From Penicillus capitatus (lineage: Eukaryota > Plantae > Chlorophyta), in NCBI GenBank assembly GCA_965649825.1, contig OZ287711.1, positions 416,781-480,780 of the forward strand: a stretch of 64,000 bases of DNA, given 5' to 3'. Position numbers and translations under genes: made by a program. Each line of letters opens with the position of its first letter. Positions within the stretch are counted from its first letter, which is position 1. This document shows, one piece after another, positions 1 through 64,000 of the stretch. The notes beneath the pieces are model-generated. The model was not told where the DNA came from. It searched no databases and saw only the letters and a list, made by a program, of their open reading frames with translations.

Positions 1-1561
1 AACGATTCCAGAACCAGAATGGACTTGAACACAAAGCTTACGCAGATGACTGGGTCTCTTGTTGCATCAACTCATCAGACATATCTTAATGATGAAAATG
101 GCACAGGGTGAAGCCGGTCATTGCTGCATCCAAAACACTCAACTCGAAGCGTACAGACTCGATTTCGTTCCAGATTTTCCAATGCGAATCAAGCTGTGGA
201 TTCGCACTTGTTCACAATGGCAAGCGGTCGTACGACAAGAGCCTTCAACCCCGAGAGATGCCCTCACCTGACAACAATTCAATCAACGCGTTGGTTGATC
301 TCTTGGTCCGATGGCTAGCGAAAGTCAGTCACGCTCCATTCTGTGCACCAGTGACCATTATACACTTTGGCCATGCTTATACGTTTAGGCCAGTGCAAAT
401 GGAATGACGTCGGCCTTGGCGTCAAAGGTGCTTCTAGAAACCGCAGAGAAACAACGTCGTCCACTTTTTCGGATGCCGTTTCGAATAAAGCAAAAGATCC
501 AGCCGTCACTCGATTTCTGAATCCTGTATCGCCATCTGTACGATTCAGCACCTCGGAGTAAGAATGGTCAATAATGACTCCATAATCCACTGGATCTACG
601 GCGTACATACGAATGGATACGGCAAAAAGTCTTTGGTCAAGGACTTACTTTCCAGCAGTTCAGGCAAGTATAGCTATCCTCATATTTTTTCTATGTCTCA
701 CTATCTCCACTCTGTCATGCGTCTTGTGTGTCGTCAGATGTAAAGAAAAGAAGGTTCCTAGATTGGCTGCTCCCGGTGGGTTACTTCGCGTCGAAGAGTA
801 GACCGTCGGCAACACTGATGGGATGTTCTTGCGTGCAGGAATCGTCGGCACAGACTCCCGCTCGGTACAGGCAACAACCAGCACGATAATTCCGTCTCGG
901 CAGATACCATGGCAAAAAATGAAATAGAGTGACATTCAGCAGTTGCTCGTAGCAGCCTCGCAGCCTACTCAAGTCAAGCGGTTAGAGTATTGTCTACGTT
1001 ATCTACGTGTGTTTTGATATGTGTGATCTCTTAGAATTTCTGACCATCAACCACCACACCGAAGGAAAGGAGGAGGGTCTGGCGGGTACACCATTTGCAA
1101 TGCATGACGAGGATCGCATCACCCCAGGGCTATCTCAAGAATTAAATAGATCGCATTGCTTGCATGAACTGTTGCATCCCTACTGAGTGCTTTGCCTTAG
1201 CTCAAAGAATTTTCCATATAGACCACTCTTGTCGTGCACAGGGTGACGCATTCTGTAGTGTTAAAGCTCTACGTTGCGAGACAAAGGTGATGCGCAACAA
1301 TGAATATTAATGGAAGATGTATGCACAGACAGCATAGGGTGCGTGGTTCTTCGTTACCACAATCCACTCACTGATTGGCAGTCCATTCTCAAACAATGCA
1401 ATACTTCATGTCTCGGAAAGAAAACAATCCACTGCAGGAAGGGATTCCTATGCTCATTATGTTTACTGTGACGTGACGTATTCTGTTACAGCGATTGAGA
1501 AGAAGAACAGGTAGATGCGGAAGTCAGTGTATGAAATATTCAGTAACGAGGAAATTTGTGC

Positions 1562-2086
1562 CTAGTCTTTGCGTTGTGCTTCTTCGCGGGCCTCGCGTTC
1601 CCGGCGGCGTCCTTCATTCACCGATTTGGATTCTCGACAGATTTTTTCAAATTCATGCTTACTTTCTGTCTCGAGTCTGATTTCTTCTGCTTCGCGTCTG
1701 CGTTGTCTTTCTCCGAAGCAGCCGAGTTCAATGAGTCCACCTGACGGATTGTTCGACATGTTGATTGCATAGCATTCTCTGTACCAGATTATGAAAAGAA
1801 TAAGATAAAACAAGAGTAAAAGACCGTAACAGGTACAAACAAACCCGACAAGAATCCAAACGCCTACATCGGAAGGAGAACCACCAGTACCACCTCCAGC
1901 ATAATAAGCGCCGACACTACCACGAGCAGCGCCACCGCCACCGCCACCGTATCTGGACAAATCTCTGCCTGTTGAGTAGGCTGTGTATAAAGCAGTATCA
2001 CCACCCCTCGCCAAGGATCGAGTTCCATCGGCAGCTAGATCACGCCGTTTAGTCTTGTTCTCAATCAAAAGATAAAGGCACACCAA
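1562..2086 (-). CDS. Small putative single-pass membrane protein (Gly-rich segment, TM helix, charged coiled-coil tail)
   Basis: 174-aa ORF with GGGGGGAARGS/YYAGGGTGGS, a hydrophobic stretch VGVWILVGFVCTCYGLLLLFYLILFIIWY and an E/R-rich tail. No family recognised. Confidence 0.45.
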   Translation of the reverse strand: MVCLYLLIENKTKRRDLAADGTRSLARGGDTALYTAYSTGRDLSRYGGGGGGAARGSVGAYYAGGGTGGSPSDVGVWILVGFVCTCYGLLLLFYLILFIIWYRECYAINMSNNPSGGLIELGCFGERQRRREAEEIRLETESKHEFEKICRESKSVNEGRRREREAREEAQRKD

Positions 2087-2912
2087 TTGAATGCTTCACT
2101 AGGGAATTGGCTCCGCCTCGGAAGCCGTCTTTTCTTCCCAGCAGCATCAAACCTGTTGCCTAGCAACAATGAATGCGTTTAACGCACCACATGCATCGGA
2201 AAAAGCAGAAACACGGTTGATGAGCATCCAAGGCAGAAAAGAAAGTCAATCATCGCCTTGCGGAGTGGCTCCGATAAACATCTATCTCATTTATTACCTC
2301 ATCTGTTGTTGTGGACGTTACGGAATCGGCGCTGTCAAACGAAACGGTGAAAACGCCTCCGGCAATCAAAAGAATGCTGCAAAAAATCAGCAGCGAAATC
2401 TTTAAGGCTCTTTTCATCCCCTTGAGCTTTTTGGACGCGAAGTCGAGCTCCATGTCGTGTCGCGAGCGAACCGTAAACAAACGCAGTGACACTATAGAGG
2501 GCTTCGGGCAATCGATAAACGGCACTCCGTGTTTCCTGATCGATTATTTCTCTCCGAAACTCAATTCGTAAACCCATCCACCGATGTCAGGTATACTTGT
2601 ACACAGCGCGAGAACCTCACAGGTAAAAATATGTCTACGCGCCGCTCATTATCCTTCTCCCATTTATAGGTACGCTGTAGGTGTGACACGCGAGTTTTAC
2701 TAGGAAAGAGAGTGATTCGTCGCGTGACGTCATTCGTCTTCATGGATGGGCGTGTGAAAGAATGATCACAATAGACGCAAGACTCGACAGCGTACGTAGC
2801 CCACGGAAGTATGTCGATGTTATCTGATGTGACAGCTACGCCGGCATGGCAGCGCTTGGAGTCGCCCTGTGCGTTCGTTCAGCGCGGGTCATTTCGACAA
2901 CACCACGACGTC

Positions 2913-4524
2913 ATGTTTTCTGAGCTTCTGCTCGCAATTTTGGCAGTGCTGCTCAGTCGCACGTTGTGGAGGAGATGGCGATACGACCTACACAAGATTC
3001 CCTCGCCTCCCTCTTGGCCATGGCTGGGGAAAATGAAAGAAATCGCCGACTGCCACAACCAAAACGCTGACCAACACTCTCTGCGGGCACTTTGGCTGCA
3101 ACAAGCCGGCAATCCGCAAATCATGCGCGTTAGAATACGCCCTCCGTCGAACGGGGCCCAAATGGCTGATTCTAGGTGGAGTTTCCAGGCGAGACATTGA
3201 TTTACGTCCGAGACATCGAATGCATCAAAGGGACATTCTTGACGAAGACGAGCGGCATGCCTAGACCTCCATCCTTCGGCCTCTTGTTTGTTCCGGTAGG
3301 GTTCGCACACGGTGTTTGTTTATCCCCCACTCCTCTGCTGCTCAGATGTTGGGCGGTGATCCGAAAATCAAGTCTCTGTTGACGCTTCAACACATCACTC
3401 CCTACACAAAGGCCATTCGATCCGTATACGCTGCTGCTATGCAAACGAGTCGCCTCAAGAAGGCGATACCAAAGATAGATCTCGTCATGGACCGCCTGAT
3501 CGCTGTCATCGAAGAGAAGCGCAGCAGCGGTCCCGTCGATCTGCAAGACCTATGTGTCAGGTTGTCGCTGGATGTGATCGGGATCGTGGCATTGGATATC
3601 CATCTCGGCGGATTGGATGGCAGCACACGTCTTCACGAAGCGATACTGGATGCTGGCATCGTTGTCTCGCAAGTTTGTATGGATCTACCGAAGCAGATGT
3701 ACTACAAATTCTTTCCATTCTCCAAAGGAGCACAGATGCAGAGGAAGACGGTTAACCGCTTGCTAGATGAATGGAAGAAACTGGCGAAGGCTGTGAGAGA
3801 AAAGGAAGATCCCGTCGACGGGGAAGAACCCATGTGGTACACGCTGAGAAACACAATCGATCCCGACACGGGCGCTCCGCTAGGAGACAAGGAGTTGACA
3901 ACTGAGATCGCTACAGTTGTGATAGGAGGCATGTATACGACCGGCCATCAGTTGGCGTGGATACTCGCCTATCTGGCAGCAGACGACGAGATCGTTAACA
4001 GACTCTTGGAGGAGCTCCACGATTACGGATTGTTCGGTCCGCATGGACAGAACGTGGACATTGAGATTCTCGGGCAGTTGTCTTACCTGAACGCCATCGT
4101 CAAGGAAGGAATGCGGATCGCTCACATCACTTTTCTGCACGGATTTCGCATCACGAAAGAAGACACGGTGATTATGGGCTACCGCATCCCTAAGGGGACA
4201 GAACTCGGCGTTCCAGGCAACAGATGGGTCGGAGCAGACGAGGACTGGAGCGATCCCTGGGTGTTCAGACCGGAGAGATGGCTGACTGGCGAAGACCTAT
4301 CGAGAAAGCGCTACTTTCCTTTCTCCTATGGCCCAAGGGACTGCGCTGGACAGAAGCTGGCCATGCTCGAAATGCGAATGGCCATCATCCGACTGATCAA
4401 GCGATTTCGATTCCGTCTGAAGAAACCGCTCAGCGAACTGACGCAGAGGACAAGGTCAGGCTTTAGCACGGAAGCCGTCGATGGTATCTGGGTGGAGGTC
4501 TCTCCTCGATCGCCTTCCACCTGA
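2913..4524 (+). CDS. Cytochrome P450, 3 exons (2913-3128, 3176-3295, 3346-4524), about 504 aa
   Basis: N-terminal anchor plus IPSPPSWPWLG hinge, ExxR (EGMR), PERW and heme motif FSYGPRDCAG. GT-AG introns of 47 and 50 bp restore the frame. Confidence 0.95.
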
Positions 4525-5133
4525 ATATCCTACTAATCAATCCCTGTTCACACACATGATCCGTTCATTTAGGGGGAGACTTGTGTGTCCGCCCTCTTTT
4601 TTTGAGTTGTTTGTCAGCAACGCTAATTTGTTGTATGCGGGTTGGCATGTTTTGTCGACACATTGCTAAATGTGAACCACAAGCGCCTTGAAGACAGATG
4701 ATGCTGTTCTCATTCTTGAATGACTAGAGGTTGTATCACTGAACATGATCATATCAAGTGCTCTGTTTTGCATCGCTCGCGGACGTGTAAGAACGCACTT
4801 TGGGAAATTCCTGCTGATTCATCTCTTCATCTGAAACAGATGCAAAACAATTGTCCACATTATCTTTCTTCATTGCACATCGAGTGTTCTTTCGTATGAC
4901 ATACACGCAAATGCATAACGCGTCTCCCTAAATCTAGCGTGTCTCTGACAGTAACGTTTGCGTTCGGTATGGCGGAGTGTAATAGGCATCAGCTGTCGGA
5001 TTGAAAAGACGATCTCCAGCTTGACGCGACCCGTGGCGTTTTGATTGCGGTTCATCTTCATTCACGACGCGGAAAGGACAGTCGCCGGCGAACTGCAAAA
5101 ACTCGTGTTGCCTATTGTTTCTTCTCTGTCCGC

Positions 5134-5601
5134 ATGCACTCTCCTCCTTCACATCTCCCCCTCTCCGAAGAATGGCGCTTCGGACTGTGCGACTGCACAG
5201 GGGATTGCGAAACGTGTTGCTTGGGATGCTGGGTTCCCTGCCTTTTGCATGCCGAGAACGGACGAAGATTGACGGGTGATTCTGGGAATCGTTACCTTGT
5301 CGACTTCATCGCCTACACGATATTGTGTTCTCTCTGCTGGTCCTTCAGTCTTGCTCTATGCGGCTGCTTCGGATGCCAATGCTTCATGGGAATCGAAAGA
5401 AGAAGACAGATCCGCTTGAAGTATGGACTGCCCGAAAAGCCATGCAGCGATTTCTGCGTGCATTTCTGGTGCCATCTCTGCGCTCAGTGTCAAGAAGCAA
5501 GGGAAATTGTGGCAAGAGAGCCGATCACGGAGCCTGCAACGTCGATGAATCCGACGCGACAGCAGCATTCAACGTATCCTGTGTCCGGGGACGCACCCTG
5601 A
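5134..5601 (+). CDS. PLAC8-family (PCR/CNR/FW2.2-like) Cys-rich protein
   Basis: WRFGLCDC..DCETCCLGCWVPC, RRQIRLKYGLPEKPCSDFCVHFWCHLCAQCQEARE match the PLAC8 pattern. Confidence 0.9.
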   Translation: MHSPPSHLPLSEEWRFGLCDCTGDCETCCLGCWVPCLLHAENGRRLTGDSGNRYLVDFIAYTILCSLCWSFSLALCGCFGCQCFMGIERRRQIRLKYGLPEKPCSDFCVHFWCHLCAQCQEAREIVAREPITEPATSMNPTRQQHSTYPVSGDAP

Positions 5602-7323
5602 GGCAACGGAAGACGTGAAGGCCCTTTGACACAGTGCAGCAATCAGTGATGACGTTTTTGAACGCAGGCGATTTGATAACCCTTATCACACGCACATGAC
5701 GTTTTGGAAACATCCTTCTTAGAAATACGCTTACCCGTTCATTATTCAGACGAAACATGTTGAGTCATTTGACGCATCTGTGGCTTTCTCATCCAGATTT
5801 GTAATGCTTTAAATTACCCTGAGGTCACGATCATCTTCGGTAGAGCATGATGTGACGTCTCCATCCTGAGCTGCATCGACGCATTCGACGTCAATTTCGA
5901 CTTCGTGCATAAACCGCCGACCTCTTCTGATCTTTGTCGTTTCTGGCGAATGAATGTTTTTGGAAAACGCAGCCTTGAGACAGATGTCCAGGCCTGAGTC
6001 GATTTGCATCACGAACAACAGCATCGATGGTATTCAAGGAATGCAGGTTGCATGAAAATCAGAATACAGTGTGCTGCTGATTGACCGATGCCTTGCTTAA
6101 ATGTCAACGGTCGGTCACCTATGGCAGAACAAGTATGTGGGTATTTGCCAAATCGAATACTCTTCGGTCCAGACGCCTCGTCTGTACGCAGAGTATTGAA
6201 CTGATAATGCTATGTGAGATGATTGGCCATCTGTAGAACCCTGATCGATGTTCGGTGAAGTGAGAGATGGAATTATGGATGTGATAGGCATGAATCTTCT
6301 CTACCCTCTCTCTCAGCTAGTGAAGCGCAAGAGGCGAAGACTTGAAATCGAGAGAGTCCAGTTGAACGAAAGTGTCTCCACTATAGACGCCTTATGACAG
6401 AAGACAAGCAAATGTGAGGGCGGGGAGCGGAGCAGTGGACGGATGCCTTCTCATTGATACATCGAAGATGCAAGACAGACGCTCGTCCATAGATAGCTTT
6501 GATGACGGCAACAGGAGTAGATTCACTCGCACAGAGTCTTGAAGCCTTTTAGTAGCACAGATCAAGGGTTTCCGTCTAAAGGTCTCTGGGGAGACTATTT
6601 TGAGTTCTTGGTTCCTCTCTCGGCAACTGGCCTTTCGTCAAACAATGATTGTCCGCAACTGTCCAAACAGATTGATTTACCTTATTTATTGTACTGGGCC
6701 GAAGAGATGAAAATGTAACACCTCATAGATGTGTGGCAGTTATTAGTTAGTGATCTAGAAAAGAAGCTCTTCTTCGGCTCTCATACAATCGATAACGTAT
6801 CAAAGTGCTTGCTCTGAGAAAACATGTACTGACCATTGAGGCCGAGGTCGACCAAATTGAACTCATACCCGTTAATAAATCTCTTCTCACAACGCATCCC
6901 ATACTGTGTATTCCGGGATCCTTTAGCCCAATTTCTCTCAGTGTCGCGACATTTACGAAAGACATTTCTACCGAAGAAAATGCCAATCTCGACAGCATTC
7001 TATATACAGCTGAAATCCATCGTTACGTTCTGAAACGGAACGACGGAAGTTGGACAAAAGAATGACTGGTGGTCGCGAAGAGGCGTGTCACATCAAGAAT
7101 GAACATTTCACGAACGCCAGCCACACGACGTTCGCGTTGTTAAGCAACTACGGATAAGAGGAGACATTGTGAGACGTGCTGTGTATCACGTTTCCGTTCC
7201 GGATTCGTGGGGCAGACCTTTACTGTATCACTGATGACGTGCGTACGATTCACCGAACAACGAAATGCACACAGCTGTGTTCCTCGCCGTTCCGATACGT
7301 TCACGGATTCAGAGGACAGCGTT

Positions 7324-8026
7324 ATGAGCGAAGCTGACCCACTCGCAGCATCTGCGAAGATTCTGGAGTCAGTTCTCGAGTATGAACAGTTTCTGCTCAA
7401 AGTATTAGCTTGCGTTATGACTGACGGTCTTCGCGAGTGTCGTCTCGTCTGTCGCCAATGGCGCGACGTATGTGGGAAGCTGCCTGTTAGATTAACAACA
7501 AGACTCGGTTTTGAGCTATTCAACGTGAAAAACAGCGACGGCGTAATTTCCAAACGCTACGTCACTGTATGCCGAAGACTTCTTGGGGTTTTCCGGAAGA
7601 ACGGTGATAGATGTCGATCCAATCCCTCACCTGTCGAAACTCGCGAAACTGCACACTCTGCAGATATCACTCAGTGGAAAGCAAAGGGCCACAAAGGAAC
7701 TGCGTCCAGTTCTTTTATCACTCAACCGCCTTCCGTCTGTTTCGTTCCGTGTCGTCGGCAGAAGCACTCTTACCACTTGCCGTGGACGTTTTGAGATGCC
7801 TGACGTGATTCACCTCGTTGGATCTCTACACGAACATCAGATCATACCAACCCACATAGATCCGATCGCTGAACTCCGAGGTCTCGTCAGTTAGGCGGCG
7901 GAAATCTCAACTTGCTGATTATTCCCGCCATCAGCTTCTCTTTCTTTTTCTCACTCAACTCACAGAACCTACCGTCAACTGGATTCGCATTGGTTTTGCG
8001 GTGATGGAGAAAATGCGTCGTTCCAG
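7324..8026 (+). pseudogene. F-box-LRR pseudogene (frameshifted, stops, C-terminal exon lost or decayed)
   Basis: F-box motif LEYEQFLLKVLACVMTDGLRECRLVCRQWRDVCGKLPV. After a frameshift, PHLSKLAKLHTLQI..LRPVLLSLNRL..DPIAELRGL aligns with the paralog at 35607-36344. A CAG|GT at 8027 may be the family intron donor. Confidence 0.8.
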
Positions 8027-9873
8027 GTGATAGCAATGTCCGTATTCATCTCGCGTGCCAGTCACATCAAGCACTGCACTCGATAGGGCCGGCCGCCCTG
8101 CTCTGACACTCATCTGTATGCGTTTGTCTTTCACACGAAGCTGCTTACACGCACACTTCTAAGCGCACGACCAACCGAGAACTAGTGATGAAACGTCATG
8201 AGAGAAAGAAGAGTCTCCGTTTTCACATGGGTCACATGGCTCACTCAGTGAGCATGCTCTATGAATATTGATCAGAGAGCGCCGCCAGGGCAACCGAGGT
8301 CACGGAATCGCAAAAGAGGATAGCCGACAAAACGATATACCAGTGGAACGGGAGCCTACGGATTTAGCAATTAGATCCTCCTGATGTGGGACACTAGAAG
8401 ATCTGAGTTTTACAAATGTTTCAGTCGCAGCGCGCTTCTCTGAAATCGACAAACGCGGTCGTTTCCGGGGCGATAGATGAAAGAGACGGGCATTGTAAGA
8501 GGTGATTCCTTCAGTCGTGTGGAGGTTCTGTAGCTTCGACAGTAGACAGAACATGCCGTAAGACCAAAGCGACGAAGGCAAAACGCCGTCTGGAGGTGGC
8601 CGATCACCTCACGTGTTGGTAACGCTGCCCCACTGAACGGAAATGATTGTCATTCTGTGGTGCTTTAGAGAAAGTCACTTCTTTGAACGAACACTGTCCC
8701 AGTTTAACGTTTCTGGCGGTTTTGCGCTATTGGCCGATATGTGAGACCGAAATCCAGTTGCTGGGGAGATGCATGTCAAGGATTTACCAGATCTACTTCG
8801 TCGCGGCGATGTTCACTTACAAAAGTAATGGAGAAAGACAATGGGGTCACCTGAGAGCTGTATGAGAGGGTTACCTGTCTTCAATGGGTTTCCTTCCCTT
8901 TGCCATGCTTGTTTCAGCTCCTACCAATCCGTTTGGACGTTGTCAGTGGACAGCTGTCCACCTTCGTGCAGCTGTCCAAAGGATTATATAAATTCTTACA
9001 ATCATTGTACAAACAGTCTTTGTAAGCCATACGCCTTCGTCGTCAACCCGTTGTCCGTCAACAAACACGACAACGTGTATACAAAGAATATGGCATGTTC
9101 TCAGATAGCCATGTTTCTTGACCGAATACACAAAACAGCAAACTACCGTTTTTTCGAAGAAATCTTGCAAACAGATAGTGCGTTGCATCTTGTTGATCAT
9201 AGCTAAAGTCTGATATGACGAGAATGTAGCGCGAACTTTGACGCCCTTGCCATCGTTATTGATATGTCAGTCCTGTGCTCGTGGCAGTTGGTGACTGCAG
9301 ACCATAGATCGACTCTGCCAAAATGCACCAACGTTGCATACCCATTATGTTCCGCGGCGTCCACTGCCGGACGCGATGAACGATTGTCATGCCATGCACT
9401 GATAACAAGTCACATCACCGATGAGGCGGAGAACCGTGGCGGCGTATAGGATTTGTAGCCCCGCGATTTCCGCAGAGCTGTCGTTGACATTGAAGATATG
9501 ACTGTTTGTTATGTCGTTGTGTAACAGTCACCCTATACGAACTCGACGCATCTTAAGTAATATAAGACAGAGGGCAGGTCGACGAGGGGATTGTTCACAC
9601 CTGTTCGTTCTGAGACAGCTCCTGGTGTGCCTCTTAGCAGAGACAAAGCATTTTTGCAAACACGTATTACGCTGTCCGACGCACAAACACAAGAGCAACG
9701 GATACAGTCGATGACACAAAGAGTCGCGTCACGTTGGCCCTAATGAGCAGCGAACTGTGAGTGAAGATGAGAGGAGCAACGTGTCGACGGATATAAACGT
9801 AAAGCGATACCATTCGTTGTCCTTCGCTGCAGTTGAATTCTGTGAGCAAAGGAAAAAGCACGCGGCGTCTTCG

Positions 9874-11594
9874 ATGGGGGGCGTCTTTTCGAGGAGAAGG
9901 AGCTCAGAACTCCAACACAACAGGCGCACATCTCAAGCCGCCACTCCGTCGGATACGCCAAATACGCTTGGCGCGCTGCTCGAAAACGAAGACATACTGC
10001 ACAAGGTGCTGTCGTATGTCGCTGCAGACGACGGCCTGTACGAAGTTAGACGCGTCTGCTGCCGATGGTGCGAAGCGTGCGCGAAGCTGCCGGTCAAGAT
10101 TCGAGGTATTCGTCCAGACGAAGTGGAGACAGTGGCGGAGATGTTTCCCGAGGCCGTTTCCCTGGTGCCGGACTATCTGCTCGACTCGGCCGATGTCGTC
10201 GAGCGACATCTCATGCCGCATCTGCCGCGACTGACGAAGCTGCGCCATCTGAGCCTCGTGTTGCCAGAGGAGGAGATCGATATCGACTTCCTGCAAACGT
10301 CACTTCAGTCTCTGGATCGCCTCCAGTCCCTCACTCTCGAGATCGTCTACGAAAACGCCCTTCGCGACGCCCTCGGTACTCTAGAGCGTCTGACGCATCT
10401 GGTCAGGCTGGATCTCGCCGTCGTCCACGACGTCCAGATGTTCCTCGAGCCGGTGACCGAACTGCGAGGACTGCGAGAGCTGAAGTTGGATGCCCGGATG
10501 CTGGTCAACGTCTGGGGCCAGCTCCTCTTTCCCTCACTGACGCAGCTGACGCGACTGGAGGTGCGCCGCTCGTCCGGTCGCGACGACCTGGGTCAATGTC
10601 CGTTGGATCTGCAGGTCAGTATGTCTCCACACAGCAGGTTCTGTCTGATCTTGACACCACGTGTCTGTTCTAGTCCATCTCGCCTTACGCCCCGACGCTT
10701 CGATCGCTGGAGACGGATGTGCCGCTCAGATGCTCGCCGCCATCGGAGGAGACTCCCTGGAGCGCGTTCCGCCAGTTGGCCAGCCTCAGAATCCGCAGCA
10801 CCGCTCCGTGGAACGACATCCTCTTCGATGGGCTTCGACAGCTGAGTCGCCTGACGGAGCTGGAGGCGATCTCCCCAGATGGCGACAGCGATCACACTTT
10901 CGCAGGATGCATCACTGCTCTCACTGGACTCAGATCGTTCTCTCTCGCAGAAGGAGCGTCCTCTTCCGTCTCGGCAGAGGTCACACAATGCTTGACCGCG
11001 CTCTCTCGGCTGACACGACTCTGTCTCAGCGCCATCGCCTCGTCGACTGGATGTTCCTTGCGTCTGCCGACAACGCTTGTAGATCTCTCGCTCAGTTTCC
11101 ATCAGGAACCTCATCTGGGTACGTCTCAGGTCCTAATGTCCTTGCCGAATCTCTGCTCCCTGGAGATCAACAGCTCTGGCATCAAGCATCTTCTGCAGTC
11201 CGACGGAGTGACGCCGTCTTGCTTCTTTAAACGCCTCAATAAACTGAGGGCGTTCAAGACCCAGAATGTCGTTCTGTGCCCACACTGTCTGGAAGCGCTG
11301 GCCGCAATGTCCGACCTGACGGAGCTGCGATTCAGCGAACCCAAAACGCACGTCGACCTCGATCTCATCCGCGCTCTGCTGAGCTCCCCGAATCTGAAGG
11401 TCCTCCGCATCCCTTCCCCTCAGCTATTGATCGATCAGCTGATGCGAGGAGAACTGAAGGGATGCTTTCCTGGGCTCAGGGAGTTCTGCTTTCCCGGAAA
11501 CTGCATCCTGGATGCCGGCATGCAGTCCGCGCTGCTGAAGTCTTTTCCGTGTCTTCGCCTATCTCGACACCCGAAGCAGACGAGCACGTGCTGA
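9874..11594 (+). CDS. F-box + leucine-rich-repeat protein, 2 exons (9874-10614, 10674-11594), about 553 aa
   Basis: LLENEDILHKVLSYVAADDGLYEVRRVCCRWCEACAKLPV followed by LxxLxxLxxLxL repeats. 59-bp GT-AG intron; C-terminal FPCLR motif shared by the family. Confidence 0.9.
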
Positions 11595-12727
11595 CGCGCT
11601 CCCAACGAGCACCAGTCTGCGCGTGACTCCTGCAGACTTGTCGCAAAAGACGTCGCTGCATCACGATTCTCATCAGTTTTGTTTGACTCAAGAAAGACAC
11701 GACACAGGCAATTAATTCTTTAGAACGGACAGATTTCATTGCGGATGGCTCGTTCAAAAGGACGGTGTTCGCGACTGAGGACGGCAGCAGTTTTCACATC
11801 AGAGGATCTGCTGGCTGAAACTGTTGCATGTAACAGCAGTCAGGGCTCATCCAATAAATGACATTTATCTCGAAAAGTACCATTGGAAAGACTGCCGCGC
11901 CAAAACCTGGAGGAAGAGGGGACCACGATATCTCCGAACAGGCATGAAGAAGCATCCGAAGTCTAGCGCCATTCGTGTAGGTCAGCCAGGTTTTGCGAAC
12001 TCAAGCTTAGAGGGATTCGCGATGTGAAAGGAAAAGAGTTCACGAGCAGCAAACGACGAGAAAGACAATAAACGAAAGACACGAACTGCGGAGCGCATAA
12101 GACGCGGCATTAGACTGTTACCGTGCACGTGAATTCATACAATGAATCGCATTGATGTGACAGATGGATAGAGAGGGCCGCAAACGCATCGCGAGAACAC
12201 ACTGCGCGATCACTGGTTTATGAAAGCAGGGTTGCCGTTCTAGATCTCATCTGTCTTTCGCGACGTTCGTGAATGGAAACGCGGCAGCGCGGCACACGAT
12301 GGTGCTTAGCAACTCGACGTGTGGATCCGGCGAAGATGCAGTCGATCGAGGTCGCGGCAGGCGACTGCGCGTCGACGTGTGCGACGGCGCACGGTCGCCG
12401 GTTTAGACGAAGCGCGTCGCGACAAGTCGGACTGCCGGCGTGGTTCAAATGACGCGACGCACGGCCGAGATTCTTGGCGGCGGCGCGGTTTCTGGAGGAA
12501 CAGACCGGAACGCGTCGCCCACGCCATCTCCCCCGCACAATCGGTTTTGACACGCGTCTGTCTTCGACGAACAACGCGTCGATGACGACAGATCGTAAGA
12601 ATCCCCGCGCCCTTTGCGCGCTACAAACACTGCCCCACACACTGTCGAGAAACACACAGAGCGCCGCTGCCGAAAACGGCGAACAACGTCTGGATCAGGA
12701 CGCCAGAAAGAAGCGGAGGGATGCCGC

Positions 12728-14354
12728 TTAGGGAAAGAGCGGCTTCGGGACGACGTCCACCCAGACGCCTCCGACGGCCTGCGTGCTGAGCCTCGTCTTG
12801 GTCGTCCGCATCAGTTCCTCCAGCGGCTTCTTCAGTTCGAATTGGTATCGCGTCAGAAGGTGGACGATCGCCAGACGCATCTCGAACCTGGCCAGGTTCT
12901 GTCCGGCGCAGTCCCTCGCGCCGTGCGAGAAGGGGAAGTAGTGCTTCCTCGAAGCGTCCTCGCCCGTCAGCCACCTCTCCGGTCTGAAGACCCCAGGGTC
13001 GCTCCAGTCCTCCCCCGGATCCACCCATCGGTTGCCCGGAACGCACAGCATCGTCCCTTTCGGAATGCGGTATCCCGCGACCGTCATGTCCTCCGTCGCG
13101 ACGCGTCGAGTGCTCTCGAGGATGACGTGACCCACCCGCATCCCTCCCTTCCTTGATCACCGCGTTCAGATAGGGCATCTCCTCGAGGACTTTGAGAGAG
13201 ATCCCCTCGGTCTGCGACGCGCTCAGCTTGTGCTCTGCCAGCTCGTTCGCGAGCTTCTCCAGGGCGCCTCCGTTCGCGAAGAGAAAGGCGAGGATCCACG
13301 TCAGCTGGTGGCCCGTCGTCGGCATCCCCGCCACCATCATCGTCGACAGCTCCGTCACCAGGTCCTTGTCGCGCAGCGGAGCCTTGGTCTCCGGATCGAC
13401 GGTCTTCTTCGGCAGGCACCAGAGGGGCTCCTCGCCCTCGGCCGGATCTTCTCTCTCCTTCGCCGCGTTCAGCAGCCTGTGCCATTCGGCCGCCATGTCC
13501 TTGATCGCCTTCTTGTAGAGCCGCGCCTGTTTCGACCTGCTAAAGATCCGGTGTCGGAGCTGCGTGCGCGGATCGATGCGCAGCTGCAGTCCGACGTCGA
13601 AGGCCGTCTGAAACGTGTCGTAGATTCCCGTGCTGCCGTCCAGAGCGCCGAAGTTCGCGTCCCACGCCACCGTCCCGATCATGTCCATCGTCATTCTCAC
13701 GCAGACGTCCTGCAGATCGACGGGACCCGCCTTCCGCTGCCGCTCGATCAGATCGATCATGCGGAGGATGACGGCGTGCATTCTGGGCACCGCCTTCGCC
13801 AGACGGCTGGTCTGCAGAGCGACAGCGTAGGCCGCCCGAACGGCCTTGGAGTACGGCGTCACGTTCTGGGTCAGGATGGCGGACTTGGCCGTCGGGTCGT
13901 TCCCCAGCACCTACGCGCACGGACGACGTCGGGGCGACCGTCGGCTGTCGGTCTGCCGCGCTCACCGGAAGCAGGTAGCTGGAGACTCCGGCCGACCGCG
14001 GCAGCGGATGCGTCTTCCCCAGGACGACCGTCCTGATGCATTCGGCGTCGCGGACGTACAGCGTTGTCTTGCCGAACGCCACGACCTGCCAACAGCGAGC
14101 TCCTCGGGCAGCCGCGCGACGGTGGACGCTGGACGTACGCGCATGACCTTCGGATTTCCGGTCTGTCTCAGCCAGAGGTCGCGCTGGGCGAACTGGTCCT
14201 CCCCGCGGCTTATGGCCATGGCCATCTCGATGCCCTTGCCGACCCACGGCAGCGAAGGAGGGGACGGGATCTTGCTCAGGTCGTAGCGGCCTCTGTTCCA
14301 CAGCGAGGCCAAGGCGACGAACGCCGAGAGGGAGAGCAGGATCTCCAGAAGCAT
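12728..14354 (-). pseudogene. Cytochrome P450 paralog with a 4-bp duplication frameshift at 13141-13149 (pseudogene or assembly error)
   Basis: Same exon sizes as the 2913 gene (216 and 120 bp; introns 53 and 55 bp). PERW and FSHGARDCAG present. The minus strand reads AAG GAA GGG [AGGG] ATG CGG, which breaks the ExxR (EGMR) motif. Confidence 0.85.
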
Positions 14355-14543
14355 GGCGTCGCCAGTCGGACGAATGGACTCCGTCTGGCGGAATGGACTG
14401 GCGCAGCACGGCAGGAAGCGCCTCGCAGGAGGATGGTCTAAATGGGCGATGGCGCTAGATGACGCCATTCGCAGCGCTGCGCCGACAGTTCGTCGCGGTC
14501 GCGTCATCGCTCGTCGCGTTTCCCGTCAGACGCACGCAGAACA

Positions 14544-15497
14544 ATGCCGGTCGACTCCGACAACGAGAATCCGCTGGCCGACCACCCGCGATACGTGAAG
14601 GTCCGCGAGCTGAACCGCGGCGCATTCGGCTTCGTCTTCCTCGCCGAGGACACGAAGGCCAACAACGAGAAGGTCGCCATCAAGTTCCTGCCCAGGGGCC
14701 CGCGCATCAACGTCAACGTCGAGCGCGAGATTCTGAACCACAAGAACCTGCTGCACCACCACGTCGTCCAGTTCAAGGGCGTCTTCCTGACGAAGCGCCA
14801 CCTCGCCATCATCATGGAGTACGCACCCGGAGGCGACCTCATGGACTACATCCGCCAGCACAGAGGCGTCTCCGAGGAGCTGGCCAGGTGGTTCTTCCAG
14901 CAGCTGATCATCGGGCTCGACTACTGCCACCGGATGGGCGTCGCCAACCGCGACATCAAGCTCGAGAACACGCTGCTGGACGACAAGGCGTGGCCCCTGG
15001 TCAAGATCTGCGACTTCGGATACTCCAAGCACGTCGTCGAGGACTCCGTTCCGACGTCCCTGGTCGGAACGCGTCCCTATCTGGCGCCGGAGGTGGTCTT
15101 CCGCGAGAGCCCGAAGGACCCCTACGACGGCAAGACGGCCGACATCTGGTGCTGCGGCGTGCTGTTGTACGTGATGATGGTCGGGCGCTACCCGTTCGAG
15201 CGCAGCGGCGAGGACCCGAGGCGCCACGCCAACGAGATCCGCCAGCGCCTGAAGGACCTCGACTACGAGATCCCGGAGGGGACGATGTCCGGCGAGTGCG
15301 AGGACCTCGTTCGCAGGATCCTCGTCTCCGACCCCGCGCAGCGTCTGACGATCGGAGACATCCAGAACCACCCGTGGTACAAGAAGGACCTGCCGCCGGG
15401 CGCGCTGGACATGAACGAGAACGCCGAGGCGCAGCCGGACCTGCAGACCGAGGCCGAGATCCGTGCGCTGTGCGAGGACGCCCGCGTTCCTCTGTGA
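14544..15497 (+). CDS. SnRK2-like Ser/Thr protein kinase, intronless, 317 aa
   Basis: GAFG, VAIK, NVEREILNH, ANRDIKLEN, VKICDFGYSK, GTRPYLAPEV, YDGKTADIWCCGV, MMVGRYPFE follow the SnRK2 pattern. Confidence 0.9.
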   Translation: MPVDSDNENPLADHPRYVKVRELNRGAFGFVFLAEDTKANNEKVAIKFLPRGPRINVNVEREILNHKNLLHHHVVQFKGVFLTKRHLAIIMEYAPGGDLMDYIRQHRGVSEELARWFFQQLIIGLDYCHRMGVANRDIKLENTLLDDKAWPLVKICDFGYSKHVVEDSVPTSLVGTRPYLAPEVVFRESPKDPYDGKTADIWCCGVLLYVMMVGRYPFERSGEDPRRHANEIRQRLKDLDYEIPEGTMSGECEDLVRRILVSDPAQRLTIGDIQNHPWYKKDLPPGALDMNENAEAQPDLQTEAEIRALCEDARVPL

Positions 15498-15706
15498 TCG
15501 GGACGGCGGCGGCGAACGAGCGGTCAATAACAAGATCAAGTTTTCCAGCATTGTTGCTCCAAACGTTTGACAAGAGTCAGGCAGAGACAGACTGCCGTGC
15601 GACGGCCCTTGTGTTTTCGGACTCATGACGTGCAAGGGAGAGCGGGGTTTCTCTCGGACACGCTTCGCACAGACTGTCTGCCTGTAATCGATCATTTTAA
15701 GCGCCG

Positions 15707-18023
15707 CTACGTGCACCGCCTGAGCGCCCGGCAGAAGTCGGGTGCGTCGTCGGACAGCCTCGTCCACTCCTCCCTGTCCGGCATCCAGCCGCGCCATCGG
15801 AGCCGCGTCATGACCTCCAGCAGAGGCGACGCGTGCACCGACATGCAGGAAAGCTCTCTGAGACACCAGACCCTAAAGTCCCATCTCCAGAGCGGCCAGC
15901 GCGTCATGACGTCGCCGATCAGGGCCAGCAGCAGGTCCTCGTTGAGCAGCAGGAGACGGTAGTCCGAGATCGGGCATCCGCACATCGTCTGCACCACGGT
16001 CAGGGTCTGGACGCAGCTCTCCACGAGCGACCTGCGGGGAACAGGTTGCGCGACGGCGCGGATGGACGAGCGGTGCGTGCCTGAACTGCCGGATCCTGCC
16101 GAGATCCTCGATCGAGAGCACCGGCTTCCCGTAGAGCTGCCTGTCCCTGACGTCTCGGACGAACGCGTCCACGACGCGGCGCAGGATGACGAGCGTCGAG
16201 AGGTACCACTAGAGAAGAGAGGGGCCGTGCTGGACGCTCGGATGAGTGAGGCGCAAACCTGTACGACAGAGAGCTCGACGTCGACGTCCAGCGTCGCGCG
16301 TCCGACGGAGACTCTGAAGAGCGGACGCGCCCAGATCGGCGACATGAGCCTGCGGAAGAACGTGCGGAATCCATCGACCAGGGCACACTGGATCTTGGCG
16401 TCGCCCATCGCCCAACCAACGCCGGCCTGGACAGAGACGTCGCTCAGAGAGGGCGCGAGGCGATGGATTTGCGCACCCCTTCTCTGACCATGGCGAGCAT
16501 GATCGCCGAGGCCACCGTCTCCTCGGCGCTGTGGATCCGGACGAAGAGCCCGAGGCCACTCGCGTCCCGCTCGGCGAGGACCTTCGAGAGGGAGCGGTAG
16601 GGCCACTCGCCTCGGACGAACACCAGGGCCTCGTCGGTCAGGACGACGAAGCGAGGCGTCGGGCTGAGCAGCTGCTGCGTCAGAGGGTCGCTCGGCTGCT
16701 CCAGCGACTCGAGCGGGCGGTACGCATCGGCGATCCACGCGGGCGGCTCCAGTTCGAAGCAGCCTCGGAAGCCTCCCGGGTACTCCTTCGGGATCTCCTC
16801 GACGACGAGGTCCGGCACCTCGCGGCGGACGGGGCCGAGCGAGACCCACCTGAGCGTCGTCGCCGGCGTCTCTCGGCCGATGTCGGTGAAGGCGAGAAGC
16901 AGTCTGCCTCCGGCGCAGCCGACGGCGCGCACGACATCGTTCCTTGTCTGCCGCAGCTCCTTGAACAGGGAGAGGCCCGAGGCCACCAGCTCCAACGGAT
17001 GGTACGCGCCGGGCGGCGAGAGGCAGCCGCGGTGAGGCCCGGGCAGAAACCAGTGCTGCACGCCGTCGGCGCTGAGTCCCAGCAGGCAGAAAGGGTGGTG
17101 CGGCAGCGGAATGCGCGTGACGGAATGCACTTCGACGCCCGGCTGGTGAAACTGCCCGACGCAGCGGAGAGGGGCGTCGCCCTCGAAGACGAAGACCTCG
17201 ATCTCAGAGTCCGCGTGGAGACAGACGAGCAGTTCCTCCCGGGCGTCGACCGTGACGGACAGAACGGGACTGGATCGGCGAAGGCCGAGCTGCTGCGCGA
17301 CGAAGTCGCAGATCAGCGAAGCCCAGTCCGCGCCGTGGCGCACGTCGTCGATCTGCACCCGCGCGACAGAGCCGGGACGTCGGACGGAGACGTCGCAGAG
17401 ACGTCCGTTCTCTCCGCCGACGACGAAACGCCCGTCGGACAGCGTCGCAAAGGCCGTCGGCTTCGACGGGAGACTCGCCGCGCCTTCCCGGTCGCCCACC
17501 TCGAAACTGCCGCAGGGCAGAGTCTCCACGCGGTGCGAATAGACCTACAGCAGCGTCACCTTCGAGAGCGACGTCTCTTGCGGGAACTCACGCACCATGG
17601 CGTCCGTCAGGACGATGAGGGTCCGCGCCTCGCCTGCGTATCCGACGAAACAGACGGGTTCCGCCTGGCGCATCCCGAGCGGCGACTCCGCGGATGCGTC
17701 TTTGCGGCAGAGGAAGATGTCGCGACCGGCGACCACGCAGACGGCGTCGAGGTCGGGCAGGTAGGCGACGTGCGAGATCGGCACGCCCCTCGTCGTCCTC
17801 GAACGCAGACTCTCCTTCCAGTTCCACTCCTCGGCCTCGAACCCGCGTCGGCATCGAATCTGGAAGAAGGAAGCTGACGGGGCGAAGGATGAACGAGGCG
17901 GAGACGAACCGCGAAGCACTCCGGGGCGTCGAAGCACATGAGATCCGAAAGGCATGGGGGGATTTCGGTGCCGGTCTGGGCGTCCACGGCAAACCACGCG
18001 GCGCGGACGTCGCCAGGGCGCAT
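15707..18023 (-). CDS. Divergent, short Nup155/Nup170-like protein (beta-propeller plus partial helical region), about 7 exons
   Basis: DGRFVVGGENGRLCDV, VDAREELLVCLHADSEIEVF, PLTQQLLSPTPRFVVLT and HSAEETVASAIMLA resemble Nup155 N-terminal motifs. Exons join through roughly 50-60 bp introns, one with a GC donor. Confidence 0.55.
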
Positions 18024-18229
18024 GGAAGACGTTTCCGTCGACGCGTCTGCGAGGCGTCTTGCGCGTTCTGGAAAAACGGACATGCTTCGACGGGAGATAC
18101 GAAAGCGAGCCCAGCGGCGAGACGAAAACGGATTCGGCAGCGTGTACTGCACGAGGCCAACCGTCCATGACGTCTCGGACACGCGTCCGCGACGCAGCGC
18201 AGCGAAAAAGGCGTCAGGCGCCTCGCTTC

Positions 18230-20275
18230 TTACACAGACCGTTCGGCGAGAGAGCCGGCGGAGTCTAGTCGCGCGGAGGAAGGCGCCTGTCTTCTCGTCA
18301 GCCAGTCCGAGAACTGTCGCACAGACCAGAGATCGTCGCGGCGATCGCCACGTGCAGGAGCGCACCTTCGCGAAGAACTCTCCGAAGACGTCGGCGTTCT
18401 CCGTCATCGTGCTGAAGTCCTTCGGCAGCGCGATCGCGAGGCGTTCCTGCGCCGAGTAGTTTCGCAGTTCGTTGGCCCGGTACAGGTCCCCTGCGTTCTC
18501 CTCGAGCTGGATCCAGGCAATCCACACCGCCTCGTTGCGCGGATCCACCTTGACGCCGTACTTGAACAGCGTCCGCGCCGCGTCCAGGTCTCCGAGGCGC
18601 TCCTCCATCCGACCCCACGCCTGCAGCCCACCCGCCCTCGGACAGCGGACATCCGCGGACGGACCGGACCTCGAAGATGACGGCGGCGTTCCGGGAGCTG
18701 GGCGCAGCCCAGATGCCGCGCTGGAAGAGATCCCTCGCCCGTTCGTGGTTCCCCAGCCGCGACTCGAAGACGCCCCACGCCTGCCAGGAGTGCAGGTGTC
18801 GAGGGTCGACGTCGACGCTCTGCGCCACGCAGCACCGATCTTCCCGCCACTCCGACTCCCCGATGCTCACCTGCTGAAAGCGCATCCGCGCCTCTTCGAA
18901 GTTCCCGCACTGCGCTTCGAGGCGAGCCAGGGCCTGCAGCAAGGCCGCGTCTGCCGGATTCTTCGCGTGTCCCCTGCATCGCGTCAGTTGGTCAGTACGC
19001 GGAGCGCGTCGAGGCGTCGGCTGACCGAAGGAAGAGCTTCCGCGCTTCTTCCAGGCGTCCCTCCTTCTGCTCGATGCATCCCCAGGAGAGGTACACGTAC
19101 CGCCCCTTCGGACCCAGCTGGCCTCCACAGAGCGCGTCCCGTGGCACTGCGAACGGGCCCTTACCTTGAGGGACTGCTCGAAGAGCCGTCGCATCAGTTG
19201 CGTCTGTCCCTGTTTCTGTTCCAGCAACGCCCAGGCCGTCCACAAGACGTAGCTCTTCGAACCTCTGGCCGTCCCCGTCCCGGTCCTGAGGGATCCCGTC
19301 GCCGAATCGCCCCGCCGAGAGGGAACGCACCTGAACCAGTGTCTGGCCTGGTCGTAGAGGCCGAGGTCCGTCGCCAGTCTTGCCAGCGACAGGAAGAGGT
19401 AGGGGGACGGCGTCCCCTTGGCGTGGCGAATGCCCTTCATCCAGCAGTCCTTCGCCAACTGATAGTTTCCGTCCCTCTTCTCCAACTCCCCCCACGCGTG
19501 CCACGCCGCCTCGTGGGACCTGCACTTCGGCGCCTCGGTCCACCGCCGACAAAAAACGAACAGACGGACCGATCCGCCGTGATGGCGGCCTCGAAGCTGT
19601 TCCGCGCTGCGTCGAGCCGATTCTCCTTCGCCTCCAGGTTCCCCAGCGCCGTCCACAGGAACGGATTGGCCCCCTCTGCGCGGCAAGTTCCCTCGGTCAT
19701 GCGACGTCCGAAGAGAGAGAGAGAGTTGAAGGAGCGACCTGCCACGGCGCAGCCGTCCTCTAGAAGGCGACGCGCGTCGTCGTAGCGCCTTTCGATTTCG
19801 AGGAGGCGGCCGAGTCCGACGTAGGCCCGACCGTCCGTGGGATCCATGGACAGGATGCGTTGGTAGCTCGCCTCTGCCTGTCGAAACATCTTCTCGCGCT
19901 GGTCGGCGTCCGTCGCGATCACGCCTTGTCGCCGGCACATCTTGGCTCGGTGCTACACGCACCACGAAATCCTCGGCCACTCGTCGGTGCTCAGAATTCG
20001 AGGCCGCGCACCAGCAGAAGGTCTCGGTTGATCTTGAGGGGCTTCGTCCGTTGCTCCTGCAGCTGGGCGGCTCCGCCGTCTTCCAAGATGCGACTGGCCA
20101 CATCTCCGAGCGCCGACTGGACGCTGTTCTCGCCGCGCTGTCCCTCGCGGCCGTTCACCTCGGCGGTCACGCTGAGACGCGTCGGCCGAGAGGGACGCCG
20201 GACGGTGCGTCCCGCAGTCGACGGTACGCTCCAGCGCCATCTGCACTCCACGGTCTGCGCCATCCTTCGAGACAT
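18230..20275 (-). CDS. HCF107: Chloroplast HAT/TPR RNA-stability protein, HCF107/Mbb1-like, multi-exon
   Basis: Transit-peptide-like N-terminus, PLKINRDLLL|HRAK, DPTDGRAYVGLG, repeated HAT units (AWHAWGELE, LWTAWALLE, SWQAWGVFE, VWIAWIQLE). Confidence 0.85.
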
Positions 20276-20419
20276 CGAGCGGACGATCTCGTGATGGCCT
20301 CATTAGACTCCCTAAATTGCCCGTCCGTTCGCCCGTCTAATGAGCCCATCCTGATGAATGGAATGCATGCGAATTGAAAACGCACTGCGTTCTCTGGCGG
20401 CGTTCAGAAAGTCGACGTC

Positions 20420-21417
20420 ATGCCTCGCGGACCGAAGAAGCACCTGAAGCGCCTCAATGCGCCGAGCCACTGGATGCTCGACAAACTGGGCGGGATCTTC
20501 GTCCGTCTCTCCTTCCTGCGCTCTGAGCCCAAGCGCCGTTTGTGCGTTCAGGCGCCGAAGCCTTCGTGCGGACCACACCCTCAACGCGACTGCCTGCCGC
20601 TCATCATCCTCCTGCGCAACCGCCTCAAGTAGAGGACCCATCCGGCGCATGCGGAGGCCGAGACACGGTGTGGAGGTACGCGCTGACGGGACGCGAGGTT
20701 CGGGCGATCCTGAGCAACCGCTTCGTCAAGATCGACGGCAAGGTGCGGACGGATGCGACATTCCCGACCGGGTTCATGGACGTGGTGCACATCGAGAAGA
20801 CCAACGAGTACTTCAGGTCGGAGCGTTCCTGTCACCTCGTTCCTCATCGGCCCCGTGCGAGACAGGCTGCTGTACGACGCCAAGGGGCGATTCGTCGCTC
20901 ACCGCATCACCAAGGAGGAGGCCAGCTACAAGCTCTGCAAGATTCGCAAGCTGCAGGTCGGGCACAAGGGACTGCCGTTCGTGGGAACGCACGACGGCAG
21001 AACCATCCGATTTCCTGATCCCCTGATTCGGGTGCGTCGCCGTTCTGGGCGAGGAGTGAGAGAGCCAGCGGTGGCGGTGTGTCTGCTCAGGTCAACGACA
21101 CGGTGCTGCTGGACATCGAGACGGGGAAGATCAAAGACTTCATCAAGTTCGAGGTGGGCAGCATGGCGATGGTGACGGGCGGGAAGAACGTCGGGAGGAT
21201 CGGCAAGATCAAGCACAAGGAGAGGCACAAGGGCTCGTTCGACATCGTCCACATAGAAGACGACGCAGGAAACACGTTCGCGACGCGCATCTCCAACGTC
21301 TTCGTGATCGGGAAGGCGGACAAGCCGCTGGTGTCGCTGCCGAAGGGCAAGGGCGTCAGGCCGACCATTCTCCAGGAACAGGAGCAGAGATTTGGCAAAG
21401 TGTTCGGGGAGGCGTGA
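20420..21417 (+). CDS. RPS4: Cytosolic 40S ribosomal protein S4 (eS4), 5 exons
   Basis: [27 protein letters not shown]|APKPS..RNRLK|[28 protein letters not shown]. Short GT-AG introns (first two 51 and 47 bp). Confidence 0.98.
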
Positions 21418-22249
21418 ATGGACGTGGCCTGTAAGACGCACGACTGTCGAGTTGAATGCGAGTGCGAGCTGCAATCGACGTCCGGCGTGCCGTTCCAAAA
21501 CCGACAGAACGAGCACTCTTGAGGGTCGCATGCGTCCACGTCGTCGGATCCCGTGCGGGGATACTTGTCCCGACGGATGCGCATCTCCCTCGGAGACACC
21601 CGCGCGTCTTCGCGGCCGACGACAGTCGGCCACAGGTTCGACGAATTGCACAGACGAACTGATGGGTCGTTCGCTGCTTTCGAAGACCCGGGGTATCGTC
21701 GAAGCACACCGACCCACGGGTCATCAGGTCATTCGAATCGATTTTGGTGCGCAGAAGGCTTCAGCGAGAAGACCAGTTACCTCAAAGGAGGGCTAACCTG
21801 CTTGCCGATTTTCTGTCGGCGGTCGGCGAAGACGACCTCGGCGCGACAAGTGAGCCGCAAATGGCACAGTCGGCACGATGAACGACGACGGGTCTCCTAA
21901 CCTACAGTGAACACGTCACTCGTGAGAGCGGTCTGTTGATGGTGAGTTAAATGCTCCTCGCTGGCAGAGAGGATTCGATCGTGGGCGACAGCCTGTTGTC
22001 TTTCTCTATGACGTTTGGAATGTGCGTGCGCACTGGTCCATTTGCTGCTTTGGGATGGATGTTGTTTGTTTGAGTCCATCGTCGGCAGCGCATCCATAGC
22101 GAACAGAAAAGATCAGTGGAGATCCTTGGAGTCATGCTCTGCCAGTTTTGAAACATTGCGATAGAGCACATCGTTCCGAGTGTGTAGGCCAAAGGATTCA
22201 ACAAGATCCGACGTCACATCTACCGATGTTCAGTACATTTAGCGGCTAG

Positions 22250-24166
22250 ATGGAAAACGGTTTGTCGTTTTGTCATCCTCACCACGCCTTTTTGCCAATC
22301 TTCCCTGTCGTTAACGGTTCGACGAAGAAGGACGGTCGGACGCTGGGAGGCCGACTTAAACGGCTCGACGTTTTCATATCTGGCGTAAAGTTGCGGAGTT
22401 CCAAGAAGGTTCGCGCTGCGAAGTTGTTCCAGTGTACCTCACGTTGTCCTCCCTCCCTATCGCCGAACTTCGCGTCGGTGGTTGGTTCCGTCTCTGAGAA
22501 CGACGTCACGAACACGGAGATTCGTGAAGACATGGGAGACCTCCTGTTGCGCGAGGACATCCTGTCGAAGGTCCTCGTCCATCTCGTCGACAGCGGACTG
22601 CACGAATGCCGTCGCGTTTGTCGTAAGTGGTACGAGGTCTGCAACAAACTCCCAGTGAAACTCAACATCCGTCTCCACAGAGATCTTTATTTCGATCCGG
22701 ACCAGTTTCCTAACTCCTGTTCATTGAAGCTAGGCAACGACATCTCCTGGAAATGTACTGCCATCGAAAACCATCTTCTGCCCTGCCTGACAAAGCTGGA
22801 TCGCATCACGCACCTCGAGCTCTCTGTAAGTAACTGGCCTTTTGTCCATTTTCCGCAAAAATCTCTAGCAGCCTTGCACTCAGTGCGATCCCTCTCAGTC
22901 AGCGTACACACGGAGTCCGCTTTTCTCGACCTTTTAAAGACGCTGAGGTGCCTGACGCATCTGAGAGCGCTCAAACTGGCCGGGGAGAAAGTACCGTTCG
23001 GGATGACAGACACGGCTCCGATCACAGAGATTAAGGAACTCAGAGAGCTGAGTGCGCAGCTGTGTTTCCTCGTCAATGGAGAGAACCAGTTGATCTTCGG
23101 CACTCAGACGCAGTTGACAAGACTTGAATTTCTGAGAGACCTCTCTTATTCTGCTGTCGGCAGCGTCTCGCTGCAGGTCATCTCTGTTCCCGTTTGCCAT
23201 CCTTCGGACTGTGTTCTATTGTAGGCTATCCGTATGCTCGCCCCAAATCTGCGTTCCTTCACAATCGATGAATCGGGTGGCGTAAAACTTACGGTCAAAG
23301 ACTGCGACGCTTTGAGACACCTTTCGCAGTTGGATAAGCTTGTGCTGAGGCAAATTGATGTGAGGGACGAAGATCTCGTCAGTATCTTGGAGAATCTGAG
23401 TGGGCTAACCGCCCTGGAGATCTTTGACGTATCAATGCCGAACGCCACACGCATTCTCGATTGCATCTTTTCGATGTCCAATCTGAAAGCGCTGGCCTTC
23501 AGACCAACCTGGCAAGCCGCTCGACAGATCAGCCCACCAACCCACGCGAGTTCGATGCAGCTGACAAAGCTCTCTTGGGAGTTCAAGACATCTTTGCTAC
23601 AGACGGTGCGCCTGACAGATATCACGCACTTTGGCGTTCTCATCTGGGACGAGAGCTGTCTCGATGGCCTTGTTCGTGCGTTGGAGTCGATGCCAAATCT
23701 GCAGTGGCTGAGAGTTGTAAATACCTATTTGGGGCAGCCGTTGTCAAGCTGTCTTTTTGCCCCGATGAGAAAACTGAAAAGATTAGACTTCAGACGAGTG
23801 GACGTTGATTCGGCTATCTACCAAGCTTTGGCCGCCTTGCCAGAATTGACCGAACTTGATTTACACGGTCTTCGTGGAGTGGGAAGCCCGACATCCACCT
23901 CTTTCCATTCACAGATCAATCTACTCACGAATTTGAGATGCTTGGGAGTTAGCGTCGCTTGTCTTGAACAATTTGATGATTTGCTGGAGAGACTTTCGGG
24001 AGAGAACCTAAAGAGACTGCAAAGGCTGCACGTAGCCTTTTCAAATGACACCTTGCATCACACAGTCCTTGTTAACAGGCCGGATCCCGGTGCAGCCCTT
24101 TTCAAAAGGCTGCCGTCGCTCCGTCATTTTTCCCAGGGAATTGGAAACCTTGATGTCAATTGGTGA
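22250..24166 (+). CDS. F-box-LRR protein (intron 23177-23224; start at 22250 or 22532)
   Basis: LLLREDILSKVLVHLVDSGLHECRRVCRKWYEVCNKLPV, LRRs, and the family intron after LQ (48 bp). Confidence 0.9.
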
Positions 24167-25523
24167 ATGCTAGTTCAATGGCGTGACGTACAGATAGACG
24201 TGCATGTGTCTTTATTTGCATCCGCCGTCAAAGGGTCGTCCAATTTGACCAGGTTTCAGAACTCCTGTTCTTCTTGGTCTTCGCTATTCAGTTTCGCGGA
24301 GATCGAGTTGCCTTTGCTGAGACATCAGAGGACGAATCTGTTGTTCAGGTCCAAACCTCAGTTTGTGTTGCGTTCGAAACACCTGTGTTGTCCTTAACAG
24401 TACATAAAGTGTTATTCCTTTCCCATCACCGCACAGCACGATTCGGCGAAGATCGTTGAGAGACGACGATCCTCTTGGCCGACTCCACGTAGTCTGCAGT
24501 TTTCATTGAATCGATATCTTTTGCGAAGAAATAACAACCAAAATCGCCTCCATGGCCCTCTCTCCTCTCGTGGAGGGTTGACGTTGTAGGATCCGTTCGC
24601 GAACGCCACTCGAACGTCGAATGGCGATGTCACAAATGGATCTTCGTTGTTCAATGAGGTGTACACGACGCGCTATGGAACAATCGACTCCGATCAAGTC
24701 GGCAAGCTGCGATGGCATCTTAAATTGCGTGTGTGTTCTATAGAGGTCGACGCTTTAAGCGAGAGAGTCGTATCGTTCTAGAAAATTCACTAAATCCTTC
24801 GCCGACACACGACGGTATGAACGGGGAAGAATAGATGAGACCAAGAGCCGGTGCACGACGGCTTAACTTTACATCATCCCCTGCAAACGATCTTTCATGA
24901 TTCTCTTCGGCTTTCTTTAAACATTTGGACCGCGAGAAGGGTAGGAGAGTTCGCAGAAATCGAGTTATGGTCAGATTTCAGAGCCATGCATGAAGAAGTG
25001 CACAGAAAAGGCAACAATGAAACAGAACTTTCGATGAGCAAATACGCAACGCAAAGAACAAGAAAGCACTCACTGTTGCCTCGAGAACCAAGAAGTCTCC
25101 CTAGACTTCACGCAGAACTTATCCAAGAGTTACTGAATAACCGGAGGAACACAAGTGGCTTTGCCACTAGTTTCACCCCCGTAACTATCTTCTAGTCCTC
25201 TGGGATTTACCAATTGAGTTTCCAACTTGAATTAATTCCGTCCGCATCATCTATCAAGTCACGGTGCTTTATTTTTTAGGACTGCACGTGCCTCCTGTCA
25301 CGTCGCGCATCTCACCTCAACGCATCGCTACCAACGCCCTGCTTTTCACAAAACGAATCGTTTAGTTTTTTTCCTACCCAGAATCCATGAAGAGACCCTG
25401 GTGAACCGATACGAAAACGACTTAAAAACACAAAATCGTAAACAAGGCAATCCTTCGTCCTTTATAGCGCTGTTGAGATATGGCGATATCAGTGTTTTAT
25501 CCAAACAATAGCATAAGATATGA

Positions 25524-25643
25524 CCAATAATAGGTCTGAGGTTTGCCAATAATAGGTCGGAGGTTTGCCAATAATAGGTCTGAGGTTTTCCAATAATAGG
25601 TCGGAGGTTTTCCAATAATAGGTCGGAGGTTTTCCAATAATAG
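25524..25643. repeat. 22-bp minisatellite, 5.5 copies: CCAATAATAGGTC(T/G)GAGGTTT(G/T)
   Basis: Units start at 25524, 25546, 25568, 25590, 25612 and 25634 (partial), with no spacers. Confidence 0.97.
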
Positions 25644-27140
25644 CGCTGGCGCGACAGTTTTGATGTGACCCGAAAAACGTGTGGAACTCACTCTCGCGGC
25701 TTTGCGGCCGCTTCCAGAGAATGTGACCTCGTGGAAGTGTGGAACGAAGTCATTCTCTAACTTATTGTTGACAAATTTTGTGGTTCTTCACCAACGAGAC
25801 TTGTTCTGAAAGGACGTTTCTAACCTCTGTCGACTGCTACGCAAAATCTTTGCAATTCGTAGCTCCTACATTCATAGATTGACTGATGGATCTCTGGTCA
25901 TCTGCGAAAACGCTGCGTAACGAGGCAGCAGATCAACGAGCAAGTACTCTTGCTCGTCGGGAATACGTCACCTTGTCTTTCACGTTTGCCAAACGAGCGT
26001 TGATGATGCTTTTACCGAATCTGTCAGTGGTCAGCGGACGGAGTATGCAGACGACGACGTAAAATATAGCCACCGACCGCTATCGAGCATACCTGTCGCA
26101 TCCCATTGTCTTCTTACGCGTACAACTTTGCCTGGTAACGCCAATAGCGTAACACACGACACTGTCTCGCGTAGTAAGATGCTTCGTTGGCACGATGACT
26201 GCTAAACCATTGTTTCCCAAACATCCGCTGCCTACACAGATTCGCCCGTTTCCCGAAGTTTCAAGTCTAGAGATCTGCGTCGTAGAGGAGGTAGGATTCC
26301 AAGGAGTTCTTGCGATGCGGCACAAGAAAACATGGACGGCATGTTATTCGACTGTCCACTGTCGACTGTACTCGGATCGAGCAAGATTGGCGGAGAGACG
26401 AACAAAGGCGATTCGATTCCTCTATCTAATGCATTTTGTGTTCTTGGCGTCGGCATCTTGCGATTGCCTTCAATGTGGAAGTTCGCCGAAACCAACGCCC
26501 AAATTCTTGGACGGCATCCTCGTTTATACGCCCATCAAACTACTAGCACGAGATGAAATTCCGGCGTTGATGCGTTTCGATGACATTAAGTGTCCTCCGA
26601 ATCACGCGTGGAAACAAGAGCCATGTCGCGTCAGCGAGAACGACGGAATGTCGTGCGCTCTGAAGCCATTTCCGAGATGGTCTTCTGCTTTCATTCTTCT
26701 CTGTAAGACTCAGTATGCGTGACGCCATGTGTGTTCGTGCTGGTTCTTGTTCTCGGTCGCCGAAGATGGAGCTTGTGCTCTTGTCGGTCTGTTCTGTGCT
26801 GCCTCGAAACAGTTATCCCTGTGTAAATGATCCGGAGGATTTTAATCCGCCAGTTCGCCAACCGATGACTGAGACAGTGTAACGCGGCAAACGACTCGAT
26901 GCCAGCTCCTCTCTGTTTTGCCCCATCCCCTACCCTGTTCGAGGCTGCCTTGTTAACGCGTACTGCGGAATCCGCGGAGAAAAACTCCGCGCACTCCGCT
27001 TACACACTGGCTGATCTGTCTGGCGCTGCAAAACACAGAGAGTCTCTCCATTTCAGCCGAACATCTGCATAAACTTCTCGGCCTCCCAGACCTTGCGTCG
27101 AAAACAGGAAGATGGTTGTTCCTCTGAAAAGCGGATCCGT

Positions 27141-27838
27141 CTAGAAACCAGATCTCCGGCGGCTGTTCTCCGCCGTGCTCCTGGCTATCTGGACCTACTC
27201 CAGAACAGCATACGATTAATCGTTGCATGACGAGGGGAATATAGATCACGTCTTGTTCGAGATTGTAGCGCTCTCTGCGCAAATCTGACACTTCTTCTTC
27301 GAGATCTTCCTTCTTCGCAGAGAGACGCTTCAAGTCGTCCATCGTCGACTCCAACTTGACCTTCTGAATGTTCACTTCCCTTGTCTAAGACGTCTCTGTG
27401 CTCAACGGGATGTCTGTCATTCTTACGCGCCTACCTTTTCCTCCAGTTCCGCTTCGCATCGCTTTGTGTCCTGCCGTGTGGCTTCGATCTTGTCCCTTAC
27501 CTGTTTGAACGCTTCGGGCCTGTTTCTGTCGATTTTCGGGTCGTAATCCCCGATCGATTTCAAAAAGGCATCGATTTCAGCTTCCTTCTTTGCGATCTCC
27601 TGCGGAAAGAGTACGGCAGATGCGGAGAGCGACGTTCGACACGGCGGACTTTGAGTCTCGCGAGGGTCCTCTGCAGACTGGAGTCTGAAGGTTCGCCACC
27701 TGTGACCTGCATCACACGGCGCCGGACAGAGCGCGGAGACGCTCGAGGGATCTTGACCTTCGGGATGCGAGTTGATGCCGTACGCAGACCACCCCACAGC
27801 GACATCCTTCGCAGCAGCGAGCTGTACGCCTGCATCAT
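27141..27838 (-). CDS. Coiled-coil protein of about 163 aa with organellar-targeting-like N-terminus, 5 exons
   Basis: Phase-0 GT-AG introns of about 50 bp join MMQAYSSLLRRMSLWGGLRTASTRIPK|VTGG..RLK|EIAKKEAEIDAF..ELEEK|TREVNIQKVKLES..NLEQD|VQIARS..GF*. Confidence 0.6.
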
Positions 27839-28965
27839 CCTTCGTGCCTTCTCGAAATGCGCGTGTGGGCTTCAGAGTATGCCCTTTTGGCGACGTGACT
27901 GCTCAGTGATGTGACGTTGACAGTCCGTGCTGTCCGTGGTGGAAAGTGCACGTACACACAGGTTGAGATCTGACTATCCAGTTTCTTCACTGGAAAGCAT
28001 CCCGACTTCAGAGTAACAAGACAAAGGAATCACTTCATCATCTTGCGACGTCTGTCATCTGAAATGTCGCCAAGACGAATGCTAACCATCCTGTGTCTAG
28101 GAAAACTGCCTTTCTGGAAGATGTTGCGAGGGTATGACAGCAAACCTGAGCCAGATACAATGTGCAGCCGTTCGAGAGTGGAAAGATAATTCAACTGGAA
28201 GAAATAAGGGAAAGGGATGACGTATCTAGCGGGCGATGCGATTTCAAAGATGCAAGTTGCGACAGAGGAACCATACCGCGTTCGACGACGAAGGATCAAT
28301 GCATACTTGTCCTGTTTTCAAAATTCGATCGCTTCTGTTGTCCTTACTTACATCGACCGCGATGAATGAATTGTCGACACACACACTTTCTCTCTCTTCG
28401 CATACCCTTTGCAGAAAATGTGAACCCGAAACTGCGTAGCGTTGTACTAAACCGCAAATCCGACAGCAATAAAGTACAGAGCATGCATACAGAGCCGCCT
28501 AGACTTCTACGACGATGTCAGAAGGGGCGAAATTCACCAAGAGTGTGTCAGTGTTTGTAAAGAAAGGCGCACGAGCGCATACGCAAATGCAGGGCGCGTG
28601 TACCTTAGGAGTCATCCTTCTCATTTATATAGTGTTGAGTACCCTGCATCTAGGAATCACTTCACCGGCGGCTGTCAGCGATCATACATGTGTGTTTTGT
28701 GCCGAGCACTGAGGCGCATCTATTGCCAGATCATTGGTTGCAACTAGTGTATGTCATTTTGCGACAGGTTTTCCACATTGAACAGTTCCTTTCCCAAGGC
28801 TTAATGTATTAGACGGAATGCAATAGTAAAATGCATCGCACAATTCTTTCACCCAAAGACTCTTGCCCAATCAACTTTACAAGAAAAAAGGCAAAACACA
28901 AAAGATGGACGTGGTCATTTGTCCTCCTTCATTGGGAGAAACTGCAGAAAGGGAGAAGCGGTATC

Positions 28966-30758
28966 TTACACAGAGTTGAGAGTCCGTCCACGCGTGTTAA
29001 CATTGCGAAGACACGGAAAGGCATCAAACAATGATGCGTGTGTTTTGGCATCTATGGTGTGATAAAGAGGGGGATCTACTGTCCGACAAAGTGGGAGATC
29101 TATTGTCCTGAGCTTGGGCAAACCCCCTTGTGGCACTCCAGATATACTGTCGATCAACCGCTCGGGGAATGGAATCTCCAGTACTCTCAAATTCGAGAGA
29201 AGACTCAGCTGTTTGCAGACGAGGCTATGGTCCATTTGTGTCTTGCGACCACCGAGGCGCAGCTTTGTCAGACCAGTCAACGCCACGAATGCGCTGAGAA
29301 ACGCGCGATCCAGACAGGCGTTCCACAATGTCAGTGCCTTTAGCTTCCTGAGTTTCCTGAAGAAATGGAATGGTGTCACGCCAGTCGTGTGGAACAAATG
29401 CATCTCTTTGGCGCTATGGATGCATAAGTACTCGAGACGTGTCAGGTCTACCAGCTCCATGAGCAGGTCTGTTGGAAAACTTTGTTGCGTTTTAAGTCCA
29501 AGATCGACGATTCCTTTTGGAAAGCGTAGGGGATGGTTTCCAGGTGTGGCATCCAGAGACAGCTGTGTGAGCTGAGTGAAAATGCTGAGGCGTTGCGTGA
29601 TCTGGGGTGAGACGACCGTCGGAATACTGTCCAGGAAAACGAGTGATTTCAGTCCGGTCAGAAACTCCATGCACTCTACAAAAGGCAGTATATCTTCACC
29701 TTCGGGTGCGTGCAGCTCCAGCTTGGTCAAGTCCTGCATCTGCCGTATTCCTTGGAAAAAGCTGTTCTCTTGTTGAGTGATGTTGTAAAGCGAAAGCTCT
29801 GACAGACGACGGAACGCTCTCCAAGGGTACTTTCTCTTTGGCGACAGCCGTCTGAATATCTGGCGAATATCCAGTGACTGCAGCGAGTGGGCATACGGTA
29901 AGATCATCTACAGAAGGCGCTCAGGGAAAAGATAGACGCGTGTGAGGATTGACAGACCCTGAGGTGGAAATTAGTCGGCGGTGGGTACTTGTAAGGAAAG
30001 TGACCGACAGTCAGGCGCTCGAGTCCTGTCAATGAAGGCAGAAGAAGCTCACGGCTACTGTTGAATAGCACCTGAATGTCCACCACCAGCTCCTTCAGTC
30101 CTTGCAGCTCGGCGACGGGTTCCAGATCTCTTTGGATGACGCAGTCGACAGAGAGATCGAGAGACAGCAGGTTCTCCAAACGACGCAGGACGTGGACGAC
30201 ATCGTGCAACGTGTCCTCACGACCCACTCGTATGCATAGCATTCGGAGACGTTGCATCGACGGAAGACATCCCACCAGTGGAGTCACGTCCATTGCAGCC
30301 TTGGATAGAGACAGATCTAGATGCGTGAGGTCTCTGAGTCGAGTCAGATGCGGAATCAGATCTGTCTCTACATCATTCACGTCGTCGAGCCAATGGTTCA
30401 TTGTCAGTGAGGAGGTCTTGGGGAACAGGTCAGCGACTTTGCCCAGCTCGTCTGGCCGCACTCTGCGTATCTTCACCGGCACTTTCCCACAAGCTTCGCG
30501 CCATCGTCGACAGACAAGGCGACATTCATGCAGTCCGTCTTCCGCGACGAACGAGAGAACTCTCTGTAGCAGATCTTCCTGTTTGAGAAGGACGCATAAC
30601 GCATGCGCTGCCTCGGTAACTGTGTCTGCATGCGACTCGACAATTTCTTCCCTGACGTCCGGCTCTGCGACCGTGTGCAACTCCGCCTGCTCAGTACTGG
30701 CGGCGCTCTGCGAAGTCTTCTTCTTCGAGTACCGGTGCTTCTTCAAAAGTGACAACAT
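28966..30758 (-). CDS. F-box-LRR protein (intron 29957-29908)
   Basis: LLKQEDLLQRVLSFVAEDGLHECRLVCRRWREACGKVPV, LRRs, 50-bp family intron, FPCLR C-terminus. Confidence 0.9.
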
Positions 30759-31950
30759 AAAGTTCTGTCGACAAATGTAGAGCGAAGGAACGAGCCGATT
30801 CAAGTTCAAAGCGATAGCATTTATCCGTTAACGCTGCAACCCCATCTTCATGTCATTGCTCTCTTGATTCAATCTACTTGAAGGCATGGCGGTGGTCATC
30901 ACGCAGCAATCGCTTTTGCTCTTCTGCGTTGTGATGGATTTCAAAGGTCGGCCAAGTCCTGGGGATCGATAGTGTCGACACTTTCGCCCTCGTAAACGAA
31001 CTGTCGAGTTGAAAGACAATACTTATGACTGTAGGGCCTGGCGCCTCATGTTTGGTGACTCTTCGCTTACGACAGTGTGTGTGCTTTCTCTCGGTGATGA
31101 CTGTCGGCGCTGTCGACGAAAAGAAAAACAAAAAGACGGTCCGGAAACAGCGCCAGAACGGGTCCTGGCCGTTCGCATTGGATCAGCAGTCTTGTTTGAA
31201 CCAGGGATTGGAGTGACATTAAGCAAGGGGAACTTCGTGATTCCGACAATTGCATGCGGCAAGCGACTGCTGTCATTGCATTAGGTGGCATTCCTTCCGT
31301 GCGCCAGCCGTGAGAGCTTGACGTGGACGTAAACCGCTGAGCGTTTTCGAGAAGCTCGTCGCGTCGCGTCAGTCCGGCGAATACTGTGCTTTCATCTCAT
31401 GATAGTGGCGCACTAGGCAGCACACATGCGTCTCTCTTCGTCAAGCCGACCGATTTCGCGACAGGATAATGACACCTAAAACACCACAAGACGTTACTCT
31501 TAAACAATTCTGCGAGCGTCGTGTCAGCAGACATTTACGGCCCAAGACCTGTCACATCAGTTTCTTCGTTCGTGTAGCCTTCGGCGTGTGCTGTGGGTAC
31601 AGAAACACTTCCTAAGTCAAGTAATGGATTCGCTCGAGTAAGACAGTCAGTTGGTTTGGCGTTTCGACGTTTCGAAGCGAACAACACGGACGGCGCTTTT
31701 TCTCAAAAATGATGGGATTCGATCCATGCACAAACGCACCCATTCCACATTAAACAGTTGCCACGTGTCTAGATTCAGGATCATGTACGCCGACTTTCTC
31801 GACAGCGTCGCAGTTTCAGATATAAAGTCGCGTCAGACAGCGCACCGAACGGTTTCCGACTGTCGCTGTTCGGCGTTTTGCGTTTTTCTTTTCTGCTTTT
31901 TTGCGTCGAGTACATACGGTCGCCTCGTTGACACCTTCACGTTCGCGTCA

Positions 31951-33024
31951 ATGAATTTTCAGACGGACCCTCAAGATCGCGCTGTGCTTCTCGTCGTCGG
32001 AAGAACGCGAATTGGGAAGAGCGAATTCATTTCCACAGCTAACCGCATCTTCCACGGCAGCAGACTTCCGGACATCGTATCTGATGGTTTGCTTTCACAT
32101 ACCAAGAAGACGCAGGGATACCCGATGCGTCTTGGTGACAAAGACGTAAGCATGGTGGACACTGTCGGCATCGATGACATCGGCGAGACGGACATTCCCG
32201 ACAAGACGTTGCTCCAGTTTCTTGCGCACAGGAGAAAGGCAGATTTCTATCCGCCGTTGGTCATGATTCAGGCGCTGTCTCGGCTGGAGATAGAGCTCTT
32301 GACAAAGATGGCCTCCTTCTTTACAGACATCGTCGTCGCTCTGCGAATGGATAACAGATCCACTTTCGATATCAATCGAAAGCACATCTGTGAAGCGTGC
32401 CAGATACGACCGATCGTCATCTTGCCGTTACAAACGTTCATGTCTTCTGGCCTCGGCAAGAAGGCAACGCAGTGTGATTACCAAGATGGTGTCTCGACGA
32501 TACTGAGCTTCTACAGAACCTTAACGCCTTCCAAGAAGTTGCCACGTAGTCCTCTATTCGTTGGATCGTTAGAGAAAACGCTGAGCCTGCCAGAAACAAA
32601 AAGCGAAGTCGTTGAAGAAGAAAGCCGCGAAACACGGCGCATAACGAGGGGATCTGTTCTCGTTCGCGTGACCCAAGTCGGCGGCAAGGACGTGTTGTAC
32701 GAAGAAATCGGCAGGATGCCCGTAGCTGTACTCGTGCTAGCATTGCCTTCAATGACTAACGCTGTTGCATTGTTTGGAGCAATACTTGGAAGAAAAGAGA
32801 AGATTAGATACGTCGAAAAACAAAGAGAAGTGGACGAGCTGTTCAAGATTGTAACGAAGATCCGCAGAACGTATGAGAGAGAAGTTCAGGCAGTGTGGAA
32901 AATACTTGCCGGCGATAGCAGGGGTCTCGAGGGATATGAATACGGACCGTGGGAGATTGTCGACGATGAGGTGGTGGCACGTAGCGAAACGAAGGTGTCC
33001 TCAGTTGTGGTCAGAGGAGAGTAG
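31951..33024 (+). CDS. TRAFAC-class GTPase (AIG1/GIMAP/Toc34/septin-like) with C-terminal hydrophobic segment, 357 aa, intronless
   Basis: G1 GRTRIGKS, G2 Thr in SHTKKT, G3 DTVG. Hydrophobic MPVAVLVLALPSMTNAVALFGAILG. Confidence 0.85.
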   Translation: MNFQTDPQDRAVLLVVGRTRIGKSEFISTANRIFHGSRLPDIVSDGLLSHTKKTQGYPMRLGDKDVSMVDTVGIDDIGETDIPDKTLLQFLAHRRKADFYPPLVMIQALSRLEIELLTKMASFFTDIVVALRMDNRSTFDINRKHICEACQIRPIVILPLQTFMSSGLGKKATQCDYQDGVSTILSFYRTLTPSKKLPRSPLFVGSLEKTLSLPETKSEVVEEESRETRRITRGSVLVRVTQVGGKDVLYEEIGRMPVAVLVLALPSMTNAVALFGAILGRKEKIRYVEKQREVDELFKIVTKIRRTYEREVQAVWKILAGDSRGLEGYEYGPWEIVDDEVVARSETKVSSVVVRGE

Positions 33025-34560
33025 CCAGAGGATGCGCCAAAGAAAGATGTGTCGATTGAACATCTCTATTAACGACTGCCGTCAGGGTAATAAACATTTT
33101 AGATGTACGACGCTCGTACACCACGCGCCGATGCAGAGCGATGTCTTGTGCATTCCTTCATGTCTAGCACGAAGAGATTCTGTGACTGCCTCCATTCTGA
33201 TCACAATCTATAGCTTTCCGAGAGTTGTTCTCTTGTCTTCCGTCGCAGCTGCTGAGTACAGTTCAGTTGTATTGAGCTATGATTGATCTCACCATTGCTG
33301 GACAGAATACTCGTCTTTCTAGTTACCGTAAACATCAACCCAATGCGCTGTTTTCACTGTCGGCCATTCTGTTTTGTTAGTTGATTGTGGCTGGTCGATG
33401 TCTCACGGGTACAAACTCCCAGCTAGGTGCTACGGCCCTTACGCGGAGGGTTTTAGCAGTTATTTCTTCCCTCTGTGTCTAGAATAGAGATCGGATCAGG
33501 AATCCGCACGGTACAGAAAGACAGATCGAAACAGTACTGTACGCGGAGCTCACTCAACACACGGAAGCGAAGCGATTGTCGTGATGGTCGTCTTATTAAT
33601 GCTGTTATCGTCCAACGATGAAGACCTCTCTGTGATGTCTCTGTTTCCAATCGATGACCACGGCAGCACGATGGTGGACGAGATTTATTGGACAGACCTC
33701 TTTCTTAGGTTGTTCAGTGGTACACCTGTGTGAAACCAACTGTAAAAGATTCTGAAGTTTCGTGCAGTAGTCTGCTGAAAAACGTCGTGTCACGACTCTG
33801 ACGAGAATGCCTGTTGTTAAGAAGCCACATACGGATCCAATCAGTGTCCAACAGAGCAGCGTAAGCCAAAACGTCACGACTGTCGCGTCGCCGTCACACA
33901 TCAAAACCCAGTTCGTTTGCGAAACACGCCGCCGACCTCTGTTCGGAGTGCACGAGAATGTTATAAGTTTCCGCGACTTCTTCTCGTCGCATTTGCGAAC
34001 TGAACGATGTCGTCAGTGTGATCCGAGTTGGATGGAACAAACGATAACTGACTTTAAGCTTCGTGGCTTTGTCGGCAAACGGGAACGGGTAATGAATCGA
34101 CGGTATCGGCCATCAGCCGAATGTGTGACATCGCCTTGGAGCACAACACGAGACAGCTGACCTCCAACGACTCGCGGCATAGACGCAGGTGGAGTCGGCT
34201 CAGATTCCTCCGTCGTGTCGCTGAAATCTCCAGGCGCGGCAGACGTGTTTGGGGAGATGGTGTCGATACTCGTGCTCTGACACCCGCCTGGAGGCGAGCA
34301 CCGTGTCTGCTGTCTGACTTTGCGTCGACTACCGCATTCTACGAAATCGACGACGCATCCGCTCGTGGATCTGCTTTCGCCGTCACGACATTCAAAGAAA
34401 AACCCACAGCACTGAGTACTCAGGAACGTGACTGACAGACGGGTCATTGCAGGAATCACAAATGAGCTTCGTTCGATGAGTTCTTCGGTACGATAAGGAA
34501 GAGCACAGTCAGGACGCGAGGGTCTAGCGATTAGAAACAACACATAGCATACTGAGCAGC

Positions 34561-36344
34561 TCATACGAGACGGTAGATCTGTCCGGCGTTGTCGCCGAGG
34601 TTGCGTTTAAAGGTCGTGGCATTCAAGAAGTGAATACTGCGGAGGCATGGAAACGTTCGAAACAGTACGGATCTCGGCAATGACTTCTCTGTACAAATCA
34701 GTCGCAGTCCAGCGAAACAGAACTTCACCGAATCCCCGTCTGCGATGAAGAGGATGCGTTGAAGACGTGGCACACGACACGCCGCTGGTCGGATCAAGAA
34801 TCCAATCACTGGCCAGTAGCTAGGCATCCCGAGCACTCTCAGATTGCACAGGAGGCTCAGCTGAGCGTAGAAACGATGAACGTCGAAGCGAGTGACCTTC
34901 GGGACGAAACTCAATTCCGTCAGCTCCGGAAGCGTCCCGAGTACGCTGAGAAAATCCGACTCGACGTCGGTCTTCCACAGTTCCAGCGTCTTGAGCTTCT
35001 TGAGCGGCTGCAAAGCACTGGACAGCAGCAGGAGACTGCTGTCTCGATTGCTGACTCGCAGCGTCACCAGGTTGGGCATGCGGGCCAAGGCGCGCGACAG
35101 ATGGAGTTGCGAGTCCCTGAAGATGGTGATCTCAAGGTCGACCATCTCAGGCAGATGACGCAGACGCGTTCCGCACAGGGACATTGCGCAGATCGATCCC
35201 GTCGCGGCGAGACGCGTCAGTTGCGTCATGGCCGCCAGTGAGTCTGCCATGCGTCGTCTGGAGACGATGTCTCTGCACGGATCGATCGAGAGCGATTTGA
35301 GTCCAGTGAGCGCGAGCACGGGATCCACGGAGACTTGACCATCCGGATGCATTCCGCCGGCGATCGTCACTTCTGTCAGGCGACTCAGCTCCACGAGGGC
35401 GGCGGGGAAGTCCGCGTCCCTCAGGGCGAAGCAACTCGTGACGAGCTTCTCCAATCTCGAAAAAGACGATAGCAACAGCCATCCCTGGAATGAACGTCTG
35501 GCAGTGCACGCCTCGATGTCCAGTGACCGCAGCGACGCGGCATAGGGAAGGAACGACTAGAACAGACACAGCGCGTTTCAGAATGCTCGTGCGGCGCCTA
35601 TCGCACCTGCAAGTGCACTGCTGTCCAGTCCTGTGGTCCCAGATGAGGAGCGTCGCTGAATCTGAGTCCCGTGAGTCGGGTCAGCGACTGGAAGACGAGC
35701 CGCCCGTCACTCCTGACCAGACTCCTAGCGTTGCCGCTCAAATGCAGCAGTCTCTGGAGCTCTGTGATCGGTTCGGGAAAGGCATGGCTGTTGCACGGCG
35801 CGTGGACATCCAGGTACGTGAGGTGCACCAGGCGTCTCAAGGTGTCCATCCAGACGGCGTGGGTGGTCGCGTCATCCGAGTGGAAAGAGAGCGATCGGAG
35901 GCGATCCATCGACAGCAGAATCGGACGCAGTCCCTCGGCGACCTGATGTCCAGGTCGAAACGGCACCTGCATTGTGTGGAGCTTCCTGATTTCTGACAGC
36001 CAGGGCAGGGCATCGACACCCAGTCCTTTCTTTCGGCTCCTGTCGACGAGGCACAGAGATGCCGCCTCCGGAAACTTCTCTGTCACCTGTCTCACCATTT
36101 CGGTAACGCTGATAGAGGAGACGTCTGCCCGAATTCTGACGGGCAGCCTCCGGCAAGCTTCACGCCAATGTCGACAGACGAGGCGACACTCGTGAAGGCC
36201 GTCGTCCACGACGTACGCAAGCACTTTGAGCAGCAAATACTCGTGTTCGAGAAGTGCACCCAGGCTGCCAACCACCGTCGAGGGCTTGGATACGGAGCAA
36301 GTATCCACAACGTCTTGCCGTCTCGCCAGCCGTGACAAGGACAT
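34561..36344 (-). CDS. F-box-LRR protein (intron 35606-35557)
   Basis: LLEHEYLLLKVLAYVVDDGLHECRLVCRHWREACRRLPV, LRRs, 50-bp family intron, FPCLR motif. Confidence 0.9.
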
Positions 36345-37448
36345 TGTTAGCTCTGAAAAACGAACGTTGCGACGGTCGCGACGAAAGCAGCAACAGAAAC
36401 CTTATGACTTGCTGCAACCGACTGTGATGTTAACACGCGACTCCAATTCGCAGGTTGCCGATAGCTTCGTTTCTCTGAAAGTGACGTTTGTATCATTCAT
36501 CTGGAAGCGACGATGGGTGCGCAGTCCCTCTCCAATGACCTTTCAACCACGTATAGCTACAGAGGGACGTCCAGATCGCCGCGCCCACATCGCGCGAACA
36601 AACGCATAAAAGAAAACGGAACAGATTCTGCTCGTGGAATCGACAACAGGTTCATTGTGAGGGTGACGGAGTCACCCTCGTGATGTCCCGGGTCACATCA
36701 TGGCAGTGACTCCTCCGCAGTGAACCCGTGTGTCCTCTCGCGGAGTCGATCTCACGACAATTGTCGAGGTCCCAAACGCCTTGAAAAGACACGTTCAACC
36801 AGTCGACCGACCTGAAAGTAAGACCGTGGTTGTCACCAAAAACCTGTCACGTCATTCAATTCGAGACGAGACGCGATCCCGCAGGACGGCAAAGAGTACA
36901 TCCGTCTCCTTCACGCTAAGGAAATCACCAGAGATAAAAAGACAGGCGAAACCTGCCGCGTCTGCTTGCCATGTAATGAACGTCCTCTCGTACCCGCATT
37001 CCGATCTCAGGACGCAAGAGAGATGCCCTTGAGGCAACTACCGCCGTCTGCATCTCTTCTCCAACGCTTGCGCCACCCGTCCTGTCAAGGCGCGTTGACC
37101 ATTGCCGTCTTTTGACAAAGGTTGCCCGACTACGGCCAGAGTGTGCGTATTTCTTCGGTCAGCGAGTGAATGCGCCATTCGGAGGATGCAGTCGCAGCGA
37201 TTTCGCCGAGAAGGCGTGCTGTTCGTCGACATCGTCGGCGCGCAGAAATCAATACGTTCGAACGGTCTCAGGATCGGCGGCATTCTTAAACGTCGTCTAA
37301 GATGCATGAAAAGCTCCAGTGGTGAACGCGTCGACCCAAGCAAATAGAATAAAAATAATGCAACAATAAAATCAAGGAACTTCTGGCAGAAGCACTTATG
37401 CGGTGTGCAAAGAAAAGAGGCGTTGTCATTCAGACGATGGCGTGCTGC

Positions 37449-38251
37449 TTAAGGGGCAGCTGAGTACGAAAGGACGTCCGCATTAAAAACAAGCGCCGAG
37501 AGCCGAGCAAGCGTCGGGCGACCCACCATCCTCGCCGATAATCTAATAACACCAACGACACCTCTAGATAAAAGTCGACGTGCGAGACTTGGATAGCTTA
37601 CGTCTGCGACATCTTGAAGTCTTCTGTCGACTGCTTCATCATGCGGAATGAGGCCGCTGCCGCACTCTTTGCATGGACAAGCTTTAAAGGGGATGGTATT
37701 CGTTTTACCGATAATGCTGCGAGCGACGGTTCCACATTCGCTGCTTCCGCCCAGAAGGCCGACGATGCAGAGAGGAGTGTCCCATTCAGCGTTTCGAAGC
37801 TCTCTTGCTGCACTATTGTTCAACAGGACCTGCGATGCATGCGATGTTTGCCGAGGTAACGACGATGTTATTGCTCACTCTCGTCGGCACATTCAAGCAC
37901 TGTTCGGCGGCATCATGCAATGCCGTGTTGCCGCTGTCGTCCGTAACGTCAACGTCACAGCCGTTTAAATTCACCAACCAATGGATGCACAAACTGCACG
38001 TTGACGAAACGGAGCGGTGCAGAAGCGTTTTTCCATTACTGTCACAGGTGCATGTGCAAAGCGACGGATCTGGGAATTCAGACGCGAGGGTGTTCGAGGC
38101 GCCGCTGTTGACATAGCCACAGACTATCGGGTCGCATGGAGCAGTGTTGACTAGAGCACACCATCACCACGCAGCATAGGCAGCAACCGAACGCACCAAC
38201 GCTGGAAGCGGCAGCGAGACAAAACAGAACGGCAAGGACAGACGGAGACAT
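37449..38251 (-). CDS. Putative secreted Cys-rich ankyrin-repeat protein (exons 38251-38197, 38150-37879, 37829-; 3' end uncertain)
   Basis: Signal-peptide-like MSPSVLAVLFCLAAASSV. Ankyrin motifs DSNGKTLLH, GCDVDVTDDSGNTALHDAA and LLNNSAARELRNAEWDTPL. GT-AG introns of 46 and 49 bp keep the frame. Confidence 0.75.
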
Positions 38252-39546
38252 CTTCGACGCGCAACTCAGGAAGAATGTCGCTCGTTGCCTTTCCTGAACG
38301 CGATTCCAAATGGCGAATGGATTTTCGATCGAGGCCATCGCTTTTATGGGGACCAGGGCATAGCTTATATGGCTCATGAAAGCTGTGACACGTGTCACAG
38401 CCCCGCGGCATCCATGCGTCGATGCTTTACTAAGCGCTCAAGCGAAACTGTACTTCGCAACGAGGTAGCGTATCGTCTGAGAGTCGTCGACCTCTTGGTG
38501 TCTATCCAGATCGAATCCGATTCTCTAACCGAACACGCGTCATGTTGACATAGACAGGACGCGTCCTTTGTTTTCACGCAGAGTTCACGTTCTATGGCCG
38601 AATGCACCTTCGACATCGTTTTCTCCGGACAGGTAGCTTCAAGCGTCTGAGGTTCTGCGCTCCTTGCTAGACAGGTGTCCTGGAGCGTTTGCGTTTTTGC
38701 GTTCCACGAACTTCGTCGTTTTCTTCGGTCTTCATGAAAGAGACGGGCGAACTTTGGTATATTGTCTTCTATCGTCGCGCATTCCGCGCGTCACTCGACT
38801 TAGCGCTTCTCCATAGATCGCCTAGAAATACGATTTCGTTGCTTCTATATGCTTAACGCATCGTTTGCCGTAGATTGGGTCGGCAGCGTTTTACCGTCTA
38901 CGAGGCGAACTGGCGATAGCACTGCTAACGAAGTGCAACGGCTCGTGGGTTTCCCTGCATTTCTCATTGAACTGCGCGAGGCAACGTCGCTAACGGCAAG
39001 AAAGAATCTGTCGTCGTCGAAAGTTCCTGTGCTCAGCCAGAAGACATTCGTTGTCTAAACACTCGGTTTATAGATGCGCCGAGAGACAGACGAGGGGAGA
39101 ACTTATATAACCAGCGGGTGACTCTAGGAGTTTCATTCCCGCATGGTTTACGAAAGCATGCCTGGCGTGAGGCGACAGCGACTGCCGTTTTCGCGATGCC
39201 TAAAAACGCGCTTGCGAAAACGTTATATGCGCAGTGCAGCTTTACAGCACGCAATTGTCGACAGATATTCTTTTTCGAAGGAGAGCGGCCGTTCGCTTTA
39301 TATGACAGGACAGAACATACGATGACGCTATTGAGTTGGTTCGATCGATTGCAAAGTATTGACCGATGCGGTTGTTTGCTGCGGATCGACGTATGCATAC
39401 CGGAGTCCTAACCTTGAACCCCATCTCCGCTCCAGTTCGAGAAGAACGCAAAGAGTGCGCAGATGTGAGGGAATCGGGGATTGCGGCTTTAAATCTCATA
39501 GAGGAAGTGTGTGTTTATAAAACAATGATTCTGAAAGACAACGCTT

Positions 39547-41422
39547 TTACCATCGAAGGCAAGGAAAAGCTTTCGTCAATGCCGAGTAAGTATTGTCATC
39601 AACGGAGCCTCGTATACCGCGACCTAATTTTCTGAGCTTGGGCAAACTCCCATGCGGCAGTCCAACTTCACTGTCGACCAGCAACTTGGATGGAAACGGA
39701 ATAATAAGCTCCCTCAGATCTGAGAGCAGGCACAACTGCTGGAGGAAGAGTTTTTGGTCGACTCCCTCTGGCTCGACATCATCAAAGCACAGCTTCGTCA
39801 AGCCGGTCAAAGCCACAAAAGCGTCGAGAAACGGGCGATCCAGACGGACATTCCGCAATGATAGTGTCTTCAACTGCCCAAGTTCGTTGAAGAAATGGAT
39901 TGGTGTCATACCATCCGAATGAAATAAATACATCTCTTCGTAACTATCCAGTTGCAGTGACGTGAGTTTGGTCAAGCCGACCAGCTCCTCGGACAGGCCT
40001 TCCGGAAAAGAGTGTCCTGAGGAAAGATTGAGATCGACGATTCCCTTCGGGAGGCGCAGAGGTCGGTCTCTGCGCACGTAAGGCAAACACAGCCGCGTGA
40101 GCTGCGTCAATACTGAGAGGCGTTCCGTGATCTCCGATGACATATCCGGATTGGCATATTCATAGCCAAGCACAAGGGATCTGAGACGTGTGAGTGAGTG
40201 CATGCTTTCTGAGAAACCTTGCGCGTCTGTTTTGGATGCGAAAACAAAATCCAGACTCGTCAGCTGGCCCATCTGCTGCAGTGCCATGAAGAAGCTCGCA
40301 TCTCGATCGTAGCAACTGTAAATTTTAAGGCTCGACAGATGCAAGAACGACCTCCACGGGGACGGCCCTGGCAGAAGCCACTCTTCCAACGTCGCACGAA
40401 TACTAAGCGATTGCAGATTCTCAGCATAAGTCAGGATACTCTATCACAACACAGGTTAATTGACAGACAATTGAATGCAGCAGTTGGTAAACCTGCAGAT
40501 CTCGAACGTACGGCTTTGTGTCTTTGAACTCCCAGTCGTCATAGACACTGAGGCTGGTTAGTCCAGTCAACATGGGGAAGACAAGCTCGTTCCAATCGTT
40601 GGCCAGTAACTCAATAGCTGTATGCAGCTCACGGAGTCCCGTGACACAGCTGCTGGGAACCAAATCGTCTACGGAAGCACATTCATGACTGAGACGTAAC
40701 GATGTCAACTTCGTCAGATAACGCAGGTCATGAATGAAGTATTGCAATGTGTCTTCGTGACAGATGCATAACTCAAGAAATTCCAGATTCTGCATGGACG
40801 ACAAGCATGCGATCAGGTTTCGCATATCAATGGAATAGCCGGAGAAAAGTAGAGAAAGATCGTATAAATATTCGAATCGCTTCAACTGTGGGACCACGTG
40901 TGTTTCTATGACGTTCTCATTGTTAACCCAGCCTGACATGTACAGTGTTTGGGCCTTTGGGAACTTCTCTGCTGCCTCCTGCATGTTATGCAAAGATATT
41001 TTCTCTAACCGAACAGGCAGTTTCCCACAGGCGTCGCGCCACCGGCGACAGACGAGACGGCATTCGTGAAGGCCATCCTCAAGGACGTGCGAAAGCACTT
41101 TAAGCAAGAAGTGTTCCTGCTCGAGAAAGGCACTGAGCGAATCGCCCGCGCAAGGACCACTGGTCTCCGTATCCGTCGACGCATCGGAACTGCGACGCAG
41201 CACACAACTGTGAGCATTGGGCAACTGACTACCTTGGGGGCATACCTCATCTTGCAACGAACGGCGTTTCGCTGAAGAATGCGGAAACACGACGGTCTCT
41301 GGTCGGGCGATTTTCGTTTTAACGTTCTCGTCGACGTTGTCTAGCTTGAGGCGACGTACGTCAAATGTTCGCATTCGATGTGACATGACTTCTCGTGTTG
41401 TCCACGCGACATCAGATTTCAC
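39547..41422 (-). CDS. F-box-LRR protein (intron 40492-40441; start uncertain)
   Basis: FLEQEHFLLKVLSHVLEDGLHECRLVCRRWRDACGKLPV, 52-bp family intron. Most similar by eye to the 28966 copy (RLPKGIVDL, TPxHFF, PxGxLPKLR). Confidence 0.9.
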
Positions 41423-42743
41423 AATGGCGTCGTCTTCTGAGCACGGGTCCCAGATTCATCCTGCCGAGCGTCGACCTCTTTGAACTCCGCAAATACTCCT
41501 ATCTTTCTGCCACCATAAGCAGATGCCGTAGATAGATATCTTCGTTGGCTGCATACTTTGTACAGGAAAAACAGCAGTACGAGCGAAGCCCATTGAAGAG
41601 TAAGTTCAGGGATGGTCTCTTCATTCTTCAGACACCACACCCTGTGTATGCATCTTGCTGTCGGTATTCTATCGTCAGCAGAATCTGTTGAAAATGACTC
41701 AAATGCATGAACATGGGAACATACGCATTTAGCGATTTAACTTGCGCATGAAGACTCCATTCGCCGATACACCGATTATTCTCATGCACAAAGAGCCGTT
41801 GATCCGACAGAGTTAAGTGTACAGCTTCTGTGACAGATGGCATCGCCGACGGTTTTGTTGACAGTCGAACTTGTTTCGCTCTTTTGCGATGTCGTCATCT
41901 TTGATAGGGGCATTGCGAACAGCGTCGTCAATAGCAGACTGCAACTCAACATAGTGGATGCGAAGTCTATGGAGATTCGTCAAGATGTGATGGATGGAAG
42001 TTTAAGCATTCCATGAGGCAAGCGTACGATGAATGGCATTCCTTGTCGCGTTAGACGAATGACTTCAATGCGGCCGCAACGTCCACATCGCTGACGTGAC
42101 AGGTGTCATGAGCATCACTGTTTATCTCTTTTATTGACATGTGAAAGATTCTCTACTCGATCGTGTCTGTTTGCTACAACTGGATATTGTTCGTTTGCAT
42201 AGATGGCTTTGGATACGTTCGTTGCAAACACCTCTCTCCATTCGGACAGATCTGAGAATAGGGCTCATCGGAAAGCGGCAAGCAGCCTCTCTTCGTTCAT
42301 CCATAGGAATTGAAGAGGTCACGTTAAATGTGCGGATGCTTGACTAAAAATCTGCAAGCGGTTATTACCCGAACCACAATCCCGCGTCTGGAGTTTCACA
42401 CACCACAATCGGGAACGCGACGCGAGGTCGGTATTTAGAAAGCAAGCGCCGCAGAGTCGGTCGTTCTGCTCTGCTGCGATACGCGAGTTGCGTGAGCATT
42501 AGAGAAGGACGAATCGACGCATCCTTCGTGAGATTACAGATAGCTGACACGTGTTCCGATCTCAGACGAATTTGATTTGACCTTCTTTGAAACCTCGTAT
42601 CCTCCACCCACACAGTCTTGTCAAACAGCGCAGCGAACGCTTCACGGATTGCCTTTTCTCGGTGTTTCGGAGTTCTTCTCGTCGATTCTCTGCTTTGTCG
42701 AACAGAAAACGTCGACGACGTACGTCGTGGGAATTCGCACTCA

Positions 42744-43829
42744 ATGTCGTCTTTGCCGGACTCCAAGGCACCTCCCATGTTTCTCGTCGCCGGGAGAACG
42801 CGCATCGGAAAAGGCGAGTTCATTTCCACGACGAACCGCGTCCTTGGAGGGAGTCCTCTTTCGGGTATCGTTTCTGATAGCATGGTTTCGCATACGAAAG
42901 AGACACAGGGATATTCCATGCGTCTTGGTAACCGCAAGGTGGTGATGGTGGACACCGTCGGCTTCGACGACAGCAGCGGAACGAACATACCAGAAGAAAC
43001 GCTGTTCCGTTTCCTCGAGATAAGCAGAAAGGCCGATCTCTATCCGCCGCTGGTCATATTGCAGACGCTGTCTGCGCTGGAGAAAGACCTATTGCAGAAA
43101 ATGAGTGCCGTTTTCCCGACGATCGTGGTCGCTTTCCGTTCCGAATTCAAGTCCAGGCTCGACGAGGCCCGACTCGATATTGAGAGAGCGTGCGAGAAGA
43201 AACCGCTCGAGATCTTTCATTTACAAAGCTTTGTCTCCGAGGACCTTGACGGCGGGAGATCTCGTTAACTATACGATGACGCCGTCTCAGACATCGTCCG
43301 TTTCTACGAAACCTTGACGCCTTCCAGAGAGGAGCTGGATTTTTTGAGCCCCTTGTTTGCTGGAGAGTACCAGTGGACGCCATGTCCTAGAGAAATCAAA
43401 ATTGAAATGATCGAGGTCAGCCGCATCGAGACAAGGACCGAAACAAGGACAGTTCAAGTTCCGGAGACTGAAGTCAACGATGACGAAGCTAAGTTGCACG
43501 GAGCGATCGGCGGCACGGTGGCCGGCGCTGGTGCCCTCACGGCGTTGGCAGTTCCTCCAGTGGGACTCGCCGTTGTAACGTATGGCGCCTTGCATGCCGT
43601 CTTTGGGGCGATATTTGGAAGAAAAGAAGAGATCAGATATGTCGACGTGCAAAGAGAATTCGACGTAAACTTTACGGTTAGAGAAAAGATCCGCAGAACA
43701 TATGAGAGAGAAGTTCAGGAAGCGTGGAAAGTACTTGCCGGCGAGATCAAGGTTTTCAAGGGATATGAATACGGACCGTGGGAGATTGTTGACGATGAGG
43801 TGGTGGAACGCTCTGTTTCCAGAGACTAA
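42744..43829 (+). pseudogene. Second AIG1/septin-like GTPase with one in-frame TAA (43266-43268)
   Basis: GRTRIGKG, SHTKET, DTVG. The frame continues past the TAA as LYDDAVSDIVRFYETLTPS, matching paralog DYQDGVSTILSFYRTLTPS, through to the shared C-terminus. Confidence 0.85.
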
Positions 43830-45248
43830 TCTGTCTTGTATATGGTCGACCCCGCGGCTGATGATCGATGTCGTTGTCTGTTTTGCTTCTTCTGATGATG
43901 CGTCGAAGAAAGGGCTTTACCATTTCTGTGATTGGAGCTCGGGCGAACATTTCTTTGTTCGGAATGCGTGTTTTTTCGTCGACAAGAAATCGATGGCCGT
44001 CATGTATGTCTTCCCTAAGTGTTTGTACAAAGCAAGAGGCGTGTCACTAAGGAGAGGAAGACTGTCCAGCTGTTCACAATTCTCAGTGCAGCGAATGCTT
44101 TGCATTGGTCTATCTGTTACTGATCTCTTTCTCGACGCAGTCGCATCGTTGCTGATGTAAGCCACGTTCTTGGGGGATAAAGCAAAGAGTTAGAGCGGGC
44201 GTCTGTTCACGCAAGAGACATCTCTTAGAGACACGCGATTACGTACACACAGGCCTCGGAGAAGTCGTCCGATCACACTTGGCGTCGATCGAGAATCCGA
44301 GGTGACAGCCGCGATGTCTGTTGCATGTTGCGAAGCAAACGTGCCTCGAGTCGCAAAAAGGGATGCGAAAGAGCGCGAACTACAAATCCGAGTGATTTGG
44401 CGGAGAGATGCAGAGATTGATGAACATCGCAGGTGTTCTGAACAATGCTTGCTGACATCTTCCACCAAATCTAAAACGCGTTTGCTCGCGCGTCCTGCAT
44501 GTGCGACAGAGCCGCACAGCGAATCATTCAGCTGTGTTCTTTTGCCGTCGCAGTCATCAATGGTAAGCTGTGAATCTAACAAGAGATCAATCAACGTGAG
44601 TCAACGAATGGCTGAACAAACAGTTAGTAAAGGTGGCAGCGGTGAGAGGCTCTAATAGGGACAATATCGTTCCGTATAAGAACACCAATGAAACGTAGCG
44701 TTTGGAGTTTCACTCAACGGCCACGGCACTGAACTCTGTTAACTTGAGATTCATAGGTGAACTCAAAGAAGTTTCCAGTCCCACTGCGCACTCGCGTTTC
44801 GTGGCAGGATTGTGGCATTGATTCCCAAACTGACGTTCCTTCGAGGCATCTCGGCAAACAGATCAGTTGGGGGATTGAGTCCCGGGTCACACTCTCCCGA
44901 ACGTCTCTCTATACATACAGCGTGTTTTCTAGAATCCACATTCACTTCCCAGACAATGCTTGCCAATATGTCGGAGGTGATGCGCTCGACACCGGTCCTG
45001 GGGCAGGAGACCATGCACGTCACTGGCGTAGCCATAGAATCGCCGGGCGATGGCGATTCACTGCGCATTGGTGTGTCGTATGCAGTGCTTGACATCCGAC
45101 GTTTGATGTTTCGATCGAAGCGATAATCGAATCTACACCCGCTGCGGAAACTGCGCATAACTCCAACAAACGCGTCACGTACTAAGGTTGACTCGTCGTC
45201 CGTCTTTGCCTCGTCGAGAGTTCTCTTGTGCTTCTGCAGACTCCAGTC

Positions 45249-48200
45249 ATGTCATCCAGCGAGATACAAGCCGAGCCCAGTATCGGCAGCGCGGATGGCC
45301 ATGAAGACGGTAGCGGTCCGGAAGCGCAGCCAGCAAGACAGAGCGATGACATTTCAGACGAGAAGAAGCTAAGGGCTCTCATGCGACAGAAGGGCGTCGA
45401 CTCCACGACAGCTCTCGTCCGAATATACAATGGTTCGCTGGCGGCCGAAGCAGAAAGACTCCTTCAGCAATGTCTTCGCATCTACATCGAAACGAAAGAG
45501 AAGCACGCTAATGACGACACCGTCATGGAATTCGTGGAGCTCTGCAAGATGAAGCCACGGACGGAAGACGACAAGAAGCTGCTCCGAGAGGTGGTCTCCT
45601 TTCTCACTGATCGAATTCCAGAAAGAGAGTTCGCCGCCAAAAGCGTCGCAGAGGCGTTGTACAGGTCGTTGCTCTGGACACCTCCTGCAGTTCTCCAGGA
45701 AAACTTAACAGGACTCACAGCACTGGCGGATAGGCTTATGGACAGCCTATGTCCGACTCCAAGGCTGACAGAGGAGAACTTCCTTGAACACGAGGCCATA
45801 TTTATGGCACTGCACGAAGTCTTCGTGCTCATGCAGAGGGCAACGAGTAAGAAGGTGACGGTGGAGGAGAAGAAGAGGTTCCAGTCGAGCCTCAGGGCGA
45901 AACGCTCATCGTTGGGAAACTCGTGTGAGTACTATCCCGTCCGGTACTACTTCAGACTCATCGAACAGAGCATTCAGCTTCCGAAGCTTGACGAAGAGCC
46001 TTGTATCACTCAGAAGACCATCCAATGTTTGTACATCATCACCTGCGGATTCCTGTACATCTCTTACGCAAAGAGACAGAGAGTAAAACTGGATATCGAT
46101 CCAGACATGCTGAGAGAGCTACCTGAAAAGTTGAACGAACTAGTTGACGATATCGAGCTTGCCGAACGCCAATGGTATGATCTGCTTCAGGCTCTTTGCG
46201 TAGCAGGCAGGAAGACTATCGAGGATCCCCAGAAGCTTCCGATTTTCGAGGAGAGCTACAAGACCGTGGAAGAATCTGTCTGGAAGATGCGACTCAATGA
46301 AGACGGCAAGGCGTTGCTCTTTGGACTCATGCAGGAGCTCCGTCATCTCGCGTTAGCTCAATGCTCTGCTGAAGTCCGCGCGTCAGGATCATCGAAGCTC
46401 TTTGCTCTGGCGGCTGCCGTTTCGAAAAGCACGTGGGCCAGAGACAAAAACATTGTGGAAGCGCTGCTCTGCTGTCTTCATGCCATTCATTCGAGAGGCA
46501 GCGATGCTGCAGCGGCGTTGAGATCGTCACAACAACTCAAGAATTCCGTCAAGTTGAAGTCAGTCAAGAAAGTTGTGAAACAATGGATGGGCGACAAACT
46601 TGATGAGAAGCTCCGCGAACCTGTGCATGCGTCTTCGGAACCTACCGGAGATCTCTTCACTGCGATCGGTCGAGAGTTCAACCACATACCATTGAAGGAA
46701 GCGCAAGACAACGTCGAACTGTTGAAGAGTCGGTACCGAAGCGACGCGTTCGCCACAGTAAGGCTTTACTTTCATCATGTTTTTCTGTTCACCGAGAGCC
46801 TGTGCATTGAAGGTGCCTTCTCTGTTCGACAGTACGTCACGTCTGCATGTGAAGGAAATGGAGCATCATATTGTTTTCTACCAGATCGTGGAGGACAAGA
46901 AGGAATCATCGAAACAGTCAGATTCGCATCAGAGCAGAGACGACCAGTCCACTGGACGGAGAGTTGCGAAGCCCATCGCGTTGAAGGACCTCTTCAAGAA
47001 GAGAGTCGTGCAGGAGAATCGTCCTGCTCAGGATATCCGAACGATTTTGTTTCATGGGATGCCGGGATCAGGGAAGACATGCATCAGCAAGCTCATCGGG
47101 TATATGTGGGCAACGGATCAGATGTTCGGAGAATTCAAAGCCGTGTACGTCCTACCGGCTAGAGAGCTCAACAATAAGGAAGTCATCGAAGACACGTACG
47201 AAGAGTTTCTGGCGTTCATTCTCAGACAGTGTTTCCCAAGAGGACGTGCGTCCGATAAAGGGCTGTGCGCACAAGTGGATGATCACCTGGATCTCCAGAC
47301 GACGCTGCTCGTCATCGATGGCTGGGATGAAGTAGACGAGAAAGCCGAAGCCATTCTGAATGAAGCAAAGCGCAGACATTGCAGAGTCCTCTGGCTCATG
47401 CTTCCGTACGATCTCCATTCAATGCGTGAACTCACCGATCTCAAAGTGGAGTGCCTGGGATTCAGCGATGAACAAGTCGACAGGTATGTGAAGAAAGAGA
47501 TGACTACCAGACACGAGAGAACGGAAGCAGAGGCTCAAAGTCTGATGGATGATCTGAGAGGAACGGATTCGCTGTGGGAAGTAGCGCATATCCCAGAGAT
47601 GACCTACATCCTGTGCTTCCTCTGGGTAGAGGGTGTGTGCCTCAGTCAGCGGAGTCCGGCTGCAATGTACTGCGATATGGCGAACCACATCTGGAATCGC
47701 TTCGTACAGAAAATGGGATTCCGTACTGGGAAACCCAAGCGTAAAGAGGTCTTCGAGGCGCTTGAGGTCATTGCGTTCGATGCGCTGCGCAAAGACCACA
47801 TCCTTATTGGAATGAGCTTCGTCAACGAACGAGTCTTCCATCTGGGAGTCAAAGAGGTGTTAATCCATAGTGGATTCCTACTGTTCTATAGGGTAGGCCT
47901 CGACTACAAATTTCCACATCTGACTTTCCAGGAGTACTTTGCCGAGAGGTGGGTGGCGAAAAACTTAAAGAATCTCGATTCACCAAACGGCAAGACAGCC
48001 GTCAACTGTTTGCGAGAAGAGAAGTACCTGAACAGATATAAGAGAACGTTGCAGTTCCTGGCACAGCACATGGCAGAAGAAGAACAAGGTGACCTCCCCG
48101 AGCTGCTGTCATTCTTTGACGACGGACCGATCGAGATCATCGGTCTGCAGCATTTTCTCCTGAAGCTGCACATCATCGAAGCTTGGCTGACTGGGCTGGA

Positions 48201-50229
48201 AAATGCCGAATCAAAGAAAGACTGCTGCGAGCGCGATGATGATGTCGCTTTGCTCATCAAGGCTGCCGTTTCACTGATCAGAGACACAGATGTGAAGCAT
48301 CGAGAGTTTCGCGAGATCCTGGGACACATGCTTCAGCAATGTCCCTTACTGTTCTCCGCTGTGCCCGAGATCCTCGATCAGCTGACAGAAACGACAACGG
48401 TCAAGAAAGCACTGAGATACGATGTATTCGGAGACGTCGTCATCATTACCAAGAGATCTGACAAACACTTGACGATTTTGATGAAACTGGCGCAGCACAA
48501 CATTCAGAGTTCGGATCTCGAGACGCGTGATGTCGGGATACAGATGATGCGAAAGCTGCTGGACTTTGTGCCCGATCTCTTCCAGAGATTCACGCCGTTG
48601 TTTACCGAGATGTTCAAGGACGATCGGCCCGTCGTTCAGGATACGGCACTGCAAGCCGTGATCAGTCTCCTGACAGACAAGCGCGAACTGTTTCCTGTCG
48701 TGCTGCCGATGATCCAGGAAGCGATCGGCAGTCTAAAGAGCTCTGCACGACGGGCGGCGCTGGAAGTGATCGGCAGTCTGTCATCGGTGACAGATGACGA
48801 GTTCGAGTCTATCTTGCAGATGATCATCGGCGGCGGCAGCGATGAAGACGAAGAAGTCTGTCGAACGGCAGTGCAGGTTATGAGGCACTTCGTATCCGAG
48901 AAGACATCCCAAGCGCCCGATTTCATTCCAGTGCTCGAGCGTCTTCTTTCTGGAGAAAATGAAAAGGTTCGACAGGAAACGGTCAAGACGATGGAGTACA
49001 TGGCCAAGAAAGCTCCAGACGTGCAGCAGGGGCTTCTGGATATCATAAACGAGACTTACGAGAACGGAACGGCCGGTGTTCGGCGAGATACGGCAGCAAT
49101 GGCTGGACGTCTGGCTGCTGATTTACCGGAGATTCAGGAGTTCTTGTTGCCGATGATTGAGAAAGTCTGTTACGACAGGTCCGCCGCCGTCCGTTTAGCA
49201 GGAATGGGGACAATTAAGCGTCTGATGGTCAGATCCTCGGAGGAAAGGAACGAAATGTGGCACCATTGGGCGACGGTGGGATTCCTGGATAAAAACAGAT
49301 CCGTTCGCCGAGCGGCCGCTGAAGCCATCAGTTGTCTTGCCTCAGTTCCTCACCTCTGGAAACACAACCTGATGCTGTTGCGAAGAGCCCGCTTTTTTGA
49401 CGACGTCCACGTGCGTCTGTGGACGGTCGATGCACTGGGTCGACTCTCTTCTGCTGCACCTCACATTTCAAAAGACGTTCTTGCGCTGTTAGAAAAGACG
49501 TGCTCGGACTGGAGCGTCCACGTGCGGCAGTGGTCGATGGAAGCTGTCGGACATCTGGCCTCCGCTGCGCCAGAGCTCGCGTCTGATCTGCTGTCGTTGG
49601 TAAACATGGGGTGTATGGATGAAGACGAGCACGTGCGTTTGTGGGCCTTGAAGGCAGTCAGCAGATTGGCAACAGCTGCACCAGAGTTTGCAGACGATCT
49701 TCTGCCGCTACTCAGGAATGTCTATCAAAGCGACGACACTCATATGCTGAACAGGGCAGCCGAGGCGCTGAGAGACTTCACGACGGCGGCTCCGCATCTA
49801 TCTGCCCAAATCCCGACAAGAGTTGAGAGCGAAGAGGACAGTGACGCACCGTCATCGACTGGGCTGGCACCCGTTTCGCAAGGAGCGATTATCGATGACT
49901 TCGAAGACGTACTGAAAAAGGCCATCGAAACGAAGAACACGGAAACTCGCGAGCGAGCCGCATTTGGACTTTTGCATGATGCCGTCACCGTGGAGAATAC
50001 ACCACAGGAAGGAATCGTCAGAGTTCTCCTTCATACGACTGCCATCAGAGAAGTGGGCGAGTATCCGTCCAAGGAGATAGAGAAATTCAGGTCTGAGATC
50101 AGAGAAACGATCGAGAGTTCTTGCGGCGGTTTGATGGAAGTGTTAGACAAGGTGGCGATAAAGCCAGATAGGACGGCGTCGACAGACAAAGTCAAGTGCC
50201 AACCAACACACACGCTGCATTCTCGATGA
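45249..50229 (+). CDS. NACHT (STAND) NTPase with N-terminal helical domain and C-terminal HEAT repeats, NLR-like, about 1641 aa (exons 45249-46757, 46813-50229)
   Basis: Walker A GMPGSGKT, Walker B LLVIDGWDE, winged-helix FPHLTFQEYFA, HEAT repeats (VRxxAxxxL). 55-bp GTAAGG..GAAG intron conserved in the paralog. Confidence 0.93.
49399..49842 (+). repeat. Four tandem 111-bp (37-aa) HEAT repeats inside the NACHT gene
   Basis: His codons at 49408, 49519, 49630 and 49741 are exactly 111 bp apart. Units: HVRLWTVDALGRLSSAAP / HVRQWSMEAVGHLASAAP / HVRLWALKAVSRLATAAP / HMLNRAAEALRDFTTAAP. Confidence 0.92.
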
Positions 50230-51231
50230 AGCTGCAACCCAACCATTAAACAACAGAAGTGCCCTCGCAATAAAACCGTTTTTATTTTCGTTCGTGTCAA
50301 GTCTGCCTGGTCTCAGGATTCGTTCGTTATGATTGTTGGGCTGTCAGAAGAGGCAAAAGAGGGCATCTCGCTTTGTTGCTTCTTTGTCCCACACAAAGCC
50401 AGTCTAGCATCTTAACGTTGTTGTCGAGATGCAAGGAGTAGAATCTTCTTGCGACGCACCATCAGTTTTTTTCTCTATTGATTCGTTTGAACGCGAGGAC
50501 TGCAAACATGGGACGGAATTTGTGCGGGCGAAATGGTACAGCGAATGTCGAAACGATCGTTCATTTAAGAAGGGATGTTGGCGGTTTCGTCAAGTTCTCA
50601 CTCCTCGCTCGGCGAAAATGGACTTAGAGCACAGCGGATATGTTTCATGCAGCATCGCAGAGGGTAATTCGATGCTCAGAAACGCCTATTCTTGTGAACG
50701 CGTCTCGACGACGGGCACGTCGACACTTTATCTACGTCTTATCTTCGAGGCGAGGTGCCCGCGAAGCAGGCAAGGCGGAAGCGGACGGGCACCTTCCTCT
50801 CCTTGTAAGGTCACAGAAACGGCAGTCGGCAAACTGAACAAAGGAACAGTGATGGAAGCACTTCTGAGCAGGGAAGGAGTCACTGACCGACGAACTCAGC
50901 GCCTTCCAGCTTCAGCTTAACGACGCGCGTCCGGAATGATGGATCGACGATGAAGGGTGCGATGACACTCGTCAGAAGGCAGAAGGCATTTTCTGATTTA
51001 GCATTACCAGTAAGACGGTCTCAAAAGGCACTGTTTTCGTTTCCATCGCCAGACTAGAGATATCAAAGTTTAGCAAGCCAGTGTGATCCTATTGACACGA
51101 GTGATATCAAGATTTTTAAAACAAAATAAAACAGAATAACTCTTCGTTACAGATGATGATGCTTGATCGAATAACCCTCTTTTGTATGGTTTTCCAGCAT
51201 GACGTCACGATGGCGTCACGCTTCATGTAAC

Positions 51232-51380
51232 TGTTAGGACGTGAGATGGACATCGGATTCTAGGAGTGTCTAGTCACCTCAACGATGTACTTGATATGAC
51301 TGGTTGTGTATAGAAGGAGCCAGATGGGCCTCCTCGTTGTAACAAAGGTTGGCGTGTTCTGGTAATACGATCCTCTAACA
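51232..51380. mobile_element. 149-bp solo-LTR-like insert, 4-bp TSD TAAC
   Basis: TGTTAG...CTAACA termini, TAAC on both sides. Removing it restores colinearity with 57385-57539. Confidence 0.8.
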
Positions 51381-51662
51381 TAACGATGTGGCCTTCCTCT
51401 TCAGTTTTTCTTCCTTCCTTGACTTCGTGACAGTGACGCTATAGTGACAGAAAAAAGGTTTTGAAGTTAAAGGAGTTGTTCACAAGAATCTAGATTTTTT
51501 TAACATGTACTGTCCTTTTCATTTGTTTACGTCGTAGTTCTCACGGTGTAAGTTAACAGCCGATGGCGCGGGAAAACAAGGCGAAGAGTCGGGAGAACTA
51601 ATCTCTCAAAAAGACTGTTTGACTTCCTCCTTTTATAATGACACATGATTCATTTGATTGTG

Positions 51663-51840
51663 TGTCAGACTAAATGAGCACAATGAAGGCATCCCGACTG
51701 TATAAGGGAAGTCACATCAGAACCTACTACATGTCACATCAGAACCCTAGCACTATAAAAGGGGGACAATTGTGTTGTTTACGTCATTCTGTTTTAAAGT
51801 CTTTCGCTAATGCGTGTGTTTGTTCACCGACAACGCGACA
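51663..51840 (+). mobile_element. 178-bp solo LTR, 5-bp TSD TTGTG
   Basis: TGTC...GACA termini, TTGTG on both sides, internal TATAAAAGGGGG. Confidence 0.8.
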
Positions 51841-52337
51841 TTGTGTCAGTTGTAATCATTCATTTTCACACGCTTCCCTGTGCTGGACTTCCCGGAGTGA
51901 ATCCACATATACGATCAAACTACGAGAGCCGCATTGGAGTTCCCTGAGGTGATTCGATATCGCTCTGTTCACCGGATAAGGCCCCTTCCAGAAGGGTGCA
52001 AACTTTTCGTCTAAACGGCCCATTCGAACGTGATCTCTAAGCCAGACGCTCTCGCCAGCTTGAAAGAGTAAACAAAAAGGAGGAGATCGACCCTCGGAGG
52101 TCTTCTGCTGCCGGGCGCAAGTTTTCTGCCTCGCTCGAGAGCGCGCTTGTCTGACCTCTGAGATTACCTCGGCCTCCAAGCGACCCATTGCCCAGAGCTT
52201 CGCTGGCGGTGATCCCGTGACATCATTGGCAGTTTCATTAATCACGTCTGTCGCTTTCTTCAGGAGTTTCATCCAGGTGGGCCTTCGGGCCCCTTCATGC
52301 ATCATTCGACGTAATCGCCCGATCAAATTCTGATTAC

Positions 52338-52803
52338 TGTCGCCCAGGATTAGAATCCACTTGGGATCTTTCTTCGTCGACCTCTGTGTTGCTCGGTCCC
52401 TCTTCCACAGGGCGGCGCAGTTGGTTCTCGGTTTGAGTGATATTTTGCCGCGTATCAGGGCTGCCTTGTTCTGCTCGTCTAAAGAAGTCGAGCGCCGACA
52501 GATACGGCGTATTCTGGTATAACGGTGGATAGGGAACAACGGCACGCGAAGGTGATTGCGTCTCGTCGTCAGCCAGGGTGGGATTCACTCACACACACAC
52601 GTTATGCAGGAAAACACAAAAGCTTTCAAAATGCACAAGTTCGGGGTTTTATCCGTTCCAAGTGATGTCACCCTCTGAGTAAGTGAGTCACCCTAACGTC
52701 AGAACCAGAAACCAATGCCTCCGATGATTCAACCCACGCCCCCTCAACAGGTGGCCTCATCGAAAACGAGGCAGTCCCATCGCCAAACCAAATCTTGGCG
52801 ACA
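52338..52803. mobile_element. 466-bp solo LTR inserted in the integrase, 5-bp TSD ATTAC
   Basis: TGTCGCC...GGCGACA termini. Removal rejoins AHHSNRQIERCNQNLIGRLRRM. Confidence 0.9.
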
Positions 52804-54258
52804 ATTACATCGTTCGATCTGTCTATTCGAGTGATGAGCGTGACCGGTGCCAGTACGCCTCGGATGCCTGCGTTACGGAGCCACGATTGAAACTTCTCGG
52901 ACGTGAAATATGAAGCTGAGTCAGTCAGCAGAAACTTGGGCACTCCAACTTCATCGAAAAGACGTTGTAAGTGACGTTGAGCCGTCTTGGTATCCGCACG
53001 TTTCGACGCTGACGTCCACAGAAACCTTGAGAGATGATCAGTCACTGCCAAGATATACTGCACTCCTCCTTCAGCAGGTTTGAGGGGACCAATAAAGTCG
53101 GCACTCCAAACATCTTTGACATCCATGACTTCTTCAACTACTCCTAGAGGAACCACAGGCTTCGCCGCCTTAAAGCGTTGACACGCTGTACAGCTTTCGA
53201 CATAAGCCTTGACCGCTTTCCACGTCGCTCCTCCTCCAAGTGCCTTCAATCGTTGCATCGTCTTGCGTGCACAGAACTGGCCATCATGCGCCCTTTTCAA
53301 CAGGCGATAAGGATCTTCTTGCATGGCTCTCAAGTGTGGCATTCGTGACAGAAAGTCTGGGATTACATTGCTTCGACCATCGACGAATCGAATGTCAGGA
53401 CAAAACTCCAGAAGTTTCACAAGACGTCTGTACACAAATGGACTGCAATTGTCTGGATTATCCAAGCTGAACGTGGAAATGTTGTCGGTGTAGACGGTGA
53501 CGTCCCGTCCGTAGATGTACGGCTTAAATCGCTGCAACGGTTGTAGCAGCGCTTCAGCTTCAAGTTCGTTCGAACGGTGCTTCTGCATCTGCGAATTCCA
53601 CAGGCCGGACGTGCACGCTATGATGGCTTGATCTTGCTGAAGGCACGCGCCCCATCCAGTGCTTGATGCATCCACACTGACCGAGTAATCTTTCGTTGAT
53701 GATGGTAGAGTAATCCTGACAGTGTGTTGTTTGAGCAATTTCAAGAACTCTGTCCAGTCTTCTGACTTGCCGGATTCTTCACACCTCTTCAATGCTTGCG
53801 AAACAGTAGCTCCTTTCCATACGAATCTGCAAATTTCATTCCACCAATCCTTCACCTTGCGCCACTCTTTTATTCCTTGAGGGGGCTTCATGTCTTGCCA
53901 TTGGGTGAGCACCGCTGATTCTGGGGTCCACCCTTCAGTTGACAATTCCATGCCCAGGTACTAGAAGCTTGTTCTTCCAAATTTACTCTTCTTGGGATTG
54001 AGTTTCCAGCCGTCTTTGACCAGTGCCCTCAAGAGCAGTTGAAGGTCCTTTTCATGCTGTTCATCGGAACAGCTCAGCACCAAGATGTCATCTGCCTACA
54101 CTATTAGTTGCGATTGTATTTTAACATTACGCAAAGTCTTATCGAGCGCCCGCTGGAATTCGAATGGAGAATTCGAATAACCAAACGGCAGTCGATTAAA
54201 AACATACTGTTTGTTTCAGTGAGAGAAGCCGAAAAACTGTCTGATCTGTTGGCCCAAC

Positions 54259-54598
54259 TGTCGGGAATCCAATGTAATAGTGGTTCAAAAGGTAGCTGAG
54301 TCTTTGCGCGTCGAGACGACAGAAACACAATCAGATTTGAGGCAATACGAACGGGAGTTATTACAAGGCGAATTGTCGACCTTATATACCCAGGGTGGTT
54401 ATGGACTTCCTACCCTTACGTCCTAACAGCTGCGAACTCCTAGTGCATGCAGCATAACCACACCCCTTACGTTATGGGGAAGTTAGGTCGGGAGCCGACA
54501 TCCGTCGCGACCGATGGTCAGCGCGTCTGGATGGTTATGTGACGGCTCCACCGCTTCCGGTGGCTACACAGATGACAGTTAGAGGTTCATTTCCTACA
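54259..54598 (-). mobile_element. 340-bp solo LTR inserted in the RT, 5-bp TSD CCAAC
   Basis: TG...CA termini, CCAAC on both sides. Removal rejoins AYNQIVLG|QQIRQFFGF in frame. TATA-like TATATAA on the minus strand. Confidence 0.9.
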
Positions 54599-57362
54599 CC
54601 AACACTATCTGGTTGTAAGCCCTGGAAATGTCCAAGCTCGAACCGACAGAAAACGGTCGAATACTTGCCACGACATTCGTTCTCGAAGTTTTCGAGTAAG
54701 GCTCTTTTCTCACGAAACTGTCGAGTCTTCGCAAATCAGCCACAATTCGATCGCCGCCTTCCTTTTTAGGAATGCCGAAAATAGGCATGAGTAGAGGTTC
54801 TTGAGTTGCTTCGCTGACAATACCATCTTTTATCAACTGGTCCAGATCTTTCTGCAGAGCTTGCTCCTGAGCCGGTCCTCTTGGAGGTTGTTTCGGTTGC
54901 TGGCGTGGGTCAAGCGGACAGTTGAGGGGGATATGGTTGACAACATAATGTTGACATTTACCTAACGTTTCCTCAAATAGCTCTGGGAACTCTTCTTTCC
55001 ATCTTTCTCCGTCGAGTGCTGCGCTTCGACACATCGACACCTTCTCTCAGTCTTCAATGATTCGGATGCCTTGGTCAGGAATCATTATGCTTGTAGATGT
55101 GGTCATCACGTTGCATAGATCACTCTTCGGCGTAAGCGCAACAGCCGTTTTCGAGTGATTTGTTATCACACCCCGGATGCGCTTCCCATCAGTCTTCGCA
55201 TGAAACTCTATGTAACTTGGTCGGGTAGCGTCTTCGATCTGTTGAATGTCACTAAATTGGATCTGGATGTTGATGGCTCTCTTTTCTTGTGGTCCAACAT
55301 CCAATTCCTGTTAAAGGGGATCACTACTCGATTGTTTCGTTTGAATAGCATGTATTTGAGAGGCTCCAGCAATCGCACTAGGCCTGGCTGTTTGCCGGAT
55401 TTACAGCCAGACCACATCCGTTTTTTGCTCAGGTTCGTATGCCTTGAAGCATTGTACTTCTGGTTCGCCGACTTTGATCAGCTTCTTGGAGCTACAATCC
55501 ACGAGGTAGCCGTTTGTCTCGAGGAATTTATACCCTATTATCGCTTCTTGGCCTTTTCCCTTAAAACAGTAAGCGCTGAAGTTAACCGGGCGACCATCCA
55601 GCTTCGCAGGCACATCTAGATATCCCGTGATCTTCTCTCGCTCCCTGTTGGCCAAGACCACATGCCTATCTGAAGGGAGCATGCTCGAGGCCAGTCCGAG
55701 GGCTCTCACGGTTTCCTCTTGTAGGAAATTATCTGTGGCTCCAGTATCTATGAGAGCACGGATTGACTTTCCTGCCATCTCAAGGTTAGCATGCATAGAT
55801 GCTTTCTTAGGTTGGACACTTCTGCATACAAGCGGCGATTCAGTTCTACTTCTGCTTTCAACTTCGCAAAGATGAGCTCTGTCAAGAGCTTCTTCTTCAT
55901 CCATATTAGCATGGCGCGCTTCTTTGGCTTTCGAAGAATGCGTTCGACGTGGGTCAGCCTCGGCTCTGATTGCGCGTTGTCTCTCTTCAAAATAGCGATC
56001 TTCAGAGAGAAATTCTTTGAACGCAATCATGATCTGATTCTTCGTCTTCAGTGTCAGAGGGAATTGTAGCTTGCCATCCCTCACGATAACGTCCCTCACA
56101 GCGCGACATGTTTCGTCTTCGTCTATGGCTGCATTACACATCGTTTGCATCGATCCGAGATCCATGCAGTCACCAAGTTTCATCGGCGGTCGGACCTCTC
56201 CGGATCTTAATCGAATGCAATCCATCACCACACAGACTCTGTCGTAGATGAACTGGAGAGTGAGCTGATTGATGGCCACAGTCGACAGATGATACACAAA
56301 GTCGACAGGGAGTTTCTGGACTAAAAGATGAGTCACATTTTCTTCTGATAGGAGTTTCTCATCAATATACGTTTTCCCGGCTCTTCCGAATCGAACAACG
56401 AATTCGAGGAGCGTCTCCGTAGGTTTCTTCTCTAAAGCCTTCAGTTGAGCGAGGGGCTCAAGAGCGCTCTCTTGTGGAACAATTTCTTCAACTCACACTT
56501 GATGGCACCCCATTTCAGCAGTTCATCAGTCTGAGTTCGGAAGAATGCCTCGTCTTTTCCTGCATAGTACCCCGTTTTGACTTGTTCGGGTGGTAATCTC
56601 TTTACGCAGTGAACGGCCTCGAGAAGGGACTTTTCCAAAGGATTGGCGTAGTCAATCCACGACAGAAACAATCGCAGACGTTCATTGCCCGCATTTGTGC
56701 AGGACTCCAAATGATTGACTACTCTTCTGTACGTTTTTCGGTCCCACAGATGAAGAGGTACTGGAGGCGCTTCGAGTCCTGAGCCTCCGACACAGTCTCG
56801 AGCGATCAGTACCGTCGCGTTGACCGAAATCGAATCCCGCATTCGCACACCATATCTCCCTTGCGCCGTCAAGAGAGCGACGCGTCCGCGCTCAAGACGG
56901 AAAAAATCACACGCTGCGTCTTCTTCTCAGCGCGTGGACTGTCCATTCCATCACGTCTACTGGCTGCCACGCTTTCCTCGCCTTTTCTGCAATCCAGGCT
57001 GATCACTCAGGGTTACAGCATCGTCCGTCGCCTCAGACTTTCGGCTCAGTACTCGACGTCGCTGCGACCTCAGCAATCATCGAATTCCACCAGTTTCTGA
57101 GATTTCTGGCGAGTGTCTAAGTGTTCACAGATGACAGTGACGTTTTTCCGACCATTCTGAGAATACACGTCACCCAGACTCGAACTCTGGACACTTGCCA
57201 ATTCACGATTTTCACGTCTTATTGCAGACTCGTCTTTCACCCTACTTCGGTCATTTCTCGGCTCTCTCGAGCGCCCTCTTAACCGTCGCCGACTGCTTCT
57301 TTACGTTCAAGCGACCAGTCCTGACGGCCTCCAAACCGTCGACAAAGACTTCTTCGCTTAAT

Positions 57363-57539
57363 CAGCCAGCGGACCAACAAAAACTCAGGCAACTTTTTTG
57401 TTGCAGCTGATTCTTTGTTCGGATAACCCCCTTTTTATATGGCTTCCTAGCATGACGTTATGATTGGCGTCATGCTTCCCGTGATGACGCGACCTTCCTC
57501 TTCAGTTCCCCTTCTTCCCTTGACTTCGTGATAGTGACA
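57363..57539 (-). mobile_element. Possible 5' LTR remnant and primer-binding site of the Gypsy element (counterpart about 51130-51449)
   Basis: Both segments begin TGTCAC on the minus strand and align by eye. TGGTCCGCTGGCTG at 57376-57363 would pair with a tRNA ending C1:G72/A73 (Tyr-like). No outer TSD or polypurine tract was found. Confidence 0.4.
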
Positions 57540-57639
57540 ATGGTATGAGCATAAAAGATGTCGCGGATTCGCTCGGTGCCGCTTTGATCGGATGGTCACA
57601 TAATTGACTCGCAATGAAATCAATTCGGTACTTTCACAT

Positions 57640-57725
57640 AGAGACATAAAGATCTTCAGGGGTTATAAATACGGCTATGGTAGATTGTCGATAAAACGAC
57701 TCTGTCTCGTTCCGTTTGCAGAGAC
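57640..57725 (+). pseudogene. Remnant of the 3' end of a third GTPase copy
   Basis: AAGATCTTCAGGGGTTATAAATACGGCTATGGTAGATTGTCGA aligns with 43748-43795 (KVFKGYEYGPWEIVD), and the downstream spacer is homologous. Confidence 0.65.
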
Positions 57726-58826
57726 CGATCTAATCTTGTCTATTATTGATTAGGCGCCGCTGCTGATGATCGATGTCGTTGTTTGTTTTGCTTCTTCTGA
57801 TGACGAGTCGAAGAAAGGCTGTACCATTTCTGTGCTGCGCTCGGGTGAACGTTTCTTTGTTCGGAATGCGTGTTTTCATCGACGACAAGAAATCGATGGC
57901 CGTCGTGCAGGTCTTCTCTAAGTGTTTGTACGAAGCAAGAGACTTGTTATTAAGGAGAGGAAGACTGTCCAGCTCTTAACGGATCTCAGCTCGGCATTTT
58001 CTTGCACTGATCCGTTTGTTACTTGTCTCTTGGTTGCCGACAAGTCACATCTTTGCTGTTGTAAGTCAAGGTTTTTTAGGGACATAGGAAAGGGTTAGAG
58101 CGAGCGTCTGTTTCCGCAAGAGACGCCCGTTAGAGACAAGCGATTACGTACACACTGGCTTTAGAGGGCCGTACGATCACACTTGGCGTCAATCAAGAAT
58201 CCGAGATGACATTCGCGTCGTCGCATGTTACGAAGTGAACGTGCTTCGAGTGGCAAAATCGAGAGAAAAAAGGGCGAACTGCAAATCCGAGCAACCTGAC
58301 AGAGATGCAGAGATTGATAAACATCCGAGGTATTCTGAACAATGCTTGCTGTTATCACAGACGCTTTGACGTCTGCTTCCACCTGATCTAAAACGTGTTT
58401 GCCTCACACATCCTTCGTGTGCAACAGGGCGGCACAGCTAATCATTTAGCTGTCTTCTTTTGTCTTCGTAGTCATCAACGATCTGCTGTGAATCTACAAG
58501 AGATCGATCAACGTGAGCCAATTGATGAGTAAACAAACAGTAAGTGAAGGAGGTGGCAGCGGCGAGCCCTTGATAACCATATGATCGCTCTTTATAAGAA
58601 CGCCGAGGATGCGTAACACTTGGAGTTTCACTCAACGACCATCGGCACCAAAAATTCTGATGACTTGAGATTTAAAGACGAACTCGAAGGAGTTTCCAGT
58701 CTGACTGACCACTCGCGTTTTGTTGCAAGACTGCGGCGTTTATGACCAAACGGAGGGTCCTTCGAGGAGTCTCGGCAGACTGACCAGTTGGAGGATTGAC
58801 TTCCGGGTCACACTCTCCCGAGCGTC

Positions 58827-60503
58827 ATTTTTTCCTCGTACGACACTTTCGTTCCGCCGCTTCGAAAACCCTTGCAGAACGACGGTGCCCGCACGCGTGA
58901 CAACGAACTATGCAGCCTTCTGGCTCCCAGTCTGGAGGTCCTGACACCGCCCCCGACCCAGTGCGCACGGCGGTTGCTCAGGACGCAAACACGGTCCGAT
59001 ACCGGCGCGACCTGCGCCGGTCGCCGGAGGTTCTGGAGAACATGAGCAAGGCTGAGCTCATACTCGTGAACACCGCAGTCCGGGCGTGCCCCACAAAAGA
59101 CGCTGCTTCCATGGACTCCACACAGCTCATCCTGAGAATCCGAGCTTGTTTGGAAGCCCACGAGAGGCGAGACGCCGTGCAGCTCCGACTAGTCCGCCGC
59201 CACGAAAGCACCCGAGACTCGCTCCTATTTGCCCCAGAAGGTCCCTTCTATGATCCGCACGCTAAGTCTTCCTGCCTCTCACAGATCTGCCGGTACAAAG
59301 AAACAGTTACCCCGTCAGATCTCTTGGAAGCACTCGCCCAAGACCTCGACAATTCGCAAGCTCATCTGGCATGCGCCATAGGAACCGTTCTACCCGAAAA
59401 CCGAGAAACGCTTCTGGGAACCGCCACTCGTCTTGAGGAGATAGGAAACTGTCTCAAATTTCACAAGTCCATGGTCTCGTTCACACCAGCACCCCCCACT
59501 TCCAATGGTCCACGTTACATCACCTTCTGCGGCCGGCACAGCTCGAGAAGACACCCGCTCGTACCGCGACGCCGCCCGTCAGTCCTTGCCCTCAGAGCAG
59601 CCCCTGACCACGACCCTCGCCCAGCGTCAACGAACCACCCAGGCACGAGAGATCCGGATGCAAACCAATGCAATCAAGGCCCAGATCCGCTGTGACGAAC
59701 GCAGTTTCCAGCTCTGCCCAGTAACCCTAAAAGGAGAGCGCCCGTCCTTTCGCCAGCTTGGCATCAGTCTGGAACGAACGCTGAAGATCCAGAACCTGAA
59801 GGAATATGTCGAAGACATCCGGGCAGATCACGGCGGAAGATACTACGTGCAGATTCGGGCAGAACTGATTCAGAAATTCGAACAGGTTCTCGACCGTTGC
59901 CTGGAATGCGCCGGTGTCGGATGGGACCTGGAGCTGGACGACATCGGGACCTTCACAGTCAACAATTCGTACGTCTCGCCCACCAAAGACAAGATTCCGG
60001 TGGTCATTGGCAACGTTGACACAGATATTGACCCCGAAGCAGCTTTCGAAGCTATCGAACACAGAATGCATCCCGATGGAACCTCACAGCTACCGACCTA
60101 CAAGAATCGCACCTCGCGGCCCCGCACCGGTTGAATCGCAGGAAACGTGATCCCTCAGGACAGCCTCTTCCCGACTGGCTGCCAAGCAAGACCTGAAAGT
60201 CTTCATATCGAAGACACTCTACGAGAAGCTCCATGAAGAGAGCAAGACTCCGTACGCGACACTGGATTACATGGTCCTCCCGATACGCCCATTCGTTCGT
60301 ATCACTAGCGCGCCTCGTGGAAACACTGGATAGCACGCTGAGCAACCGGTTTATCTATCACCTCCACCGTACACGAGATCATGATCTTCCCTTCCCTGCC
60401 TAGTCACCTCCGTCCTGAGCCTTTGATCGTTGGTCTTGTCACTGAAACAGCTGCGCCTTTGATGTTTAACTTAAAAAGGGCTGTAAGCACGACCAACTTT
60501 ATT
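58827..60503 (+). mobile_element. 1.68-kb non-LTR-type insertion encoding only a frameshifted ORF1/gag-like protein, 15-bp TSD
   Basis: ACTCTCCCGAGCGTC at 58812-58826 and 60504-60518. The insert is absent from the paralogous site at about 44890. ORFs 58910-59695 and 59505-60134 include an SYRDAA motif; no RT or endonuclease motifs seen. Confidence 0.8.
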
Positions 60504-60863
60504 ACTCTCCCGAGCGTCTCTCTCTACGCATACAGCGTACCTCTACAATCCGCATGCGCTTCTCAGACAATGCTTGCCGATGTGTCGAAGCTGATGCGCT
60601 AGACGGCGGTCCTGCACACAAGACAACGCAGGTTACCGGCGAGGCCATCTATCGCCGGAAGATGGCGAATCTCTGCGCATTGGTGTCGCATACGCAGCAG
60701 TACTTGACATCCGACGCTTGACGTTTTAATCGAAGCGATGAGTCGAATCTTCATCTGCTGCAGAAACTACGCGTAACTCCACCGAACGCGTTACGCACCG
60801 AGGTCGGTTCGCTGTTCGTTTTCCTTACGTCAAAAGATCTCTGGTGCTTCGCAGACTCCAGTC

Positions 60864-63800
60864 ATGTCCACCAGCGAGATACAGGCTGAACCCAGTATCG
60901 GCAGCGCGGATGGCCATGAAGACGGTAGCGGCGCCGAACTGCCGCCGGAAAGACAAGGCCACAACACTTCGGACGAGAAGAAGCTGAGGGCTCTCATTCG
61001 ACAGAAGAGCGTCGACTGCACGACATCTCTCGTGCGAGTATATAATGGTTCGCCGGCGGGCGAAACGGAAAAACTCCTTCAGCAATGTCTTCGTATCTAC
61101 GGCGAGACGAAAGAGAAGCACGTTAACGCCGACAACGTCATGGAATTCGTAGAGCTTTGCAAGATGAAGCCAAGGACGGAAGACGACAACGAGCTGCTCC
61201 GCGAGGTGGTCTTCTTTCTTAGTGACTTAATTCCCAGCGATAAATTCGCTGACGAAAGAGTCGCAAAGGCGCTGCACAGGTCGTTGCTCTGGACAGCTCC
61301 AGCAATTTTCCAGCAACAGCTTGCAAAACTCGTAGCACTGGCGATTAAGCTTACGACCAGCTTACATCCGACGCCAAGGCTGACGATTACAAACTTTCTT
61401 CAACACGAGGCCATATTCTTGGCGCTTCATGAAGTTTTCGTCCTCATACAAAGGACAACGGGCGAGAAGGTGGCGATGGAAGAGAAGAAGAGTTTCCAGT
61501 CAGGCCTCAGGACGAAGCGCTCGTCGATGGGAGGCTCATGCAGGTATTATCCCGTCCAGTACTACTTCAGACTCATCGAACAGAGCATTCAGCGACTGGA
61601 GCTCGATGAAGAGACTTCTCCGATTTTGAAAGCCGTCCATTGCTTGTATATCACCAGCTGCGTGTTCCTGCATATCTCCTACGTAATGAAACAAATAGTA
61701 AAACTCAATATCAATCCGAGCCAACTGAGAGCACTGCCTGGCATTCTGCAAGAGTTGGTGGCCGGTATAGACGTTGCAGAACGACAGTGGTACGATCTAC
61801 TTCAGGAACTCTGTGTCGCGGGCAGGAAGGCAGTGGACGATCACCGGATGCTTGAGATTTTCGAGGAGAGCTACAAGACCGTGGAAGAATCTGTCTGGAA
61901 GATGCGACTCAATGAAGACAGCAGGGCGTTACTGTTTGGGCTCATGCAGGAGCTCCGTCATCTCGCTTTAGCTCGAGGATCTGCCGAAGTTCGAGCTTCA
62001 GGATCATCTAAGCTCTTTTCCTTGGCGGTTGCCGTTTCGCAAGGCTCGTGGATCAACGACAAACAGATCGTGGAAGCGCTGCTCTGTTGTCTTCATGCCG
62101 TCCATTCGAGAGGCAACGATGCGGCGTCGGCGATGAGATCCTCACAGCAACTGATCGACGCCGTCAAGTCGGGGGCAGTGAAGAAAGCCGTAGAACAATG
62201 GATGGGCGACAAGCCGCTTGACGAGAAGCTCCGCGAGCCGGTCTATGCGTCTTCGGAACCCGCTGGCGATCTCTTCGCTGCGATCGGTCGAGAGTTCAAT
62301 CACATACCATTGCAAGAAGCACGAGCAAACGTCGAACTGTTGAAGAGTCGGTACCGAAGGGACGCCTTCGCCACAGTAAGGTTTTTCACTTTTATAGTAT
62401 TTAGTGTTTACCGAGAGCTTGTGTATTGAAGGTCCCTTCTCTGTTCGACGATCAGTTACGCCTGCACGTGAAGGAAATGGAGCATCACATTGTTTTCTAC
62501 CAGATCCTGGAGGATGAGAAGGAACCATCGAAACGAACAGGCCCGCGTAAGAGCAAGGACGACCAGACCACTGGACGAAGAGTTGCAAACTCGATTGCGC
62601 TGGAGGATCTGTTCAAGAAGAGAGTCGTGAAGGAGGATCGTCCTGCGCAGGATATCCGAACGATTTTGTTTCACGGGAAGCCTGGATCAGGGAAGACATG
62701 CATCGGCAAGTATATCGGGTATATGTGGGCAGGGGGTCAGTTGTTCCAGGAATTCGACGCTGTATACGTCCTGCCTGCAAGAGAGCTCAACAATAAAGAA
62801 GATATCGAAGACGCGTCCAACGAGTTTCTGGCGTTTGTTCTCAGACAGTGTTTCCCCACGGTACGTGCGTCCGATAAAGGGCTGCGCGCTCAAGTGGACG
62901 AGCATCTGGATTACCAGACGACGCTACTTGTCATCGACGGCTGGGATGAAGTGGACGAGAAGGCCGAAGCCATTCTGAACGAAGCAAAGCGCAAGCAATG
63001 CAAAGTCCTCTGGCTGACGCGTCCATACAACCTTCGATCAATGCGCGAACTCACCGATCTCGAAGTGGAGTGCCTGGGATTCAGTGACGAGCAGGTCGAC
63101 AGGTATGTGAAGAAAGAGATGGTTACCAGACACGAGAAAACGGACGCAGAGGCTCAAGGTCTTATGGATGCTCTGAGAGGAACGGCTTCGCTGTGGGAAG
63201 TGGCGCACATCCCAGTGATGACCTACATCCTGTGCTTCCTCTGGGTAGAGGGGGTGAGCCTCAGTCAGCGGAGTCCGGCTGCAATGTATTTCGATATGGT
63301 GAACCACATCTGGGATCTCTTCATAGAGAAGGTGGAGTACCGCAAGGAGAATCCCACTCGTGAAGAGGTCTTTGCGGCTCTTGAGGTCATTGCGTTCGAG
63401 GCGCTGCGCAAAGACCACATCCTTATTGGATTGAGCTTCGTCAACGAACGAGTGTCTTCTCTAAAAGTCAGACAGGTGTTAAGACAGAGTGGATTCCTAC
63501 TGTTCAAAAAGGAAGACGTCGACTACCAATTTCCACATCTGACTTTCCAGGAGTACTTTGCCGAGAGGTGGGTGGCGAAAAGCTTAAAGAATCTCGATTC
63601 ACCAAACGGCGAGACAGCCGTCAACTGTTTGCGAGAAGAGAAGTACCTGAACCGATATCGGAGAACGCTGCAGTTCCTGGCACAGCACATGGCAGAGGCA
63701 GAACAAGGTGACCTCCCCGAGCTGCTGTCATTCTTTGACGACGGACCGATTGAGATCATCGGTCTGCGGCATCTTCTCTTAAAACTGTACATCATCGAAG

Positions 63801-64000
63801 CTTGGCTGATGGGGACAGAAAACGAATCGAAGATCAAAAACTGCTGTAAGTACGAAGCTGTCGCTTCGCTCATCAAGGCTGCCGTTTCGCTGATCAGAGA
63901 CACAGATGTGAACCATGGAGTATTTAGCGAGATTCTGGGACACATGCTTCAGCAATGTCCCTTACTGTTCTCCGCTGTTCCCGAGATCCTCGATCAGCTG
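60864..64000 (+). CDS. Second NACHT-HEAT NLR-like gene (exon 1 60864-62375, exon 2 62432 to beyond window)
   Basis: Colinear with the first copy: GKPGSGKT, LLVIDGWDE, FPHLTFQEYFA, same intron position (56 bp). No stop seen in exon 2 where I read it. Confidence 0.92.

Follow-up and report, generated by a model that had tools for sequence, protein, structure and literature searches.

Duplicated F-box-LRR, GTPase and NACHT-HEAT genes at a locus of the green alga Penicillus capitatus

The locus analysed here raises the question of whether genes for F-box-LRR proteins, GTPases and NACHT-HEAT proteins that stand side by side more than once form a functional module or have been copied together as neighbours. 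The window, i.e. the whole stretch of 64,000 nucleotides from Penicillus capitatus that was analysed, had been interpreted in a preliminary description as carrying a linked cassette of sensor, membrane effector and ubiquitin regulator. Much is known of NLR-type receptors from land plants, animals and fungi, and lately from bacteria; in marine green algae they are, to our knowledge, almost undescribed, and a search of a paper library returned no paper joining NACHT proteins with Bryopsidales genera or siphonous green algae. NACHT-HEAT genes whose N-terminal domain is novel number in the dozens across the window and its relatives, and one NLR subfamily is adjoined by a tiny GTPase family known from a handful of algal datasets.

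Gene families of the locus

The features of the window are the following:

9922..11594, plus strand: fourth complete F-box-LRR paralog (tblastn), intron 10615-10673, without adjoining GTPase
14544..15497, plus strand: SnRK2-type Ser/Thr kinase (Pfam Pkinase, E 8e-61)
22445..24166, plus strand: fifth F-box-LRR paralog (tblastn), intron 23177-23224, without adjoining GTPase
28966..30809, minus strand: F-box-LRR gene A (Pfam F-box and LRR_14), two exons, 50-nt GT-AG intron 29908-29957
31951..33024, plus strand: GTPase 1 (Pfam MMR_HSR1, family alignment, AF2 model, hydropathy)
34561..36344, minus strand: F-box-LRR gene B (Pfam F-box and LRR_14), intron 35557-35606, without paired GTPase
39547..41422, minus strand: F-box-LRR gene C (Pfam F-box-like and LRR_14), intron 40441-40492
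42744..43829, plus strand: GTPase 2, in-frame TAA at 43266-43268, remaining frame intact
45249..50229, plus strand: NLR1, 1641 aa, exon 1 45249-46757, intron 46758-46812, exon 2 46813-50229
50274..51069, minus strand: remnants of a dynein heavy-chain gene (3' part), by nucleotide similarity to the dynein gene of loci L001 and L003
51143..57538, minus strand: degraded Ty3/gypsy-type LTR retroelement (Pfam rve, RT_RNaseH, gag-asp_proteas; direct repeats)
57643..57728, plus strand: tail of a GTPase gene, last 86 nt (start of the self-alignment)
57729..60863, plus strand: GTPase-NLR spacer, copy 2, with a 1.7-kb insertion at 58827-60503
60864..64000, plus strand: NLR2, running off the window, exon 1 60864-62375, intron 62376-62431, exon 2 from 62432

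Two-exon models apply to both the F-box-LRR and the NLR genes, their short GT-AG introns (48-59 nt) being conserved. The abutting or overlapping ORFs of these genes were also considered as frameshifts or pseudogenes; alignment of the paralogs across the junctions, however, revealed the conserved introns. Upstream of the three annotated minus-strand genes, tblastn within the window detected three further plus-strand F-box-LRR genes or fragments at 7.2, 9.9 and 22.4 kb, and three of the six F-box-LRR genes of the window have neither a GTPase nor an NLR gene adjoining.

Concerning the F-box-LRR proteins, the Pfam F-box scores of genes A and B (22.9 and 25.5 bits) exceed the cut-off of 20.5 bits, whereas gene C stays under it (17.9 bits) and is covered by F-box-like with 21.4 bits. 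The LRR_14 matches of genes A, B and C (E 6e-9, 3e-9 and 2e-8, respectively) reach 34-37 bits and are thus under the 40-bit cut-off in all three, so that the earlier assignment as F-box-LRR genes holds marginally. The motif LLxVLSxVxxDGLxECRLVCRRWR is present across all the F-box-LRR copies. The proteins resemble FBXL-type SCF substrate receptors in having an N-terminal F-box and, next to it, a putative LRR solenoid, although their F-box scores lie at or just under the Pfam thresholds. In plants, the abundance of NLRs is known to be regulated through ubiquitin, and CPR1 is an F-box protein; its C-terminus is of a non-LRR type, and the parallel with the F-box-LRR genes of the window is therefore functional only.

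GTPase 1 is a single intact ORF (31651-33024; 357 aa counted from the conserved Met) with the P-loop GRTRIGKS, the G3 motif DTVG, a hydrophobic segment at about aa 256-280 and a conserved C-terminal motif; MMR_HSR1 scores 21.9 bits. GTPase 2 consists of two ORFs in the same frame (42618-43268 and 43314-43829) with a TAA between them. The gap was also considered as an intron; since one TAA splits two same-frame ORFs and the codon at this position is CAA or CGT in relatives, it represents a nonsense codon, and GTPase 2 is likely either a recent pseudogene or a protein truncated to its G domain.

Among the ten aligned members of the GTPase family, nine have GKG rather than GK[ST] in the P-loop—GTPase 1, as given above, having GKS—while the G3 motif is invariant and a G4-like VVAxR(x)[DE] is partly conserved, its R-x-D/E presumably occupying the G4 position of GIMAP proteins. 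The hydrophobic segment is followed by a conserved domain of ~65 aa that matches nothing known. As for the GIMAP/AIG1 identity proposed earlier, the fold comparison may speak for it, whereas Pfam speaks against it. The top Foldseek matches are GIMAP7 (E 1.8e-5) and GIMAP2, within an E range of 2e-5 to 3e-4, the TM-scores being just 0.4-0.5 per target and the AF2 model of low confidence (pLDDT 63). The best AIG1 score in the GTPases of the window, on the other hand, is 13 bits against a Pfam cut-off of 27; in the family, AIG1 is found in four of ten members at E>=0.021, and MMR_HSR1 in eight of ten at about threshold. The family profile gave no significant match in the PDB, and a profile search placed fungal AIG1/septin/MMR_HSR1 multi-GTPase proteins as distant relatives. 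The family is tiny: a word search gave 9 clusters, and of 1.84 billion representatives 44 matched at E<=1e-3; its nearest named relative is from Caulerpa lentillifera (E 4e-44), followed more weakly by Seminavis robusta (E 1e-29). GIMAP/IAN/AIG1 GTPases occur as small tandem families with links to defence loci, and the present proteins share with them what resembles a TRAFAC-type G domain, including motifs at the G1 and G3 positions, and the hydrophobic segment C-terminal to it, but differ by the sub-threshold AIG1 match, the mostly GKG P-loop and the novel C-terminal domain. The family is very small, taxonomically restricted and lineage-specific, and, judging by these comparisons, weakly and distantly GIMAP-like.

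The NACHT and HEAT domains named in the preliminary description were both confirmed by Pfam. In the ORF 46777-50229, NACHT (PF05729) covers residues 88-242 with 49.8 bits (cut-off 26.7; E 4.6e-13), and HEAT reaches 67.9 bits and HEAT_2 54.6 bits, residues ~550-1050 matching many helical-repeat families; the translation of NLR1 contains the Walker A motif GMPGSGKT and the Walker B-like LLVIDGWDE. Exon 1 of each NLR encodes ~503 helical residues and is joined to the NACHT exon over a GT-AG intron of 55-56 nt, the position of which is kept in paralogs of 30% identity. NLR1 is free of internal stops, and NLR2 is stop-free within the window. The N-terminal ~500 aa have no Pfam match and, with the family profile, no PDB match; their AF2 model (pLDDT 65; input not derived from the locus) gave generic alpha-solenoid matches alone (TM<=0.3), and none of the known NLR effector or adaptor domain types (TIR, death-fold, HeLo, PNP) was recognised in this region. 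Scans with PADLOC and NCBIfam yielded nothing informative.

The NACHT-HEAT family comprises >50 clusters; its nearest named relative is also from C. lentillifera, and alignments with NACHT-HEAT proteins of Bacteroidota extend over as much as 88% of the query, at 26-32% identity. It shares with the NACHT NLR/STAND proteins of fungi, animals and bacteria the succession of an N-terminal domain, a NACHT NTPase and superstructure-forming C-terminal repeats, as well as the organisation as a large tandem-clustered family with pseudogenes and probable gene conversion, and it differs by the unclassified N-terminal domain, by HEAT in place of LRR, WD40, ANK or TPR repeats, and by its green-algal host. 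By analogy, the most likely role of the NLRs would be to sense non-self or damage through ATP-driven oligomerisation. Helical-repeat C-termini occur in some fungal NACHT-type NLRs (Dyrka et al. 2014, PMC4986451). NACHT NTPases have been reported from green algae and early plants, the Chlamydomonas examples carrying WD40 repeats (PMC4773052); the presence of NACHT STAND proteins in Chlorophyta is thus common to both cases, whereas here they are NACHT-HEAT proteins with a novel N-terminal domain in dozens of copies.

Duplications within the window

The head-to-head pair of a minus-strand F-box gene and a plus-strand GTPase gene does occur twice, as A/GTPase 1 and C/GTPase 2, according to nucleotide matches. 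F-box genes A and C (67.5% nucleotide identity over 520 nt, E 2e-40) are, as previously supposed by eye, mutually closest among the six F-box-LRR genes of the window, with 45% amino acid identity to each other and <=40% to the others; GTPases 1 and 2 share 49% (tblastn) or 51% (MAFFT alignment) of their residues and 72-82% of nucleotides in two patches (E 1e-48 and 1e-53). At 45-51% amino acid identity, the two copies of the pair are old and diverged. The chain leading from F-box C and GTPase 2 to NLR1 at 39.5-50.2 kb is likewise real, GTPase 2 carrying its in-frame TAA.

The proposed second copy of a whole GTPase-spacer-NLR unit was borne out in part: spacer and NLR are duplicated, but of the GTPase gene only the last 86 nt are present. 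The self-alignment pairs 43743-44905 with 57643-58826 and begins 86 nt before the stop codon of GTPase 2. A second GTPase upstream of NLR2, whole or split by the retroelement, was also sought by tblastn (E<=1) in 50230-51500 and 56800-57700, where just an 11-aa C-terminal tail was found. NLR1 and NLR2, both with intact frames, are identical in 83% of nucleotides (dS 0.38, dN/dS 0.35); across the NLR comparisons, dN/dS ranges from 0.35 to 0.41 and does not exceed 1 in any 100-codon window. Instead of a co-duplication of NLR and GTPase, as had been claimed, there was one tandem segmental duplication with its breakpoints in the GTPase (left) and in the dynein gene (right); since the left one lies inside the GTPase, the latter was left out of the duplication of the NLR.

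Between the two copies, the dynein remnants (50274-51069) share 74-82% of their nucleotides with the dynein gene that lies downstream of the NLR at loci L001 and L003, and the retroelement has its protease, RNase H and integrase split over several ORFs, with LTR remnants at ~51143-51437 and 57397-57538 (direct-repeat patches of 77-87% identity). The ORFs of the insertion in the second spacer (58827-60503) have no Pfam match.

Gene order at related loci

The arrangement F-box (minus)/GTPase (plus) followed by NLR (plus), or at least a GTPase beside an NLR, was found at five related loci on metagenome contigs—L001, L002, L003, L005 and L006. L001 and L003 have the full chain of F-box (minus), GTPase (plus) and NLR (plus), with a minus-strand dynein gene after the NLR, dynein domains being detected by Pfam at both loci; L006 has two F-box/GTPase pairs and then an NLR, L002 the order SnRK2, GTPase, NLR, and L005 the order GTPase, NLR, GTPase. 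The first of the F-box genes in L003 matches F-box gene B with 71-74% identity. An NLR lies within ~12 kb for nine of ten GTPase copies of the close subfamily, the GTPase being almost always upstream on the same strand, and the starts of divergently arranged F-box and GTPase genes are 0.6-1.5 kb apart.

By contrast with these loci, there is no GTPase or F-box gene within 10 kb of the NLRs of L004 and L008, which are distant NACHT-HEAT paralogs, nor of L012, a close one. The divergent GTPases of L007 and L011 are without NLR or F-box partners, while L010, syntenic with L007, has a GTPase without an NLR and, head-to-head to it, a decayed F-box stub; the GTPase locus of S. robusta (L009) is flanked by ordinary LRR genes, with neither an F-box nor a NACHT domain among the neighbours. 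The families are thus linked at five loci and unlinked for the distant NLRs and GTPases and for the close NLR of L012, and, as all loci with the linkage are closely paralogous or correspond to each other, the linkage was not seen to recur in independent lineages. For six F-box/GTPase pairs, the identity matrices of the two families correlate with a Mantel r of 0.49 (3.5% of permutations as high), the pairs L003 and L006a being incongruent; the co-duplication of F-box and GTPase is only partial.

Other genes recur as well. The SnRK2 kinase of the window (best PDB matches SAPK10 and SRK2E, E 2e-86) has paralogs of 68-84% identity in the flanks of L002, L005 and L006, and P450 paralogs occur in the window and in L012. 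Together with the C. lentillifera relatives of the NLR and the GTPase, the SnRK2 kinase supports a green-algal origin of the window. A diatom origin, considered because of the S. robusta match, became less likely on these grounds, the C. lentillifera GTPase match being the stronger one; the dynein heavy-chain ORF at hand was too divergent for use as a taxonomic marker. It should be pointed out here that a 401-aa minus-strand ORF in L002, at first a candidate for a further neighbouring gene, runs antisense to an SnRK2 kinase and merely reflects its other strand.

Origin and possible role of the repeated pattern

The locus is probably a rapidly duplicating, lineage-specific birth-and-death cluster of an alga of presumably ulvophyte type, birth-and-death having been proposed in the preliminary description, and its repeated patterns arose by non-specific segmental block duplication. 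An old duplication of a divergently arranged F-box/GTPase pair would have been followed by a younger tandem duplication (dS ~0.38) of a stretch that begins at the GTPase 3' end, spans the NLR and ends in the dynein gene, and an LTR retroelement would later have inserted at the duplication junction. The order F-box/GTPase to NLR has probably been inherited, in view of the dynein-flanked counterpart in two related metagenome assemblies and of the paralogous blocks, and the divergent F-box/GTPase pair may share a promoter. Since SnRK2 and P450 paralogs recur in the blocks, repeated linkage is the expected product of block duplication, and the unlinked state of the distant NLR and GTPase relatives and of one close NLR fits inheritance in this way. 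The F-box/GTPase pair is the most persistent association, that of GTPase and NLR being looser and dispensable in cis. As a counterpoint, the closeness of GTPase and NLR and the persistence of the head-to-head pair at 45-51% amino acid identity could reflect selection for co-regulation.

It is possible, albeit doubtful, that the three families form an immune cassette selected and multiplied as a unit, in which the NACHT-HEAT protein senses, a membrane-anchored GIMAP-like GTPase executes and the F-box-LRR protein tunes the turnover of the receptor or the GTPase via SCF. The same gene order and orientation at six loci agrees with this, as do the divergent F-box/GTPase spacing—suited to a shared promoter and kept even at the decayed L010—the hydrophobic segment of the GTPase together with its GIMAP7 and GIMAP2 fold matches, and the nearest named relatives of both NLR and GTPase in one species dataset, that of C. 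lentillifera; the NLR being without a recognisable effector domain, an effector in trans is plausible. However, the GTPase 2 of the chain is prematurely stopped while NLR1 is intact, which argues against an obligate one-to-one partnership; NLR2 was copied without a GTPase, the NLRs of L012 (close), L004 and L008 (distant) are partnerless, the F-box and GTPase trees are just partly congruent, and three of the six F-box-LRR genes of the window have no GTPase adjoining. SnRK2, P450 and the dynein fragment, moreover, travel with the blocks, so that the recurrence extends beyond the three families. An unlikely variant of such coupling is an undescribed NLR system of a siphonous-type green alga, where a membrane-inserting GIMAP-like GTPase with the atypical GKG P-loop and an F-box-LRR adaptor, transcribed divergently, work with the effector-less NACHT-HEAT receptor encoded immediately downstream; this would be a trans-acting module of sensor, executor and turnover factor, possibly wired to SnRK2 stress kinases. 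A non-immune role of the NACHT-HEAT proteins and GTPases, in a giant coenocytic or stress-exposed alga—control of wound plugs or cell death, allorecognition on cytoplasm fusion, or stress signalling with SnRK2—is quite improbable. It would accord with the recurrence of SnRK2 stress kinases in the blocks, with the control of allorecognition by fungal NACHT NLRs described in two papers (PMC13449251, PMC12222747), and with the dN/dS of 0.35-0.41, a clear arms-race signature being absent as no 100-codon window exceeds 1; the >50 NACHT-HEAT clusters, tandem birth-and-death, pseudogenisation and possible gene conversion, on the contrary, are usual hallmarks of non-self recognition. The immune and the non-immune reading are inseparable by sequence alone.

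An assembly artefact, such as collapsed or uncollapsed haplotypes joined in tandem, is an extremely improbable source of the duplicated NLR unit. Although the related contigs, and probably the window as well, belong to metagenome assemblies from long reads with uneven coverage (14x-173x), the copies differ in 17-23% of nucleotides at a dS of 0.38, the second has its own 1.7-kb insertion, and they are separated by a degraded retroelement and dynein remnants; they are therefore far too diverged and structured for haplotigs.

If the neighbours are functionally coupled, the locus would represent a new build of an NLR pathway, with effector and turnover factor in trans beside the sensor, and an entry point to the immunity or wound responses of giant coenocytic algae; if they are uncoupled, it would be a clean example of block duplication making apparent "modules". 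The locus resembles plant and animal NLR clusters in its tandem and segmental duplication, transposon insertion, pseudogenisation, divergent orientation of neighbours and mosaic dS suggesting gene conversion. It differs from the head-to-head NLR pairs of plants and animals, since here the F-box-LRR and GTPase genes are paired, with the NLR downstream on the GTPase strand. Concerning the mosaic dS, a patch of low dS between NLR1 and the NLR of L001 suggests gene conversion, which, if so, would place the window and L001 in the same genome.

Gene models and protein families

The domain calls of the preliminary description (F-box-LRR, GTPase and NACHT-HEAT) were all confirmed by Pfam, and the genes concerned occupy the following positions in the window:

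28966-30809 (-): F-box A, F-box and LRR_14 on an ORF pair
31651-33024 (+): GTPase 1 ORF, weak MMR_HSR1/AIG1-type P-loop
34561-36344 (-): F-box B, F-box and LRR_14 on an ORF pair
39547-41422 (-): F-box C, F-box and LRR_14 on an ORF pair
42618-43268 (+): GTPase 2 ORF, weak MMR_HSR1/AIG1-type P-loop
45249-46757 (+): exon 1 of NLR1, the first NACHT-HEAT gene; previously unrecognised domain of ~503 aa
46777-50229 (+): NACHT exon ORF of NLR1, NACHT (49.8 bits) and HEAT
46813-50229 (+): exon 2 of NLR1, carrying NACHT and HEAT

In junction alignments across paralogs, each gene proved to have a single short GT-AG intron whose position is conserved; its length is 55-56 nt in the NLR genes and 48-59 nt in the F-box-LRR genes, the NLR intron being kept even in NLR paralogs of only 30% identity. 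Damage as the cause of the split ORFs is ruled out by these conserved introns; each NLR is therefore ~1640 aa long. The reading frames of NLR1 are intact, and its NACHT domain, Walker motifs and HEAT repeats satisfy the family definition. The N-terminal domain, for which no Pfam match, no PDB match and no specific fold match was obtained, is all-helical and resembles a generic alpha-solenoid. A recognisable effector domain is absent; a sensor role through nucleotide-driven oligomerisation is probable for the NLRs, judging from their family.

The window contains six F-box-LRR genes or fragments, of which the additional three, at 7.2, 9.9 and 22.4 kb, are plus-strand genes. In Pfam, the F-box of genes A and B scores at the threshold, that of gene C below it. 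The partial gene at 7207-7942 (+) comprises the F-box and the following region, its LRR half not being detectable; over 86 aa it shares 57% identity with F-box C, and decay of a paralog is its probable origin, as for the F-box stub at 7763-8299 of the related locus L010.

The GTPase family is tiny: the indexed search gave 9 clusters, and 44 of 1.84 billion representatives matched at E<=1e-3. It scores below the threshold for AIG1; the best fold matches of the AF2 model—one of low confidence (pLDDT 63)—are GIMAP7 and GIMAP2, and the remotest profile matches are fungal AIG1/septin/MMR_HSR1 proteins. Distantly GIMAP-like is thus a fair description, membership in AIG1 not being established. Nine of the ten aligned GTPases have the P-loop GRTRIGKG, GKS being found only in GTPase 1 (P-loops of the window at 32014-32040 and 42795-42821). 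The GKG type has Gly at the expected position of the Mg-coordinating Ser/Thr, and such proteins may be pseudo-GTPases or may use an unusual catalytic arrangement. In all full-length members, a hydrophobic segment precedes a conserved C-terminal domain of ~65 aa that matched no known type. GTPase 2 has an in-frame TAA at 43266-43268, its relatives carrying CAA or CGT at the same codon. At locus L007 (assembly ERZ25074695), flanked by CUX1, UBX and MTPAP, the GTPase paralog (9998-11325) is split across two frames, which a frameshift or a sequencing error would explain; in the syntenic L010 (ERZ26696514), it is a 343-aa ORF with a 149-aa ORF just downstream.

Duplication history of the window

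The head-to-head pair of F-box (-) and GTPase (+) is present twice, as had been claimed, and within the window F-box A and C do prove to be mutually the closest paralogs. Both copies of the pair are old, with amino acid identities of 49-51% between GTPase 1 and 2, and 45% between F-box A and C. The proposed second unit of GTPase, spacer and NLR holds only in part: the spacer and the NLR were copied, the GTPase being represented just by its last 86 nt. Self-alignment matched 43743-44905 to 57643-58826 (77%) and 44891-48384 to 60504-64000 (83%); since it starts at 43743, the left end of the copy lies 86 nt upstream of the stop codon of the GTPase. A relaxed tblastn search on both sides of the intervening retroelement found no GTPase remnant beyond this tail.

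Directly after NLR1, there is a dynein remnant (50274-51069); it matches, at 74-82% in nucleotides, two pieces of the dynein heavy-chain gene that follows the NLR in L001 and L003. Next comes a degraded Ty3/gypsy-type element whose protease, RNase H and integrase ORFs are broken and whose LTR remnants are 77-87% identical; beyond it lie the GTPase tail, the spacer, which has a 1.7-kb insertion of its own, and NLR2. The dynein remnant and the GTPase tail at the ends thus identify the NLR duplication as a single tandem segmental event whose breakpoints, one within the GTPase and the other within the dynein gene, are arbitrary; the transposon entered the junction later. The insertion (58827-60503), confined to the spacer of the second NLR copy, contains overlapping ORFs (58910-59695 and 59505-60134), for which there was no Pfam match and no counterpart in any fetched locus.

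NLR1 and NLR2 differ by a dS of 0.38 with dN/dS of 0.35, and both have been maintained for some time. Overall, dN/dS was 0.35-0.41 and no 100-codon window exceeded 1, so a clear arms-race signal was not seen. Residues ~901-1200 of NLR1 (~48.0-48.9 kb) exhibit a dS of 0.06-0.10 against the L001 paralog, versus 0.3-0.6 for the rest of the gene, which hints that NLR copies have undergone gene conversion or have recombined; if so, L001 and the window would be parts of one genome or gene pool.

Linkage at related loci

The NLR search yielded about 57 NACHT-HEAT clusters, mostly from long ENA metagenome contigs, and twelve loci were fetched. Had the families been unlinked elsewhere, this would have counted against the proposed module; the chain of the window, i.e. 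F-box C head-to-head with GTPase 2 and followed by NLR1, was, however, found again at five of these loci:

L001, L003: F-box (-) head-to-head with GTPase (+), then NLR (+), then dynein (-)
L002: GTPase, then NLR
L005: GTPase, NLR, GTPase
L006: two head-to-head F-box/GTPase pairs, then NLR

An F-box B-like gene is present upstream in L003, exactly matching the arrangement of the window. The linkage, however, weakens with divergence: no GTPase or F-box gene occurs within 10 kb of the NLRs of 30% (L004, L008) and 74% identity (L012), the GTPases of L007, L010 and L011 are without an NLR, and the homologue from Seminavis robusta resides among ordinary LRR genes with neither F-box nor NACHT nearby. 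The F-box and GTPase gene trees are congruent only in part (six pairs; Mantel r 0.49, a value that 3.5% of permutations attained), with clear incongruence for L003 and L006a. One observation speaks for the F-box/GTPase pair: the decayed F-box stub of L010 remains head-to-head with its GTPase, so that the pair appears to be ancestral to this GTPase subfamily.

In the related loci, the GTPase and the NLR are separated by 3-4 kb, and these spacers share ORF-like conserved stretches (L001 5929-6635; L002 6273-7362; L003 6426-7502; L005 2295-3414; L006 18901-19546) that are missing from the 1.4-kb spacer of the window; they could represent a small gene or upstream NLR exons.

Other genes recur as well:

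Window 14544-15497 (+), L002 1866-2813 (+), L005 20162-21085 (-), L006 3105-4052 (-): SnRK2-type Ser/Thr kinase, 68-84% identical
Window 3316-4524 (+) and 12621-13910 (-): cytochrome P450 genes in inverted orientation, 65% identical in nucleotides
L012 15303-16445 (+): P450 paralog, 65% identical, just downstream of the close NLR paralog

The kinase paralogs of L002, L005 and L006 are within the flanks that were fetched, and that of L002 immediately precedes the GTPase. The best PDB matches of the window kinase are rice SAPK10 and Arabidopsis SRK2E (E 2e-86), compared with 2e-49 for the next SNF1-type kinase. SnRK2 is a subfamily of the green lineage, and the kinase is both a fourth recurrent neighbour and a green-lineage marker. 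Proteins from Caulerpa lentillifera are the nearest named relatives of the NLR (g1979, NACHT) and of the GTPase (g5707, GTPase-like; E 4e-44 for the latter). The short spliceosomal introns mark the organism as a eukaryote; the kinase and the Caulerpa relatives make a green alga the likely source, probably an ulvophyte close to the Bryopsidales.

Cassette or birth-and-death cluster

The best-supported reading is that the region is a lineage-specific birth-and-death cluster, the gene order of which would have been inherited via block duplication and conserved microsynteny. A less likely reading is that the NLR sensor, the GTPase and the F-box-LRR protein form one cassette, in line with the candidate immune system of the preliminary description; in its favour, the orientation is persistent, the NLR is without an effector domain, and the families have a narrow distribution in common. 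On the other hand, GTPase 2 is probably pseudogenised, NLR2 and the L012 locus have no GTPase, and unrelated genes travel along with the blocks; it should be noted that this movement of SnRK2, P450 and the dynein fragment limits the meaning of the recurring chain. NACHT proteins of green algae (PMC4773052) and fungal NLRs with varied repeats (PMC4986451) are already known; within the library that was searched, no paper linked NACHT with siphonous green algae, nor did any describe the three-family linkage.

With regard to the remaining features of the window, a GC-rich block (10001-22000; 57-68% GC versus ~50% elsewhere), with ORFs open in six frames, contains an F-box-LRR gene, a P450, the SnRK2 kinase and a TPR-repeat gene (18298-20103, -). 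A PLAC8-family ORF is present at 5041-5601 (+; Pfam E 5e-24), and an intergenic 54-nt segment occurs in two direct copies at 25524-25643, 66 nt start to start and 94% identical.

Follow-up and report, generated by a model that had tools for sequence, protein, structure and literature searches.

A small eukaryotic family of GIMAP-like P-loop NTPases with a predicted beta-hairpin stalk and a variable hydrophobic tip

The window analysed here, a 64,000-nucleotide stretch of a contig from the Penicillus capitatus assembly, contains two members of a tiny, lineage-restricted, previously undescribed eukaryotic family of AIG1/GIMAP-like P-loop NTPases, in which the G domain is followed by a predicted long beta-hairpin with a hydrophobic segment at its tip. 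The interpretation that we tentatively favor, giving it somewhat less than an even chance, is that these proteins are GIMAP-like NTPases anchored to a membrane or lipid droplet on a rigid beta stalk, which would represent a new mode of anchoring. Both genes lie where the original prediction had placed them and encode the peptides that it quoted. The features of the two copies are as follows:

31951..33024, + strand: copy 1, an intact ORF of 357 aa followed by TAG, comprising the G domain, beta stalk, hydrophobic tip and a small C-terminal beta unit
31951..32517, + strand: copy 1 G domain and linker helix (aa 1-189), with the P-loop GRTRIGKS, the switch-I Thr51, DTVG at aa 70-73 and a degenerate G4 (ALRMDN), from alignments
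32593..32679, + strand: copy 1 outgoing stalk strand (aa 215-243), assigned by DSSP in the AlphaFold2 model, with block pLDDT of 84-89 at aa 211-230
32716..32790, + strand: copy 1 hydrophobic tip (aa 256-280), 25 uncharged residues with LPS at the center; model pLDDT <50
32794..32994, + strand: copy 1 return strand (aa 282-310), followed by three short strands at the C-terminus (aa 312-348), from the AlphaFold2 model and alignment
42744..43829, + strand: copy 2, with the architecture of copy 1, in one frame throughout with a single nonsense codon inside, ending in TAA
43266..43268, + strand: in-frame TAA of copy 2, from sequence and alignment; Q, R or E in relatives
43365..43475, + strand: copy 2 outgoing strand (residues 18-54 of the C-terminal model, aa 208-244), with an Ile/Thr face and a charged face
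43494..43619, + strand: copy 2 hydrophobic tip (aa 251-292), 42 uncharged residues arranged as 20 + PP + 20; Gly 21%, Ala 24%
43626..43823, + strand: return strand of copy 2, amphipathic (model residues 105-140), with the strands of the C-terminus (model residues 146-170); pLDDT 84-97

Copy 1 is matched by the family profile with an E-value of 6e-126, and its AlphaFold2 model has a mean pLDDT of 64. Copy 2 shows 49% identity to copy 1 (tblastn, E 3e-95), and each of its halves, before and after the nonsense codon, is recognized by the family profile (E 2e-77 and 2e-57). At the position of this codon, which had not been mentioned in the earlier description of the locus, a close relative (P0013) carries Q. 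Copy 2 is probably a recent pseudogene.

Only about 30 relatives of these proteins were detected among 1.84 billion representative proteins, and all of them come from metagenome or read-archive assemblies. Sequence, profile and fold searches identified no characterized family corresponding to either the full-length protein or its C-terminal module, in agreement with the initial impression of an unfamiliar architecture, and no PDB sequence match was obtained for the family proteins. The genes are real, given dN/dS values of 0.17-0.36 for the G domain and of about 0.13-0.5 for the return strand. Judging from these sequence comparisons, the family is under purifying selection, which within subfamilies extends to the tip (dN/dS 0.12-0.25).

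The assignment of the G domain to AIG1/septin-like GTPases was borne out in part. In a Foldseek search with the copy 1 G-domain model, itself of moderate confidence, GIMAP7 and GIMAP2 occupy ranks 1-4 and 6-7 (GIMAP7 3zjc, E 1e-5, and GIMAP2 2xto; E 1e-5 to 1e-4 among the top matches, probability 1.0, TM (target) 0.40-0.50), so that the fold is nearest to these proteins. The septin half of the assignment did not hold: no family member searched matched the Pfam Septin domain (PF00735), and a septin structure, that of septin-12, first appears at rank 29 (E 9e-3). At the profile level, even AIG1 (PF04548) stays below the Pfam threshold, with a best score of 13 bits vs a cutoff of 27 (E 0.02-0.07, in 2 of the 8 members), and MMR_HSR1, at 21.9-22.5 bits, is right at its cutoff of 21.9. 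The family profile extends to fungal-type G domains (E 1e-8 to 1e-4), and these nearest outgroup domains exceed the Pfam thresholds for AIG1, MMR_HSR1 and Septin. The G3 motif (DTVG) is invariant in close relatives. The G1 motif is canonical (GRTRIGKS) in copy 1; in copy 2 and most other members, it reads GKG, not GK[ST]. A conserved G4 Asp was not found, being absent in copy 2 (RSEF), P0007 and divergent members, and of the G4 region only Arg132 is retained among close relatives. Because the P-loop is mostly GKG and the G4 Asp is not conserved, GTP binding and hydrolysis are uncertain.

Downstream of the G domain, AlphaFold2 predicts one helix (aa 170-189), followed exclusively by strands, of which the two longest form a beta-hairpin of about 35-36 residues per strand. 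In the copy 1 model, the strands flanking the hydrophobic segment span residues 215-243 and 282-310. In a separate run on the C-terminal half of copy 2, all five models were alike, with strands at residues 18-54 and 105-140, pLDDT of 94-97 at the hairpin base and pLDDT >90 at 61 of the 171 residues. The alignments behind these models include only 8-11 sequences, and pTM is 0.47-0.49. The long beta-hairpin arm with a hydrophobic segment at its tip that had been proposed from the sequence is thus recovered in the predicted structure, with confidence in the arm and low confidence in the tip, and this structure is not an ordinary helical GIMAP or Toc34 tail anchor. The arms are rich in beta-branched residues, and many charges are present on both strands. 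The outgoing strand displays Thr/Ile on one face and charge on the other, whereas the return strand shows a period-2 hydrophobic pattern across the family and is amphipathic over about 30 residues. The best conserved block of the family, RRTYEREVQ.VWK.LAG...GYEYGPWE, maps to the return strand and C-terminal region (32794..32994 in copy 1). A two-stranded ribbon standing free would leave its hydrophobic face in need of a covering, which counts against the favored reading.

The tip varies in length and sequence, as originally noticed (25 and 42 aa in copies 1 and 2, respectively), within a range of 25-58 uncharged residues at a fixed position. Among the eight database relatives P0002-P0009, six carry an uncharged Gly/Ala-rich segment of 42-58 aa at the matching position, so this segment is not a chance occurrence; the exceptions are P0008, with a charged tip, and the truncated P0009. 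Short-form tips have PP or PG at the center, flanked on either side by about 20 residues. In the models of both copies, tip pLDDT is <50, and the second half of the copy 2 tip is modeled as a helix. The best 19-residue window of the tips scores between -0.4 and +4.3 kcal/mol on a translocon scale, so that the tips are only marginally hydrophobic by the standard of a transmembrane helix. The 25-residue tip of copy 1 is too short to form a bilayer-spanning helical hairpin. The suggested glycine zipper found no support, as counts of [GAS]xxxGxxx[GAS] never exceed the mean of composition-matched shuffles in the 13 tips examined, with at least 261 of 500 shuffles reaching the observed value in every tip, and are thus no higher than expected from the high Gly + Ala content (0.28-0.65).

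Under the membrane-anchoring reading, the chain, after the G domain and the single linker helix, would lead away and return as a highly charged ribbon of two beta strands that, if extended, would be about 100-120 A long, with the three short strands of the conserved C-terminus closing its base. The tip, typically 20 + Pro-Pro + 20, would be buried in a membrane or in the monolayer of a lipid droplet as a helical or re-entrant hairpin, leaving the G domain and both ribbon strands on one, cytosolic, side and holding the G domain at a fixed distance from the surface. Nucleotide-dependent dimerization of G domains, comparable to that of GIMAP2 and GIMAP7, might then allow a scaffold to be built or tethered there.

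Several known systems provide precedents for parts of this scheme. GIMAP G domains dimerize on GTP; GIMAP1, 3 and 5 use transmembrane segments at the C-terminus as anchors, and GIMAP2 associates with lipid droplets via a C-terminal double hydrophobic domain, while the helical C-terminal extension of GIMAPs folds back on the G domain (PMC8201404). Genomic clustering and a tendency to lineage-specific expansion and loss are described for GIMAP/AIG1 genes (PMC7053062). The present family shares with GIMAP/AIG1 (IAN) proteins, its best structural matches in the G domain, the TRAFAC-type fold with a G3 motif, an atypical G1 motif and the conserved switch-I Thr, as well as genomic clustering and, as predicted here, membrane association through a hydrophobic segment C-terminal to the G domain. 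It differs in that a beta ribbon of about 35 + 35 residues replaces the helical extension and the hydrophobic segment lies within the chain, at the tip of the ribbon, rather than at the C-terminus, in addition to the GKG P-loop, the degenerate G4 and the low AIG1 score. The membrane domain of Toc159 is beta-rich. In Toc34/Toc159, an AIG1-type G domain precedes a membrane-anchoring C-terminal region (PMC12845241), a layout that resembles the one here with its putatively membrane-anchoring C-terminus. However, the module described here has no significant sequence or Foldseek match in the PDB, consists of only about 160 residues and bears a hydrophobic, non-amphipathic tip.

In mitofusins and atlastins, an arm leads out from the G domain to a hydrophobic hairpin in the membrane and another leads back, and G-domain dimerization tethers membranes. 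The topological logic is the same, but the analogy is limited to mechanism: the arms of these proteins are helical bundles, their G domain is of the dynamin type, and no dynamin-family proteins are among the top 50 Foldseek matches of our G-domain model. Oleosin-type proline knots of class I lipid-droplet proteins comprise two hydrophobic arms of about 20 residues with central prolines and both ends on the same side. The tips studied here, which are not expected to be related to these proteins in sequence, share such arms around central prolines and differ in their Gly/Ala-rich composition. The immune-type GTPases that are anchored to membranes (GIMAP, IRG, GBP, Toc) reach them by helices, so a GIMAP-like domain carried by a rigid, roughly 100-A beta ribbon whose tip holds the anchor would, if confirmed, be a new structural solution and a natural molecular ruler for the effect of membrane distance on GTPase scaffolds.

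Membrane burial cannot be what the tip does in all members because, besides P0008, the tip of P0010 is charged, the divergent members P0014, P0021, P0022, P0026, P0034 and P0037 have a short Trp/Gly-rich loop instead, and P0042 has no tip. Together with the marginal hydrophobicity and with the poor conservation of the tip between subfamilies, the lowest of any region (19-37% amino-acid identity, third-codon positions near random), this diversity would fit a tip that never enters a membrane, being instead a variable recognition loop or a buried oligomerization core on a rigid stalk, with the proteins acting as soluble NTPase switches or scaffolds. We regard this alternative as rather doubtful: a monomer could hardly stay soluble with the 42-58 uncharged residues found in six of the eight relatives, the conserved Pro-Pro at the center, flanked by about 20 residues per side, has the look of a membrane hairpin, and the hydrophobic composition is under purifying selection within subfamilies.

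The stronger form of the original prediction, a membrane-attacking effector, appears unlikely. In this scenario, amphipathic hairpins of several subunits would assemble, the tip would drive insertion, and the permeabilized membrane would result in cell death or pathogen killing, the trigger being, possibly, GTP-driven oligomerization or a neighboring NLR-like protein. The amphipathic return strand is compatible with such assembly, as is the tip, whose hydrophobic Gly/Ala-rich composition resembles that of membrane-active peptides, and pore-state beta pore-formers (lysenin, perforin, membrane attack complex, aerolysin, gasdermin D) dominate the Foldseek list obtained with the C-terminal model. 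However, none of these matches reaches significance (best E 0.014, probability <=0.15, TM-score <=0.18), long hairpins are all that is in common, and neither Pfam nor Foldseek significantly matched any beta pore-former module. Like lysenin, aerolysin, MACPF/perforin and gasdermin, the family has very long paired strands, one of them amphipathic, but the assembly domains of those proteins are missing, and both strands are densely charged along their full length, unlike membrane-spanning hairpins. Pore-former hairpin tips are short and polar or form a small rivet, unlike the 40-60 residue hydrophobic block seen here.

The genomic context bears on the same question. Family genes occur in clusters with NACHT-HEAT and F-box-LRR genes, and at several loci, a family member is followed 1.4-4.2 kb downstream by an NLR-like gene in the same orientation; pairing with NLR-like genes recurs at L001, L002, L005, L006 and L007. 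In the window, this neighbor is:

45228..50229, + strand: NLR-like gene, with an N-terminal ORF (45228-47162) without annotation that overlaps an ORF encoding NACHT and HEAT (46777-50229)

The Pfam matches of this gene are NACHT (4.6e-13) and HEAT (2.5e-19). Conceivably, although we consider this very unlikely, the GTPase is the executioner of an NLR-effector pair, such that NACHT-HEAT activation would lead to nucleotide-driven GTPase oligomerization and the tips, carried on 10-nm beta stalks, would be driven into the target membrane and disrupt it; such a protein would define a new class of membrane-active immune GTPases unrelated to gasdermins, MLKL and known pore-formers. No effector/NLR motif of the fungal HET-S/NWD2 type that would be shared by the GTPase and the N-terminal region of the NLR-like protein was found in the NLR gene (tblastn with E up to 10; family HMM on six-frame ORFs). 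The neighbor is context and not a proven part of the system, and in a eukaryote, such clustering may reflect block duplication only.

It is very unlikely that the hairpin is an artefact of the shallow alignments and low pTM, with the C-terminal half forming a compact or partly disordered beta domain and the hydrophobic segment an ordinary internal transmembrane helix: although the AlphaFold2 register (i+j = 159) tops a charge/hydrophobic complementarity scan only marginally (0.062 vs 0.049 for the next best), the same topology emerged from two separate runs with different queries, the period-2 patterns of the beta-branched arms are kept across the family, and one membrane-spanning helix would leave the membrane between the two conserved flanks.

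A role in immunity or conflict is suggested by the expansion into local arrays next to NACHT-HEAT and F-box-LRR genes, by gene conversion and pseudogenes, and by subfamily-specific tips. By virtue of its tight clustering with these families, together with the conversion and the pseudogenes, this is a candidate protist immunity locus; to our knowledge, little is known of such loci. The conversion tract and a conserved upstream block are located as follows:

32858..32981 (copy 1) and 43687-43810 (copy 2), + strand: gene-conversion tract, 90% nucleotide identity
31762..31843, + strand: conserved upstream block of copy 1 (promoter or 5' UTR), with CACGTG at 31762-31767, a 19-mer at 31825-31843 and then a pyrimidine-rich tract
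42548..42631, + strand: matching upstream block of copy 2, with CACGTG at 42548-42553 and the 19-mer at 42613-42631

The return strands of the two copies had been described as nearly identical in DNA; they are indeed similar, to a lesser degree, with 82% identity over 211 nt and about 90% over 124 nt. This high identity is due to a local gene-conversion tract, with dS of 0.08 over codons 331-352 vs about 1 in most of the remaining gene. The upstream block was defined from an alignment of the upstream regions of nine paralogues, and a search with its 19-mer yielded 3 matches vs 0.17 expected.

The window carries two genes of this family on the forward strand, and both the coordinates and the peptides given for them in the original prediction proved correct in the window sequence. 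Neither tblastn nor an HMM search found a third family copy within the window, including the region upstream of the duplicated block that carries an NLR-like gene (NACHT plus HEAT).

Features of the two gene copies
31951-33024 (+): copy 1, intact ORF of 357 aa
42744-43829 (+): copy 2, alignable end to end with copy 1 in a single frame (49% identity, E 3e-95)
43266-43268 (+): in-frame TAA of copy 2, at a position occupied in relatives by Q, R or E (CAA/CGA-type codons)
32858-32981 versus 43687-43810 (+): gene-conversion tract, 124 nt, 90% identity
31762-31843 (copy 1) and 42548-42631 (copy 2): conserved non-coding upstream block, also found ~100-200 nt upstream of the family genes at seven loci elsewhere (L001-L007)

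AlphaFold2, run on full-length copy 1 with 8 aligned sequences, predicts strands 215-243 and 282-310 on either side of a low-confidence tip, and strands 312-318, 324-331 and 335-348 thereafter. The second run, performed on the C-terminal half of copy 2 with an 11-sequence alignment, yielded strands 18-54 and 105-140, with block pLDDT values of 94-97 near the base, and strands 146-153 and 157-170 after the return strand; the five models are alike, and the tip (model residues 58-103) has pLDDT below 50, its second half being predicted as a helix. The long paired strands that had been proposed to flank the hydrophobic segment were predicted in both runs, around a tip of low confidence. In the return strand, V, F, Y, I and W recur with a conserved period of 2, and the outgoing strand carries Ile/Thr on one face and charges on the other; in a scan of cross-strand complementarity, the AlphaFold2 register ranks first, by a marginal lead only. 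The C-terminal module has no match in Pfam, NCBIfam, PADLOC or PDB sequences, and a Foldseek search of PDB and BFVD with its model produced nothing significant, in agreement with the original prediction, in which this architecture was not recognised.

A word-index search detected eight relatives (P0002-P0009), all in ENA metagenome assemblies; a repeat with 24 aligned sequences gave a shorter list, in which only P0030 and P0053 were new. An exhaustive HMMER search yielded 44 proteins at E <=1e-3, including about 30 true members, many of them fragmentary. Searches of IMG/VR, GTDB genomes and JGI metagenomes yielded no relatives. P0030, from the read-archive run ERR4592243, is the most divergent member with a Gly/Ala tip; its G domain and C-terminal half are encoded in separate ORFs (L004, 47-403 and 411-1232), which reflects either an intron or another pseudogene.

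The G domain matches Pfam MMR_HSR1 at threshold only and scores 13 bits against AIG1, for which the cutoff is 27; a search of PDB sequences found nothing. With the full-length model, the top Foldseek matches are GIMAP7 and GIMAP2 (E 1e-5 to 1e-4, TM 0.40-0.50), followed by translation factors, Rho/Rab proteins, Roco and septin 12. Across 1.84 billion library proteins, the family profile detects multi-G-domain proteins of fungal type (E 1e-8 to 1e-4), and these exceed the Pfam thresholds for MMR_HSR1, AIG1 and Septin. On this evidence, the G domain is a member of the TRAFAC AIG1/septin-like assemblage, as originally proposed, and lies outside AIG1 by the curated Pfam test. The switch-I Thr and the DTVG motif are invariant among close relatives; the P-loop reads GKS in copy 1 only and GKG in all other members, and the G4 Asp is not conserved across the family.

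The tip is an uncharged hydrophobic stretch of 25 aa (copy 1) or 42 aa (copy 2), located C-terminal to the G domain and flanked on both sides by charged segments in which Thr, Val and Ile are abundant. Six of the eight relatives have an uncharged Gly/Ala-rich stretch of 42-58 aa at the equivalent position, the exceptions being P0008, in which the tip is charged, and P0009, which is truncated. The centre of the tip is usually Pro-Pro or Pro-Gly, with about 20 residues on each side in the short forms. The more divergent members retain the G domain, the stalk and a C-terminal block (R.T.ER...W..L.G), and it is the tip that varies: in some, it is a short Trp/Gly-rich loop between GGH[YFW]E and WV.D.KEE; it is charged in P0010 as well as P0008, Gly/Ala-rich in P0030, and absent in P0042. 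The tip had been described as a glycine zipper; the Gly/Ala-rich composition stands, and the zipper periodicity does not, being no more frequent than in shuffled sequences.

The architecture appears to be undescribed, yet it is a variant of the membrane-associated AIG1-like GTPases. The most economical reading is that of a GIMAP-like NTPase whose membrane anchor would be an internal hydrophobic hairpin, carried on the far end of a rigid beta ribbon. Such a ribbon would hold the G domain about 100 A off the membrane surface, where G domains could dimerise in the manner of GIMAP2 and GIMAP7. The nearest precedent for the proposed anchoring is GIMAP2, in which a double hydrophobic domain targets lipid droplets (PMC8201404). 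Several observations weaken the anchor reading: the predicted structure of the tip is not confident, its hydrophobicity is marginal, a hydrophobic tip is missing from some members, and the hydrophobic face of the ribbon requires a partner. The tip may instead be a variable loop with a role away from membranes. Alternatively, these may be pore-forming or executioner proteins: the PDB Foldseek list for the C-terminal model consists mostly of beta pore-formers in the pore state, headed by the lysenin pore at non-significant values (E 0.014, probability 0.15, TM ~0.1), but they dominate that list only because they, too, contain long hairpins. Overall, what the original prediction observed is confirmed, and its interpretation is partly supported.

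The G domain has a dN/dS ratio of 0.17-0.36, the return strand one of about 0.13-0.5 and the tip, in close pairs, one of 0.12-0.25; when subfamilies are compared, no part is less conserved than the tip. The return-strand DNA of the two copies had been called nearly identical; the identity amounts to 82% over 211 nt and reaches 90% only in the 124-nt tract. Within this tract, dS is 0.08 (codons 331-352), compared with about 1 across most of the remaining gene, and the differences are mostly non-synonymous (DSRGLEG vs EIKVFKG), so that the similarity results from local gene conversion rather than from a general property of the family. The P0004/P0007 pair shows a similarly low dS at the equivalent place.

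Copy 2 is open in one frame throughout except for the single internal TAA. Reassignment of TAA to Gln was considered and rejected: it seems unlikely because copy 2 itself terminates with TAA at the usual end point of the family, where P0006 and P0008 end, and the ORFs in the window are closed by TAA, TAG and TGA alike. Against its closest intact relative, copy 2 has a dN/dS of 0.13-0.29, which places it under selection until recently. Because TAA is unlikely to be reassigned and the rest of the gene shows purifying selection, copy 2 is either a recently formed pseudogene or a read-through case, or else its TAA is a sequencing error.

The upstream block, aligned in nine paralogues, consists of CACGTG (in most), CTCGTATC, AAGTCGCGTCAGACAGCGC and finally a pyrimidine-rich tract; the conserved 19-mer region and the pyrimidine tract are present in all nine. 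The sharing of this block, probably a promoter or 5' UTR, points to common regulation of the nine paralogues. A hydrophobic stretch opens both P0001, the long ORF of copy 1, and P0019. A signal peptide on P0001 was rejected because the stretch is the translated pyrimidine-rich 5' region, read in different frames at nine of nine loci; we infer that the signal-peptide-like N-terminus of P0019 is the same artefact.

The window is eukaryotic, with P450 genes, several F-box-LRR genes, a Ty3/gypsy element, NACHT-HEAT genes and a segmental duplication; tRNA and Rfam scans of the window gave no matches.

Neighbouring features in the window, and one at L007
9757-11594, 22250-24166 (+); 28966-30809, 34561-36344, 39547-41422 (-): five F-box + LRR genes, interspersed among the GTPase genes
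12621-13910 (-): P450 fragment in a high-GC block
18298-20103 (-): TPR ORF in the same block
25507-25644: tandem repeat, 22-nt unit, 5.5 copies, 95% matches
43852-48384 and 57757-64000: segmental duplication with NLR-like gene, 79-84% identity
45228-50229 (also 60864-64000): NLR-like gene, split between overlapping ORFs in two frames
51856-56336 (-): Ty3/gypsy-type retroelement remains, between the two duplicated NLR blocks
52668-53951 (-): RNase H + integrase ORF of the retroelement
55401-56336 (-): gag-aspartyl protease ORF of the retroelement
L007 1020-1796 (-): triosephosphate isomerase, on a contig also carrying P0003, P0005, P0007 and P0008

The first duplicated NLR block begins 23 nt past the copy 2 stop codon; the second (57757-64000) has the retroelement, and no GTPase gene, upstream. 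In the window and at four further sites, a family member is followed 1.4-4.2 kb downstream by an NLR gene in the same orientation; at a locus from a second sample, the NLR parts are upstream instead. On one 237-kb contig, at least six family copies within ~105 kb are interleaved with F-box-LRR and NLR-like genes; in each of the latter, ~500-650 unannotated N-terminal residues precede NACHT and HEAT. In the window, the NLR ORFs encode an N-terminal 644 aa without a Pfam match and 1150 aa of NACHT and HEAT; the same split or overlap occurs in L001, L002, L006 and L007, and L005 encodes a single 1645-aa product. A short intron or frameshift at the junction is likely. Each F-box + LRR gene comprises two ORFs, adjacent or overlapping and out of frame with each other, and probably contains one short intron. 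Searches by tblastn and the family HMM revealed no motif common to the GTPase and the NLR.

The L007 triosephosphate isomerase has an N-terminal extension of ~50 aa, and its nearest PDB entries are chloroplast-type enzymes (4mkn, 9qm7, 4ohq), the top one of which we take to be algal; this hints, weakly, at a plastid-bearing eukaryotic host. The same contig encodes a dynein heavy chain, which implies flagella. Within the window, a 12-kb block at ~10000-22000 has 57-68% GC, compared with 46-54% elsewhere, and its long ORFs other than the P450 fragment and the TPR ORF have no Pfam match; a 66-nt segment, 7429-7494, is an inverted match (85%) to 41006-41071.
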